Under the pieces are notes generated by a model that did not search any database, was not told the DNA's origin, and saw only the letters and a list, made by a program, of their open reading frames with translations. Positions 1 to 64,000 of a stretch of 64,000 nt of DNA are shown piece by piece. The stretch comes from Isurus oxyrinchus. Taxonomy: Eukaryota. How positions within the stretch are numbered: position 1 is the first letter of the stretch; each line of letters begins with the position of its first letter. The position numbers and the translations under genes are program-made. The stretch lies in NCBI GenBank assembly GCA_026770705.1, contig JANJGN010000041.1:2852001-2916000 (forward strand). The letters run 5' to 3'.

Positions 1-1
1 C

Positions 2-874
2 CTATTCACGATTGTGATATTGAGGCGCCAGAGGTGCGGTCTCTCCAATTGTGTTACCCGTTACCTGGTGGCCATGGCAGTGGCTGATCTACTGGTCATT
101 ATCCTCGACCTGATACTGAGGCATATTCCAATTGTGTTTGATAAGTATTTTATTTTCCTGCAATCAGTCCCAGTGTGTAATATCCACGCCGTCCTGCTCT
201 ATGCAGCCACTGACTGTTCTGTGTGGTTCACCGTCACTTTTACCTTGGATCGATTTGTGGCCATTTGTTGCCCGAAACTGAAAACTAAATATTGCAATGA
301 AAAAACGGCAGCTGTGATTCTGGGAACCGTGATTGCACTGAGCTGTTCAAAGAACATTTTCTGGTATTTTTTGCTCACAGGTCAGTACTGGCTGGTAAAC
401 TTCCCCTGGTTTTGTGGTCACACAAAAGAGGTTCTGTTCTCTCCTGTCTGGGTGACAATCGAGTTCACCCATCACATTCTAACACCTTGTGTCCCATTTG
501 TACTGATCCTGCTCATCAATATTTTGACAGTCGAGTATATTTTAGTGACCAGCATGACCCGCAGGAGACTTCGGTCTCATAGGAGAGGGGAGAGCCCCAG
601 AGACCCAGAGATGGACAATCGAAAGAAATCGATCATGTTACTGTTTTATATTTCAGCCAATTTCATTGTTTTATGGGCAATGTTAATGTTTTATTCCATA
701 TGGACCCGAATGCATGATTTTGGCTTTAATTCACTGTATCTAGATTTTTTTGTTCTGGAATTGGGTTTCATGCTGCAGCTCCTGAGTTGCTGCACAAACA
801 CTTGGATTTATGCTGTGACACAGACTAAGTTCAGGGAGCAGTTTTGGAAAATGTTGAAATATCCCTTCAATTAA
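2..874 (+). CDS. Class A GPCR, GPR139/GPR142-like; large terminal coding exon (5' part lies outside the window)
   Basis: The frame is open from base 2 (LFTIVILRRQRCGLSNCVTRYLVAMAVADLLV...) to TAA at 872-874. It shows TM2 AVADLL, TM3 DRF, TM4 W, TM5 P, TM6 FxxLW and TM7 SCCTNTWIY. The ORF-track start at 14 is an internal GTG. The frame begins mid-TM1 at the same position as the paralog's exon 2. Confidence 0.9.
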   Translation, partial: LFTIVILRRQRCGLSNCVTRYLVAMAVADLLVIILDLILRHIPIVFDKYFIFLQSVPVCNIHAVLLYAATDCSVWFTVTFTLDRFVAICCPKLKTKYCNEKTAAVILGTVIALSCSKNIFWYFLLTGQYWLVNFPWFCGHTKEVLFSPVWVTIEFTHHILTPCVPFVLILLINILTVEYILVTSMTRRRLRSHRRGESPRDPEMDNRKKSIMLLFYISANFIVLWAMLMFYSIWTRMHDFGFNSLYLDFFVLELGFMLQLLSCCTNTWIYAVTQTKFREQFWKMLKYPFN

Positions 875-1384
875 ATTTTTAATTAGTTCAATGATTGGAA
901 GAGCTGAATCTCTGACATTTCTAGGACATAATTTCACAATTCCAGCACTGCATAACGGTCTGTCACTGGGTGGAATGAATCAATGCAAACTTCCATAATT
1001 TTAACATTGAACTTAACGTTTTCAGTGGATAGGGGTGGAAACTGGGGTGGGGCTGTTGGGGTGGAGGGAGTGCTTTAAGTTGGAATTGAGAAGTCGTAAA
1101 TTACTAGGAGTTTCCTGAATTCTCTCAATGAATTTAACATTTCCAGCTGGCACGGAGGAATGGGGGTAGGATGGGGGTGTCTTGTGCATTCAATGGGTCC
1201 GTTTCAATGGAACCGAATCACTCAAAGCTTCCAATATTTTCTCCTTTCATTGCTCAATTTGAATTGAGGAAAATTCATCTCATTGGGAGAACAAATACAC
1301 CACGGTTTTCCAGAATTAAAGCATTTTCTCTTATTTATAGCTGTGGGGGTGGAGTGGTGGAGGGAGGGGGCGAGGGGAGGCCGT

Positions 1385-1720
1385 GAATGTTACCTCACTG
1401 ACCAACTACTCCCATCCAATTGGCCGATTGTAAAGCCTATCGTCCCCTCCGCCACACAGGAACGGAAGGTAATAAAGCTCAAGCCATTTGCACACTTCCA
1501 TTGCCCACAAGACATGTCCATTATCCTTCTCTCTCGTACTGATTGAACAGAAAACTAAGCCACTGATAGCCTACTTCCAAAATCGCCGATGCAACTGTCC
1601 ACTGCTTCTCAGTGATTGGACAGGAATCCTCCATCCAACACGTGATTGGAAGCCGAAATGGAATGCCGGAGTGGAACGTGGTGAGGTCTTGTCAGAGGAG
1701 GAGTGGTCGCAGCATACAAT
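1385..1720. promoter_or_regulatory. Promoter-like cluster of CCAAT/ATTGG and GGAA motifs
   Basis: CCAAT near 1416, two GTGATTGGA copies 30 bp apart (about 1612 and 1642), CACGTG near 1639, CGGAAG near 1463. Motif inspection only. Confidence 0.3.
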
Positions 1721-1924
1721 TCAAGTAACCAACAACGGCAGTAAGAACACAAACTGAAAGTGAGGTATCAGCAGAAATTAGTGCATGGCAGCAGCCCAGC
1801 GCACACTGAATTCTATTGTTTATAAAGGAAGTGGGTATCAATTCATCTGCAGAAAGAGGGCGGCGTTGTAATGGATTTGGTGTGTGTGTGCGGGTCAAGA
1901 CGGCACAACTGGACCTCGATCTCC

Positions 1925-2270
1925 CTAAAAGAGATGCAGATTGACATACAAAAAGAAAGAGCGAGAGAGAGGCATGTTGCTTAACAGACAGAAAGACACA
2001 GAGACTTTAAAAAAGAGATAGAAAGAATTTGAGTGGTGTGGGGGGGAGAGAAAGAGGCTGATAGAGAGAGAGGTGGAGGCAGAGTGAGAGATGAACGTAC
2101 TGGGATGTAGAGGGACAGAAAAACAGAGAGCGGGAAAGAGATAAAGGGAGAAATAGAGGCTGGAAGAGAACAACAGTGAGAAAGGGTGAGACGAACAATA
2201 AGACATTGAGAGAGGAAGACATTGAGTAACGGGAGGGGAGGTGAAAAAGAGGTAAGAGAGGGATTGGGTT
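1925..2270. repeat. GA-rich low-complexity tract
   Basis: Degenerate (GA)n/(GAAA)n purine run. It produces the spurious Ser/Leu/Phe-rich minus-strand ORFs. Confidence 0.8.
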
Positions 2271-2321
2271 AGTCACATCGTGGATGATATTTGGGAATTA
2301 AGCAGGGGGACATGGAAATTG

Positions 2322-2797
2322 CAGCTGAATGTATTTTAAATAGGGTGAAATCCCACTAACTTAGCACCAATCTGCTGAATGTATTTTAGCCAGTACGCAC
2401 TTATCAACACCGTGCTGAATCTATTTTAACAAACAATAAATCCCACTCACATATTATGACCCTGCTGAACGTATTTTAACCAGCACTAAATCCCATTAAC
2501 TTATCAATGATCTGCTGAATGTATTTTAACCAGCATTAAATCCATTAACTTGTCAACAATCTGTTGAATGTATGTTAGTCAGCAATAAATCCCACTCACA
2601 CATTACCACTCTGTTCCTTGTATTTTAACCAGCTCCAAATACCCTTCACTTATCACCACTTTGCTGAATGCATTTTATCCAGCACGAAACACCATTCACT
2701 TATGAACACTCTGCTGTATATGTGTTAGCCAACACTAAATCCACTCAATTATCAACACCCTGCTGAATGTATTCTAAAAGGCACAAAATCACATTCC
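2322..2797. repeat. Minisatellite, ~50 bp unit, ~10 copies
   Basis: A GCTGAATGTATTTTAACCAGCAxTAAATCCCAxTxACTTATCA-like unit recurs at 2324, 2374, 2414 (10-bp deletion), 2464, 2514, 2563, 2613, 2663, 2713 and 2762. Confidence 0.9.
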
Positions 2798-3399
2798 TGG
2801 TCGGGGAATCTTATACATTCGTATGTGTTAAAATTAGAGAATTAGCTTACTATTGATATCCTGAATATATATGTCAACTTATGGTGATGACTTAAAATTA
2901 CTGCACAAACATGTTAATTTATGCAGTGAGTCACTCCAAAATCAGACAGCAGTTAAAGTCTGTGGTGACGCATCCATTCCGAACATCATTCAGAGAATGA
3001 GCCAATCCGGGAGCACCACTGCTGTCTGACAGGCAGCACAGCCAATCTGGAGCTTCTCCCAGGGACTCACACAACCACTACCCAAAACCACCATCTCCAC
3101 AGCCACTCAACTAATTCACACACGCCGTTATTAAAAGCCACCTCATCCAATTGGTATGATTGACCAGGTGAATCACGATTCACTGAGCCTATTTGGTATT
3201 TTGTTGACATTCGCGTGACAAAATCCTCGAAATCCGCCTGGTGAATGACACCTTACGTGAACCAAACAGGGAGCATCATTATGTGGCTAAAAAACGCAAC
3301 AGCCAATCTGGGACTTCATTTGGTAACTCAGGGCCTTCTTCCCCAATCAGGCAGCTGCTTTTGGTGCTTTACGGTCGGGACAGTTGGTCAGCAAGTTTT

Positions 3400-6000
3400 A
3401 GATAGAGGCTAACATACTTACGGCACTCCTGGCTGCCTGGATGACCATATATGCAGAATGTGGCATCTGTTTAACGCGCTTGAGAACCGGGTTTTGGAGC
3501 TCAACCATCGGCTGGATGCAGTGGTGCACTCCGGTGCGCGAGACTCATATAGACAGCATGTTTCTTTTTTTTCACACAGTCACCGCACAGCTTAAGGAAG
3601 TGCAGTCAGACAAGGAATGGGTTACCCAAGTCAGAGGAAGGGGTGCTAGCAGTTAGTCAGGAAAGCCACCGAGTGTGTCTCATTTAAAAACAGTTTCTTT
3701 CTCTGTGTTGGAAAATGGTGACCGTGTTTATTCCCATTGAGAATGCAGCCAGAGCCCAGCTACACAAGCTGGGAGTGGAGAAAGTGAGGGAGAACAATCG
3801 TGTCGGAGACCCCAAATTGTGGGTGAGTCAGGCGTATCAGCGGCCAAAGGCATAACTCCAGAATGGTGTGTTGCATCCCTGGAGCCAGGGTCAAGACTGT
3901 CATTTTACTGCTCCAAGGAATTCTGAATGGGGAGGGCGAGCAGCCAAATGACATGGTTCACATTCGTCCTAAATGACTTATGCACAAAGCGGGATGAGGA
4001 CCAAGAATTTCGGGAGCAAGGTAGCAGCTTGAAAAGCAGGGCATCAAAGATTCTAATTTCTGGATTAATTCCGATGCCACGTCCGACTGTGAAGAAAAAT
4101 AGGTGGATAGATTAAATTCATGTGTGGCTGATGATGTGGTGCAGGAGGACTACTGAAAGTTTTTCGGTCATTGGGTGTGTTTCTTGTAGAGGTGGGAGGT
4201 GAGGAAGTCCAAGATATTTTACCTCAACCGGAAATGCATCAAAATTATTTATTGGTAGGGCTGGGGTTGGGGGTGGTGACGTGGTGCGGGCGCTGGAGAG
4301 TGGAGGTTTGCTGGTGCTGTTGTTGCGGGTTTAAACAAATTTGGCAATGCGATAGGATATGTAATGGATGTTACGTAGGATGTGATTTATAGGCAAGTTT
4401 AGAAGAAAAACTACGTCAGCCAGGAAGACAGCGATTATATAGTCAAGTTAAGGCACAAAGGAGAATGGCAGGGATGGATGGCACTTATTTTCATCCAAAG
4501 AGTCATGTGAGTCGGGCAGAATAATTGACAGTGTTGATTAACACAGAGATCTGGTGATGGAAAGGGCAGGGCTGGCAGCTCAAAATTCTGTTTATGGAAT
4601 CCGCAGTCGAGACGAGGCTGCCGTTGGGGGGAGGGCGGTCGGAATAGAGGAGTTGGTTCACAACATTAATCAATGAGTCAATTGCTGCAAAGAGGAAAGA
4701 TGATACCTTAGTGAGTTCCTCAGATGAGGCCGTATGGTTTGAGCTGAAATTCAAAAAGGGGCCAATCAATTTGCCACACCGAAACAGCCAGATTGATAGA
4801 AAGGCTGACATGTAGCCAAAATCAGAGAAGTGGAATAATAACAGGGTAAAAATAGTAGCTTTCCACTTTCCCCTATCTACGAGGATATACAAAGTGGTGA
4901 TGGCTTAGAGGGGACAGAATTTTCAAAATGTACCGAGGGGAGATTTTTAATGTGAAGAATATGAATCCCACAAGGAAGGCAGTAGGGCTGGACTTAGCAT
5001 TTGGGAACAAAACTGGGCTATTGGTAGAAGTTTGAAATGGGGAGAATTTCTCTGATTTTGTCCATAATTCAGTAAGTGTTAAGGTAGTTATTGGGAAGGA
5101 TAAAATGCACCTGATATAAAGCTGCTGAATTGGGAAAGCATGTTTTTAATAATTTAGTATACGATCCTGTCAAAGTGAACTGGAAGCATCCATCTGTCCA
5201 AAAACCTGCATCAGAGCAGAGGGAGTTTTGCAAAAAATGAAATATTGAGTGCTGGGGCAAACATTTCCAGAGAGCCCTGGATTTCGAGGAATGCACTGGA
5301 TTGAATGAGGGAAAACAGGAAGCTCCTCGAGGAAGCTGATGGCTCAAAAAAGCATGAGTCCTTCAAAATATGTAAATTGCGTATAGTTACTTAAATAAGG
5401 AAAGTAGGAGATCGAAGAGGGAGCATTGGAAAACACTGGCAGGTAAAATAAAGTAAAGCAAAAAGGTTTTTCGTAAGTATTTTACGGTCAGAGGATCACC
5501 AGAGAAAGAGCAGCTCGCATTTGGGACAAAATTAGTGTGTGGATTTATGAGATTTCGATGTTATTTCAAAAGGGCACCTTGCATCTTTATTTAGTGTAGA
5601 GAAGAGCGATGTAGGTATAGAAATCTGCGACGGGGACTGTGATGCACTTGAACAATTTAGGATTGAGAGGGAGGAGATATTAGATGTTTTATCTGACTTT
5701 GAAGTAGATAACTCGCCAAACCTAGATGCGATGATTTCCAGGCTGCTCTGCAAGGCAAGGAAGGAGATTGAAGTGTCCCTGGCATTAATTTCAAAATCCA
5801 GCCTCGTCACAGGAGAATCTCAGTTGACTTAAGGTCAGCGAATGTATTATCATTATTCAAATTAGGTGCCAAAAATCCAGGCAGCATTAAATTAGAGGAT
5901 CTAAAATCAGTGGTAGGGAAACTTTCGGAAAAAAAAATATCTGGGAGAGGACTGACCTCTGCTTGGAGAGGCAGGGATTAATCAGCGATAGTCAGCATTA
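3400..6000 (+). mobile_element. Degraded CR1 LINE (ORF1 esterase region, ORF2 endonuclease and start of RT)
   Basis: Near 3860 it reads RMVCCIPGARVKTV..LQGILNGEGEQP..MVHI, a CR1 ORF1 SGNH-like motif. Near 5700 it reads VDNSPNLDAMISRLLCKARKEI, matching the CR1 ORF2 DKSPGPD..PRLL.E..EEI motif. Many stops and frameshifts. Confidence 0.8.
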
Positions 6001-6419
6001 TTAATCTGGATTGCCATTGACCTTTCCCGCAGTTAGTCAAAACATTCTGGTTCTTTTAATCTGTGCAGGGTCTCTTGCGAAATTTTGATCCAGTTGGTAC
6101 ACTTAATTTCCAGGTATGTGGTCCAGCAGTGCCTCATTTCTCCTGGAACTGGAAACGCACTGCAGTAGAAATGTTTCCTGAGCACAGTTTAGGAACTGCT
6201 ATTATCAGTATCTACATTCGACTAATTGAACTCCCTCGTTCTAAGTATTCTACAATGCTTGCACTTCACTGTAATTTCCTTGCCAATTCGAGATTGTGCC
6301 CTTGCCACTTTGGTCTATACTATTTCTCCTGCACTGCAACATCATACAAGTCTCGACGATGCCACCGGAAGTCACCTAATAAGAATTTGCAACATCGCAA
6401 CAGCTAAATGAATGAAGCC

Positions 6420-9400
6420 AAAATCTAAAAAATGGCTGGAATAAGTCCCCAGATTCCCATGGTGTGACCTGAGATAACATGTCAACATTGCTGATGGAGT
6501 TAGTGGTAGTTTTACAAAATGAAAACAGAAACCCCAAGAGGATTTTGCTAAATTATGAAGCTTCCTTTGAGACGTGGAGGCCTAAGGTCTGCACCACAAG
6601 AAGTGGAAGTCCATTGCCTGGCTGCCCAAAAGTGCAGAATCGATGAACATGCGCTGATCTCAAAAAACTGAATGTAATGCACAAACAAACAGAAGAAAAG
6701 AGAACGGATGATAGATGTATCCATTTTAGGGGAAATCCACTTTTTTTTTTAGAAGAAGCACCTGAGTAAGGCAGAGGCCATACACCTGGCCAAATCAATA
6801 CAGATTGAGCAAAATACAAAATGAAGCTGGAGGTAAGTATTAAAATAGGCAGGACTCTCAGGACTTAGCACATCAAGGCGGCAGCTGGAGGAAAGCTGCA
6901 GCAAAAACTGGCAGTATTCCATCCGGAGGCCCAGCTGAAGTGAACGTAAGTTTTATTTACACAATTAATGCAATTAATTTAAACGACATGCTGAGTAGAG
7001 AAGAACCTGAAGCATTTAATAAAAAAAATGCTCCTTTCATTTGAACCCTGGGTTCTTGCTTTAAGAAAAATGAAAGCTGGGTTAACAGGCCGAACCTTTT
7101 GAATAAAATGGGATGGCCACAGTGCAATACTGCCGAATATTAAAAAAAAAGTGTGGAAATTCACAGCAGGGTTATTGACAGCTGCAGAGCCATCCTGAAG
7201 TGGATAAAAATGGATGTGGCACAGACAGCCATAAATGCGCAATGGCATTTAAAAAGATTAACTCAGGAAAAGAAAAATAAATTGCCTTGGATACGAAATT
7301 CCATCACAGCCACATTTTTGCTTCTGCAAGGGCTGAAGGGATAGTTTTCTTTATTTAAATTATTGGATGATTCAAGTTAAAGCACAATCTCTGGAGTCGT
7401 TCAGGCCAGCACCAACTTTACCCTCATTTACTGAATTGCATGACCGGTAATCCCAAGCTAGTACATTGATAATTCCTCAGCCACCTTCAATGACAAAATA
7501 AATGCCTTTCATGAATCTTTGAAACATCAAGTTGAGGACTCTGTAGAGCCTTACAAGATGCATACAAATCCTGTAGCAAATTAACAATCGGCGAAATTAC
7601 GTCCTTGAACACGTTATATGAAGCAACATAAAGGTCCAGAACTTCCTGGAAATCCCTGGAACCTGTTTTTATGGGGGGCCTGTGAGATGATTGCTAATTA
7701 CTTTCCCTATAAAATACCGATAATTGCTTCCAGCATTGTGCAAGCAGCTGGTAGTGAGCAGCAGGGAAATTAATAAAACTAGCGACTTGTCACGTGAAGG
7801 AGAAAAAGCATTAAATAAAAAGCAATCGCTTGTTTCAAAGCTGAACAGGATGAATTGAAGTGTGAGATTCAGGCTGGATATGTAGATTTGAAAATGCATC
7901 GCAAAACGCAGTCTTCAAAGAGCCAGAATTTTCGAGGCCTGAACAAACAGAAGTTAGAGATAAAACAAATGGGGCAGGGTGGGAATTAGCACCTTCAAAT
8001 GCACAGTTGGCAAATCAAACCGTGAGTTAGAAAATCTGATCCACATGTACAGCCAAGCAAAACAATAGGGAATAAAAAGATTCAAATAAGCAGGAAAATT
8101 GAAAGGCTCTCTGCAGAATGAACCTATATAGGTCAAAAAATCATCAAAAAACAAGATGTTGAATATTATTTGAGAATAAAGCTGCATTGGAACTATCAGC
8201 AGTATCAAAGGAACAGACTGAAGCTCAGGGTGAGTTGGTGTTAGTTGGCCAAGGAATTAATTAGTCGGAAAACAGCTGATTGTTCTGCTTCTTCAAAAAG
8301 CACAATTAAGTACATTATTCTTCAGCAGCATGAATACATTAAAATCTCTCCTACACAGCAGAACGGAAGAAGAGCACAGTAAAATCGAGGAGAACTTGCT
8401 GAATAAAAGGAAAGTGAAGATGAAGCAATTGAAGCTTCACAGCGCGAAAGAAAGCCTGGAGAAAAAAAATTAACACATTACAGATGTCCCTGAGGCCAAA
8501 TCATTTTCCTATGCAAAATGATGAAGAGTAGCAGCTTAAATTTCATCTGACTCTGAACAAAATGAAAACGCAATTTGCAGGGAAGACTACAGAATTTTGA
8601 AAATTATAGGAATAAGCCTAATCTGCCAGAAAAAAAGGACAGAAGAGCTGAAGAAACAGCTGACATTGAAAGGAAAAGTTAAAGCCCTTTCCAAAAATGC
8701 AAGCAGGTGATGAAGTTATGAACAAAACATTTGGAGAACTGTAGGAATTTACCTGCCAACGGAGACAGGCCTGGCCAACAGTGAAACCCACATGAAGGAC
8801 AAAGAGAAATCACTGCTGCAGGCAGAGGACGGAGGGGGGCACTGGCAAACTGGCAGGGTCACTGCATTGGAAGCCCAGAGACCCAGGCTACTGCCCTGGA
8901 AGCATGGGCGCCACATCCACCACGGCGGCTGGAAGAATTAGAATTCAGCTCTTAAACCTGTAATTGCAAGCTAGCCCCAGTGATGGGCACCATGAAACTA
9001 TCATCGATTATCATCAAATCCCATCACTTTACCAATGTACGTTAATTGAATGTCTGCCTTGCTGAACTGTTTTGACCGAAAAGTGGCTCCAGGAACCCAG
9101 CAATGCAGCCGGCTATAAACTGCGCTCAGCAGTCACCTAGTGAGTTCAGTTCAAAAGCAAAATCTATGGTCAAACAAATGCCGGTTTTCCAGCTACGCCC
9201 AGAACCTGTGGAAGAATAAGGAAGAAGAAAGATTGAAAAAAGATTGTAATTTGCGAATCTGATACTGAAGCTCAAGAGACAAAAATGCAAAATCACTGGA
9301 TTCCTCAAACGGACTGAGGGTTGTTGAAAAGTGACCTGGCTGAAATGGAGATCAAGAAGCGGGAACATCATAGAAATGGTGAGCAATTCCAAGGAGAAGT

Positions 9401-10270
9401 CAAAGTTCTCACAGAATAGCGGGAGGATTTTCATCTACAAAAAGGCCAAGTAAACTTAAAGAATGTGAATGTGCAGCACGGCACTCATGAAAGCGACGCT
9501 GCTGAGCGAAAAATGGTCAGTGTAGAGAACTAACTTTCATGTACAGAGGTTCAGTTTGCTGATATGTTGGATCTTCAGCATGAAAATACCCCCAAAAAAT
9601 TAAGTCGCCATCCAATGTGAAGAAGATGGAGAATGAGATGTGTCATTTGGAAGAGGGAAGACAGACTCTGAAAACTCGAACAAGCAGTTTCAGGATTTAA
9701 TGACTGAACTGGGCGAATCAAAGGGGCAGTCAATGGGCATATAAAAAAAACCTGAAAGGAACTGACTGTACAGGTCAGCGTAACCCTGTATAAAGATTTC
9801 ACAGATAATTCCGAAGGAAAAGCAGCTCAACTTCCAGACCAATTGCTGACCTCAAGGAAAATGTTCAGATGTGTGCAAAAAGATTTGCAGATAAAAGAGC
9901 AATCACAACTTTGGCTGAAGTTGTGAAACAAATGGAAATTAATGTCCCATTTCTCAATCATCAACATCAAGCTCGATCATGGGGGACACAGTGGAAATAG
10001 AAAATCCCAGTCCACTCCAATATTGCTCGGAGTGCATATTCCCCTCATAAAGAATGGAACAAACACACCTTGCCCGAGCAGATAAAATGGGATGCTGATA
10101 ATCAAAAAGGGAACTCAAAGGAGCACAATAATCCAATCAAATGGAGAGAAACAAGTGTGAGAAATACGGAGCATCACAATCTAAAGCTTAAACTGAAAAC
10201 GTCAGCCCGAAGAAGCTTTTTAAACTATTCATCCACATGGAACACACAGGAATGTTAAAGAATGTTCAAA
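6420..10270 (+). pseudogene. Decayed coding-like relic of an unidentified long coiled-coil protein
   Basis: The + strand is A/G-rich with E/K/Q/L-rich broken frames, e.g. LLNKRKVKMKQLKLHSAKESLEKK (~8395), LLKSDLAEMEIKKREH...QFQGEVKVLTE (~9320) and IADLKENVQMCAK (~9842). It is interrupted by a SINE. The parent gene was not recognised. Confidence 0.4.
8833..9219 (+). mobile_element. tRNA-derived SINE of a common shark family, degraded
   Basis: It has a head with CCAGAGACCCAGGCTA...CCACCACGGCGGCTGG, a body with CATGAAACTATCATCGATT, and a 3' tail (CAAATGCCGG...GAATAA) resembling the 3' end of the LINE copies at 48600-48720. Family recognised from memory. Confidence 0.65.
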
Positions 10271-10389
10271 TATCAAGACAGCTGAATTCATGATGTATTA
10301 GCGTTGTCCAGGTCCGCGAGGTTGGGGGGTGGGGAGAGGGGGAGTGGGGGTGCTGTGGGGAGTAGTTGCGAGGTGGCGGTATTGTGTCA

Positions 10390-11420
10390 GAGAAATGTAG
10401 CAAACAAATGTTTTATTGGAAATAATTATAGTCAGATGGAAGGAAGGATGGTTGGTTTTAAAGGATGGTGCTATTGTCTCGAGTAGCAGCATGGCGATTG
10501 TAATGTAAAGGTTTTCAGGACAGTAAGGGTTAATTTCGCTTTGGGGAATAGTATCGCGAATGGTCTGATGCATAGGGTTACATGATTGTAGACGTAGAAG
10601 CCAAGTATGAAGCAACTAGTAAAGTGGCTGCACCCGTGTATGCGGAACATCGGATATGTATATCATTAAAGCTTAACAATGAATAGTTCATGTTTAATCA
10701 TTGCAAGTCGGGAGACCTCTCAGTGGGAGATCAAAGCAGCATTTTCAACAATCCCCAAATTAGGGCAGGAGGCAACACTGACCAATCAAACATTGCCAGG
10801 GCAGGTATAGCATATCGTTATATATATAGATTAATGCCCCATCTAAACGCTCCTAATTACAGAATACATGAACTTGTATTTCACGTGGTTTGATGCAGAC
10901 AAATTTCCCTCTAAAGACATCAAACACTCTAAGGGAAGGTACAACAGTAGATGAGGTATATAACCAATCTCCCTATTCACTATCCTCATTGTACCCATCT
11001 CAGCACCGATACACCAAAGATTTAGATACGGACAACTCTCTGTCTGCAATGTCCCCTTCGAGCATTCCAAAGGCTGTTATAACACTGGCTTAGATTGACA
11101 ACAGCGCATTCCCCAGTAAACCTTCCAATAGCTGGCTCAATCCGGGGGTTGAGGCATAAGACTGCGGGGAATAACCAGTCAGTACTATTAATGTGATATA
11201 TAAAGTGAGCTTTATTCAATGCAGGCATATCCCACTATACTTATAGTATTTCACAGTTGGTCAAATCATCTGCCAATGTTCTCGTAGATGTGTTTTCCTA
11301 TTTATGGCGTCCCTATTGCCGATAATCCCAAGCTGTTTTAGAGTAGCTTTTGTTTTCCATACACCTTGTAATTTCTCACTAACTTGCAGCCAAAGCAGCC
11401 TGGACTGCTGCCACTGTGCT
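10390..11420 (-). mobile_element. Possible second, more decayed F-like retroviral env relic
   Basis: The minus frame 10761-10570 reads NLGIVENAALISH*EVSRLAMIK...IHGCSHFTSCFILGFYVYNHVTLC. This parallels HVGVMWENYYVRQHDILP*AV...LEG(R)GFESTAFVCTHAIYEMEETKC in the env at 30.1-30.3 kb. By-eye similarity only. Confidence 0.3.
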
Positions 11421-11448
11421 GCGCATAATTGCTTGTTATTTCCGTTTC

Positions 11449-11672
11449 TCTTTTAGATGCTTCCGTTCACTGAATTTCTGAGAAGGAAAAAGAAACAAAA
11501 GCACTCTTCTTAGGTTCTGGTTTCTTACGTTAGGTGTTTCATGAATGTAATTGTCGTTAATCTTTTAGATGCTTCCGTTCACTGATTTTGTGAGAAGGAA
11601 GATGAAACATAAGCACTTCTCTTAATTTCCGTGTTGTTACGTCTGGTGTGTCGTGAATGGAGATAGCAAAAT
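11449..11672. repeat. Tandem duplication of a 112-bp unit
   Basis: TCTTTTAGATGCTTCCGTTCACTGA...GAGAAGGAA...GAAACA.AAGCACT starts at both 11449 and 11561. Confidence 0.85.
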
Positions 11673-11704
11673 GAGTAATAAAGAGTCTATGTGGATAGCT
11701 AGTC

Positions 11705-11828
11705 TGCGCGTGTCTGTGTGTCTCTTTGTGTGTTTTGTACATGCGTGTTTCTGTGTGTTTATGTTTCTGTGTGTGTATGTATGCATGTGTCTGTGAGTGT
11801 GTGTGTATGTGGGTGTGTGTGTGCGTGC
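11705..11828. repeat. Degenerate (TG)n microsatellite
   Basis: Interrupted TG dinucleotide run. Confidence 0.85.
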
Positions 11829-14099
11829 CTGAATTTTTAATGCTTTTTCTCCCTGAACATTAATTTTGCAGAGGAGCCTCAACACTTTGAATATGGAATC
11901 GTTTAATCAGTCATATTAAAGGAAAGCAAAATGTAAAGAATATGTTTCAAGTTAAAAGTTTTGAATTAAAGTTCTTGCCAAAGATCACAACCTGATTATG
12001 TGTTCATGAGCACGTGGGAATTTTACCATAGATACAAATTCAACCAAGGGGGAATGGGGGGTGTTTTAATGTTCCACAGTGTGAATTGGAACTGTGATGC
12101 AGCTGATTCTCCGTTGGAGTTATCTTGGGTCAGACACGTCTTAAAGTGTTTAAAGATGTTAGGTTTGGCTCCTGATAAAGTTGTCAAAGCAGCAAAATCA
12201 TTTTTAATGAAGTTGTCTCCGCTCCACAACCAAACACCTCCACCACAAAACACGCTGTGGAGTTAATCATGTTGTGCTCATAGCTACTTCCGTTTTAGTT
12301 AATGATATAACCTTATGATTACCAGAATTATATTGGCTGTTATTAGATTTCAATTTTCCAAGTTTACAGACGTGAGTGAACATATCAACCCATTGAAGTG
12401 TGGGTCATAGGCACGATGAATTGCTTGCGTTTTTTAACAAAGATGATTATTCATTAAAGCGCCGTGTGAACCCAAGAGTTTTTTTTTGAATTAAAGACAG
12501 AGAATAAGGTAATTGTGCTCCAGAGGACTGGCCTTACCAGTTCACGCTGCTTGTTACTACTAGATAACTTTCGAGAAAGACTGCTTGAGAACGGGACTTC
12601 TGAGCAAACTCACCGACCAATGAAGATCGGATTTCTCAAAACCAGTTTTGAATACCACCAAGCTTCAGCACAGTTGTTTCTGAAACCAGAATTCATAAAA
12701 TAAATTAGACATGAGCTTATATTTCCCGTTTTCAAAGGGAGACTTAACTGACTTTTAAGGAGATTAACAAACTTTCAAAAGAAGAACGCTAATCGGAAAA
12801 CAGTTCAGGCGGCTCCTTGGAACAAAAAAACAAGTTTGTTTCTAGGAAGGAATATATTGAACAATGAATTCAAAATTTGGGCAACATTAAAAATCGGACA
12901 CAGGCTAACAGGTTACTTTTGTGAAAACAAAATTATATTTGAAGAAAGAACAAACAGGGCAAAACATGCTAACACCTGCAGTCAAGCATTTGATTCAAAT
13001 TTGAAAGATATTATCAAAATGTTTTCCTTTTGAGCGCATTCGATCATCACTCCTTGCTAATGGCGTTGCAATTTGAAAACGAAATGCAGAACAATCATCA
13101 GAAATTCAGTCAAACCTTCTCTGTAAGGCTTCAAGGCCATCCTGCCACCAGTGCATGACTCGTGGTGCAAACTGCACAATGCAGATCTCTTTCTGGAAGT
13201 TAGAGCACATGAGAAATGGCTGCGGTCGCCAAGACCCATTCTGAAGAGTATCAGATGCTATCATCATTCCATTACAAGCCAAGAAGCAGTTATGCAATGA
13301 TATTCAGAGGTCTTCTGAATCCAGCCTTCTTGTTATTGTGCTGACAATACTGCCTTTTCCGGTGCACATTAACAACGTAAGCATTAACCGAGCCCTCCAG
13401 TTGCTTTCCCTTCGTAGTGTGAGAAACACCAAATTCCATCACTTTCAGAATTTCAGCCTTTGCTTCAGTCCCTCCCTCCGTTCCTGCCTCCACAAAATCT
13501 TGTTGTTCTGAAACGTAATCTTTCTGTTTCGAAGTTGATATTTAAATCGGTTTGTGAGCTGACCTCGAGTTACACTTCCCACGTTCCCGGTTTGGAACTC
13601 ATGAACTGGAGCGGTCATGTAACCTGGCTCCCCTCACTTTGCCCTACAAAATCTTCCCAGGTCTCATGAACGAGATGAGGTGTTCACTATTGTAACTGTA
13701 TGGCGATTCGTGGAAATGATTGAGGGTAAGATCTAGAATTAGGGTAAATAGGCACAACATCAAATGGGAATTGGAAGAACCCACCTCCGGTGTCGTTCAT
13801 GTAATTTATCAATTTGGTGACCATGTATGTTCTAATGATTGTAAAGAGTAGATGAGGGGAATAAAGGTAGATTTTTTTTTTCTCTTTTGTATATGTGTTT
13901 TTCTTTGCCTACGAAATCTTTATGAGAATTGAATTCGAGGCATTGGGACTGTTGGGGAGCAGAAAAGCAAAGAGCTTGAAATAACGACCGCATTTTATCC
14001 TCTTGGAAGTTAACTGGAAAAACAGGATGAATAATCTATTGGCACATCCTTTTAAATATAATAAAATCACGTATTGAAGTTGATTGGCGGAAACCTGTA

Positions 14100-14605
14100 T
14101 CCCCTGATTCAGGCCTCCAGCCTACAGTAAGATGCAAATTTTGGAGATGAATTTAATTATTTATCTGTTGATCCAGATCTTTAGCCTACAGTAACAATTA
14201 TATCTTAGAGATGAACTTAAACCCTATATACACTGATACAGATCTCCAGTCTGCAGGGACAGGGATGTGTTTGATGAGGATTTGAATCTTGTCTCCACTT
14301 TTCCAGATCTCCAACCTGGGGTTCCTGGGATGTTGTGGAGTTGAAAGTGAATAATGTAACCACTGATCCAGATTTCCAGTCTGGAGTAACCAGCCACGGT
14401 TGCAGATGGGCATGCAGTTAGTGCTACATGGGATGTTGCGGAGAAGGTTCTGAACTCTGTATTCATTTCTCCACATCATCAGTCTGCAGTCATTGCCATG
14501 TTGCTCAGCTGAATCTGAAGCATGTACCCACTGATCCAGATCTTTAGTCTGCAGCTACTATGATGTTATGTAGTTGTAGAAGAATCCGATCTGCATTGAC
14601 TCACT
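14100..14605. repeat. Degenerate minisatellite, ~65 bp unit, ~8 copies
   Basis: A CTGATCCAGATCTCCAGTCTGCAG-like core recurs at about 14104, 14168, 14233, 14298, 14363, 14398 (short unit), 14467 and 14531. Confidence 0.75.
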
Positions 14606-14609
14606 GTGA

Positions 14610-14900
14610 TATACCACACTTGGGGAACTGTGCACATTTTCCCTGGTTCGGACACACTAGACTTTCCTGGCTCATGGCGTCAATAACCTCCGCCTGTCTC
14701 TTCATCAGGTAGCTGACTGGGATATCCCAGCCTTGGAGGGAAATGCAGACGTCGCCATTGTAAGGGAGGTGAGAACCGCGTCAAAAAAAAATGTTTTCCT
14801 TTCTTTGAGTGCTGCATGAAGGATAGAGTCACTAAAAGTAAACATGTACCATTGTGAGCCCTGTCTGCGTCTCCGACTGCAGCTGACTGTCATTTCTGTA
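14610..14900 (-). mobile_element. Possible Harbinger-type Myb/SANT gene fragment
   Basis: The minus frame FTFSDSILHAALKERKTFFF followed by AEVIDAMSQESLVS resembles the RFSD..LE.L...V..RR.VLF ... W.EVA..VS..S...RT pattern of Harbinger-associated Myb/SANT proteins. Heavily decayed. Confidence 0.3.
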
Positions 14901-15314
14901 AGTCACGCTCTGCCGCCTCCTCAAGATGCAGCGCCCGGTGGTCCAGTGCTTTCTGCTTCATGTGAATAAAACCTGCTGCAGTGCGCACTGCTCCTTGTCC
15001 ATACTCATTTCATATTTGCATCACCGCGCACTGACGAGGGAAGGAGATGGAGGTTGGGAAATGTTATGGCCGCATTGACATGCGATTATGCCACAACAGA
15101 TCTGGTCGCAGACACAAACAATTTGCCGCCAATGTCCAAGGCTCGTCCAGCACAATCCAGGATATGCCCTGCAACACAAGAAGGGCAGAGGCATCCTGGG
15201 TAACGGCAGAGTGGCAGACAGTCCAGTGGGGCAATATTGCCGAGCTCCCAGCATTTACTGCAGACACTATGGTGCCTCAAAGCGCATCAGGGCAAAGACA
15301 GCAAACGGGGAGAA

Positions 15315-15450
15315 ATAGAAAATACTGTGGATGCTGCTAATCTGAAAAGAAAATCCTTAAAATATTGGAAAATTTCAGCAGATTTGACAGCATCTGGGCA
15401 TAAGAAAGAAACTGACAAACATTTAGGGTCTGTGTGACTCTTCCTAAGAG
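15315..15450 (-). mobile_element. Penelope-like element terminal fragment
   Basis: AAATACTGTGGATGCTGCTAATCTGAAA...CAGCAGATTTGACAGCATCTG is similar to the reverse complement of the 3' terminal region of the element at 53310-53410. Confidence 0.55.
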
Positions 15451-16249
15451 CCTTGCATCAGAGGAAGACTCATAGGGACACAGGAAAGAAAGACTCCTGC
15501 TGCTTCCCAAATGCCATCTACCCTCAGCTGATGGATATTTTATCCTCTGTGCTGAACACCACTTTAAAGGAGTAATGGCAGCGCAGATTTCACTCTGATT
15601 GTGAGTCCGAGATGTTCCTTACCAGGAATGAATCAGTAGTGGTACGGCTCACGAGTTGGCTGAGTCATGAAGGAGCTGGAATGCGAGGATTCAAGAACAG
15701 GGTTCCTGCTCACCTTCACGAGGGCAACTTACAGTGGGAAGTAACAATGTGGCCTAACCACATACACCTACTGCCGAAGGAATAATAATAGGCCATATCT
15801 GTCGGGGTTGCTCTGTGCCAGCTGGTGAAAGAAACAGCATCAGGCAAGTAAAAAACATGTCAATATTGTCCTCACAAACTATCGCTGTTGCATGTGCCAA
15901 TAGTGGTCTTAGTTGGAGTGATATCCGCACAAAGCTTTTGGAGTTGAAGTGTTGCCTTCACATCAAAGAATCATTCCAGCGTGCTGAAGTCACTCCCACT
16001 CTGTTAGATGTGTTACATTCAGAACGGAGCGAACAGCGCTAAACTGGGCATATGTGAGGCTATGTAGGCCATCAGCAGCAGCAGAATTCTGGCACAACCA
16101 AAATCACCAATCATGTCCCGGCTTAAACGGGATAAGCCACTGATTATCCAACTCCATACCTTTCAGCAAAACTTCCCAATCTAAAATAGCCAATCACTCC
16201 CCCGCCCCCATCCCCGAATTCTTTAACACTCTCTTTGTTCAGATTAAGA

Positions 16250-18050
16250 GCAGTTTCTCTGATTGGAACATAGTACATTGAAACTTAATGAAACATTCTA
16301 CCATATTACGCTCACTCTTTCCTAAGTGCACCTTTACATCAAGTGTATCAATGAGCAATGTTCAGTAGCACAAGGCTAGATCTGAAATAAGACGTTCAAT
16401 GTCTGGTTGTTCAACGTTCTGCTCTAGAACACCATCTTGCAAATGTTGTAAGAATTCATTCGCCCAAAACATTAGAAGGAATTAGTTTTACTCACCCTGT
16501 AATTACGGTGAAATCTCCCATGATTAGATTTCTGTGCTTCATACAAGAATCTCCAATGTAATGATATATTCAGAGATGTACATTACCACTGCCGTTTGGT
16601 CGACTGTAAACAACTCACTGCAATGTTTTCTGCCCCCTGCTGTCCCTTAGTTGACCCAAATTGATTCTATATTTTGATATTTCCAACACCAGGCATTTCT
16701 CAGCACTGTACCAATGCCATCTTTGATCAATAGGTTTACTGCAATAACTTTTCCCAGCTCCTTGTCCTTCCAGAATGACACATGCCTTGGATATTAAGTT
16801 CCCAACATTAGTTTGCTTGCAGATACGTCTGTGCAATGTCTAACAGATCAAACATATCAATTTCTATTTGAGATTAAAATTCACGTGTTTTCCTGCGAAT
16901 GCTGCAGGCATTCAGAAACAGAGCCCTTAATTCATTGTTTCATTACCGTTTTTGCAAACACTGTCCCTGCCTGCTAGCACACTCCTAAACTTGCAATGTC
17001 TTCTCCTTTCTTCCATTACCTGATTACTTTCGTCTTTAAGCCTTCAGTCACATATTGTCTTGCCATTTCCATTTCATTTATTCCAACTGCCCGAGATGAT
17101 CTCTTCACCATTTGGTTATTTAAAAACCATCTCTACTTCCTTTGTACCATATCCCAATCGAACACAGGGCAGGGCACGGTTAAAGTCTAGATTTCCCTAA
17201 TGCTAAATTTCCCACAGTCCCAGTTGTAGTGCCAGTGCGACTACATCCACACCCATTTCTCCTACACTATTTTTGAGACACATATTAATATTCCTAATGT
17301 TATTCACCTGACACCGTTTTTTACATCACACCAGTCATAGTTATAGATTGTTAACGTTTCTTTTCTGCTGCTTTACCTCGTGCCTATCTCCCCAGAATCG
17401 CTATGCAGAAAGTATTTCCTAGTTTTTCCAATGTTTTTTGTACTTACATGGACAACGACCCAGTAAATCCACTCCCTCCAAGTTGAAGCTTCTCTACAGC
17501 CTCAGCAGGTGTCGCAAAAGGTACAAGCCTGGAGGTAACCCAGCAGCCTGGACTCATGGCAGCGAACACAACATGACTAAACAGACGCCTATCACTATTA
17601 TAATCCTCATTGCCCCACCCATTGACAAAACATTGTTCAGCATTGTGTCATAATCATTCCACTTGTCTATCTTGCAGTCCTCCCCATTCACAATGGTTCC
17701 ATCACTTCATACCTATTCAAAAGGTCATGAACCGAGGCTCCTTGAAGTCTCGGTTCTGGGTGGCCTTATTCACCAGACATGCACTCACACTCCTGCTCGT
17801 GACCATTGAACAATCTGAAGTTCTCTCTAAGCTAAGGGGAATGACTGCCTTCTGGGGCAAAGTTCCCAAGCAACATTTGCCCCCCATTGACTCCCGACAA
17901 ATGCTTCACAATTTCCGCAGCTCATAATCCAGCTCAATGTATTCAATGTACTCCATCGAAATGTACATACTGCTATAATGGCACACCGCCAGCCTGCCAC
18001 TGCTGACAACCTTACTCATTTAATTGGCCAATTAGGTAATAATTTACAGA
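16250..18050 (-). mobile_element. Degraded CR1 LINE (ORF1 remnant and ORF2 endonuclease)
   Basis: The minus strand near 16925 reads ALFLNACSIRRK...QIEIDMFDLLDIAQTYLQ, the N-terminus of the CR1 APE domain (..NARSI.NK...D.IAITETWL). Boundaries approximate. Confidence 0.7.
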
Positions 18051-20709
18051 GATACAGAATGTTGTGCTCAGCTATTTTGGAGACGAGGAGGAAAGCTGTC
18101 CAATGACCGGGTGCTGACAAAAGTAGGAAAAGAAACAAGTCTTGACCTCACTTTCGCAAGTAACCATCTGATCCAGAATCCCAACTCCTCACTCAGTCCA
18201 CATCTGTCTCAGATGTAGCCGCGAGTCCATGCCTCCTGTTTGACATGCACTTTGAACAACCCAGTGTTTTTATAAAACATCTATTGAATCCCCAGCTAGC
18301 TCAGCATTCTCTGACGATAGTTAATATTTATTAAGGGGAATTACATACAGTGCCATGGTGCTGGTGTGATGGCCCAGAAAGAGGACACCGTGCGGAGGAA
18401 TCAGACAATACGACCAGATGATGTTTTAATGCTGAGTAATTGGTAGCGGTGTGACTTCTGCACCAGTTCTTCAGCTGGATCTTAAATGTTTGAAGCTTGT
18501 ACACTTCTCAATAAAATCTTCAAAAAGGAAACCACGCTGTAACCACGTTGTGTCCTGATTTTCAACGTTAACACACCAAACATAGAAAAAGGATTGGTAA
18601 AATGAATGTTAACATTTTGAAACTTGAAAATACACAGAATTTGGCGAAAGGTAGCCAAGGAAAATTACAGCTGATTAATGTCTAACGCCATCAAACAACT
18701 GTTGGATCACTTGTGTGCCATGTTAACATCAAGTGAAGATGCACTGAAGGTGTGAAGGACAAAAGGTAGATTTGCTTGAGAAGTATGAAAGCATCAACCC
18801 TTGCAGATCTGTGCATCTCTAGTCGGTTTCCCTTTGTTCTTCACTGTGGCAACATCTGAATGATTTGAAAAGCGATTTCTGAGCTTAATTTCAGACTTAG
18901 GAATGCTGTGGGTCCGCAGTCAAATGCAGGTTAGACCTGGTTAAGATGGCTGTTCTCCTCCCTAAGTATTCAAGATGGGCCGTCCATACAGTCCTTGAAT
19001 CTCTTGCTGGACGCAACTGATAAAAGTTATTTTTTATAGAGTAGGATCAGAACAGACGCCCCCTTCCTGCAACCCTGCATTGAGCTCGCCGCTGGTGACA
19101 TACAAAATTTCCGAGCTGCCATCCCCTGGGACAGCTTTGAAAGTCGTGAACTGAGCCGTTTTTTTAGGATCAGTTGGTAAATCACTGAGTCTGGAGACAC
19201 TTTTGTTTCCTTTGGAGTTACTGATTACTGGCGGGTATATCCTGCAGCTGCACCTACATCAGTCACTTTGTCTAACACCTCTGCCACAACTGCACAGCCC
19301 AATTTTCCTTCCACTCCGGTCTGCCCTTCGGAAGACCCTCCCCCCTCACAACCACAATCCCCACAATTCTGACTCCCCTGCTCCCCACTGTCAACACCTT
19401 CTTCCCATGACTGCTCTTCCCATTGGTCCCACACTGCATTGGAGCTGCGAGAACTCGATGGGCCGAATGGCCTGCTAGACATTACTGTCTCAAACTTTTG
19501 TTGGAATCAATTGTATTCCAAAGGTGGGCTTTGGCTGCAGTCTAATATGATTTCAGGTATGTGAAAGCGAGGTAAAATGCTGGTCGTGTGTGCTCTATGC
19601 ATTTCGCGTGCACAGTGCTCAATACCATTCAACTGAGTTGGAATACATACGGGTCGTGTTCGGACGCTTATGGGTCTGTTAAATATTTGCTGGGGGGGAA
19701 AGGGTAGACCAACGGCCACTTACCATCCAGCCTGATAGTTTGGCACAAGTGCGGGAGGATGGGAAAATAATGAATCATCACAAGATAAGATCCAACAGCC
19801 CATTGCTGGTCAGTCTGGAGAAAACAAAAGCTGTCCATTGCCAAACGTCCACAAAATTAAGCGCCATTTCATTGATAAACACTGAAGGGTGCGCTTCAGT
19901 GTGACGTTTCAAACGGGCCCTGAAAGGTTTTTTTTAATTTTTGTTCCCGGTTGGCAATTAAATTAATTTAAAATTGTTGATTGAGGTTAACACGGAAACA
20001 GCTGGGCTCAGTTTCACCCAATTCCAGATTGAGCACATTATTCTTCTCGCATTACCTGTGGGCACCTTGCACGATCTCTGGGTCTTGTAGACTGTCAGGC
20101 ATACAGTGTCACCCTGCCCTGAGACCCTGCTGCAAAGGGTGAGGGAGCACAGATTGTTATAACAGCTCACAGGACATTTGAATGGCGATATAAAAGAGGA
20201 AGAAAGATTCTCACTTCAGCAATGGTGAATGAGGCCATTTCACCCTCCTGTCGCTTTCTCCCTAAAACAGATCCTGCTTCCTACCCTCCATTTGTTCTCT
20301 AATGGGACACCTATCAAGATGCCAATAACCAAGAGCTCCCCTCCCTGCGTGAAACATAGGAGGTACCAGTATGAACAAGGAGAACAGGACTCACTATTTT
20401 TAGTTGATACCTGTAGGAGGCACTGTCTTAAACTACCTGACCCACAATGTTGCCTCAGGCAAAACGAGACTTAACGTCGATTTTTGCTTAAGATGAACTA
20501 CGACTCGGGGTGTGCATCGTCATGAACAAAACGCACTGAACGAATTGTATTAATTAGTCACTGGTGAAAATCACTAACACTCTCGCTTGCACCCCTGCAC
20601 ACCATCATTCACACACGAATCGACTGTGCTATGTGTTGGAAAACATGCGAAAGAAATAGAGATACAAGGAGGAAGACTGGAAAGGCTGGATGAACAGAGT
20701 GGGGCCCTC

Positions 20710-21000
20710 ATATCAAAATATTTACGATTATGAAAGATTTATTTTAACATACTGGATGCAGAGCAAAGATTTGCTCTAACGACAATGCTTATAAAACGAG
20801 GTCTTAAATAAGAAACAATTGCCAAGAGAACTCATAGGGAATTCAAGAATACTTATTTCCACAGAGAGAGATGAGAATGTGGGAGTCATTACCAAACGGA
20901 GTGCTCTGTTGTATACATTAGCTCTATTTAAGTAGAAGCTATGCAGTCATATTCCAGGGACAGAAATAGACGGACACCCTAACTAGTTAGGATTTGAATG
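20710..21000 (+). mobile_element. CR1 LINE 3' fragment
   Basis: GGGAATTCAAGAATACTTATTTCCACAGAGAGAGATGAGAATGTGGGAGTCATTACCA matches the F.QRVV..WNSLP region of the CR1 3' end. Confidence 0.65.
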
Positions 21001-21574
21001 GTCAGGCTCTTTCGGTCGGGCGTCTAACTTTTCAGGGGTCTCTGCTTAAGGGGACGTGGTGGAGGGGAGTGAAGGCACCATTTCACCCTGCTGCTCTTCT
21101 CTGCAGCTACAGCTGGTGCTGTTTGGCCTCACCCCATTGTCCCATTCACCAGAAAGAACAACGAGTAATCTCCGCAGCCCCCGTCCCCCACTCAAGCAGG
21201 ATGCCCCTGTCTAGCAATTTCCTTTACCCCCGGTCCAACATAATCCGTTATTTTAGAATTGCCTCTGCCTTGGGTGATGTGTTTTTGAGACAGTGGCTTC
21301 ATCACTGATAGAAAGGGACTGTGTCTCCCGCTAAACTACCATTCCGTTTCAAAGTTAAGCCTTGTCTACAGTGCAGCATCATCAGCGTTACACCACCCAT
21401 CCAGTTTGAGTTCTACCAAACTACGTGATCTCTCCCCACGAGGACATTGCTCCCAGTTCTCTGCGAAGCCATCAATTCGGTTTGGATGGTGCCTCCTGCC
21501 CAGGCCTTCTTCAACACATTCATGATATGGACCAATAACTCCTCAAGTGAGTGGTTTGATTTCATGCATTCGTG

Positions 21575-22950
21575 GGTTGGAAAGCTCGCTGGCTGGGGGA
21601 AATGTATTGCCCATCCGAAGTTGCCATTGTGAAGGTGGTGATGAGCTGCCTTTTGAACGGTTGCAGTGTCTGTCGTATACCTACAACAACAGGGCTGTTA
21701 GGAGGTGTTGCGGGGTGGTGTTGGTCGTACCAAAGGATACTGGCCCAGCGACAGTTAAGTAACACTGATGCATTTCCAAAATGGATGGACGTGTCTTGGG
21801 GAGGGGGTTGAAGATTGTTTTGCTGCCATCTATCTCCTTACCTTCTTCAAGGTGCAATTGCCGTAAGCTGGCAGGTGCAGTCGAAGGAGTCGTGTTTTTT
21901 TTCCTTGCAGTGCATTTTATAGACGGTATGCACTGCTGCTTTTGTGCATCGGTGAAGGAGGGAGTGAATGATTGGTTTAGCATCATAATCAAGCGGACGG
22001 CTTTTCCTGGATGGTGACGAAATTCTGTACTGTTTTGGAGCTGTGCTCATCCTTAAAAATGGAGAGTATTCCGTCAAACTTCCGACTTGTGCCTGATAGG
22101 CAGTGGACAGCCTTTGGGGAGTAAGGAAGTGTGTAACTCCTCTGTCAATTCTTGGCAGCTGAACTGCTGTTTTAGCCACGTTACCTAGGTGACTAGTCTA
22201 GATCAGTTTCTGGTAAATGGCGACCTCCTGAAAGTAGATAGTGGGGGGATTCAGTGAGGGGGATGCCATTGATTGCCTAGGGGCAATTGTTAGATTGTCT
22301 CTTGATGGAGATGGTCATTGTCTGGCACTTTTCTGGCTTGATTGTTACTTGCAACTTTTCCGCAACGTGCTGGATATTTTCGAGGGCCTGTATTTCTTTT
22401 TCCTGACACGTTGTTTCTCAGTACAAACCATCCCACCCTCACCCCATGCCCACCACCAGCCTCCTCGGAGGATGAGATGTGCTATGTTATTCACAATCAG
22501 TTCGGCAGGAACTTAATACCCTGCATGGCTGGAGGGGCCACAACATCCTGACCAGGTCATGCTGCATTTGAACCTGGGCTGCTTCATTTTCTGAGGAATC
22601 ACGAATGCTCCTGAACATTGTGCAAACGTCAGTGAACATCCCCACTTCCGACCAGATGATAGATGGACACACATTTATGAAGCAACTGACGCCGTTTGGC
22701 ACTCGGGAATTACCCTGAGGAAATCCGAAAGAGTGTTGTCTTCCTTTGCACCTAGGGCGTGTTACCAAACGTCAACAATTTTATTCCGGCTCATTGAGGC
22801 CACCCACGGTCAAATGCTGCCTTTCTGTCAACGTCTGTCACTCTCCTCTCGCCTCAGGAAATAGAGCTTTTCTCCAGTTTGTATTCATACTTTGTTTTAT
22901 AATGATTAACCAAAACATCTCGAAAGGTTATATTTAATTCAGTATGACTT
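21575..22950 (-). mobile_element. Degraded LINE (CR1/L2-clade shark family), 3' part
   Basis: Minus frames include HFLTPQRLSTAYQAQV and SEVGMFTDVCTMFRSI (RT FADD motif relic). It is the same family as 47800-48720 and 52230-54700 on the + strand. Confidence 0.75.
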
Positions 22951-23279
22951 GTAGCTGTTGTGGAAGTGCACACCAGGCCTGAAGAGATCATGGAGAGATA
23001 AAGAATGTTCTTGGCTCTTACCTTGCGGTGCTGGTAATGGTGAAAAACCCTGAATGTCATCTCTATGGAGCGTGCAATGACACAGATATTCTGTTGAGCT
23101 CACCTAAGGGAAATGGCCAGAAGTTGTAACATGTCCAAGTCAAATCTCCACCGAAACCTTTGGATCAAGATGTATAGCTGACTGCTCAGCACTTATGTAC
23201 AATCATAATTTGTTTTATTGTGGCTGGTTCGTATCATGTTGAGTGGCTGCTCAGTAGAACAGACCTTTAAACGATTACT

Positions 23280-23770
23280 CTGCCAACATCTCTGCTTGTC
23301 GCAAACCCCTTCCATCCTGCACTCAGACAACATTAGCTCTTCTCCCCCATGTCACACCACCTTACCGTCAATCAGTCACCCATTACAACTCGTCACCCAA
23401 ACTCCCACGGCACATTAGCACCTGGTAACACTCCCCTTCAAACCATCAACACTAATTTCCCCATCCCAATGATGCCTCATCGCATGCAATTTTCCTCCAT
23501 CAACCCTGCTACTCTTCTGTCCACACTGCTATTACAAGGCTGCCTGCCATCAGGCCTGGATATCCCTATCAACCCATATCTTCTTCGTTACAAATTTCAC
23601 CTCAATAGCCTCAGCTTCCCCCATCAACATTAGCTCCTCACCTCTAACTTCTCCAACATCCCTGCTTACCCCATAACCTCCGATTTCCACCCTCAAACCG
23701 TCTTTTCTTCTCCAATAACTTCCATTTAATTGTCCTGGCCTTCGAGCATATCAACAACCGTCGGGTCAAT
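23280..23770 (+). mobile_element. C-rich L2-like LINE fragment
   Basis: Strongly C-rich strand typical of decayed L2 endonuclease regions. No clean motif. Confidence 0.35.
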
Positions 23771-25199
23771 AAGGTAGATTCCAAAATGTTCAGTAAGTCC
23801 TTACGCAACTTGTAAGTTTTGTATTGTACATTTCTCTTTCGCTCAGCTAACAAAGTGATGATTGTGTCACTTTTGCAGATAGTGTGGTCTCTCCAAATGT
23901 GACACTCGGCAGATGCTGACTATGGCAGAGCAAAACTGGTTTCCTCAACCTGATATTTCGACTCTTTCTGATAGTTTTAGGAAAAGAGTTTCGTTTCTTC
24001 AACTCCACCCCCGTGCGTAATGCCAACACTATCAGAAACTGACTGTTCTCCCTGGTTCACAGTCACTCACACCATTGAAATCTCTGTAGCCATTTTTTAG
24101 CAAAATCTGAAGAGTAAGTATGGTGTTGGCGGAACAGCGGCTAAGCTTCGGGTAATAGTGACCGTTTTGGTATGTTTAAGGAAAATTTCCCGATATTTTT
24201 TGTAAGCCAATGAGTATTGGCTGACGATAAAAGTCCATTCTGTTATGTGACAATAAATGACCTGCATTCTCAGTTTTGGAGAAAAATCGAATTCCTTGAT
24301 CACATTCTAACGCCGGAGAGGCTATTTGCCCCGCTTCTGCTGTTGAATGGTTTCACTGTCAGGCACAGGTTAATGACCAGCAGAAATTGCAGGACACTCT
24401 GGGTAATCAGAAACATGGAAGATCGAAGGGAACCCAACAATTTGCTTTTGTCCTCTCAACCAATTGCATCAAGTTATGGTCAAAGTTTATGGTTTACTCA
24501 TTGTGGTGGCAGATGTTGGATATGTTGTCCAGTTTGATGCATCCAGAAACCTTGCACAATGGTTTAATTCATTCTGCAGCTCCTGAGTTGATTCACAATC
24601 ATTTGTGTTTGTACTATGACTCAGAATATGTTGCGATTGCATTTGGAGAACGTTCTAGGATATGATTAAAATAACTGAAACACTGTTCGTGTGCAGCATT
24701 GTCCACTGCTCCTTCAGGTTTTCAGCGTCTGGAGGGGCTTGACAGAAAGGCAAATGAAAAATCTTGGGGCTTGTCGCTAATGATAACATTGTCTGTTGAA
24801 CAATTGACTTTTACAACATGAAGTTTCCTCGCTCTGATTAGACATCATAGTACCAAGAATAACAGAACTCACATTGGGCAATCCACTGGTCCACTTTTCT
24901 TCTCCTTCACAACCATCTGCAAGGGCCCCTCCCAGCAGCATCACCCACATAACCCAGCATCCCCACCCACCACCCCTAAACTTCATTTGGCCAGCCCATT
25001 TGTCCATCAGAACGCATTCCACAATTGTCCCTTGCAGATGTTGCACCTATTTTGTGGATTGATGAGGTGAGTTACAAAGTGTTGCCAGACCCCGGCCTGT
25101 TCTTTTTTTGGAAAAATTATTAATCGATTTACTGAAGATCATGAAAAATATGTGTCACAGTGATGTTGCCAAAAGGGACATTGTCTTTGTTAAATAACT

Positions 25200-25860
25200 C
25201 TACGAGCCTCCACGCATCTTGTCTCATCCATGTCCACCATTGTTACCCTCCATGTCACTCTCTCTCAGCTGCTTTCCTGGTTTGGCCTTGAAGAGATTCA
25301 TTATGTTCACCTGAACCATCCCATCTCGTAGCGAGTTCCACATTCTCACAAATCTCTGGACATGAGGTCTCTCCTGAATTCCCGATTGGATAATTTGCTG
25401 ATTGTCATACATTCATGACCATATAGTTGCGTCCCTCCCCATAAGATGAAACATTCTCTCTGTATCCAATCACTCAAAAAGCCTGCTTTTAAACTCCTCT
25501 ATTGTGCCATCCCGGAGACTTGTTTACAATTTTCCAGAGAGAAGAGTCACAGCCTGAAAAGTCCTCCTGATATGTGTACCCGCACATTCCTGCATCATCC
25601 TTATCAGTCCTGTCTGCACTAGTGTCTCTATATGGCTTTATAACCATGCATGTTGACCATGAGTGTAATTGCCTAACTTTGGTCAACCAAAGTTTTAATC
25701 GGGTACAGCATATCCTTCTGACTTTTCAATTCTATCCCCTAAGGCATGAAGCCAAGTGTGTGGTTCGGAATTTTTAACGCCCGGTTAACATATAGGTCTA
25801 CTTTCAATGGTGGAGTTATTTTTACTCACAAATCGCTAAGTACCTCTTCCCCTTCGAGAG
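25200..25860 (-). mobile_element. CR1 LINE 3' fragment
   Basis: The minus ORF contains QRFVRMWNSL..GMVQVNIMNLFKAK, the CR1 ORF2 C-terminus. Confidence 0.75.
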
Positions 25861-27339
25861 GAAAGAGGAAAGAAGAAGAGATTCTTTTTTTAGTGCCAGT
25901 GGGATCAGTTCTGTAAAGCAGGCACATTTCATGCTACATGGTTTGAACTGGGGTCCACTGTCATCTGTCGTGATAGGTGTTTAGGCGGTGACGGTGCGGC
26001 ATGGGAATAGGGACACATGTACAAGCTAATTCGCTTTGCTGTGAGGCGGGCTTCATGACCCTCTGCTGTAGCCGATGTGAAAGCTTGAACTTAAGTGCCA
26101 GCTGAGAACTCATTTAGACTCAAGTTCCATCTTGGTTAAAGGGATTTTTCCATATCCTCAAAATGACATCATCTAAAAATAGCGAGTGTTTGTGCTGCTG
26201 GGCGATATCGGACGCCTTGTAGAATTTTAATAGATGATATTAGTGGAGACTGGGTAAATCCACATTAACTAAAATTCTATTTATTGCTGTTTATTTAAAG
26301 TGCCCTGATCTGAAGTGATGGGTTTGTATTTGGAGATGGTTTTAATGTTTATGGGAGAAAATTAGGGTGATGGTGTTCAGCGTACATCAGATAGCTGTTA
26401 GTTGAATGGATGGAAATGCTCGAAGTGCGAAATAGATACCAAGTGTTCTAAACCATATCGATATAAGGTAGCTCCTGTGAAATATGCTCACCTTCATTAT
26501 GTTCACTTGCAATAAAGACTATCTGTGCTCCAGTTATCTCATGTGTGTCTCTGAGGTGCTCAAGAGAGAATGTGGAAATCTTTGTTCTTGGTACTTGGAT
26601 TTCTGGTGCTCTACCAGCACAGATGCTGTTTATTAGAACTGAGCAGGTATTATGTATTTACTAATAGCATGCACGCAATGAAGATTGTCTCCACTTTGAG
26701 CATGATAAAGACGGAGTCACCTAAGCTAGTTACTTGCTAATCAACAGAGAGACCAATCTGTGTAATGATTGAACAGGTGAAAGTTTAAAATAATTGTTAA
26801 CGACTTATAATTTCAGAGCCAATCTGCAGAGAAGAGGGCCATTTAGCCCATTAAGCACCTCCTGGATCTTTGAAATTGCTGCTCAATTCTCCCCACTCGA
26901 TCTCTCCACTTTCCCCATTGCTCTGCCATTGTTCCTTTTTTAGTTCAATTACCTCCACACCCCTCATTTGTGATTCAACATTGCACCTTCCTCCATTACC
27001 CTTTCAGGAATCCCCTTACATGTCACATGGACAGATTGTGTATAGATAATTTTTCCGCAGCTCCCATCTGGTTATCTGCTTATTACCTTCAATCTGTTTC
27101 ACCCGAGCTTCCAAAATCCCACACTGATTGCCACTATTGAAAGAAATGTGTATTTCTCCCTTGGGGCAGATATCGTTCATTTGACCAGCATCAGCAGAAC
27201 AGATTACCTGATTATTAACTGGCTGATGAATTTTCTTGCTTGAAGGATTAACGACAGCAACTCATTCTATCTTCAGAGCTCAGGGGCAGCCCAAGGACTG
27301 GAATGGTCCACAGGAATTTACCGAGTTCACATGTTCATT

Positions 27340-27660
27340 TTCTGCATTTTGCGTCATCTCTGTCTCTCTTTCTATTTCTCATCTCTTTCTGTCGTTATCC
27401 TTCGTTCTCCGTATGCCCTCTAGCTCAGCCTCTCCTCCTTTCTGCTCCTCTCTCTCTCACATTCTCGCTCTGCATCTTCCTCGCTACGCTCTCTCCCTCT
27501 CTCTTCACTCACTCTCTATTTCTCTTTCATTTGATGATTCTATTTTGCTCTGTCTCGCTCCTTATATGTTCCACCGTGTTTTTTTTTCTTTCTCGTTGCT
27601 CCATCTTATTCTCCAGCTTCCTTTCAAGCTGTATCTCTGTCTCTCTCTGTCCCTATATTA
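27340..27660. repeat. CT-rich low-complexity tract
   Basis: Degenerate (CT)n. It explains the Ser/Leu-rich ORFs at 27236-27691. Confidence 0.8.
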
Positions 27661-27806
27661 TCACCTGGACCGGATAGGTAAATATTTGTAATTTTAACAC
27701 GTTTTCTGTTTGTTAAATATTTGCCTCGAAACGGGACTGAGCTGTCATAAGTCGGTCTCCTCCCTGGCACCGTTCAACAAGGTCCGTGGAATGAGCTGCT
27801 CCTGAA

Positions 27807-27830
27807 TATAAAGCAGCAGCTCACTCACTC
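27807..27830 (+). promoter_or_regulatory. Orphan TATA-box-like element
   Basis: TATAAA at 27807-27812 followed by GCAGCAGCTCACTCACTC. A short ATG frame starts about 50 bp downstream, with a possible AG|GTGAAT donor. Confidence 0.3.
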
Positions 27831-28484
27831 TCTGAGGGGGCAAAGCACAAACTACCAATGCTAACTATCATTTTCAATCATTTTAATTTTTCAATTACAT
27901 ATGGACGTTCTCTGAGCCGAATAAATATAAGCAGGTGAATATACGAACTCAAATATTTGATAATTAGAACGAGGCTATGAACGTTTTGTCATTCAGGGGA
28001 CGTGAGTGTCGCTGCATCTGCCATCAGATTTTATTGTCAAGCACTATATACCATTGAGAGTCTGTTGGTCAGCCTCCTTCCTGACCACTGCAGTCCATAT
28101 TATTTATGTACAACGGACGTGCTGTTCAGGAATGTGTATTCAAGGGCCTGGAAGATGTCCCTGGTGTTCAGCATCAGAAACTGTTTTATTCATCGTGTCC
28201 CATTCTCTGTAGCTAGGCCCAGTGAGTTATTCACAATTTTATGAGTTCACGCAGAGATTCAGCCTCCTCCACCCCTCTAGTCCCTATGTACATTTCCCTC
28301 CACCAGCACACCGTCCTGAAATACCCCAATTTCCTTCCGCACACCGGTGCCTCATGTACTTCCGAAACTGTTCCCCATTTCCTTTCCAACCTGCACCGCT
28401 TTTCATTTCCTCTAACCAGACCCTCGACCGAAATGTTCTCTCACTGCTTCAGGTTAAATGGGCTAGTTGGACCGAATGGCCTGT

Positions 28485-29068
28485 TGTGACGAAATCACTA
28501 CGAATTTCCCTATTACAAAGTACTCCAGTGGTGGGCATTGGCTGGAGACGAAAGTCAACTCATTTTTACAGGAGAGGGTAAAAATGTTGAAGTTGTCCAA
28601 AATGCACTGTGTCTACAATTCTTTGCATGTTGACCAGCTGAGCTTTGGTTACCATGGATATTTGGAGCACTTTGCCAATTTGTTTAATACTTGCTTGTAA
28701 CACGGATCTGACCAGGTTAGGCAGTTGCCATCCTGCCTGCCTGTATTGAACAAGGTGTGACGATCTGGAATTAATGACAAACCCCAGGATGGGATCCAGC
28801 TGCTCACTCCCAGTGTGTGTTGTCAATACACAGACCGCCCACTCTTGAGTCTCCTAATTTTGCTTTTTGCAATCGATACACACGGCGGGCTGGTGCTATG
28901 CTAACTTTGACCAATGGACGACAGGCGGCTCAGGTACCGGTCACGATCATTTATTCCAATAATTGCGAGGACAGAAGCATCTCTAGGCATCATGCACTAA
29001 CATGCAGTCAAACTGCAATCATGCAGCGTATTTTATACATTGCTGATCCCGTACAAGAAGAATATTCA
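28485..29068 (-). mobile_element. Probable 3' LTR of the env-bearing retroelement
   Basis: The minus-strand polypurine tract AAGAAGGGGA (29080-29071) is followed 2 nt later by TG (29068). Candidate ...ACA ends lie at 28696 or 28485; the end point is uncertain. Confidence 0.4.
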
Positions 29069-29597
29069 AATCCCCTTCTTGTCAGAATATATGTTATGTC
29101 ATACATGCTCTTTGACACCGGCAGACAACTCACCCCTATCCTGGCTGGGACCAACTTTAGTTTCCTTTTCGGTTGAAAGGATCACTTCATCTATGTTGTT
29201 GTCAGCCTCTGCCTCCAATCAGGATCCCAAAGCCTTACTGTTTTTTGCAGGCTCTAAGACTTTGCAATATTCATCTGGTAACTTTAACTGTTAATGTGCT
29301 AGATAGCACCGGATGCATGACGTATTCAAATAATCATTCACTTTCAATACATTCTTCCTGCATGACCCCTAAGAATCACCAATACTGGGTCGTTGCCTAG
29401 CCCGGATTCGACAAATACATTTGTACTGTCCGTCCCTTTATGTACCAACACACATTGATACTGGCCACTAATACAGCTTTGCATTAAAAATTTTGATGGT
29501 CAGGTCGGCTGTATCATCTGGTCCTTCACTTGAGGTCTCAGATTTGTTAAACTTCTTCTCCCCCTTTTACATGCCTCCAGCTCCTCTTCTGTGACCC

Positions 29598-30840
29598 TCA
29601 GTCACGATGAATCAGGTAGGTAAAATATATAATAGTTATCAGCTGAATCAGAACCAGTGCATGGGAAATAATCCAAATACACGGGTGCATTTGTACATTG
29701 GAGCCTCAATTCCACCGTTACGGTGAGGAGGAATCTACTTGCTCGATATCCTCTTTTGACACTCTAACCTGTTTACAGTAAGTTCAATACATCTGCAGAG
29801 CTTGTCTCCGAATCGGGGTTAGGTGCTCTGGCAGTTAATATATTATCATATGAGAACTGATTCAAATACCGTACCGGGTTATCGTTATGGCTTTCCATGA
29901 CCTGGGTATTAGTCCATCCTCTCTTGTATATTTAGAGCAGTTGTACATTTCCCAGGCTTGCCGGCACCTGCGGGTGTAGGGACAACAATTGATTATGGAT
30001 GGATCACATCAAGTTACCCCAATACTGGATCATTTGCTGCCACGCAGTGATACAATAACTCCTATTCCCCATGTATGCAACATGGGTCGGTTTTTTTGCA
30101 GCCCATGCAGTTTCCATTATACAATTTGCTGCTGCTTTGAATTCACACTTTGTTTCTTCCATCTCATATATTGCATGAGTACATACAAATGCTGTGCTCT
30201 CGAAACCGCGCCCTTCTAATATTGTGCTAACTATATTCCCTTGTATGTCAACTGCTTATGGCAGAATGTCATGTTGCCTAACATAATAGTTTTCCCACAT
30301 CACCCCAACATGTTCGGCTCAATACAATGTTCTGCTGGGTGTTGACGTAGGTATAACAGGTATCACTAAGTCAATGCCAATTAGCATGTTACAATTCACA
30401 ATGCATTCAACATTCTTTCTACATACACGTGTTAAACCTCTGAGCTGGCACGCAGCCAAGTCATGATTTCTATGTCGTGGATGGTTAAATAAAAGTTCAT
30501 TGGTTGCCCATGAAGCAACTCCATCTTCATTAATCTCTTAAATTCAGTCGGGCTTGTTCCAGTGTACAGGGTCCATTGGTCCTGCAGACATAACTACTGT
30601 TTGCTTAACCTGAAATATGTTTTCCTTTACTGTTAAATTTATTGATAGACCACGCATGACCTTCGAGCAAGTTAGCCATGTTATGAATTAACTGTTTCAT
30701 GTCATGGCCTGTATTAAATTGGATGTCGTGAAATCCATGTCCCCGCTTAAAATTTCCTTTAGCTGGGAGATCAAGGATTGGACAATTTTGTCAACAGTTT
30801 ACAGGTCAGTGGACTTAACACAGAAGCTTCCCCACTGAAG
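29598..30840 (-). pseudogene. env: Decayed retroviral envelope gene, paramyxovirus-F-like (lokiretrovirus-type) fusion glycoprotein
   Basis: The minus strand gives a fusion-peptide end and heptad region (V(K)STDL*TVDKIVQSLISQLKEIL...LLEGHAWSINK...C...TLEQARLNL). A 255-codon frame (30537-29773, 4 internal stops) follows: EINEDGVASWATNELL...CQLRGL..VC...C...LIGIDLVIPVI...LY*AEHVGV...P*AVDIQGNIVSTILEG.GFESTAFVCTHAIYEMEETKCEF..ANCIME...VAYMGNRSYCIT. A C-terminal TM segment RWN*GSNVQMHPCIWIISHALVLIQLITIIYFTYLIHRD* ends at 29598. Confidence 0.75.
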
Positions 30841-30844
30841 CATT

Positions 30845-32150
30845 CTGAAGTTTCTATCCATTTGAGTAATAAGGCGGTATTATTCTTCCAACCAAAATGC
30901 ATAAACTCACTATTCTCCATATTAAACAACATCTAGCAAATGTTGTCCCATTCACCTTACTTGTCCATATCCATTTGTAAATATCTTATATCTTCATTAC
31001 AACTTATTCCCCACCTATTTTGGAATTATCTGTAATTTTAGCTATTGTACATTCTATCCCTCAACCAAAGTCATTCATAACGATTATGAATAGTGGGGCC
31101 CTAGGACCGAACCCATTGGAAACCCAATAATTACAGCTGGTGTTCGGGAAAAAAAGAACCATTTACCCAAACTCCTTTCTTTCTGTTGTTTAGCCAATCC
31201 TCTCTCCAAGCTAATATAATACCCATGACTCCATGTGATGTACCTTGTGAATTAATCTTTTGTGCAGCTTCTTTTCAAAGGCCTTCTGCAGTGCAGAAAT
31301 ACAACATCCACAGTATCTCCATTATCCACTTTGTTTGTCACATGTTCCAAAAACTGTAGCAAATTACCCAAACACGAGTTAATTTCATAAAAAAATGCTG
31401 ACTCTGTTGGACTTTATTTCGACGTTCCAAATGCCCCGTTAGTAATTCCTTAATAACTGTTTCCAACAATTTCTAAACGATAGATATTAAACTGGTTTAG
31501 AGTTTCCTAATTTCTGCCTCCCCCAATCCTTCTGAATAAGGTCATTATATTAATATTGTTCCAATCCAGGGAATTTTGGAACGTAATTACCAATGCATTC
31601 ACTATTTCTGCTGCCACATCCTTTACGACCATTGGATTTAGGTCAACAGGTCCTGGGGACTTGTCACCCTTTAATCCAAAATGTTTGCTCAGTACGTTTT
31701 CTCTAGTTATGGTCATTCTTCTAGGTTCCTCCATCTCTATACTCTCTGCTCTGCCTGTTACGATTGGTGTGGCAGTAGTTTCCTCCGCCGTGAAAATTGA
31801 GGCAATATATTGAGACTAAACATATAGTGCCTTTTCTATGTTCCCCACTGTTAACTCTCCAGTCCTACCATCCAACTGACCAACATTCGCGTTTGCTACA
31901 CTATTTATTTTTATATACTTTTGGAAGAATTTGATATCACTTTTTTTTATTTTGCGCTAGTTTACTTTCATAATTTTCCTTTGTTATTTTTATTAACTCT
32001 TTGTTCGTCTTTATAATGTTCCAAATCTTCCTGCTTGTCACTGACCTTTTCCACTTGGGATGTCTTAATTTTGGATTTTGTGTTGCCTTTAACTTCCTTG
32101 CTTAGCCCTGAAAGATTTTTTTCCCACTCTTACCATCATTCTTCCTCATT
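30845..32150 (-). mobile_element. Degraded CR1 LINE (RT region) abutting the env 5' end
   Basis: Minus ORF 31507-31734 reads ITRENVLSKHFGLKGDKSPGPVDLNPMVVKDVAAEIVNALVITFQNSLD. Confidence 0.85.
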
Positions 32151-32659
32151 GGAACGATTGTTCTCTTTATTTTTGCGATTTGGCCAAGGCATTTTTGATA
32201 ATGGTATTTGCACACATTTTTGTGACTGAATGTGCTGTACAGGTTGGTTATTGTTTTACATAATTAGTCTGATCGTTTTAAACCGAGTAGGGATGAAATG
32301 TACCCTTGGCTCCTGCTATGCTGAATCAGTTTTGATTTGTTTTCCCCAATGTTTTTCTCTTCCCGGTAAATTAGTGATGCTTTTGTTCCTGACACGAAGA
32401 AATTGTTATCCCTCAAATTGTATTATTTGCTACCAGAATTGAATGGCAGATACCGAATTCCTGGACGTCATATATGTTCCGAAATTAAGGGGAATTTGTC
32501 AGGCGAAATTCCCAGATTTATTTGTGTGCAATATTGGCATTCATTGTGTTTCTCTCTTTCTGTTTAAATAACAATCACATTTTTTTGCATCACGGTCGCA
32601 TTTATCAATGATCCGTCAGCGGATATTTATTGCAAGAAGCATTTCTACCCTTCATGATC

Positions 32660-32950
32660 TTATCTTTCTATCCATCTATCCATCCACTCATCTATCTATC
32701 TATCCATTTATCTATCTATCTATGTATTTATCTATCTATCTATCTTCTCCATATCTATCAACCTATCAATACATTTCACTCTCATACTCTCTTGCTCTTT
32801 CATTCACACGCTCCATTTCCTGCTCGTTCTGTCTCGCTCTCTCTCTCTCTCCCGCGTACAACTCTCTTTTCTAATCAGTGTATCCAGTTGGATATCTGTC
32901 TATCTGTGCATCTATATGTCTGCCTATCTGTCTGTCGGTCTGCCTGTCTA
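32660..32950. repeat. Compound microsatellite (TATC)n/(CT)n/(TGTC)n
   Basis: Directly visible tetranucleotide and dinucleotide runs. Confidence 0.85.
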
Positions 32951-33399
32951 ACTATCATGATGATTGATTCTCCCGGCACTTCACCATGTGAGTACGTGGC
33001 AAAAAAAAAGTGGCAGTCTATTATCACTTGTGACATTAGATCAAGTCTATATTTGCACAATCGATTGCCAAATGCTGCATACAATGCCCGTTCAGGTGGA
33101 ATTAATTAACTTTGCCCTCTCTTCCTTGTCTTTAGGTCGCTTGACTCAGTTCTCCACAAATGCCTAAATCATTGGATGATTCCTCTATTTGGTTGTGCCA
33201 AAGGTTTTCTTATTTCGTTCAGAATCATGTTTTCAAATATATCCTTTCCTGTGGCGGGGATGTTGTTAGATGGACCACAAGTTATTGCCAGATCCAAATT
33301 GCCCTTGAAAAGGCGGAGGTGCCCTACATTCCAGAAATTGTATATTTCATCTGATTGACGTCAGTGGCATTCCCTCAGTACCTAGAAAAAAGTTCGTCA

Positions 33400-34990
33400 G
33401 GCTCAGTGTGAATTCAGATGACTGAGGAGTCCCATTCTGGAGCTACATGTTCTTGATAAAGACGGGCACGTTTTTTTATGCTGAAGAGTTGAAATCAAAG
33501 GCCAAGGTTGGTTCACTTCTCCATGCTGTGCCTTGGCCGTTCCACCACTCTTGAGCCGCTGAGACTCGAAGCGGTTTTCGATTTGATGCACTGGATGATT
33601 CAGGCCGAGTGATCAGCAGCATTCTCCTCCCGCCCCCTGGTTTTAAGACATCCGTGCATTAGGAAAAAACTGGAGATTATACAAACAACGTTCTCTTTGA
33701 CCGCCCTTTGGACAAGGACTGCTAAGTGGTAGATGCAAGTATGGAAACACAACCCTTTCCTGAAACATGTGCCCTACAACCGCCAGATGTCTGCTGCATT
33801 TGTACAGGATTTTGGCTGGGTGCCTATAGGCATCAGAGCCTTGCCAAGTCACCAATCCTCCATGCCTACAGGGCTTTTCACCTGAAGCATGGTTGTAAAC
33901 CCATATGTTAGTACCAGGATTCCGGTGTGCCGTGTCTATGCTTCAAACGATGCAGGCACACCGGGATGCTTTTAGCAATGTAGTGTCAGGGTCCCATGTA
34001 CTGGGATCCAACTTGCAATCTCTGAGCTTAGTTTTCAGATTTCAGACATCCTCTAGTGGAGCTTCCTGTGCTCACCGAGTGTGGCGTGTTTCTACGTACG
34101 CATTTTCCAGATGAACAGCATGACCTAGCCAGGGAACCGGGGCTCTAACGAACATACTTTTGATATCATGCTTGCTGCACTTTGCAAGTTCATTGGTTTT
34201 GCGGATTTTCTCCTGCCAGGAACCGTTGGAAATTCTTCACAGACAGTGATGTTTGAAAGTTTTCATTAGCTTTCTATGTGGCCGAAAGGTTATGCAAGTC
34301 TCGCAATAATATAGAAGTGATATAATAAAAACTGCCTGGAAGGGCTTGATCTTCCATCTGAGGGAAGATTCCATGTTCTCTTTGCCGAAGTCAGTGAGTG
34401 AATGCTGTCAAGTGCCGAGCTTGTTTTTGTCAGTTGGTGTGTAATTTGCCCATCCAGTTAGTGGCCTTGGAGTCCATGTGGCCAAGTGAGAAAAACGTGC
34501 TTAATGAACAAAGTGGTGCATTGCTCAAAGCGGCTGTGGTATCTTGGAGCACGTGACCAGCAACGGTTTAATGCAGCATCTCTATCCTTAGTTATATTGT
34601 CAAACGAAAACATTCTGTGTTTCCCGCAACGCCCTGAGCACACAGCTGAATGTCTCTGGATACTGACGTATGAGAGCGCATTTTTCCACGAATACGACTT
34701 CCCTCTGTAGCTGCCCAGCAGCCTCTGTGCAAGGTTTTATTCTTGGCTCATTCAAAAGGCTGCCGGTGGTCCTGAAATGAATCGATGATACTTTGTCAAG
34801 TTGTTTGAGTCCATGCTTGGACAAAGACCTACAAATATATGACAAACAGAGCTGGTGATATTAAACAGCATTATTTGGCACTGCAAGTGATATGCAAAGG
34901 GTTCACACAGACCAAACAGTTTGTATCCCTCTGATCATGACGCCTTCATCATAGAGCGAATGACACTGACCATCTGTTCAGTGCTGTCGC
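33400..34990 (-). mobile_element. Degraded RTE-clade LINE, RT and C-terminal region
   Basis: Minus frames read SIHFRTTGSLLNEPRIK...EVVFVEKCAL (RTE YRTDG.LFN...ELL.ADDCAL), then FQAVLLYHFY..CET...FKHHCL..I...WQ...WLGHAV, and C-terminal CPSLSRTCSSRMGLLSHLNSH. Confidence 0.8.
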
Positions 34991-36168
34991 ATATTCCTGG
35001 CTGTATTGGATAGTTTATTGAACAAGAAGGGAGTCTAGGTTGTGTTTTGTGAGGGAGTTGGACGAGGGGGCGGATATACGGCGCTGGTTGGGGAAGAACA
35101 GGCAGGAGAGCGGGTCTGAGGACACAATCAGAAAAAACATAATCTTTCCGAATTACTGGACAGGCTCAAGGGGCTAAATGACCTACTGAACTTTACTATT
35201 CTGTTTTTGGTGTTTGGTTGAAATGCAGCCCACACCAAAGGTGGAGGAGCCATCGATTTTGGTTCATTGTAATCAGTGTATCTATCTTCTAATGATTGTC
35301 TTCAGACTAGATTTGAGGGCCAAGACTAAAATGTTCAGCGCGGAATGCCGTCCCAGCGATGCACTCTACATATCCGATTGTTTTATTCAAGTAATTGTTT
35401 TTCATTCAGTTGAATCATCACTCTGGTTGGACTATGTGAGTGGGTGAGCAGGAGGATTGGATGACTCGGTGAATTGTTACTGGGGCTGTATAGGGTCGGA
35501 ATGCCTTGAAAGCATTATGTTGAAATATTTTGTTTGAGAAAACAAAGGCCTTCTTCATACAGTATTTATTGAACATCAAGTCACCACCAACACCAACCTT
35601 CCAGGTTGAACGTTTGCGGTTATAATTTCCAGGCAGAATGGTGCAAAGTTATGTGCAATGGAAAAGAATTTCGGTCAAGTCACTGACGGAAGTGTCAGTG
35701 CTAGAGGAATCCATGGAAAGATCTGGGAAGCGTATGAGTTCCCTCTGGAAGTTTAAATGTCACAGACAAACATCACACATGTGCCCTGCTGGAAGATAAA
35801 ATTTGTCCCGAAAAACATGACAGTGGTGAACATTTGAAATTTCCCACACTACCTCTCCTGACAGTTGAGGCCGATTGAGTTTCCTCGAATCATTTTGAGC
35901 TACATTAGTAAAGATTAGATTTCCAATATCCCTCCGTGGGTCAAGCATTTCCCACCGTGATTATCCACTATGGGATCTACCAGCTGCTCGTTAAAATATA
36001 GCCCCTTCAATTGTATTGACCACAAACATCATTCGAATGTTCGATGTTTCATTTCGAAACGGTTCCTTTTTGAAACAGAGCGACTGACGTAACCTGTTTG
36101 TTCAGTGACTAAAACTAATTGATTTCTTTAGGGGACATGAATGCTCTAATGGGGATTGATCTGCTGCT

Positions 36169-36234
36169 TATATAACAGTTTCGCTGAATGTCAAGTTTCA
36201 TGTTTTGCAACAGGCTCGGTGTATCGGTTTCAAC
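36169..36234 (+). promoter_or_regulatory. Candidate TATA box and short non-coding first exon of the second GPCR gene
   Basis: TATATAA at 36169-36175, a CA about 30 nt downstream (36199-36200), and a strong donor AAC|GTGAGT at 36235. A matching acceptor (polypyrimidine...CTGTAG|) lies at 36899, just before the ATG exon. TGACGTAA (CRE-like) is near 36085. Confidence 0.45.
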
Positions 36235-36379
36235 GTGAGTTAGCTCCTCTTACAGTGAATATAATTTGTTGTAGTTCATAAGATACGATCCATTTTCAAA
36301 CCCATACTCGAAGCTGTCATTTTCCGATGTACGTTTATGAACATTCTCTCGGATTAACAATATCAATTTCTGTCCTTCT

Positions 36380-36680
36380 TTCGATTCATAGATGAGGGAA
36401 ATGCAGGCATGGCGAGCATTTATTGCCCATCTTTAATTCAACTTGTGAAGTGGGTGGTGAGCTGCTGCAATCTTTGTGGTGTAGTTACATCCACAGTATT
36501 ATTAGGGGGGAATCCATTAATTTGACAAAGAGACAATGAAGGAACGGCGATATTTTCCCGAATCAGGATGATGAGTGGCTTGGAGAGGAACATTCAGCGA
36601 CAGGCGTCCGCATGACCATGCTGACTTTGACTTTCTAAATGGTAGCGGCCATGGGTTTGATTAGTTAACTAAAGGGGTTC
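36380..36680 (-). mobile_element. LINE 3' fragment (same family as 21575-22950)
   Basis: GCATTTATTGCCCATC...GGTGGTGAGCTGC...ATGAAGGAACGGCGATAT is shared with the 21.6 kb copy. Confidence 0.7.
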
Positions 36681-36920
36681 ATATTGAGTAAAGGTAACAG
36701 CTGTTCTCTGTCCCCTGCCAGGAATGATGTCATTCTAGTTTTTCCCTGATGCTCTAGAATAATTAATGTGACATCTCCTTCCGAAGCTCCTAGTTTTTAA
36801 AGTGTTTCTCCTGTTTTCCTGAGATAAAACTTAAAGAAGAAGAGGATTTTTACGTTTCAGCTCACACGTTTATTTCTTCTTGTGCACCCATCTCTGTAGG
36901 AAAGACATCTCCTTAAAAAG

Positions 36921-36990
36921 ATGGGTGAACTGATACTTCACCAGCTAGAAGCCATTTATTATCCTGTTCTCGCGGCTATTGGGGTTCCTG
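36921..36990 (+). CDS. GPR139/142-like GPCR gene 2, first coding exon
   Basis: ATG at 36921 (AAGATGG, good Kozak context) encodes MGELILHQLEAIYYPVLAAIGVP plus one G, followed by donor GTAAGA at 36991. The phase-1 join to 45280 gives GVP-V-NLVAIVIL and restores the TM1 GxPxN motif. Confidence 0.9.
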
Positions 36991-38289
36991 GTAAGAGCTT
37001 TAATGCAATCATTACCCGTATAAATGCATGTTGACGTTCTTCTCAAGTGCTGTTTCTGATAACATGGAATCGTTTCTTTACAGTTGGGGACACATGAATG
37101 CAGGGATGTAAGTTTAAACATAACTTTAAAAGATTTCTTACTGTTGCTGTATCTTTCACTCAGGCGTCTCCACTGCCAACACCTTATTCATGGAATGTCT
37201 TGTAACAGAGTGGGCTCTGCAATAGATATCATAATCAAGTGCAAACCGAGTTTGAACTAGTAGAAAACCCAATCTGTGAAAATCTGTGCAGAGGCAATTT
37301 ATCATTCTGTAAGTTCCTGCTGGAAATACTTGAATGCTTTGCTAATGCTATTCATCCATTTCCCAATAGTTAAAGGAACAGGAACACTGTCAACTCGCAT
37401 ACTTACTGCCACAGCGATACGTTTACGAATCTGGATGCAGAGAGGATATCTGGAAGTCTGGGTGAAACAGATTCCGTTTGTGCAGAAGACATTTGAATGT
37501 TTTAGTAACCTGTCTATTGAAATGCATGTATTTCTAGAACCTCCTTTATCGAACTTAATGAATGTATATGAAGTGCAGTCAACGAAGTGATGCAAAAGGT
37601 GACAGGCAATTTCTGGTGGAGAGGCTTCTACAGGCAGCAAGTTTACAATGAGCTGATTATCCGTTTTGTGGGCTTTGGCCGAGGTTCAAATAGTGCTCAG
37701 GACACAAGGGGCTACGACAATGTTGTTCTTCGAAATAGGGGCATGGAAACTTTGAAAATAACTGCGAATCGATTAGTCATGTGTTACGAAAGTTATTATA
37801 ACCCATAGTGCAGAACTACTTCACTACAGCAATGGAGCATTAGCAGGGAATTTTCAGTGAGGGTGCTAACTGAGATATTCGTAGTCAGATTTTGGAAACC
37901 CTATGCACCCTGAGTAGTAATCTGGTTATCATTAATATGCTCATTTCAATTTCTAGCCCTCCACTTCCTGTTGTTGAAAACCCTGCTTCCAAATCTAACT
38001 GATTTACATTGAGGATAAGTGTAAATTGATATTAAGCATTGCCGGAATCCCCTGTGGCTTTGGCAAACGCACATTGCCATGTTACATGGTGTCGCTGACA
38101 GAGGGACATTGCAGCATAGGAAATACGAGTAAGAGTTGACCATTTGGCCGCACGACGGTGCTCCACTACTCAATTATATCATCGCTTAAATTATGCCTCC
38201 ACGACATTCCTCGCACTATCTCATATCTTTGGACGCATTTACTAATGCGAAATCAGTTCATTGACACATTCAACATACTCAATGACTGC

Positions 38290-41200
38290 CAATCCACGGA
38301 GGTTGCAGTACATAATTTCGAAAATTTACCCCTCCCTGAGTGATGAATTCTTCCTAAGACCAGTTCTAAATGCAGACCTCTTATTCTGATATTGCTTTTC
38401 AGGGTTTTAGGCACCCCCAACAGGGGAACAATCCAGGCAAATCTACACCAACGAAATTTATAAGAACGATGGATGCTTCAGTGAGATCAATTTTCATGTG
38501 CCAATGCTCCAGAAAGCAGAAGATGAGTCTCGTCAATGTCTCCACATAGGACAATCCCAGCGACCTTAATGTAATCCAAGAGGTAATGTGTTGAACATTC
38601 CTTGTCGCAGAGCTACAACAGCACCTAATGAAATCCACACAAAAGGGGCAAAGTAGATGGTTTACTGGAAGCACGAACATCACCATAAACATTCCACATG
38701 AATATTGCAGATTTGGGTAATCGCTGGCTTGGGGTTACAAATTATTCTTGTGCACAAATCAGCTAACGCTGATGGTCCACAGTGCCTCGTGAATGCCCTG
38801 TTTTGATCGGTTTATCAAGGTGAATTGTACGCCATTTAGCACAATGATTGTCTCACAAAATACAATCGAGAGAAGCCCTGATGTGAAGGCGGAATTTGTC
38901 TGAACAAGTACCGTGCGGCAGTTATTCCTATTAATCCTTTAATGAACAGATGCACCTGTGGTGGGTAGGTTGGTGGACCGGATTTACATAGAGTTTTGCA
39001 CCTGCGTTGTTCCCTGATCACCTGCCAAAGACCCAGTCTAGCAGTTACATTTATGGACTGGCCAGCTCGAAAATTAATGGCTCAACCGATCCTCTCTTGT
39101 TCACAGACATCGCGGTCCGCATTGTGAAGCATTTTTCTTTCCCTGTCATTCCCCAAAAGATCATCGATCCATCCACTGAGGGGAAAGGGAGGTGGTCAGC
39201 AGGAGGGGATATTCTTTGCCCATGTGTTTCATGATGTCATGAGATTTCATTTAAATACCACGTGCTCTCAAGGATATGAAAAGTGATGCACACTGAAAGT
39301 GTTGCAAAATGGTATTTAGGAATCAGTAATACAATTGTGCAATAACGAGAAATTCAAATGATATTTCACCATTTAGATCAGACAATTTCACTCAGATGTT
39401 TGCTGATGATTCATATGAACTTTAAAAGCTTTAAGAGGAATTACTCAGATAAGGATAAACATCTTGAATCATTCAATCTACGGAATGATTGCAAATCAAA
39501 CTGTCTGCTTTGTCTTGGAATAAGTCAATATTGTTGAATTATATTAGAGCGTAAATCATCCAGACAGGTGTAGCATATCCCATCATACTCCTGATTTGAC
39601 TATTTAAATGGAGGAAAGGTTTTGGAGAGTCAGGGGGTGCGTTGCTCACAACAGCATTCTCAGATTCTGACCTGCCCTTCTAGTCACAGTTTCTTGTCAA
39701 TGGTTTGTCCAATGATGGTGAAATTGGATTCTTAAGCGATGGTGATGTCATTAAAACTCATGGACATTTTGATGGATACTCCTTCGGTTCAGTTGGTCAT
39801 TGCATTTCAATTTTGTGGGATGCAAATTACCTGTCGAATTTCAGCATAAGTATGGCTATTGCCCAGGTATGGATGGACATGGGCATGGATGTTATTAGCA
39901 TAGGTTGTGTCGCGAATGGTGCTGAACTTTGAACAATTGTCAGCGGACACAACCTTCTCCCAGTAGCCCACACCCTACCCACCACACCAAACCTCTTTCT
40001 GTGTTTTAAATGGAATGTATTTCATTGATGCAGCAGCTTAAGATGGCTGTGCTCAGGGCACTGCCCTCAGGCTCTCGTCAAGTTATGTCATGGGAAACAA
40101 AGAATAAAGAAAAATATCCTTTTCACTTGATATGACTTCAAGCACTGGGGACTTTGCTCCTTTTTCTTATTGACTAAAATTCTGATAGCCCTCCTTGACA
40201 CCATAGTGTGATAGCTGTTGTCTTGATATAAAACACTGCTCCTCTCTCCTTACCTTATGAGTACAGCACTTTTGAAAATGTTTCAACCAAGGTTGAACCG
40301 AGAGTTGGAGTTCACACGAAGCAAGAAGTGAGCGTCAGTGAGCAGTTTACTGTGAGTACCTGGCGATTGAAAGCATTGTCCATGATACTTTTCATCACTT
40401 TGATCATGATGAAGTGTAGGCAGACGGTGCTGTAATTAGATTGCTTGGATTTGGCGTGTGTTTTTGTGGATAGGCATGTGAAAATGCTGACATTTTTGCA
40501 TCGATACCAGTATTTTAGATGCACCATACGAGCTTCGATAAAGTAGTCTTATTCAGGAGCACTGATCTCCCATACTATTGGCATTGTCTAAAATTACCCT
40601 TAGCCTCTGCATCATCCAGATTCTTCTGTCATTCCTTAAATTCGAGTGCTGAGAATCACATTGTATTACGCCTGGCATCTGTATTGCTTTTTATCCAATG
40701 GAGGAGGCTGGGATGGTTCATCCACCCGTCACTTCAGGGTGAATGTGGCTGCAAATTCTTCAGCCATGTATATGCACTGGTGCACAGTGCTACACAGTCA
40801 TTTCCGATGGGGATATTGGTGGTGATCCGTCCACCAGTGAGTTGCAGAATTTTCCACCGCCATTCAAGGCGACTGTGACTTCACTTCAGAGCTGAGCTAT
40901 CGTTACTTGGTAGGGCGATCAATGAGCCCTGCTTTTCTGATGCTGAATACGCTGTTTTGCCTGCAAGTAGCCTTGTCTTACAATTCAACAGGTGAAGCCT
41001 TGTTGTTAGGAATGGTCACTGTTGCTGTGGACATATGACAGATGTCGGCAAAGTTCCTTCATTTGTGCACTTGACCTCGAAAGCATGGAAGGACAACAGC
41101 AGAAGAGGCATGGGAACACTTTTAATTACAAAGTCCTTTCCAAGTCTCGCACCAAGTGGACTTGGAGATGTATCACCATTCCTTGACTGTCACTGGATCA

Positions 41201-41330
41201 AAAACCTAGAAATCCATCACTCGTAGCATTTTGTCTGCACCCGCTTCATATGGACTCCAAAGCTAGAAACATCTTATTTTCAAGAAGAATAATTGAAAAC
41301 AGAAATAAAATTACTAATCTTGTCAATATA
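38290..41330. mobile_element. Cluster of decayed LINE fragments inside the GPCR intron
   Basis: A CR1 3' end (minus, about 38290-38620) and several pieces of the CR1/L2-clade family (minus about 39560-41030, plus 3' end about 41040-41330) recognised by similarity to other copies in the window. Confidence 0.55.
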
Positions 41331-44300
41331 TCCAAAGAAAAAAAAAATCCATGATGAACGAGTTATGAAGAGTGACATTCTTTTTGTATTGAAATGACGG
41401 CCCTGGCTTTTGCTTTTTTTCGAGCTCAACAAACAATAACTACAATATCCATGTTTAAATGTAAATTATTTCGGACAATACTGGTCCCAAACTGAGAATG
41501 TATATTTTGAATTCACTCCTGAATATCCAAATCTTTAACCAAAAAAATTGGCTGAAATTTTCGTCCACATTTCATACCTCTCCCCCACCCTCTAAAGGCC
41601 CCACTCCCCATCACCCACCCACCTCAAAAATGCCGAATCTGCACGCAGGTCAATGACATGCATCGGGTATAATGTTGTCAGTTACATGAACCTCCCCGGT
41701 TTCAGATGGAGAACAGTTACAAGTTACTAATTAGCCACTTATTGAGTTTCTGAACGACACAACCGAATGTTTTCTTGATTCGTGCCTTGCATTTGCCGTG
41801 GCCCAGACGAGAGAGAAAACATATTTCTGTGCAGCTACCATCAGACCAGAATCGCGTGGAAGAGAGGTTCTGCGTCCGGGTCCATGATTAAATGCAGCAA
41901 CAGATGGTGCTGGGGAAGGTGGCAGCGGTTTCAGGATTACTTTTCACTTTTCTTGTTTCTTGCCTGAGCTTTCAACAAAAAATATTTTTGGCAAAACCGT
42001 TTCTGAGATCAAGTGGTCTTGAGCTTGCAGCCATACCGACTTCCTGTTCAAAGCATTACACTCTGTCGCAGGATGTTCAGGCTTTCACTGCCGATTGGAC
42101 GCATACCCTATTGTGCATCACTCATTGCCTCTTCACAGTGGCAATTTAATTAATTGTGGAGCTGGAGATGGTCTATGGGAGAGTGTGGAGGGAAAGGGCT
42201 AATTTTACATTTCTCCAATCTCACCTGCCTAAAAACGTAAAATCCATGCCACTGTCTACTTATTATAATGATTCTGCATGATTTTAAATCACGATTACGT
42301 TTTGCACATGCACCGGAGGATCTGTGTCACTTCTCTAGTGTAACTGCTGCTGACTGTATACTTAATTTGCTAGCTAAATAGTGGATAATCGTTTGGATAG
42401 GTCACTATTTAATTAGGTAGATAATTGGTTGCTTCATTCCTGCTCAACTTCAATGTTTAATTCGGAAAGAAATCTGGAAATATATTGATAATTTATTGGA
42501 TAACAGTTTTGATAATGAATTTGTTCAAACATTGGCTGCTTCATTGTATAATTTTTTTCAATTACTCTATATTTGAACCTGTTTCCTTATTTAGAGTGTG
42601 GCCAGTACAGTTTAAAGTGATGATAATTTGGCGAACAATCTTTGTATATTTCACAATAGCGCACAGATAATTATGCCTCTCAGTTTAAATGCATGTCATT
42701 GTCGGAATATAAATATTCGGTTTGCTCAAATAATAATAGGTATTGGGTAAATGAAGGTAAATTTTCATTTTTGACATTTATTTCAGCTGCAGCTGTGTCA
42801 AAATAGCTTTGATTAATAATGCTTCCACCTTTTCCAGTTCAACCTACATTCCGAACAGAAACCCAAAATTTAATTTTGATCTATTGCCTAGCGTTTTCAA
42901 GGCTGTTTGTGATTACCTTTGACAGCTCCATTAAGTCCATCAATATTTGATGCTTGCATTCGAGTTAGAGAATTGTGAATTGGGGGCTGCCAACTGGGCT
43001 GTGTATGTAATGCAAATAGATACTTGCTTTTTTTTATGTGTGGTCAAACATTGCCAATTTGCAATCTGATCCAAAAATGTAAAAAAAACTATTTATCTTT
43101 ATCCGACTATTTTGCATTACTTCATTCAAAGTTCATCTGAATCATTAACCAACAACATATTGAAATAACATGATCCAATATGTTAATTAACCACCCGTTT
43201 ATAGACCATCAATGCATTGTTATTTCCCTACATTCAAGTTTGCGAAAAATCTACGCTCAGTCTGCACCATGTTGCATAGCCTGGAAAACAGTTGATAATT
43301 GAAATAACTCTCGATCTACTCATCCCATTGTTTTGCGCATGTGCATTATCCATTCATTAATCTGTGCCTTCCAAATCTGACCGCGGATTTCGGTCGGAAA
43401 GCTATTCAGCACCCTTGAAGGAGCCATGACATCCTCTCCTATAACAGCGCCAGCAGAACTAAAAACAAAATTTCGGCAGCGAGCCGATTACCCACTTTCG
43501 ATAATAATTCAAGCTAGAGTTATTTAATTTGATTTTAAATGCCGAAAATAATCTAGCAAACGTGTGCATCAAGTTATTACATATCTAGCAGCTACAAATT
43601 AGTTCAGAAATATTCACTTAGAAAATATAATCTTCAAAATTCAAATGGACATTCACTATCTAAAGAACAGAAAGCATAATGCAACCGTGATTATCTGAGG
43701 CTCACATCAATTTCGCTTAACTTACATAGATGATTGGGTTTCATCAGTAATCAGTATAAATGTCTGAAGTTAATCTTGTGGAAAATAATGCAGCATTGAA
43801 TAACGGCGTTAATTCTCGAAAAATGTTCCTGCATTTTGAAAAAAAATATGCATTTTAACAAATAATGCTAAGATTCATGTGTTTTATGAACCTGGCCAAT
43901 CTGAAATGAAATAAGCTGTAGAGGATGTTAATTTAAACATGGGCGTGATAGGTGTAATGTCTCTTTCGTCAGTTTATCGACAATTCGTAATTTCACTTTT
44001 CTGAACATATATTAGTTTAAAGATTCAAATTGATGTCCCCATCACCTTCAATCTTTATCAAGATCTTTCGCACTTGATGCCCAGCAGAAATCAATTTTCA
44101 GCTTCATATTTAAAATCACTTCACACGGATGCTGCACTTGAGATGCCCTTTCTGCCCTTTCGGCAATAAAGTGAATGGTTTTGCAGCCGATCAATTAATG
44201 GGAACTCTGTCCTGTCTACTAGGAAGTAAAACGCTAGTTATGACCTCAGTACAATCACATCATCGAATTGGTCATTAACTTTGCTTTGCAAGAAATGTGC

Positions 44301-45279
44301 CCCTATGGCCAATAAACATTGCCCACTCAATCTGATAGCAATGTCACCGTTCCCAGTCCGCCATTAAATTGCCCTATTGATCAGGACTGACTCCACCCAT
44401 TCTGCATAGCAATGTTGCTTCACACCTTCTGCATTGAATTAGCGATGCATTCACCTGAAATAATGCTGCACAATGCCCAGCCAGCATATCAATCTTACAT
44501 TACTCATTCTGACTTAAAACACATGACTGATCAGCTCTCATTCATGAATAAAACTTCTCGCTGTGAACCTGCATAGGAATGTCACTTTGTACTGATTGTC
44601 ATTGTACCGCCACCGTGATAACTGCAGTGTAAACTTGCATTCAGCCTTGTCTATGCTGTCTTTTATGTAGCTCAGTGACCATTTTCTGGTCGTATGTTTT
44701 TGCCATTCCATCTTTCATCCTCTCAAGCATTCAGAGTATGTTCGTGCCCCTGGACAATATTTTACCTTCAAGCTGGATGTCCTGTAGCACAGTAATGCTT
44801 CCCAGTATTTATCACATCTGTAGACCACCCATATGCATTGCAGCAATACCTCTTCCAGAGTATAAGTCAACTTGGCACAGATACTATTTTGCGCATTAAT
44901 TTCCCATTTCACATTGTACCAACACACATGAATTGCCACTTTACACCTCCCATTTACCTTTTATTATTCACGATGCCCAGCCATTTGTTTGCTTTCAAAT
45001 TTTCCAGGTCACATTCGCCCTCAGTAATCTCAATCATTACTAAACAATAGTCGCCTAGTTTACGTTGAATATGGTCATTTCAAATTACGAATTATCAACT
45101 GAGGTTTTCCTTCCCTATCCACTTTGATTCGGTCCAGTTTAAATTTAGAACATGCTCGCCTCGGAATGCAGACTGTGCATATTTGGGTTGAAAGCACAAT
45201 CCTTTGCTGCAACAGGAACAAAATTAGTAATGTTCATTTGTGTCGTCTATCTCTTGCTCTCTTTATCCCTCTCTTACAG

Positions 45280-46136
45280 TTAATCTTGTTGCGATTGTGA
45301 TTCTTTCCCGAGGAAACTGTGGCCTTTCCAAATGTATTACCCACTATATGATCGCCATGGCCGTGGCAGATCTCCTGGTTGTTTGTGCTGAAGTCATACT
45401 GAAAAATACGCTGGATATTTATTTCCCTGTTTTATTCTTGACCACGAGCACGTTGTGCCCTCTAACTGTGATTCTGACTTACGTAGTCATATCAGCCTCT
45501 GTCTGGTTAACAGTGGTGTTCACCTTCGATCGTTTTGTGGTCATATGTTGTAAGAAGCTGCGAAAAAATTATTGCACAGGGACAACAGCGGTAGCTGTCA
45601 TATCAGTGGTGAGTGTGTTGAGTTGTTTGATAAACATTCCCTGGTACTTTGCGTTTGAAACTGCATTTATAATGGAAAATGTAAATCGTGGTTGTGTCCT
45701 AACACAGAATTTTTTCATTTCTGCTGAATGGGCCGCATTTGACTTGTTTACCATTATCTTGACGCCATGTATTCCATTTATCCTAATTTTGTTGCTAAAT
45801 GTTTTGACGGCTAGACATATTTTGGTGGCCAGTAAAGTTCGCAGATGTCTCCGCGTTTGCAACAAGGATTCTGAAATAGAAAGCCGAAGAACGTCCATTA
45901 TTTTACTCTTCAGTATAACCGGGAGCTTTATATTGCTCTGGACAACTCCGGTTATATATATTATCTCTTTGCATGTAACAGTCACATCGAATTCTGGCGC
46001 AAATGCACTTCAGTCAGTTGGATCCATGCTTGGGATCCTCAGTTGCTGCACAAATACATTCATTTATGTGCTGACACAGGCTAAGTTTAGGAAGGAGCTG
46101 AAGAACGGAATGCAGTATCTTGTGAAATTGGGATAA
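45280..46136 (+). CDS. GPR139/142-like GPCR gene 2, second coding exon (spliced protein 308 aa)
   Basis: The acceptor CTCTCTTTATCCCTCTCTTACAG ends at 45279. The frame is open with AMAVADLLV, FTFDRF, PWYF, LTPCIPF, SFILLW and SCCTNTFIY, and stops at TAA 46134-46136. 70+857 nt = 309 codons including the stop. Confidence 0.92.
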
Positions 46137-46356
46137 AATTAGGCAAATTACAGTGGAGTACCCGTTCACCATTTCAGTAGGACATGAGGTTTGTGCCTTG
46201 AATGAACTCATGTTAGGAAAATGCTTGTAACAACGTTGAAGCATTCTGCATGAAATAATATCCTACTAAAAATGTTCATTTATACTATAATGTCAAACTG
46301 AACTCCTTTTCACAATATACAGTATTCAATGGTGATTTGTATGTTGTGATAATATT

Positions 46357-46372
46357 AATAAATGATAATAAA
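46357..46372 (+). promoter_or_regulatory. Two tandem polyadenylation signals for GPCR gene 2
   Basis: AATAAA at 46357-46362 and 46367-46372, about 220 nt after the stop. Confidence 0.55.
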
Positions 46373-47799
46373 ACGTACTGAACCTCCACTGTTAGCTGTG
46401 CAGAGATTGAAAGGGTGAATTGTGATGCCAGCTGCTGACAGCCTGGTGTTCATTGGAACAGTTGTTCTTATCAACATAAGAACACCCCAAACATCAGCAG
46501 CTGCATCACGATAACTCGACAAATGTAACATAGACAAACATCAGGAATTTCCTACAATCTACTCTGGGCCAAATAGTACATAGGGGGAATTTTCAGGACA
46601 TGTTTCATGAAGTCTGGCACCCTGCAAATGTCGGACAGTTGCACAAAGAGCTGCTTCTCCAAGTTCCATATACCTCAAACGATTGAAACAAGGAAGGCCT
46701 GGTCATCACGTGTTTTGTTAAAAGTCGGGTATTGACGCAATTGATCACACATTCCCACGATCCACAGTGCACAGAGACGACACCATATAAAGGATTCAAA
46801 ACTTTTAAATGCGATTACCCTACGATTCATTTGAAAGCACAAATGAAATCATACTTGTTTTTGCACGATTAATGGGACTACCTCCTCCCCACATGTTCAT
46901 TCACAACACTCTCTGTCTCATGTTATCTGGTCCTTTCACACATACAGCCTTCAAATGGCTGTTATCATATTCTCGAATGTTTTAATATGTTTGACTTTAC
47001 AGCCACTCATCAATGTAGTGTATGACGCTTCGACCAGGTATCAGCACGATTTCCCAGCCAAGAAACGTCTGACCACACGTGGCCCTCCCACCAACTTACG
47101 TCTTTGTATACCTATGCATATTGAATGTGAAAAAATGTAACGCAATTGTTCTCGTCACATATTCTTATCATTTACATAACTTAAATGCCATTCGTAGAAA
47201 GCAACCATTGACAGGCTACAGCACAGAAGCAGACTATTTGAACCGTCCTTTCCTTACTGTGTCTCTGCAGGAAGATGCAGGCGGCAGCCACTCTTCCAGC
47301 TTCTCCCTATTATCTGGGTCATTCGTTTTTCTCAGATTTAAAATTCAAAATCCTCTTGATCATTATTAGTTACCCACTCCAAACACCGGGTATAATGATT
47401 GGCCAGAACAACTGCCAGTTAAAGCATCATTACATAGAAACCCACAACCGCTGTCCTTGAATAAATAAACATTTAAAACAAGACAGATTCGGTCATGGCA
47501 TGAGGGGCATAGCTGGCACGAAGAGCAATTATTGTCAATCTTTAATTGCTCTTGCAGCAAATAATATGTGCTCCATCCTTCTGAGCAGCTGCAGTGCTTC
47601 TGATATCTTCGCCCTGGCTGCTTAGGGCCTGAATTACTAATTTCCCAGACCACCGGCTCAGCTAGCACTCTTTTCTAAATGTTTAATCTGGCTTTTCGGC
47701 AACAGGACTTTCTATATATGCACCCCGACTGTTCAGCTTCCAGTTCTTTCTGTTCCTGAAGGAACCTAAGTTCCACAAAGTAATGCCACGACTCAACAC

Positions 47800-48720
47800 T
47801 GTTTAGGTCCTTCACCAATGACCTCCTCTCCAGCTTAAGGTCGGAAATGGGGATGTTCGCTCATGATTCCACAATGTTCAACACAATTCATGATTCCTGA
47901 GATAATGAGGTTGTCCATTGCCAGATGCAGCATGTTCAGGCTTCGGCTCACAAGTGGAAAATGACATTTACAGCATACAAGTACCAGGCAATGACTATCT
48001 CCAAAATAGAATATCAAACCATTGCCCGTCAACATTCAATGACATTACCATAGCCGAAAATCGTACTAGCAGCATTGTAGTGGATATCATTGACCAGAAA
48101 CAACATAACTGGATTGGCCAATAAATACAACGTTTACAAATGCAGTTGAGATGCCAGGAATCCTGCAGCGAATAACACAAGTGCTGAAACCCCAATTCCG
48201 TTCCACCATTTACAAGACAGGAATTTCATGGTATACTCTCTACTTGCTGGGATGCATGCAGCTCCAATATTAGTCAAGAAGCATGATAGCATCTGGGATA
48301 AATCAGCCAGTGATTGACACCACATCAATGAACGTTGACACTCTCCACCACTGATGAACAATGGCAGCAGTGCTTAATATCTGCAAGGTGCGCGGCAGGA
48401 ATTCTGGAAATCAACTTGGACCATTCAGTCCAAACCCACGAAGGATAATGGGCAGCAGGTTTATGCGAACACGACTATTTGGAAGTTCCCCTCCAAGCTA
48501 CTCACCAGCTTGATTTGAAATGATACTCCTGTCCCTTCCTTGTCATCGTGTCAAATTCCAGGAACTCCATCCCCAAGGGCACTATGCGTGCAGAGTGGCC
48601 AGAGGGACTGCTGCGGTTCAAGAAGGCAGCTCCACACCACTTTCTCTAGGGTACTTATGTCTGGGCATTAAACACTTGCGAACGACTGGCACCAACATCC
48701 TGTTAACGAATAATAATAAA
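47800..48720 (+). mobile_element. Degraded LINE 3' part (CR1/L2-clade family)
   Basis: GGGATGTTCGCTCATGATTCCACAATGTTC (GMFA.D.TMF) through to an A-rich (AAT)n tail at about 48710. Confidence 0.75.
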
Positions 48721-48729
48721 ATATAATTG

Positions 48730-49160
48730 TCCCTCTGGCTGCACAGCTACTGCGCTTCCCATTTTTCCAGTCTGTCAGCTCTGTTCTACTATAACCAAAT
48801 CACTTTCCTAGCTAATACTTACTGCTTCTTATAAAACTAACCTCTTGCTATTTAGCTCCCGGACTTTTATAAATCTCTGCCCTGGGGGAAGAGTGCCTTT
48901 TACCTTCCAATCTGTGTTTTGATTATCTAAGGCACGCTTTTTTTATCTCTGTTATGGGGGTGTAGCCCCTTTCTAATCTTTGCTTTTAATATCTCTCTCT
49001 AGCTCTTTTTAAATCGCTCCTCTGGCCACTCAGCTTCCGCTCTTTTTACATATCTGCCATAGTGCCTCAACTACTCCTCTTTTTAAAAAATATCACCTGT
49101 TCGTGCACAGCTCCCAGCTCGCTCTAAATCTCTGCTCTCACTGTTCAGCTGCAGCAGTAA
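48730..49160. repeat. Highly degenerate ~37 bp tandem repeat
   Basis: Recurrent TTTTTAAATC(T/G)CT...CAGCT..C.CTC units, clearest at about 49005-49150. Confidence 0.5.
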
Positions 49161-50739
49161 AAGAATAATTAAACCTGCCCTGACTGCCAAGTGTCTAGCC
49201 CGGAATTGGAGACTGTTGAGTTTAATTAAGAATGATCACTGGTTTGTAGCACCACCGTATCTGAGGAAGTGGGCAAAATCTACAAAGGTTGAAAATAGTG
49301 AATTCTTCTGACGCACCTCCCACTGAAGATTTAACATATGGTCCAGCAAATTCGCTAGATGTATTCAAAAAAAAAGACGATAGTTATTACAGTAAGGAGG
49401 GAGTTTGTGAAAATCATCGGAAGTGCCTATGTCGTTCCAAATGATGATGAGAACGAAATTTTCAGCAGATCTAAAAGCACTGGAAATGTTAAACGGAGAA
49501 AGGGTTGAAACAAATTCCCTGGTTTACACGAAAAATCGCTGATGTAACCTTTTCATTCTGCTGCAAATTATACGTCATAGAAACCACATGCAGATTATGC
49601 AAGGAATGCGGCAGTGTCTGGAATCATCTCAGTGATAGATTGCAATGTCATCGAATTATCTAAGGACAATATTCAAAGCGCAACAAAATGAATTGAATGA
49701 AAGCGAATGATCCCAGAAATGGAGGTACTGGATGTGGAAGCACAGAGATATATAAACAATGTGAGGATTAATGACAAACAACGTTGACAGGCATTATTGC
49801 AGCCGTTCAGTTCTAGATGAGCAGAACTCAGAGTTTTTTCGGACACCTGCAAGGCTTTTTGAGCACACCATTGAATCATTTCTGGGAATAATTGCCATTG
49901 GAGCTAACTTCGACCCTCTGATGCATGGATATGCCCCACGCAGCATAAAGTAAATATACTCCTGACCATTTTCTTGGAACTCGTATTCAAAATAAGCTAA
50001 TTTCGATGATGACATTGCAGGTGAAGAAATTGAACTTTATTGTAAACGTGAAGGCTGCAATACACCTTGTGCTTCTTCTTGTCATTACCCCTGGTCTGAC
50101 TGATGAAGATCATTTATTCCTTGTGCTTCGTTAGCTTGATCTGTTTTCTGAAGATGTGAATCGAAGGGAGGATTTGATTCATTCTCTGATGATTCAAAAC
50201 AAAATTTAGTAAGGCCTTTCTGTTTCTCTCAATGATGCGCCAAATGGGCTTGGCCTTCGCATCACTGTGAGAGGCAGGGACTCAACAATCAGGTAAATAT
50301 TAAGGATCAGAAACGAGGCGTACAGGCCTGCCCACTTCAACACAACCGTTGAAGCTTTTTAACCCCATGAGGCTGCCACAACTTATCTCTGGTATTGGAA
50401 GAAACAGCAAACTGTAGTTCTAAACAATGAAATTGTTTTGGAGTTGTGCAGGGAAATTAAAGAATTATTACAGTTTGAAACAACAAATGACATATATTGA
50501 GAGCGGAAGCTTCCTGGATAATGTTAAAGTCATTGTCAGACTGTTGGTGGAATGTCTAGTATTGAGTGGAAATGCAATATGTTACCAAACAGCTGATATC
50601 AGGAAGGCATTGATTACAGTTACTGAAGAATGTGGCAACTCAGCGTTAAAATAGAGACTTAGTCCATGATCAACTACGAAGTTAAAGGTTTCGAATTTTG
50701 CTTGGCAATGGTTGAGTGGCACAACAGCATATTCGCCAG

Positions 50740-52225
50740 AAGCATCGTGACCCAGCATATTTAATACTTCGATATGCAGCTTTGTGGGGCTTTAGCATTT
50801 CAGAGGGAAGGCGAAAATGAAAAGCAGGCTCCGTAGCACTCGTAATAAGCTAAGATATTATTTGTAATAGCGGACCTTTCATTAAATGATGATGGGCCAA
50901 TTTGTGAGGAGTTGGGAAACATCAAGGGGATCAAAGACTTGTGGGAGTTGTGAATAGCCCAGCAAACCACAGTGCTAAATTGTGGCGTGGTATACATCAG
51001 GAAATTCGTGCTGAATGTAACATGGTTAAAGCAGGAAAATTAGAAACTTCAGTTTGCAACATGACCATCGTTAAGCAAATCAGCACTAATAGCATGCAAG
51101 AGGAATTCATTGAATGTATCCTAGCATGGTTTCAGAACTAGTAAGTTGAGGAGCCAACTAGGAATCGAGCTAGACAGGATTTAGTGCTCGATCATGCGAA
51201 AGACTCAAAGCATTTCAGTGCTCTCAATTAATCTTTGGGAAATAGTCACAATAAAGTGATTGAGTTTTGCAATAAGTATGACAGCGATATGGTGAATCCT
51301 GAAACTTGGTGGTTAAATCTGAATAAAGAAAATTCTGAATGTAAGAGAGGCAAGTTGGCTATAATAGATTTCGAAAGTAAAGGAAAAGGTTTGTTAATGG
51401 GCAGGGAATGGCGAGTATTTTAGGAAATAATGCACTGTCTACATCAAACAAACATTCATCGAAAGCTCAACACAGAGACAGAAAAAAAACTCAACCGAAG
51501 TTTCCAAATGAAGTTAGATATCGCGCTTCATGAAATGAAATGATTTATCATGGCGCAAGAGAAAAAGTGGTAAATCTGAGGTTTGGGAGAACTTTAGAAC
51601 CCAGAAAGTGAGGACCAAGAAACTGATTTATAAATGGGAAGAGAATGTAACGCAATCCAGCGAGGAACATAAAGCGCAAGTCTCGGAACTTTACATGTAG
51701 GTAGGGGAATATTTATCATGGAGAACAGGGAAACATCATGGTAACGAAACAATAACTTTTCGCCTGTCGTCACAGAAGAACTTATAGAATATTTCCAAGA
51801 TAAGCTAGGCAACCAAATGAGTTGTGAAACAGGGAAGCGAAAAGGAATAAATAGTTTTACAGGAAACGGTAGTGCTTGACATGTGAACTGGATTGAAGGT
51901 TAAATAATTTGCTGGACTAGAATTGCTTCATCTCAAGAGTGCTGAAGGAGGAGGCTGAAGAAACAATGGTTGCATTGTTTGTTTTGTTTCAAAATTCTTT
52001 AGTTTCTGCAAAGCCTCCAGCGAATTAAAAAATATCAGATGTTGCATCACAATTGAAGAATGTAATAAGATGGTCGAGGGAGAACTGCAGACATGTTAGT
52101 TTTACATAAGAATTCTGGGAAAAGTTATTAGTACGGAGGTGATAACTGGGTATGTAGTAAAGAATGATAACATTGCACAATCTGATCAAGGATATATGGA
52201 AGGGAAATCATGTTAGAAAAACAAT
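50740..52225 (+). mobile_element. Degraded CR1 LINE (endonuclease to RT)
   Basis: EEFIECI...VEEPTR...LGNSHNKVIEF and LKVK...GL..LHLRVLKE.AEE-like CR1 ORF2 relics. Confidence 0.75.
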
Positions 52226-52675
52226 TAAGCAACTCACTGCATAAAGAGACTCCACACATATCCAGATTTTCAATGCTGCGAGGGCCCAGCATATCAGTGG
52301 AAAATGTAAAGCTAAAGCACTCTCAAAGGTACCGAATGGATGAGGCAACTTGGCCTCCTCCGTAGGTTCCCAAAATTACAGATGTTAGTCTTCAGTCAAG
52401 TTTAGTCACACTCTGTGATATCAGGAAGCCGCTGAACCTCTGGATACTGCAGGACGGTGGGCACGAGAATATTTCGGCAATTGTACTGAATGCTTGTGCA
52501 CTCGATAGTGCCCTATGGCATAGCCATGCTGCTCCAGTACAGATTCAACACTGGCATCTACTCAAATATCAGAAAAATCGCCCAAGTACGAGGTACAGAA
52601 AAATGCAGCACAAGCCCAACCTGTTCATTAACAGTCGCGTGAGCCTCCATTTGATAATCAGGAAAGTAATGGAAG

Positions 52676-53416
52676 AACACCTGCAGTCTGTCCGCAAGAA
52701 TGACCCAAACCTCCCTGTCGCTTGCCATTTTAACACTCCACCCTGCTCTCTTGCCCACATGTCTGTCCTTGGCTTGCTGCATTGTTCCAGTGAAGCCCAA
52801 CGCAAACTGGAGGAACAGCACCTCATCTTCCGACTATGCACTTTACAGCCTTCCGGACTGAATATTGAATTCAATAACTTTAGTTCGTGAGCTCCCTTCC
52901 CCATCCCCGCCCCCTTTTTGTTTCCCCCTTCCCTTTTTTTCCAATAAATTATAAAGTTTTTCCTTTTTCCACCTATTTCCATTATTTAAAATTAAAACAC
53001 CCCCACTAGAGATATACCTTGAGTGCCCTACCATCCATTATTAATTAGCACATTCGTTTAGATAATATCACCAACTTTAACTTTAACACCTATGTGTTCT
53101 TTTGTACTATTGTTGTTGACATCTTTTGATGATCTGCTTCTATCACTGCTTGTTTGTCCCTACAACCACACCCTTCCCCCTCCACCTCTCTCTCTCTCTC
53201 TCTCTCTCCGCCGCCCACACACACACCTTAAATCAGCTTATATTTCAACTCTTTCTTGGACTCGAACTCAAGTTCTGTCGAAGGATCATGAGGACTCGAA
53301 ACGTCAACTCTTTTCTTTCTTCGCCGATGCTACCAGACCTGCTGAGTTTATCCAGGCAATTCTGTTTTTGCTTTGCTTTGGATTTCCAGCATCCACAGTT
53401 TTTTTTTTGTTTTTAT
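52676..53416 (+). mobile_element. Young 5'-truncated Penelope-like element with 12-bp target-site duplication
   Basis: It carries an uninterrupted GIY-YIG endonuclease C-terminus, EHLQSVRKNDPNLPVACHFN...RKLEEQHLIFRLCTLQPSGLNIEF*. AAGTAATGGAAG is repeated at 52664-52675 and 53417-53428. Confidence 0.88.
53271..53309 (+). ncRNA. Minimal type I hammerhead ribozyme-like motif in the Penelope-like 3' region
   Basis: AGTT-CTGTCGA-AGGATCATGAGGACTC-GAAA-CGT-C-AACT. Helix I is AGTT/AACT, the core is a CUGNNGA variant, and GAAA is followed by a palindromic ACGT mini helix III and a GUC site. Confidence 0.55.
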
Positions 53417-55991
53417 AAGTAATGGAAGGGTTCATCAAGCGGCATCTGATCAGCAGTACTCTGCTCATGGAGGCTTAGTCTGGTTCCAAAAGATTCAGTC
53501 TGTTCCTAATAGCATCACCACCATGGTCAAAATATGAGGTAACAGCTTGACTCCAGATGTGACGTGATAGTGACCACACCTGATATCAAGGGAGCATATG
53601 ATCACGTGTGGCATCAAGGCGCCCTCAAATAAACTGAGTCAACGTGAATTAATGGGAAAACTCTTCGTTAGATGGAGTCATATCTGGCACAAATGTATAT
53701 TGTTCTGGTAGTTGCAGAAGATTCATCTCAGTTCAAGGATGTCACTGCAGGAGATGCTGAGGATTTTGGCTAGTCCTCAGTACCATCAGCTGCTCCATCT
53801 ATCACCATTCTTCCAACATAAGCTCATAATTGGTGATTTTCGATTACGATTGCACAATGGAGAGTATATTTGCAATGCCCCAAATACTGACCCGTCCATG
53901 CCCAAATACTGGAATGCTTGGATATTATCCAGGCTTGTGGAGAGAAGAGGCAAGTAACGTTCATGACACATAAGTACTTAGCATTTTTATCTCAAAAAAA
54001 TAAACTAACCATCGTCGCTTGGCATAAGTAATATTATAATTTCCGAAACCACCGCTACCATCATCCTAGGAACAACTGTTGACCAGTAATTGAACTGGCC
54101 AAACCATACAAATATTGTGGCTACAAGAGCAGGCCAGTGGATAGGGAATCTGCCGCGAGCAGATCACGATCTGACTCCCCACTGCTGGGCCACCACCTAC
54201 AATACACAACTCAGGAGATCCCGGAACAATGCTGCTCCAACAGCCCTCAGCATCCTCAATACCATCCATGACAAAGCTGGATTGGCAGCCCTTCAATAAG
54301 CGTGCACTCCCTCCACCAGCAACGAACAATGATGGCAGTGTGCACCAGCTGCAATATTTCCCTCAGGAGTACAGCCCTCTGCCTTAGACAGTACATCGTA
54401 AATCCAGAACAGCTGCCATCTAGAAGTACAAGAACAGCAGGCACATGGGAAAACCAGCACTTGCAGGTTTTCCTCCCCGCTACTCACCATCCTAGCTTGG
54501 GAAGATCCGCATTCATTCATTGTCGCTGGGTCAGACCCTGGAGCTACCACCTTTTACTGAACTGTTGGTTTATCTGCAACAAACGGACAACCAAGGCTCA
54601 AGCATTGTATTCCCCACCACCTTGACAAGTGTAATTAGGACGGGCAGTCAATGGCTGCCTAGAACAGTGATACTAACATTCCGTAAATTATAAAGAAGAA
54701 TGTAGACATGTTAACAAGTTGAGAATTTTTCCAACTTTTCGTCACTATGTGGCATTCTGTTCATAAACAATGACTGCAATGATATTGAATTTATTCAACG
54801 TAGATGTAGAAAGATTTTTTGGTACAGCAGGGAGTTATGGGTTTTGGACCATGTTGGAAGTTCGAGTACAGATAGCTTGCAGGTCCGTTCTGACCATAGT
54901 GAATAGTGGAGCAGCATAGGAGTGTCGATTGATCTGCTTCAGACGCTCAGTGCTATATTCAAATCTTAACTTTTCCCTAATTGTAAACAACATACATACA
55001 TATTTACTCCTGTGCTCCAATCCTCTTACAAATAAAGCTAACGTGTCATCTGCCCTCTTAAGCGATTTCTTTACACAGAAGCCCTCGTGTTTCAAAGTTT
55101 TTAAATATTATACTCTGCTTTAATAATATTAGTGTCGAAGTCAGTGAATTCACACTTCGACACATGACACTTCATGTAACATCATATTGACAGCTCAATT
55201 CATCATTCTATATCTCTCTGTAACCTTTCTGTTCTCCCGCTCAGCTAATCTTTCTCCATAGGTCTATATGATCAGCAGGGTTTGATACATAATTCTTTGT
55301 CTCTACTCTCGAGTCATTAAGATTGATTTTTGGAGCCATTCAGCAACTTTCAGCCTTTTAAATAGGAACAAGATAATGCCATTCTCAGCGTCAGGCATTT
55401 TAGAATAGGTGTACAATGCCTCGAGCCAGTTCTACAGAAATAGAAGAAGGCAATTTTGTCCTTCTTTTGTTTTTGTACAGACGAGGTGGGGGAAGGCATT
55501 CAGACTCTGCCAATCCTATTACACAGGGAACGGGGGTAACACAATTAATTCTATTTTCTACCCTGTAACACAGGAGCTGGGGGATGTCATTTAGCACCCA
55601 CAGCCTGTTGCCGTGGAACTCTGCGGGGGAATGACTGTACTGGAGCAATAAACACGTCATTGGAATGCTCCACACAAGCCCTAATGGAGGACACAAATTT
55701 GAAAAAAAAAATGCTCCTCTTGTAGAATTGCATATGCAGCGGAATATCAATGTTAAAGATTTCTTTGTTGTTGATGGTTTTCATGATATGACAGTAACCA
55801 AGTGGAAGCTGTACTGTATGTTTCTGGCGCATGCGACCCTGAGGAATGGGGGATACATGTTGGTGAATTGAAGTTGCCAGATGATAACAAGGGTTTCAGT
55901 TAGCTCTCCCCGACATCGGTTTGTGTACCTCCTATTTATGACAAGATTTAAAAGAAGAAATGTTGGGCGTTTATGGTCAAGGAACGGATAA

Positions 55992-56156
55992 NNNNNNNNN
56001 NNNNNNNNNNNNNNNNNNNNNNNNNNNNNNNNNNNNNNNNNNNNNNNNNNNNNNNNNNNNNNNNNNNNNNNNNNNNNNNNNNNNNNNNNNNNNNNNNNNN
56101 NNNNNNNNNNNNNNNNNNNNNNNNNNNNNNNNNNNNNNNNNNNNNNNNNNNNNNNN
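55992..56156. other. Assembly gap (165 N)
   Basis: Run of N. Confidence 0.99.
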
Positions 56157-58210
56157 ACAATATGATTGAAAGTGTCCTCCACTTTCAAGTGGGGAAGAGT
56201 GTGCCTGAGTCAAGTGTTTAAGTGTAAAGATGGACATCTATTTGGGCATGCAAGCTAGAGTGAGCTGATGCGAATGTGAATATTAGGCTTGGTGAGAGGT
56301 CAAAGGAGCAGCAGTGGCTTGCAGTTAATGAGGCATTTCAGAAGACTCAGAGTACGTATATCTCTGCAGTAAAGAAAGATTCTTAATGGAGGACCCACCA
56401 TCCACGGATAACTAAAAAAGTTAGTGAAAGCAGCGAGGTAATGGAAAACAGAATAAACCGTGCAAAGTTTGTTGCCAGGTCAGGTTATTGGCCAGTTTAA
56501 TAGTAACATCAAGGAATGGACTAAATGGTTACCGGGAATAAGAAATTAGAGTCTGAGGTGAAAAAAAAACCTAGAAATGTAAAACGTATAGAAACAGTTT
56601 CATCAGAGTTTTTTCGAAAGGAGAAGAGGCAGTAAAGGGAGTGATATTCCCTTTCTGCATTAAAAAGAGAGTCAATATTAGCTAATAAGGGAATGGGGAA
56701 ATAAATGAAGGCATATTTTGCTGCTGTATTCAGCACACAAGTAACACAAATGTTCCACTAATTGCTGGAAAGCAAGACAGGAAAGGAAGAGGTATCTTGG
56801 TGAAATCACAATCACTAGGAAAGAGGTCCTAAACAAACTGATGGAGCTGCAGGCAGACACGTCTCAGGGACCTCTGGAACATCATCCTAGGATCTTAAAA
56901 GAGGTGGCTAATAAAGTGGTAGATGCGTTTTTGCTTAAATTCCAATTTTAACAATTTTCGGGAAACATTCCATTCCAATGGGAGCACGAAAAGAACCTCA
57001 CAATTCAACAAGGACGGGATATGGATAACAAGACACTATGGGCCAGTTAGCTTTACATCTGCCATGGGGACGGTGCTAGAAATGATCAGGCAGAAGTTTA
57101 TAGCTGGGCATTTAGAGATAATCAAGATAATTGGGAACATTATCCATGGTATTCTGAAAGGGACGTCTTGTTTAACCATTATTTGCCGTTGTTTGAATTA
57201 TAGACATGCATTGTGGATAAAGGGCTGATTTTGTATGTGCTGTATTTCGGATTCTCGGAAGGCATTTGATAAGATGCCACATCAAAGTTTAGTTTAGATG
57301 AAAAATGTTCATGGCCAAAGGGTTAACTTATTAGCATTGATAGAAGATTGGGTAGCCAGCAGGTAAGAGAGACGATGGAGCATAATCTGGGATAATGGGA
57401 AGTTGTCACTTTGGCACAGACAATGAAAATAAAACTGGGTAATGATTAAACTGAGAAAGGCTGCAGGATTCCGAACTGCAGGAGAATCAAGCTGGTCAAG
57501 TACATGAGTTGGAGAAAGTGGCCATGCAGGGAGAGCATGTAGTTTCAGAATGAAATGCTATGCTTTTTTTGTGATGGGAATTGAAATTAAAAATAAGGAT
57601 GCTCTGCTTCACTTAAGCAGATCATTGCTGAAATCTAGAATTTTGTGCGTCGTTTTGATTGCCCTGTTTATGCAAGGATGTGGATGCCTGGGGGCGCTTC
57701 AGAGAACGCTCACTAGGTTGTCACCTGGAATGAATGGAATGTGTTGTGAGGAAACTTTAAGAAGATCGGACTTGCCTGCACAGCATTTTACAGGAGGGGG
57801 GGAAATAATTGAATTCTATGCGAACCTGAAAGCTTTGTCGAAGGCTGTGGGAATCCATCCTTGATGTTTTGGTTGAGCCGCTAATTAGGAGTCATTTATT
57901 TTTTTCCTAATTGCTTTGCCCTTGTAGCACACAGTTTTTCTATTTGTTTGTGTGCGTTTTTGTTTGTTTCTCCTCGAGGTTATTCTGACGTTTGAACTCT
58001 CTGCATTAGAAGGCCGAGGAGGCCCGATCACTGAATATTGTTAAGATGGAGGCCAATATATTTTAGCCAGGAAGATTAATCAAAGTTTATAGGGTTGGTT
58101 GGGATTTTGGTACTTGAAAAAATCAGATTCTCCATGAACTTAATGAAAGGAGGAGAAGGCTCGATGTTCCAAATAGCCTATGTCTGCTCAAATCTTCTGT
58201 GTTTGTATGT
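56157..58210 (+). mobile_element. Degraded CR1 LINE ORF2 to 3' end
   Basis: EVLNKLMELQADTSQGPLEHHPRILKEVANKVVDAFL (~56825), KAFDKMPH (~57260), and a CR1-type 3' tail near 58160-58210. Confidence 0.8.
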
Positions 58211-58279
58211 TCGTAATCGTGACAACATGGACCAATTTGATCAAAACAATATAAACTTAAAATTTAAGTTCTTATCAGA

Positions 58280-58850
58280 GCGGTAGAGTTCAGAGTGCAC
58301 AAAGGCGATGGATGAATGAGGTTTCGTGAGATTTTGATATTAGACAGCAGAGTTCGAGATGCACTTTGATCGCACAGATTTGTAACTGGGTGTTGCCAGG
58401 AAAATAATTAGTGAAGTTGAGCCTGGATTTCTCAGAAGGACAGGTGAGACCTTGAGCAGCAGATGATCTGGAGTACATGTTCTGATATCATGTTGGGGAT
58501 CGAGTGATAAGCACTGGTTGAGTGTGATGATATGGAGGCGCTTGTCATTTAGTGTCAAGTAGATGGCAAAGGTTCTGCACTGTTTGTTTCAGCATCAGAT
58601 ATTGGCCAGACACTGGTCCAGGAACGCATATTGATTAGAAATTAGGAAAAAGTCCGCCATCTTCACATTCTTGAGCATCGCCCATGTTAATGCCATGAAT
58701 CATGGATTTTAGGCATAACATCTGGATATAATGATTTAACAGGAAGTCCGCCACAGCAATGATAGGAGAATGAGTTAACAAAATCATCAGTAAGTTAAGA
58801 ATGGGTTGCCGAGTTAATAACTGGACGCCGAGATTCAAAAAATAAATACA
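58280..58850 (-). mobile_element. Possible old Penelope-like element N-terminal fragment
   Basis: The minus frame LTLNDKRLHIITLNQCL resembles, from memory, the N-terminal TL.AMRRH..TL region of shark Penelope-like ORFs. Confidence 0.3.
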
Positions 58851-59069
58851 AAGCAGGGCACATTAAATAGCTAGAATAGCAGCGTCAAACATCGCCCATA
58901 GAATTACTCACTGAGTAGAGTATCTTATTGGGGCACAAACAGTAGCCACGATAACTAAGAAATATATTAAAACACTGGTCCGAAATGGGTCAGTTCGGCT
59001 TAGTTATCCACTAATCATTTGCAGAAATAACGTTGAAACTGTAAGATAATCCACTGCCCCTTGTTTGTA

Positions 59070-59270
59070 CATTCCATTCTATTGTTCCTACATCGACTGC
59101 ATTGTGGTAACATTCGAAACAATTGATCTCAGATGCATATTCAGTTTTGCAATATTCAGTTCGTTTATTCTCAGATTCAAATGCATTCTGGAACATTTAA
59201 TTCTGTTGTTCTCAGATTCAAAATGCATTGTTGTACCATCCTAATCTATTGTTCTGAGATTCAGAACTGT
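59070..59270. repeat. Minisatellite, ~42 bp unit, ~5 copies
   Basis: A TTGTTCTCAGATTCAAATGCATT-like core at about 59086, 59128, 59170, 59211 and 59254. Confidence 0.75.
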
Positions 59271-59354
59271 GTACGCAAACTGGGTAAATGTTGCTCGAAA
59301 ATGGAAATCCAACGGCAAAGTGGAGTCTCATTGACTGCCGCAGCGCCAGGCCTG

Positions 59355-59426
59355 TTTTCTTTAGTATAGTGGTGAATATCCCCACCTTCCACACGGGGCA
59401 TCGGGGTTCCATTTACCAATGGGGAG
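59355..59426 (+). pseudogene. tRNA-Asp-derived pseudogene (copy 1)
   Basis: 72 nt collinear with vertebrate tRNA-Asp(GTC) (TTAGTATAGTGGTGAATATCCCC...CGGGGTTCCATT...GGGGAG). The acceptor and anticodon stems are disrupted and the anticodon position now reads TCC. Confidence 0.8.
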
Positions 59427-61448
59427 AAAAGTCATTGTTTGAATTGTGCACTGTGGAATATGTGGTCATGCTTTTGATTAGCAAATCGGTTTTCATCTCC
59501 CCATGATGATTTACCTAAAGAGCAGTTCCTCATCACTTGGGACAGAAGACAGATTTGCAAGTATACATTGTGAGTAAAGTTTCTGGAAAGATCTGGGTAT
59601 CAAATTCCCCTCTCGGTAACAGCACTTCAATCCATCATGCTGTCTGCTTCCATCTTGGAGACATCGCAATGTTTACGCAAAATTACGCATCCCAAAGTTT
59701 ATCCAGAGCACTTCATTCAAATGAATGAATTGACAACGGCGCAAGTCATATCAGATTTTTCGATAACCGATGAGGTCAACGTAATTCACATCAAAACCAC
59801 GATTGAGCATCCAGGCCGAACTGATGACAACCCGCTCCAGGTAATATCACAGCTTTACATCGCCCGTAACCGAAGCTGTTGAAGCCTGAAATAAGTTTGC
59901 TATGGCCAGAGTGCCAACTGAAATGTACTCAATGTATTTCGCTAAGCACCAAACTGGCAAACGCAGAAAGGAAAGAACATTTGAAGTCACGAAAATGTCC
60001 ATTCCACATTCCACACTTTAACGCCATTCTTGAATTTAGACATTACTTGTGTTATGTGATCACTTCCCTTCAGCATATATAAATTCAAGCCAAAAGAAAT
60101 AACAACCTTGCATGCAGTCGTCTCAAATGACCAAGATAGTCTTGTGCAAAAACAGATTTTCGCCAAGAATCCCCTGGTTCTGTCAGCAACGCATCAAATC
60201 TTTGCCGCCTGGGAATTTGCTGCACTTCAACTAACCTTCTGACTGTCAAATGAGTCTGGATTTTGAACGACACTCAATAAACTCTTCAGAACACACGGTG
60301 CTTAAAAGTGAAATAAGCTATTCGATTTCACTTTTGCATGCAACCCGAATTATGCATGCCTTGTTCCTCACACCTAATAGGTTCTCCCCCAAGTGAGATG
60401 AACAGGTGAAAAAAATGTCCGCTGGGCGAGAAAACCAGTTAATTTTAATAGACAACTAAATTATTGGAAAAAGTCAGCGGGCCTGAAAAAATCTGTGGAA
60501 AGTAAGACACGGTTTACTTTACGAGTCTGTGTGGCACTTCCAAAAAACGGTAATTAATTTTAAACTTTGTTTGGACGTGTTTGTATATGTTGCTCTACGC
60601 AGTCTATCCTCACCAAATTACTCCACTCCTCTTTAGGCAGTTAACAAGTTAACATTCAGTCTGAAATGAAACTAGCCGTGTGGATATCCTATCCAGTCGC
60701 CTCATAAACGAATAAATCAAAACACGCTCTCCCCATGTAGCCTCCGCTCCTCTGACCTCAACTCCCTCTGCTGGTCCTCACTTCTGCATCGACAGCTTTC
60801 CAGAAATTGATGATTTTTAACCCTTCGATCGAACGCCCTTTTTTTATTTCTGTGCTGAAAGCTGATCATGAGATTTCAAGCTTTTTGTTATCCACTTTGC
60901 ATGACGTCCCTTTCGTACACGGATCCTATTGCTGCACTAAGGCTTTATCTCTGAAGAGGGACCAAGAAGGACTTAAGATAGAGAGTGACAGAGCCCATGA
61001 TTTGGAAACGTTGCTTCTGTCAATATTGTTTATGTTGCTGCATGGTAAAAGAAGAAATTAGCGTCTTCCAATACTGGTTACATGTCATGTTTTGCATCTG
61101 ACAAATTGACATGGTTTTTGCGGATATTGGAAATATAGCAGGGAGTGTCACTGCAGCAGAAAGGCGTTTGAAGCGTATGGCCGACTTGAATTCCTTGCGA
61201 ATTCTTTGCGAGACTTTGTGAGTGAAGAAATGAGTGAAATAGCTGAGGAAGAAGCAGCTTTGCTTCAGCACAACGGACAAAACCGATGCCATTCAACGAT
61301 TTTTAAGAAAGAAGATTTATCCAGTATAAACCGATGGAAGGTAAGTGTCTGCATTGAGCAGGCAAAGTGTGTAACTCTTGCTTCAAAATGAAAATCTCAC
61401 CGCAAACTGGAACCTTACTGGCTCCCTTGGAAAGCAGAAGCAGGCCGC

Positions 61449-61509
61449 TCCTCGTTCGTATACCCCGCCTGTCACGCAGGAGACTGGGGTTTAAATTCCC
61501 GACGGGTAG
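61449..61509 (+). pseudogene. tRNA-Asp(GTC) pseudogene (copy 2) lacking most of the D-arm
   Basis: TCCTCGTTCGTATACCCCGCCTGTCACGCAGGAGACTGGGGTTTAAATTCCCGACGGGTAG. The GTC anticodon arm is retained, but about 11 nt of the D-loop/A-box are deleted. Confidence 0.85.
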
Positions 61510-62059
61510 ACAAGTCCATGGTCATATATTGCGAGATTGAAAGAGTTACCATGCTTTTCATTCGGAAACTGCTTTTAATTTCCACAATGTGATTGACAGA
61601 ATGGGTATCTACAGGAGAGAAGGCAGATTTGCTCAAATATAAAATGAGCAGATTTTCTGGACAGATGAGTTGATCAAAATCACTTGTGATCAACGACGCT
61701 TTCCGCCATTATTCTGTACCCTTACATCTTGTAAGCGTCGAAACGTTTACCCAAAATAACGCTTTTCCATATGTGTCCACTGTTTATGCTGCCTGAGTTC
61801 CTGGTGCTGGTGCAGCACATCAATGCCAATGGAGTATTGAGTGCACGCTTTATATTCGGAGGTTAGTACATCTCTCATGAAGCATTAAGAGAGAGAGGCG
61901 GAGGCAATTCAGCCAATGGAAGCTGCGCTGCTTTTCAGTTGCAATGTAGCTGACATGTGTCGGAACTCCATCAATGCTCATTGGCTCCATGATACTTGAA
62001 CATTTGTCAAAATGAAAGTTACCAAATGCAGTTTTTAAAATGATTCATTTGTTTTCTAA

Positions 62060-62490
62060 ATTAACCTCAAAGCACCATGTTGTTAATCCTTGTCTCCTCG
62101 TACTACCCCTCTCCCTGTTGTCACTTACTGATATATTGCATCATTCATATACCATGTTTCCAAATCCCGATATCTGCTCATCCCCTCCTTATCTCTGAAA
62201 TCACCTCCTGCCGAATAATTAATTCAGGTATTAATGGTTCTCGAATTCACGCCTCATTTGCTTTCCTTGGCAGGAATGCATTCTGCTGCTGGAGCCTCGA
62301 GCTCCTGTATTCCGACTGTTAGCCTCTCCACCTCTCTCTTCCCGTTTTAGATAATCCCTAAAATAAAATGTTCTCATTTGAACTTGAGGTCGACTATTCT
62401 TAATATGTTTCGGGGTGGGTTTTGGTAATTTATCCCACTCTCAGGCTTGTGTGTGGCGCCTTGGGACATTTCTGCACTCATCTGGAGGGA
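62060..62490 (+). mobile_element. L2-like LINE 3' fragment
   Basis: C/T-rich body ending in GCGCCTTGGGACATTT, typical of L2-type 3' ends. Recognised by eye. Confidence 0.45.
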
Positions 62491-62534
62491 CAAAGATATC
62501 ACCTTGCTAATTGGGCAGTGCAGACGCATCCGTT

Positions 62535-63200
62535 CATCTCAGTTTGACACGATTGGAGCACTCTGAATATGGCTGGTCCCATATCCCTCACTTCTAACAC
62601 AGTCTCAGGACCGTGTGCAGTGTTGGTGTCTGTATCCCTCTGGTAGAGCACCCTTGGAGAACTGTCCGCAGTTCTGGTCTCCATATCACTCGGTTAGACC
62701 ACACTTGGAGGGCTGAGCAAAGTTCTGGTCACAATACCCCTCGGATTGTTAACATTTGTAGCGCTGTGCACATTTCTGGTCTCCATATCCCTCGGTTAGA
62801 CCGCACTTGGAGTGTTGTGCACAGATCCGGTCTCCATATCCATTCGTTAGCCGAAGCATGGAGCTCTGTGCACAGTTATAGTCTAACATGCGTTGGTTAG
62901 ACCACACCTGGAGTATTGTGAACAGTCCTGGTCACCATACCACTCGGTTAGACCCCACTTGGAGCACAGTACACAGTTCCAGTGTCAATATCTCTCAGTT
63001 ACACCATATAAGGAGCATTGTGCACGCTTGTGGCCTCCATTAGCCTCGGTTGGGCTGCATGCAGAGCACTGGAAGCAGCGCTGCTCTCAGTATCTCATGT
63101 TTAGACAGTACCTGGAGCACTGAACACAGCACTGATTTTACTGTCGAGATGTTAGATCACACTAGTTACAGTGTGCACAGCTCTTGGCTCTACGTGCGGC
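62535..63200 (+). repeat. CR1-derived minisatellite, ~51 bp unit, ~13 copies
   Basis: The unit CCTCGGTTAGACCACACTTGGAG..CTGTGCACAGTTCTGGTCTCCATAT recurs at about 62636, 62687, 62738, 62789, 62840, 62891, 62941, 62991 and 63043. It translates as VRPHLEYC.Q.WSPY, a CR1 ORF2 motif. Confidence 0.88.
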
Positions 63201-64000
63201 TATGCTATCATCAATGTCCATAGATGAGCTCTCAGTATGCATCAGCAATCAAAAGTGTGACACACAATTCCACGGATCAATAAATTCCTTCGCAGGTATG
63301 GTCTTGTGATTTTGGGACAGTGGAAGGGCCTGTAATATGGGAGGATCCAATGAAGAGGAGATTTTGATGCCTTGGGAATGCCGATTCATTTTTAAGTGCT
63401 GTGGGGCTGCATGAGGTATAGAATGTTGAATAAGTCGCTTTGTGAGGCCAACCTGAGGTTTAGGCTGAGACTGACTCTAATATATGTAATTCCAGCTATG
63501 AATCATGTGAAGAAAACTGTCTGTTTCGATCACTGCCTCTTCCCCGTGTCTCCTTTCTCACTCGGATCAGCCTGTCACCATATCGACAGGGAGGGAGGAG
63601 AGGTAAGGAAATGGCAGGGTCGAACTGACATCTTCAAACGCCACTGACAACATGTGTGTAGAAAATGGCAGGGTGTCATTGGCATTTTATAGCTCCTGAA
63701 TAGTCATGCTTTCAGAATCAGAACTACAATCAATGCCAAAGGTTCGCCAACCATATTCTTGGGTTTGTCATGGCCCAATGACAGGAGCGAGGTACGTTGC
63801 ATTTTGGCACAGGGGCATATAAGAGGTCTGAGCTTGTACTTGCAATGCTTGCTCAGCAGTGACTCCAGGCTCTGTCATGTCACAAGGCTTGAGGGCAAAC
63901 AGGGGAATGGGAACTCCCAGCTGCCTCTCTCCTGAAACTGATCAATCTCTACTCCCCCATTTTAAACACTGCATTGCAAAGCAATGAGCGTATCAAAGGT

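What the first reader, a model, noticed from the sequence alone, without database searches (positions are those of the whole stretch)
2..46136. Two divergent tandem GPR139/142-like receptors: a candidate expanded amino-acid or chemosensory receptor family
Seen: two open-frame paralogs on the same strand, 45 kb apart, apparently sharing the intron position in TM1. By eye they share only about half their residues. Cytoplasmic motifs (CGLSxC, AMAVADLLV, DRF..ICC, RRxLR, SCCTNTxIY, TQxKFR) are conserved, while the extracellular halves of TM2-TM3, ECL2 and ECL3 differ strongly. Knowledge: mammalian GPR139 and GPR142 are single-copy receptors activated by aromatic amino acids, and sharks have few classical OR genes. 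Inference: clustered paralogs with a conserved signalling face and a variable ligand face fit the pattern of sensory receptor families, so this may be an under-recognised chondrichthyan chemoreceptor repertoire.
Basis: partly seen in the sequence, partly recalled or inferred. Interest (0 to 1): 0.75.

Follow-up and report, generated by a model that had tools for sequence, protein, structure and literature searches.

The report
Shark's thousand-gene hidden receptor family

Summary
Both genes are open-frame two-exon class A GPCRs (43% identical). They belong to a family with at least 1,423 motif-defined loci in this genome; a rough recapture estimate gives about 3,300, with 15 of 40 sampled copies intact. 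Relatives occur across sharks and rays, auto-named 'probable GPR139'. They are not GPR139 or GPR142: both exist separately as single hits, a joint clade is rejected (AU p=0.004), and the aromatic-amino-acid pocket is gone (E3.32 in 0 of 75, R6.51 in 4 of 75). The sister lineage is a conserved amphibian/sturgeon gene with a near-invariant pocket (entropy 0.05 vs 0.63 inside). In sharks the pattern is inverted (2.26 vs 0.90). Gene 1's clade shows positive selection, 16 of 17 sites on the outer face; gene 2's clade shows a weaker, unlocalised signal. Verdict: a birth-and-death receptor repertoire reading many ligands; chemosensory is the best guess (0.5), immune or somatosensory roles are live rivals, and no tissue data were available. 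Ten literature searches found no description; I recall, unverified, a brief mention of tens of copies in the 2019 white-shark paper.

The parts
1..874 (+). Gene 1, exon 2 (TM1 from N1.50 to stop). The exon begins 4 bases before the window; exon 1 is at L001:6733-6907 (G000:C41:2848733-2848907), intron 3,089 bp; predicted protein 350 aa if the first ATG is used
2722..3015 (+). Decayed family fragment (TM6-TM7/helix 8 region; best HSP 2860-2979, 1 stop)
23826..24759 (+). Decayed pseudogene copy of exon 2 (HSPs in two frames, 8 and 2 stops)
32332..32568 (+). Decayed family fragment (TM1-TM2; best HSP 32368-32526, 1 stop)
36921..36990 (+). Gene 2, exon 1 (ATG, short N-terminus and first half of TM1; phase-1 GT donor at 36991)
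   Evidence: (E 1.7e-10); contigs of run X1 join this donor to the exon-2 region
36991..45279 (+). Gene 2 intron, 8,289 bp, GT-AG; its 3' part has 98-99% identical copies in other blocks on the same contig
45280..46136 (+). Gene 2, exon 2 (rest of TM1 to stop; whole protein 308 aa; seven-helix model, mean pLDDT 78.5)

Best explanation
The two genes are open-frame members of a GPR139-related class A GPCR family that has multiplied to over a thousand loci in this shark with a fixed signalling face and a diversified ligand face, and they likely act as chemosensory receptors, each predicted to bind a different external, probably peptide-sized, cue and to signal through one shared G protein. Shown: two-exon structure, copy number, clustering, recent block duplication, many dead copies, invariant class A activation residues, inverted pocket conservation against the single-copy amphibian orthologue, and positive selection on the outer face in gene 1's clade. 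Inferred: that different members bind different ligands (strong inference), that ligands are peptide-sized (weak: selected sites sit on loops and helix tops, and protostome relatives are peptide receptors), that one transducer is shared (from invariant ICL2, TM3, TM7 and helix 8), and that the cells are chemosensory (by analogy only; no tissue data).
For: Copy number: 1,423 exact TM7-motif hits vs 0 control; 1,928 TM3-motif hits vs 5; 40 of 40 sampled TM7 hits are family; 251 of the 272 loci listed are full length without a stop. Signalling residues over 217 rows: D2.50, D3.49, N7.49 217/217; R3.50, W6.48, Y7.53 216/217. Pocket entropy 2.26 vs 1.71 other outer TM vs 0.90 inner in 75 non-redundant shark/ray rows; 0.05, 0.38, 0.63 in 20 amphibian orthologues. 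Gene-1 clade (42 copies): M2a vs M1a 2dlnL 242, 17 sites, 16 on the outer face (Fisher p 6e-6); the same sites are hypervariable in 117 other database proteins of that subfamily (3.09 vs 0.68 bits). Known shark chemoreceptor repertoires are small (catshark 65 genes, 8 ORs; PMC6368271). Protostome sister receptors bind aromatic-amide peptides (PMC8557429).
Against: No tissue expression could be obtained: no RNA run held more than 6% of gene 2's words, and the one informative run has no tissue label. In catshark the 50 most specific genes of the brain/olfactory library held no GPCR (PMC11979771; weak, as sparse receptors would not rank). 25 of 40 sampled copies fail the intact test and overall omega is high (0.56 and 0.61), as expected of drift too. 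Gene 2's clade has only 3 selected sites, not enriched outside (2 of 3; p 0.57). Loop-centred selection fits immune or pathogen-driven evolution equally well. A weak recombination signal exists in gene 1's clade (p 0.042) and can inflate the test. The two joints seen in run X1 appear to use acceptors other than the in-frame one.
Confidence: 0.5

Rival explanations
1. Innate-immune or barrier pattern-recognition repertoire: the receptors sit on leukocytes or epithelia and detect microbial or parasite peptides, working like formyl-peptide or chemoattractant receptors.
For: 13 of 17 selected sites in gene 1's clade are in extracellular loops; rapid block duplication with 98-99% identical introns and many pseudogenes are typical of immune multigene families (own knowledge); FPRs serve both immune cells and vomeronasal neurons (PMC12294341).
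Against: No kinship to chemoattractant receptors was shown: the nearest sequence relatives are GPR139/142-type receptors. A thousand-member GPCR repertoire is known to me only from sensory systems (own knowledge).
Confidence: 0.2
2. Mostly neutral amplification: a few functional receptors are carried along by frequent segmental duplication, and most copies are redundant or decaying.
For: The gene1+gene2 block occurs 7 times on contig C41 at 43-45 kb spacing with 95-100% protein identity; 25 of 40 sampled copies are broken; omega 0.56-0.61; similar clusters on C39/C56/C153/C317 could include alternate haplotypes; tandem clusters scale with genome size in two batoids (10.1101/2025.06.08.657570).
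Against: Drift does not make the pocket more variable than the other outer-TM positions or invert the amphibian pattern, nor put 16 of 17 selected sites outside; 45-53% of codons are under strong constraint (omega 0.07-0.12); many subfamilies are kept across sharks and rays; 134 intact rows still form 42 clusters at 90% and 15 at 70% identity.
Confidence: 0.13
3. Somatosensory repertoire like mammalian MRGPRs: expressed in skin-innervating sensory neurons or mast-like cells, detecting irritant or parasite peptides.
For: Cartilaginous fishes are reported to lack MAS1 and related receptors (PMC8455134); conserved inner face with variable outer face is also the MRGPR pattern (own knowledge).
Against: No sequence kinship shown; MRGPR families reach tens, not thousands (own knowledge); no expression data.
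Confidence: 0.09
4. Reproductive recognition receptors (sperm, oviduct or clasper tissue) for seminal or pheromonal peptides.
For: The wider clade includes MIP/proctolin/myosuppressin peptide receptors (PMC8557429); reproductive proteins often show positive selection (own knowledge); the expansion matches internally fertilising elasmobranchs (own knowledge).
Against: Copy number far exceeds known gamete-recognition families (own knowledge); no data.
Confidence: 0.06
5. One reading: GPR139/142 paralogues that sense free aromatic amino acids in the same way.
For: GPR139 is the best PDB sequence hit (E 1.9e-9); same intron position; W6.48 kept in 74 of 75, aromatic 3.33 in 55 of 75, H at the H187 column in 40 of 75.
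Against: E3.32 in 0 of 75, R6.51 in 4 of 75, N7.39 in 14 of 75; a family+GPR139/142 clade is rejected (AU p 0.004); true GPR139 and GPR142-like genes are separate single hits.
Confidence: 0.02

Closest known systems
GPR139 and GPR142 (vertebrate orphan class A receptors for aromatic amino acids and small peptides)
   Same: Best sequence match among solved structures; phase-1 intron before N1.50 (two exons per PMC7318219); GPR139 and GPR142-like score 74 and 65 bits on the family profile against at most 31 for 30 other shark class A GPCRs.
   Different: 20-24% identity; polar pocket lost; family has the C3.25-ECL2 cysteine pair that shark GPR139 lacks; separate clade; over a thousand loci vs one hit each.
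Non-mammalian 'GPR139-like' orphans (GPR210A/B sets of PMC6504862; 'Orphan 139-like' of PMC5207463)
   Same: The family nests among three vertebrate lineages of this type: amphibian/sturgeon gene (100/100), coelacanth/teleost gene and a shark-C6/anchovy/caecilian gene (99/97), with amphioxus genes as sister (95/86).
   Different: Those are described as small gene sets in bony vertebrates, with no shark data. I did not match my three lineages to the named sets by accession. The amphibian sister gene shows one cluster per species and a frozen pocket.
Vertebrate chemoreceptor families (OR, TAAR, V1R/ORA, TAS2R, rodent vomeronasal FPRs)
   Same: Works like them in genomic terms: clustered, short coding region, birth-and-death turnover, constant inner face, variable pocket.
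   Different: Not a member: no OR, V1R or TAS2R Pfam match; derives from a peptide-receptor lineage; sensory expression untested.
Lineage-specific class A GPCR expansions in lophotrochozoans, echinoderms and nematodes
   Same: Proposed chemoreceptors with variable, positively selected pockets (PMC11886862); some family members and shark GPR139 cross-match Pfam Srx.
   Different: Independent expansion in a vertebrate; direct kinship with those expansions not tested here.

Membership tests
Class A (rhodopsin-like) GPCR | 7tm_1 domain above curated cut-off | tested here: met
   51.4 and 70.9 bits vs 30.5
Class A (rhodopsin-like) GPCR | Seven-helix fold plus helix 8 | tested here: met
   AF2 model of exon 2; top 50 Foldseek hits are class A receptors, TM 0.59-0.71; GPR139 ranks 24th, so fold does not single it out
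Class A (rhodopsin-like) GPCR | Activation residues D2.50, D/R3.49-50, W6.48, N7.49, Y7.53 | tested here: met
   216-217 of 217 rows each; P6.50, P7.50 and W4.50 are not kept (alignment)
GPR139/GPR142 | Orthology: forms a clade with GPR139/GPR142 | tested here: not met
   Separate in both trees; AU p 0.004; true GPR139 is one hit on C15 and a GPR142-like gene one hit on C22 (the GPR142 label is my reading of 55% identity)
GPR139/GPR142 | Agonist pocket E3.32, F3.33, H5.43, W6.48, R6.51, N7.38 (PMC7318219) | tested here: not met
   E 0/75, F or Y 55/75, H 40/75, W 74/75, R 4/75, N 14/75
GPR139/GPR142 | Two exons, intron in TM1 | tested here: met
   Same phase-1 acceptor before N1.50 in both window genes and in shark GPR139; GPR139's own exon 1 was not located
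GPR139/GPR142 | Activation by L-Trp/L-Phe | not testable with these tools
   needs a cell assay
Non-mammalian GPR139-like orphans (GPR210-type) | Clade with coelacanth/teleost/amphibian GPR139-like genes, outside GPR139/142 | tested here: met
   99/97 for the vertebrate clade, 100/100 with the amphibian/sturgeon gene
Non-mammalian GPR139-like orphans (GPR210-type) | Identity with the named Ensembl sets GPR210A/GPR210B | not tested
   accessions of PMC6504862 could not be fetched
OR / V1R / TAS2R / TAAR | Family-specific domain or motif match | tested here: not met
   only 7tm_1 (and Srx in some relatives) in Pfam scans; TAAR has no own model in these scans, but amine-type receptors fall outside in the trees only as unnamed outgroups
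Chemoreceptor repertoire (functional kind) | Large clustered family with birth-and-death turnover | tested here: met
Chemoreceptor repertoire (functional kind) | Hypervariable, positively selected ligand face | tested here: met
   strong in gene 1's clade, weak in gene 2's
Chemoreceptor repertoire (functional kind) | Sparse expression in sensory cells | tested here: inconclusive
   only an unlabelled run with spliced homologue contigs

The most novel reading that the evidence does not exclude
Sharks and rays have their own main olfactory receptor family, built from a GPR139-like peptide-receptor lineage, with about a thousand intact genes in this shark: it would rival the mouse OR repertoire, explain keen shark chemoreception despite about 8 ORs, and have stayed hidden because every copy is auto-named 'probable GPR139'.
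Probability: 0.35. Interest if true: 0.95.

Novelty: new variant of a known kind. Interest (0 to 1): 0.76.

Why it matters
Sharks are described as poor in chemoreceptor genes (65 in catshark; PMC6368271) and in GPCRs generally (PMC8455134). This family, even at its strict floor of 251 full-length open exon-2 copies, outnumbers the whole published catshark repertoire about fourfold. It makes a standing question (how sharks smell so well with so few receptors) testable with existing RNA-seq. Whatever the tissue, it is a clean case of a single-ligand receptor (frozen pocket in amphibians) turned into a many-ligand repertoire, and the amphibian orthologue gives a handle on the ancestral ligand.

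Tried and rejected
Simple GPR139/142 duplication: rejected. Pure assembly artefact: rejected as the main cause, since about 54 listed copies lie on one 7.09-Mb contig, block copies differ by 1-5%, GPR139 is a single hit, and other species' annotations hold the family; some inflation by alternate haplotypes remains possible. First-look candidate numbers (7,986; 7,769; 8,010) are not copy numbers and were not used. Expression: the run search gave two small-share RNA or RNA-guess runs and no labelled shark tissue; X2 (labelled coral metatranscriptome), X9 and X11 gave only scattered cover. Fold search confirms class A but does not rank GPR139 first. My first pocket statistic mis-anchored TM5 by three residues; the corrected value (repeated in 103) is used. 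Rfam found nothing. Earlier-findings look-ups returned nothing. A sharper genome-wide overlap count of the two motifs was not obtained, so the total rests on a 40-locus sample. The 2019 white-shark paper was not held; the catshark paper's supplement was unreadable; 12 of 24 whale-shark supplements were searched without a GPR139 hit; bioRxiv supplements were not seen and may list this family.
Full report
OBSERVATION. The window holds two long + strand frames, 2-874 and 45231-46136. Both match Pfam 7tm_1 and nothing else, are 43% identical, and have human GPR139 as the best sequence hit among solved structures (E 1.9e-9 for gene 2). Gene 2 is complete in the window: exon 1 at 36921-36990, an 8,289-bp GT-AG intron, exon 2 at 45280-46136, 308 aa. 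Gene 1's exon 2 begins 4 bases before the window; a candidate exon 1 with a phase-1 GT donor lies 3.1 kb upstream (L001:6733-6907; profile E 0.012, so less firm). The intron sits before N1.50 in both, as does the acceptor of shark GPR139. Between the two genes identity is 6/41 in extracellular loops, 21/76 in outer TM halves, 64/102 in inner TM halves and 27/61 in intracellular loops. Three decayed copies lie between them. The closest database proteins to gene 2 are from basking and white shark (78%), so the genome is likely a lamniform shark (inference).

SCALE. Protein searches of the own genome (4.98 Gb) scored 137 loci for gene 2 and 135 for gene 1; the lists do not overlap, and by my count 120 and 131 are full length without a stop, a floor of 251, biased to the best hits. 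Two more queries listed 123 and 128 loci in further subfamilies, partly overlapping. An exact TM7 motif has 1,423 matches against 0 for the reversed control; a TM3 motif has 1,928 against 5 (these were not sampled, and a few may be other class A receptors). I fetched 40 of the first 100 listed TM7 hits: 40 of 40 are family, 15 of 40 pass my intact test for exon 2, three more are open to TM7 but stop within 12-19 codons of the motif, and 23 of 40 carry the TM3 motif too. Recapture gives about 3,300 loci and on the order of a thousand intact. This is rough: the sample comes from large contigs only, clade-specific motifs bias it low, alternate haplotypes could bias it high, and exon 1 was not checked. 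About 54 listed copies lie on the window's 7.09-Mb contig; the gene1+gene2 block occurs 7 times there with 95-100% protein identity, and the 3' intron has 98-99% identical copies. Database searches gave 1,891 and 1,694 clusters at 90% identity; all 120 listed for gene 2 and the 117 named of 120 for gene 1 are sharks or rays, nearly all named 'probable/putative GPR139'. No chimaera appeared among those listed, which does not show absence.

RELATIONSHIPS. The genome has one canonical GPR139 (C15), one GPR142-like gene (C22, 55%) and one further single relative (C6). On a family profile, full-length members score about 400-520 bits, the C6 gene 110, GPR139 74, GPR142-like 65, and 30 other shark class A receptors at most 31. 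A search of 50% representatives and name look-ups of 20 of the 150 hits found relatives in salamanders, coelacanth, teleosts, a caecilian and amphioxus. In a 60-row tree and a 34-row mixture-model tree the family is sister to an amphibian/sturgeon gene (100/100), these join two other vertebrate lineages (99/97), amphioxus genes are next (95/86), and GPR139/142 lie outside (one long unnamed row drew a long-branch warning). A family+GPR139/142 clade is rejected (AU p 0.004). The salamander query found 20 amphibian clusters at 66-100% identity, one per named species, and a sturgeon protein, so the sister gene looks single-copy there. The two window genes fall in different subfamilies, each with members in other elasmobranchs, so their split is old.

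ANATOMY. Over 217 rows (134 own-genome, 83 database) D2.50, D3.49 and N7.49 are invariant and R3.50, W6.48, Y7.53 hold in 216. GPR139's agonist pocket (E3.32, F3.33, H5.43, W6.48, R6.51, N7.38; passages of PMC7318219 and PMC12775434) is not kept: in 75 rows non-redundant at 80%, E 0, R 4, N 14, H 40, F/Y 55, W 74. The key control is: at 28 generic pocket positions (list from my knowledge of class A structures), entropy is 2.26 bits in the family against 1.71 for other outer-TM and 0.90 for inner positions; in 20 amphibian orthologues it is 0.05, 0.38 and 0.63. The most conserved part of the single-copy receptor is the most variable part of the shark family. The AF2 model of exon 2 shows seven helices and helix 8 (pLDDT 78.5) and matches class A peptide receptors without singling out GPR139.

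SELECTION. I fitted codon site models (own code; M0 likelihoods equal IQ-TREE's) after dropping near-identical rows (53 to 42, 42 to 32). Gene-1 clade: omega 0.56; M2a vs M1a 2dlnL 242; 7.6% of sites at omega 4.2; 17 sites with posterior over 0.95, 13 in loops, 3 at helix tops, 1 intracellular (Fisher p 6e-6; outer omega 0.80, inner 0.40). The same 17 sites are hypervariable in 117 other database proteins (3.09 vs 0.68 bits). Gene-2 clade: omega 0.61; 2dlnL 27; 3 sites, no outer enrichment (p 0.57; outer 0.71, inner 0.51). A recombination check gave p 0.042 and 0.20. Posteriors are naive empirical Bayes on a fixed tree, and loop alignments hold indels.

EXPRESSION. No labelled shark RNA run was found. 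In run X1 (RNA by guess, organism and tissue coded) contigs about 84-89% alike to gene 2 cover exon 1 and exon 2, and two join the exon-1 donor to the exon-2 region, which suggests spliced transcripts of a homologue; both joints appear to land at other acceptors than the in-frame one. This says nothing about tissue or level.

MECHANISM. Best reading (0.5): a chemosensory repertoire. An ancestral single-ligand receptor was duplicated in elasmobranch ancestors; block duplication keeps adding copies, over half decay, and survivors change the ligand face while the G-protein face stays fixed. Many ligands is a strong inference; peptide-sized ligands, one shared G protein and chemosensory cells are weaker inferences. 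Rivals: immune pattern recognition (0.2), mostly neutral amplification (0.13), MRGPR-like somatosensation (0.09), reproduction (0.06), GPR139-style amino-acid sensing (0.02).

LITERATURE. Ten searches (listings and abstract starts) returned no paper describing this expansion. Passages read: PMC6504862 names three small sets of GPR139-related genes in bony fishes and coelacanth, no shark; PMC5207463 lists 'Orphan 139-like' as unclear; PMC8455134 speaks of a paucity of GPCRs in cartilaginous fishes (12 of 24 supplements searched, no hit); PMC6368271, part 1 of 4, counts 65 catshark chemoreceptors; PMC11979771 passages do not mention the family (supplement unreadable); the Squalomix preprint surveys tandem clusters with no '139' in its main text (figures and supplements not seen); PMC8557429 places GPR139/142 sister to protostome W/Y/Famide peptide receptors; PMC11886862 describes analogous invertebrate expansions; term searches in 10.1101/2022.10.17.512540, 10.64898/2026.08.31.747588, PMC12208981, PMC9561540 and PMC12294341 showed nothing on it. 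From recall only, not seen: the 2019 white-shark genome paper (not held) may mention tens of GPR139-like copies. Most subscription papers are outside the library, so absence in print is not shown.

VERDICT. Real, intact-looking genes of a very large elasmobranch receptor family that is annotated but, in what I could search, not described. New variant of a known kind; interest 0.76; if it proves to be the shark's main olfactory family (0.35), 0.95.

Noticed in passing
window 45282-46133 (gene 2 exon 2 residues 13, 18, 89, 90, 98): Five cysteines on the cytoplasmic face (ICL1 and ICL2) are 92-100% conserved across 75 non-redundant members; a metal site or palmitoylation cluster is possible. GPR139 lacks most of them.
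   Followed up: no
P0213, P0284-P0303 (database proteins): An orphan receptor of frogs, salamanders, a caecilian and sturgeon with an almost invariant pocket, apparently absent from amniotes among the 25 hits: a good deorphanisation target.
   Followed up: partly
L084:1420-2439 (-), G000:C6: A single-hit GPR139-like gene that groups with anchovy and caecilian proteins and keeps E3.32, H5.43 and R6.51 like GPR139.
   Followed up: partly
window 52366-52985: Open frames on both strands that look like the C-terminal endonuclease region of a Penelope-type retroelement (recalled motif); no Pfam hit.
   Followed up: partly
window 2398-2796, 11449-11659, 62633-63006: Degenerate tandem repeats with periods of about 50, 112 and 51 bp.
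   Followed up: no
G000:C41:2924683-2933522 (window-relative about 72683-81549): The next gene downstream is a close paralogue of gene 2 (83%) with the same exon layout and an 8-kb intron.
   Followed up: partly
L029-L040: A broken copy with two TGA stops has itself been amplified at least a dozen times on several contigs, showing that duplication carries dead copies along.
   Followed up: no
database proteins P0001-P0424: Many RefSeq models of the family have odd N-termini or names such as 'vasopressin V2 receptor-like' or 'capa receptor-like', which would hide the family in name-based surveys.
   Followed up: no

Follow-up and report, generated by a model that had tools for sequence, protein, structure and literature searches.

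An old shark retrovirus family with a likely F-type envelope: a dead env fragment in Isurus oxyrinchus and an intact env as a candidate for host co-option

The locus studied here raises the question of what kind of virus left an envelope gene in this shark genome and whether any copy of that gene has been kept. The window (the whole 64,000-nucleotide stretch of Isurus oxyrinchus DNA that was analysed) had been predicted, from its letters alone, to hold a fossil F-like env of lokiretrovirus type on the minus strand at 29598-30840. Our overall reading, to which we assign a probability of about 0.75, is that the window carries a dead, 5'-truncated env with its 3' LTR from an old, multicopy shark endogenous retrovirus (ERV); that the reverse transcriptase (RT) of this family is non-foamy, lies near that of snakehead retrovirus (SnRV) and is not lokiretroviral; that its Env is likely F-type; and that an intact env on another contig, C40, is likely kept by the host.

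The minus-strand frame behind the original prediction is real. It spans 254 codons from a stop at 30540 to another at 29775, with internal stops at 30321, 30258, 30006 and 29934, and the Cys-core motif quoted from it is present. The stop count alone is unremarkable, given that 1.1% of 255-codon windows across the six frames of the window, in 36 separate stretches, have four stops or fewer; over the full 29598-30840 the frame holds 12 stops in 414 codons. What marks an env in the window is homology to P0002, the 724-residue product of the intact C40 env, rather than a low stop count. By tblastn, a broken 3' part of env occupies 29574..30831 on the minus strand and corresponds to P0002 residues 297-720 at 50-62% identity (E 2e-104), with the homology spread across three frames; relative to the intact P0002 frame it has acquired 9 stops and 3 indels that shift the frame. 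The fragment, all of it on the minus strand, comprises the end of a fusion-peptide-like segment and the start of HR1 at 30748..30831 (P0002 297-324), a heptad or helical region at 30536..30745 (P0002 326-395), a Cys-rich core at 29845..30549 (P0002 392-626, 63% identity) and, at 29583..29834 (P0002 630-718), HR2, a decayed Trp-rich membrane-proximal segment interrupted by stops, and a transmembrane segment (TM) placed by the hydropathy of P0002 685-714. This anatomy had been described in a single frame; the Cys core does lie in that frame, whereas most of the heptad region (30745-30536) lies in another and the Trp-rich segment and TM (29714-29583) lie in a third. The gamma-type CX6CC motif is absent from the env reading, as had been noted, and the two CX6CC strings in the window, one in an out-of-register minus-strand frame and one on the plus strand, both fall outside it. 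Read with X at its stops, the window env had no Pfam match and no PDB sequence match. The window copy is a dead, inert fragment.

The original coordinates captured the env and stopped short of the full feature, which runs on to the end of the 3' LTR at 28899. Alignment to other copies by blastn delimits a 3' untranslated stretch at 29373..29573 (minus strand), whose LTR-side end is a putative decayed purine-rich tract, and next to it a 3' LTR at 28899..29372 (minus strand) that starts near TG, ends in CA and is 78.6% identical over 471 nt to the 5' LTR of a full-length copy. At its other end, the truncated env abuts a decayed LINE RT fragment recognized from its translations (30843..32300, minus strand, outer end approximate), which we take to be CR1-like from its motifs and which had no Pfam match. 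The rest of the window yielded no 5' provirus part, gag or pol. A segmental duplication (22043..42027, plus strand) encloses the env fragment and matches C41:5440001-5460000 at 98.4% identity for 20 kb or more, and older duplicates at 78% share both junctions. Seven other copies on C41 are 97-99% identical and lie within segmental duplications of at least 20 kb; the remaining copies are dispersed at 71-79%. Truncation and decay of the window copy were followed by its passive multiplication through segmental duplication. The duplication-rich contig C41 also carries, at 45231-46136 of the window (plus strand), an intronless rhodopsin-family GPCR ORF (7tm_1, E 1.7e-19).

Fuller copies with gag and pol had been expected elsewhere in the genome, and LTR-gag-pol-env-LTR proviruses were found. 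A search of the 4.98-Gb assembly with 29000-30860 gave 42 matches from the 40 scored of 1313 candidates, and the proviruses contain RVT_1, Integrase_H2C2 and a weak zf-CCHC match. The gag-pro junction is a stop codon that is otherwise read in frame, which suggests readthrough. Six of the ten mapped loci (L034, L038, L042, L044, L046 and L050) lack most of gag-pol and retain LTRs and env, and first-look DNA candidates numbered 1313 for the env/LTR query versus 148 for the pol query. The usual ERV pattern is loss of env, and env-keeping, gag-pol-deleted copies are the reverse of it; many copies may have spread in this deleted form as helper-dependent elements. A tRNA-Ser 3'-end pattern occurs at 223 places in the genome, several of which adjoin copies of the family, and all three tested cluster matches were tRNA-Ser genes. 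Given these exact matches beside other copies and the tRNA-Ser genes among the clusters, replication was probably primed by tRNA-Ser; at the decayed C40 site, which carries an indel, the exact pattern had no match within 3 mismatches.

The intact copy that had been anticipated is the C40 env, an uninterrupted 724-codon ORF on the minus strand at L032:2251-4422 (G000:C40:8928251-8930422) in an LTR-gag-pol-env-LTR provirus (L032:1634-9344) that adjoins a histone gene cluster (H1, H2B and H3 in L031). It is the only full-length stop-free copy among the 62 scored of 6366 first-look candidates, so other intact copies may remain among the unscored. P0002 has a hydrophobic N-terminus (signal peptide), RDKR at 281-284, a small-residue fusion-peptide segment followed by long predicted helices, a Trp-rich segment, a TM at about 685-714 and 18 Cys in total. 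It contains no CX6CC, CC or CXXC and has no Pfam match to gamma-type Env or an immunosuppressive domain (ISD). A possible Ig-like N-terminal module at residues about 48-116 had no Pfam match; the motif pattern of SnRV Env (L111:6206-6421) is similar to the P0002 N-terminus, with a weak V-set match (E 0.16). A further env, at L133:5335-7383 (G000:C21), is almost complete, with two frame switches and one stop.

The call of an F-type env held in that the fossil is a retroviral env without gamma motifs; the shark Env is likely kin to the F-type (paramyxo/foamy-like) class I fusion proteins, on sequence tests that are weak. In the ESM Atlas, the top rows for P0002 were Fusion_gly/Baculo_F clusters (0.93, 211 features), at a low recognition of 1468 versus the 2300 reached by most known families and with PF00523 on 21% of the members of the top cluster; SnRV Env was placed on that same cluster. 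A profile built from shark env only put one foamy Env at the top of 274 viral ORFs, at 8.9 bits versus a maximum of 5.5 in 1600 shuffles; this was the one scoring sequence of eight foamy and SnRV Envs, with SnRV Env and six of the seven foamy Envs receiving no score. One family member matched Baculo_F at E 0.0011. By eye, the motifs of P0002 track the lokiretrovirus Env printed in the supplement of PMC7947760: a GP..G.V start, RxKR, G.VP after HR1, N.G..RG and the spacing of the Cys core. Pfam Fusion_gly and PDB fusion proteins gave no match for the window copy, P0002 or profiles A1 and A4. The check by structure rested on two low-confidence AlphaFold models (pLDDT 34 and 37.5); Foldseek on BFVD with a low-confidence model returned nothing at E<=0.001, its paramyxovirus F0 match at rank 9 (E 0.076) is not counted as evidence, and VIA-align of these models found generic helices. 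PF00523 searched against the shark's own genome gave 9 weak matches, and all four that were inspected were tandem-repeat frames. Long 21-nt tandem repeats at L148-L155 (G000:C2643, C6 and C2914) carry multi-hundred-codon open frames on both strands (e.g., ELRLAVS heptads).

Cryo-EM structures show the F core in foamy virus Env as well (PMC11468914; PMC12583693), which Fernandez et al. 2024 (PMC11468914) place with paramyxo-, pneumo- and coronavirus proteins in subclass Ib of class I fusogens. HHalign aligned 191 collinear columns of shark and foamy Env, covering the C-terminal Cys core plus HR2 and matching five Cys, at an E of 0.16 that is not significant. The two differ in that the shark Env begins with an N-terminal signal peptide, whereas foamy Env has a long leader and an internal receptor-binding domain (PMC11468914), and the shark RT falls outside the foamy clade. 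The shark family has its best RT score, among the named viruses compared, with SnRV, and the two have in common 47% identity over 32 aa at the zinc-knuckle end of Gag, an in-frame stop codon between gag and pro, and the Atlas cluster of Env. It differs in Env length (1134 aa in SnRV versus 724) and in an aligned Env identity of about 22%, with neither HHalign (E 0.089) nor BLASTP significant between the two Envs, as well as in the lack of a supported RT clade, an IN nearer to epsilon-like viruses, a tRNA-Ser-type primer site and no accessory ORFs seen. SnRV-like ERVs are described in elephant shark as CmiERV lineage I (Han 2015, PMC4422223).

The lokiretrovirus label did not survive placement of the linked RT, which nests inside the retrovirus clade and apart from the Loki-motif RT. 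The shark RT sits inside retroviruses with support of 100/98; with foamy viruses added, the retroviruses had support of 95/90 and their non-foamy side had 92/91. A forced clade of the shark RT with the Loki-motif sequence P0027 was rejected (p-AU 0.001, with this single motif-labelled proxy), and P0027 itself was sister to all retroviruses including foamy. The trees recover the published order of Gypsy, Loki, foamy and others, with the shark RT among the others, outside the foamy, gamma/epsilon and ERV-L/S-like clades and in an open polytomy with SnRV that forms no supported clade. They were built without alpha, beta, delta and lenti viruses; short RT hits, P0037 and L081/L125 were left out, as were P0034, P0035 and other redundant or long rows from the AU-test and foamy-added trees. 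We take L141-L147 to be foamy viruses by motif, size and layout. Lokiretroviruses are represented by P0027 only, labelled by motifs common to the Loki-Pma and Loki-Aro rows, and L111 is identified as SnRV from the agreement between its RT and the row given for SnRV in the supplement of the lokiretrovirus paper. In that supplement (PMC7947760), the Loki rows carry PFGY where the shark RT has LPQ(G/D/S)F, and the shark RT contains neither PFGY nor their SRWPM motif. The natural 243-codon RT of the linked provirus L085 scored 137 bits to foamy and 115 to MLV in PDB, followed by HIV-2 and Ty3 (76 bits). Among six named viral genomes the best RT score was to SnRV (183 bits, 39%, versus at most 139 for the rest); the shark IN scored 143 bits to epsilon-like viruses versus 91 to SnRV. 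A second, distinct family of SnRV-like ERV RTs is present in the same genome at L156 and L159-L161.

It is accordingly very improbable that a genuine lokiretrovirus, which would be the first from a cartilaginous fish, left this element, and that reading is largely refuted. Signal peptide, RxKR, fusion peptide, coiled coil and TM are common to the shark and lokiretrovirus elements, as are the LTR-gag-pol-env layout and a tether plus RNase H (available parts of PMC7947760), and the by-eye motif likeness of P0002 to the printed Loki Env and the dual RNase H of P0014, the closest intact pol relative, speak for it. A tether and RNase H are common to all retroviruses, however, and occur in both P0014 and the shark copy, and an F-type Env is not diagnostic of lokiretroviruses, given that cryo-EM shows the Env of foamy viruses to be F-like (PMC11468914). 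Against a lokiretrovirus stand the RT placement inside retroviruses rather than as their sister, the AU test and the missing PFGY and SRWPM motifs. The shark Env gave no PF00523 match, with that family on 21% of the members of its top Atlas cluster, and no smc gene like that of lokiretroviruses (PMC7947760) was seen. Furthermore, the best genome matches to a Loki-motif RT query were only 37-39% identical and, in the four of the top eight loci that were printed, of LPQG/LPHG type. The accompanying remark that cartilaginous fishes were not among the first listed hosts proved correct, with none of 6 chondrichthyan genomes positive (PMC7947760). Still more remote is an endogenized paramyxovirus or pneumovirus F gene, or a Gypsy/errantivirus env. 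The Atlas clusters do take in Mononegavirales F and Baculo_F/Gypsy, and paramyxovirus-like EVEs are reported in sharks in the available text of 10.1101/2023.10.17.562709, but linkage refutes such an origin: env sits between pol and the 3' LTR in the proviruses, and the linked RT is retroviral and far from Gypsy by the PDB scores above.

For the intact C40 env, the comparisons lean modestly toward co-option by the host, for which it is a candidate. The LTR pair has a K2P distance of 0.158 over 417 sites, or about 0.079 per lineage, which by loose arithmetic would correspond to 36 or 359 million years at the published mammalian or tenfold slower rates. Measured against the L085 frames, 1687 nt of C40 pol hold 23 lesions, 6 of them stops and 17 frameshifts (a few of these belong to L085), and give a dN of 0.099 and a dN/dS of 0.76. 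The env has no lesions versus 13.7 expected from the mean of 6.3 per kb in 30 other copies, a set made up of the window copy and the 29 with the best scores, and 0 of 1500 neutral simulations of it stayed open. The C40 env lineage has a dN of 0.033 (95% 0.025-0.043) and a dS of 0.20, giving a dN/dS of 0.16 (0.11-0.23); the 29 broken env copies have values of 0.27-0.82, with one outlier set aside (L063, dS 1.4, excluded from the bootstrap). The same C40 insertion with both flanks is present in run X7 at about 3% flank difference, in which the state of env is unreadable. Runs with the same insertion at this flank difference share 0.36-0.38 of env words, approximately what neutral divergence of 3% would give, and repeat collapse in contigs could lower this share. 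Contigs guessed to be RNA consisted largely of paralogous pieces, matching env and the LTRs at about 90% identity, and thus are uninformative on C40 expression.

An appreciably less probable, though substantial, alternative is that the virus is the same and the C40 env was not co-opted, its open frame being due to a helper-dependent late insertion with recombinant LTRs, to gene conversion or to selection that has lapsed. The abundance of env-keeping, pol-deleted copies fits this alternative, as does the dN/dS of the broken copies, which indicates that env was under selection during amplification, and as does the env word share of 0.38. Moreover, the target-site duplication is not checkable because the 3' LTR is cut short, and the mutual best match of the C40 LTRs is marginal, with the 5' LTR scoring 428 bits to its own partner versus 422 to the LTR of another copy. 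Nevertheless, the two LTRs are still mutual best among the fetched loci, there is no near-identical sister env (the closest other copies reach 77-83% protein identity), a run about 3% divergent holds the insertion along with both flanks, and the env dN of 0.033 is less than the per-lineage LTR distance of 0.079. Host retention of the C40 env is, on balance, the reading we prefer.

While the virus was active, its Env would have come from a spliced RNA, an acceptor-like TTCACAG lying just before the ATG, and would have entered the secretory path, where a furin-like protease would cleave it at RDKR; its anatomy suggests membrane fusion by the fusion peptide and two heptad regions. The C40 Env would most likely act at the cell surface, through receptor block against related viruses or through cell fusion, which are known roles of other ERV Envs in the available text of PMC8922424. 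Syncytins, percomORF and chondrichthyan syncytin-like Env are likewise intact env genes in proviruses with decayed gag-pol (available text of 10.64898/2026.05.06.723177). Those Envs differ in being gamma-type with an ISD and CX6-7C(C), neither of which is present in the C40 env. The 36-species chondrichthyan survey required an ISD and CX6-7C, and its main text holds no mention of paramyxo, foamy, Loki or SnRV; it therefore could not retain an env of the C40 type. A C40 env under host selection would thus be a captured envelope of a type excluded by design from the chondrichthyan survey, and a domesticated F-type Env, if true, would represent a class of captured fusogens invisible to syncytin-style screens.

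Three elements of this picture were already known separately: the F-like Env of lokiretroviruses and foamy viruses, the presence of SnRV-like ERVs in chondrichthyan genomes, and the co-option of env genes. Our literature search, to which subscription papers were mostly closed, found no F-type Env on an SnRV-grade RT or in shark ERVs and no co-opted F-type env in sharks; a Wang & Han survey of 177 co-option events, covered through a review, could list C40. An anamniote Env survey deals with gamma- and beta-type Env (10.1101/2021.11.23.469661), and an errantivirus preprint deferred vertebrate elements, each in its available text. Wang & Han left open, among four scenarios in the available parts of PMC7947760, whether an F-like Env is ancestral to retroviruses or was acquired by lokiretroviruses alone. 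The pairing of an F-type Env with an RT that is neither foamy nor Loki, together with the Atlas signal of SnRV Env, favours the ancestral scenarios. We tentatively propose, at somewhat less than even odds, that the shark domesticated an F-type Env from a basal non-foamy retrovirus lineage and that the F type would therefore be ancestral to lokiretroviruses, foamy viruses and SnRV-grade retroviruses, to be replaced later by gamma and beta types. P0002, unbroken as it stands in the genome, offers a natural target for structure determination.

The named relatives of this env at the protein level are all from sharks (Heterodontus, Heptranchias, Chiloscyllium, Pristiophorus and Mustelus). A word-indexed homologue search with P0002 returned 0 of 6066 candidates and no full-length homologue, and profile A3 returned 3 of 7885 candidates, all from sharks. 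Two Heterodontus francisci fbxo15 isoforms, X2 and X3 (P0046 and P0047), end in a related env C-terminus including the TM, 49% identical to P0002, which may be either exonization or an annotation artefact.
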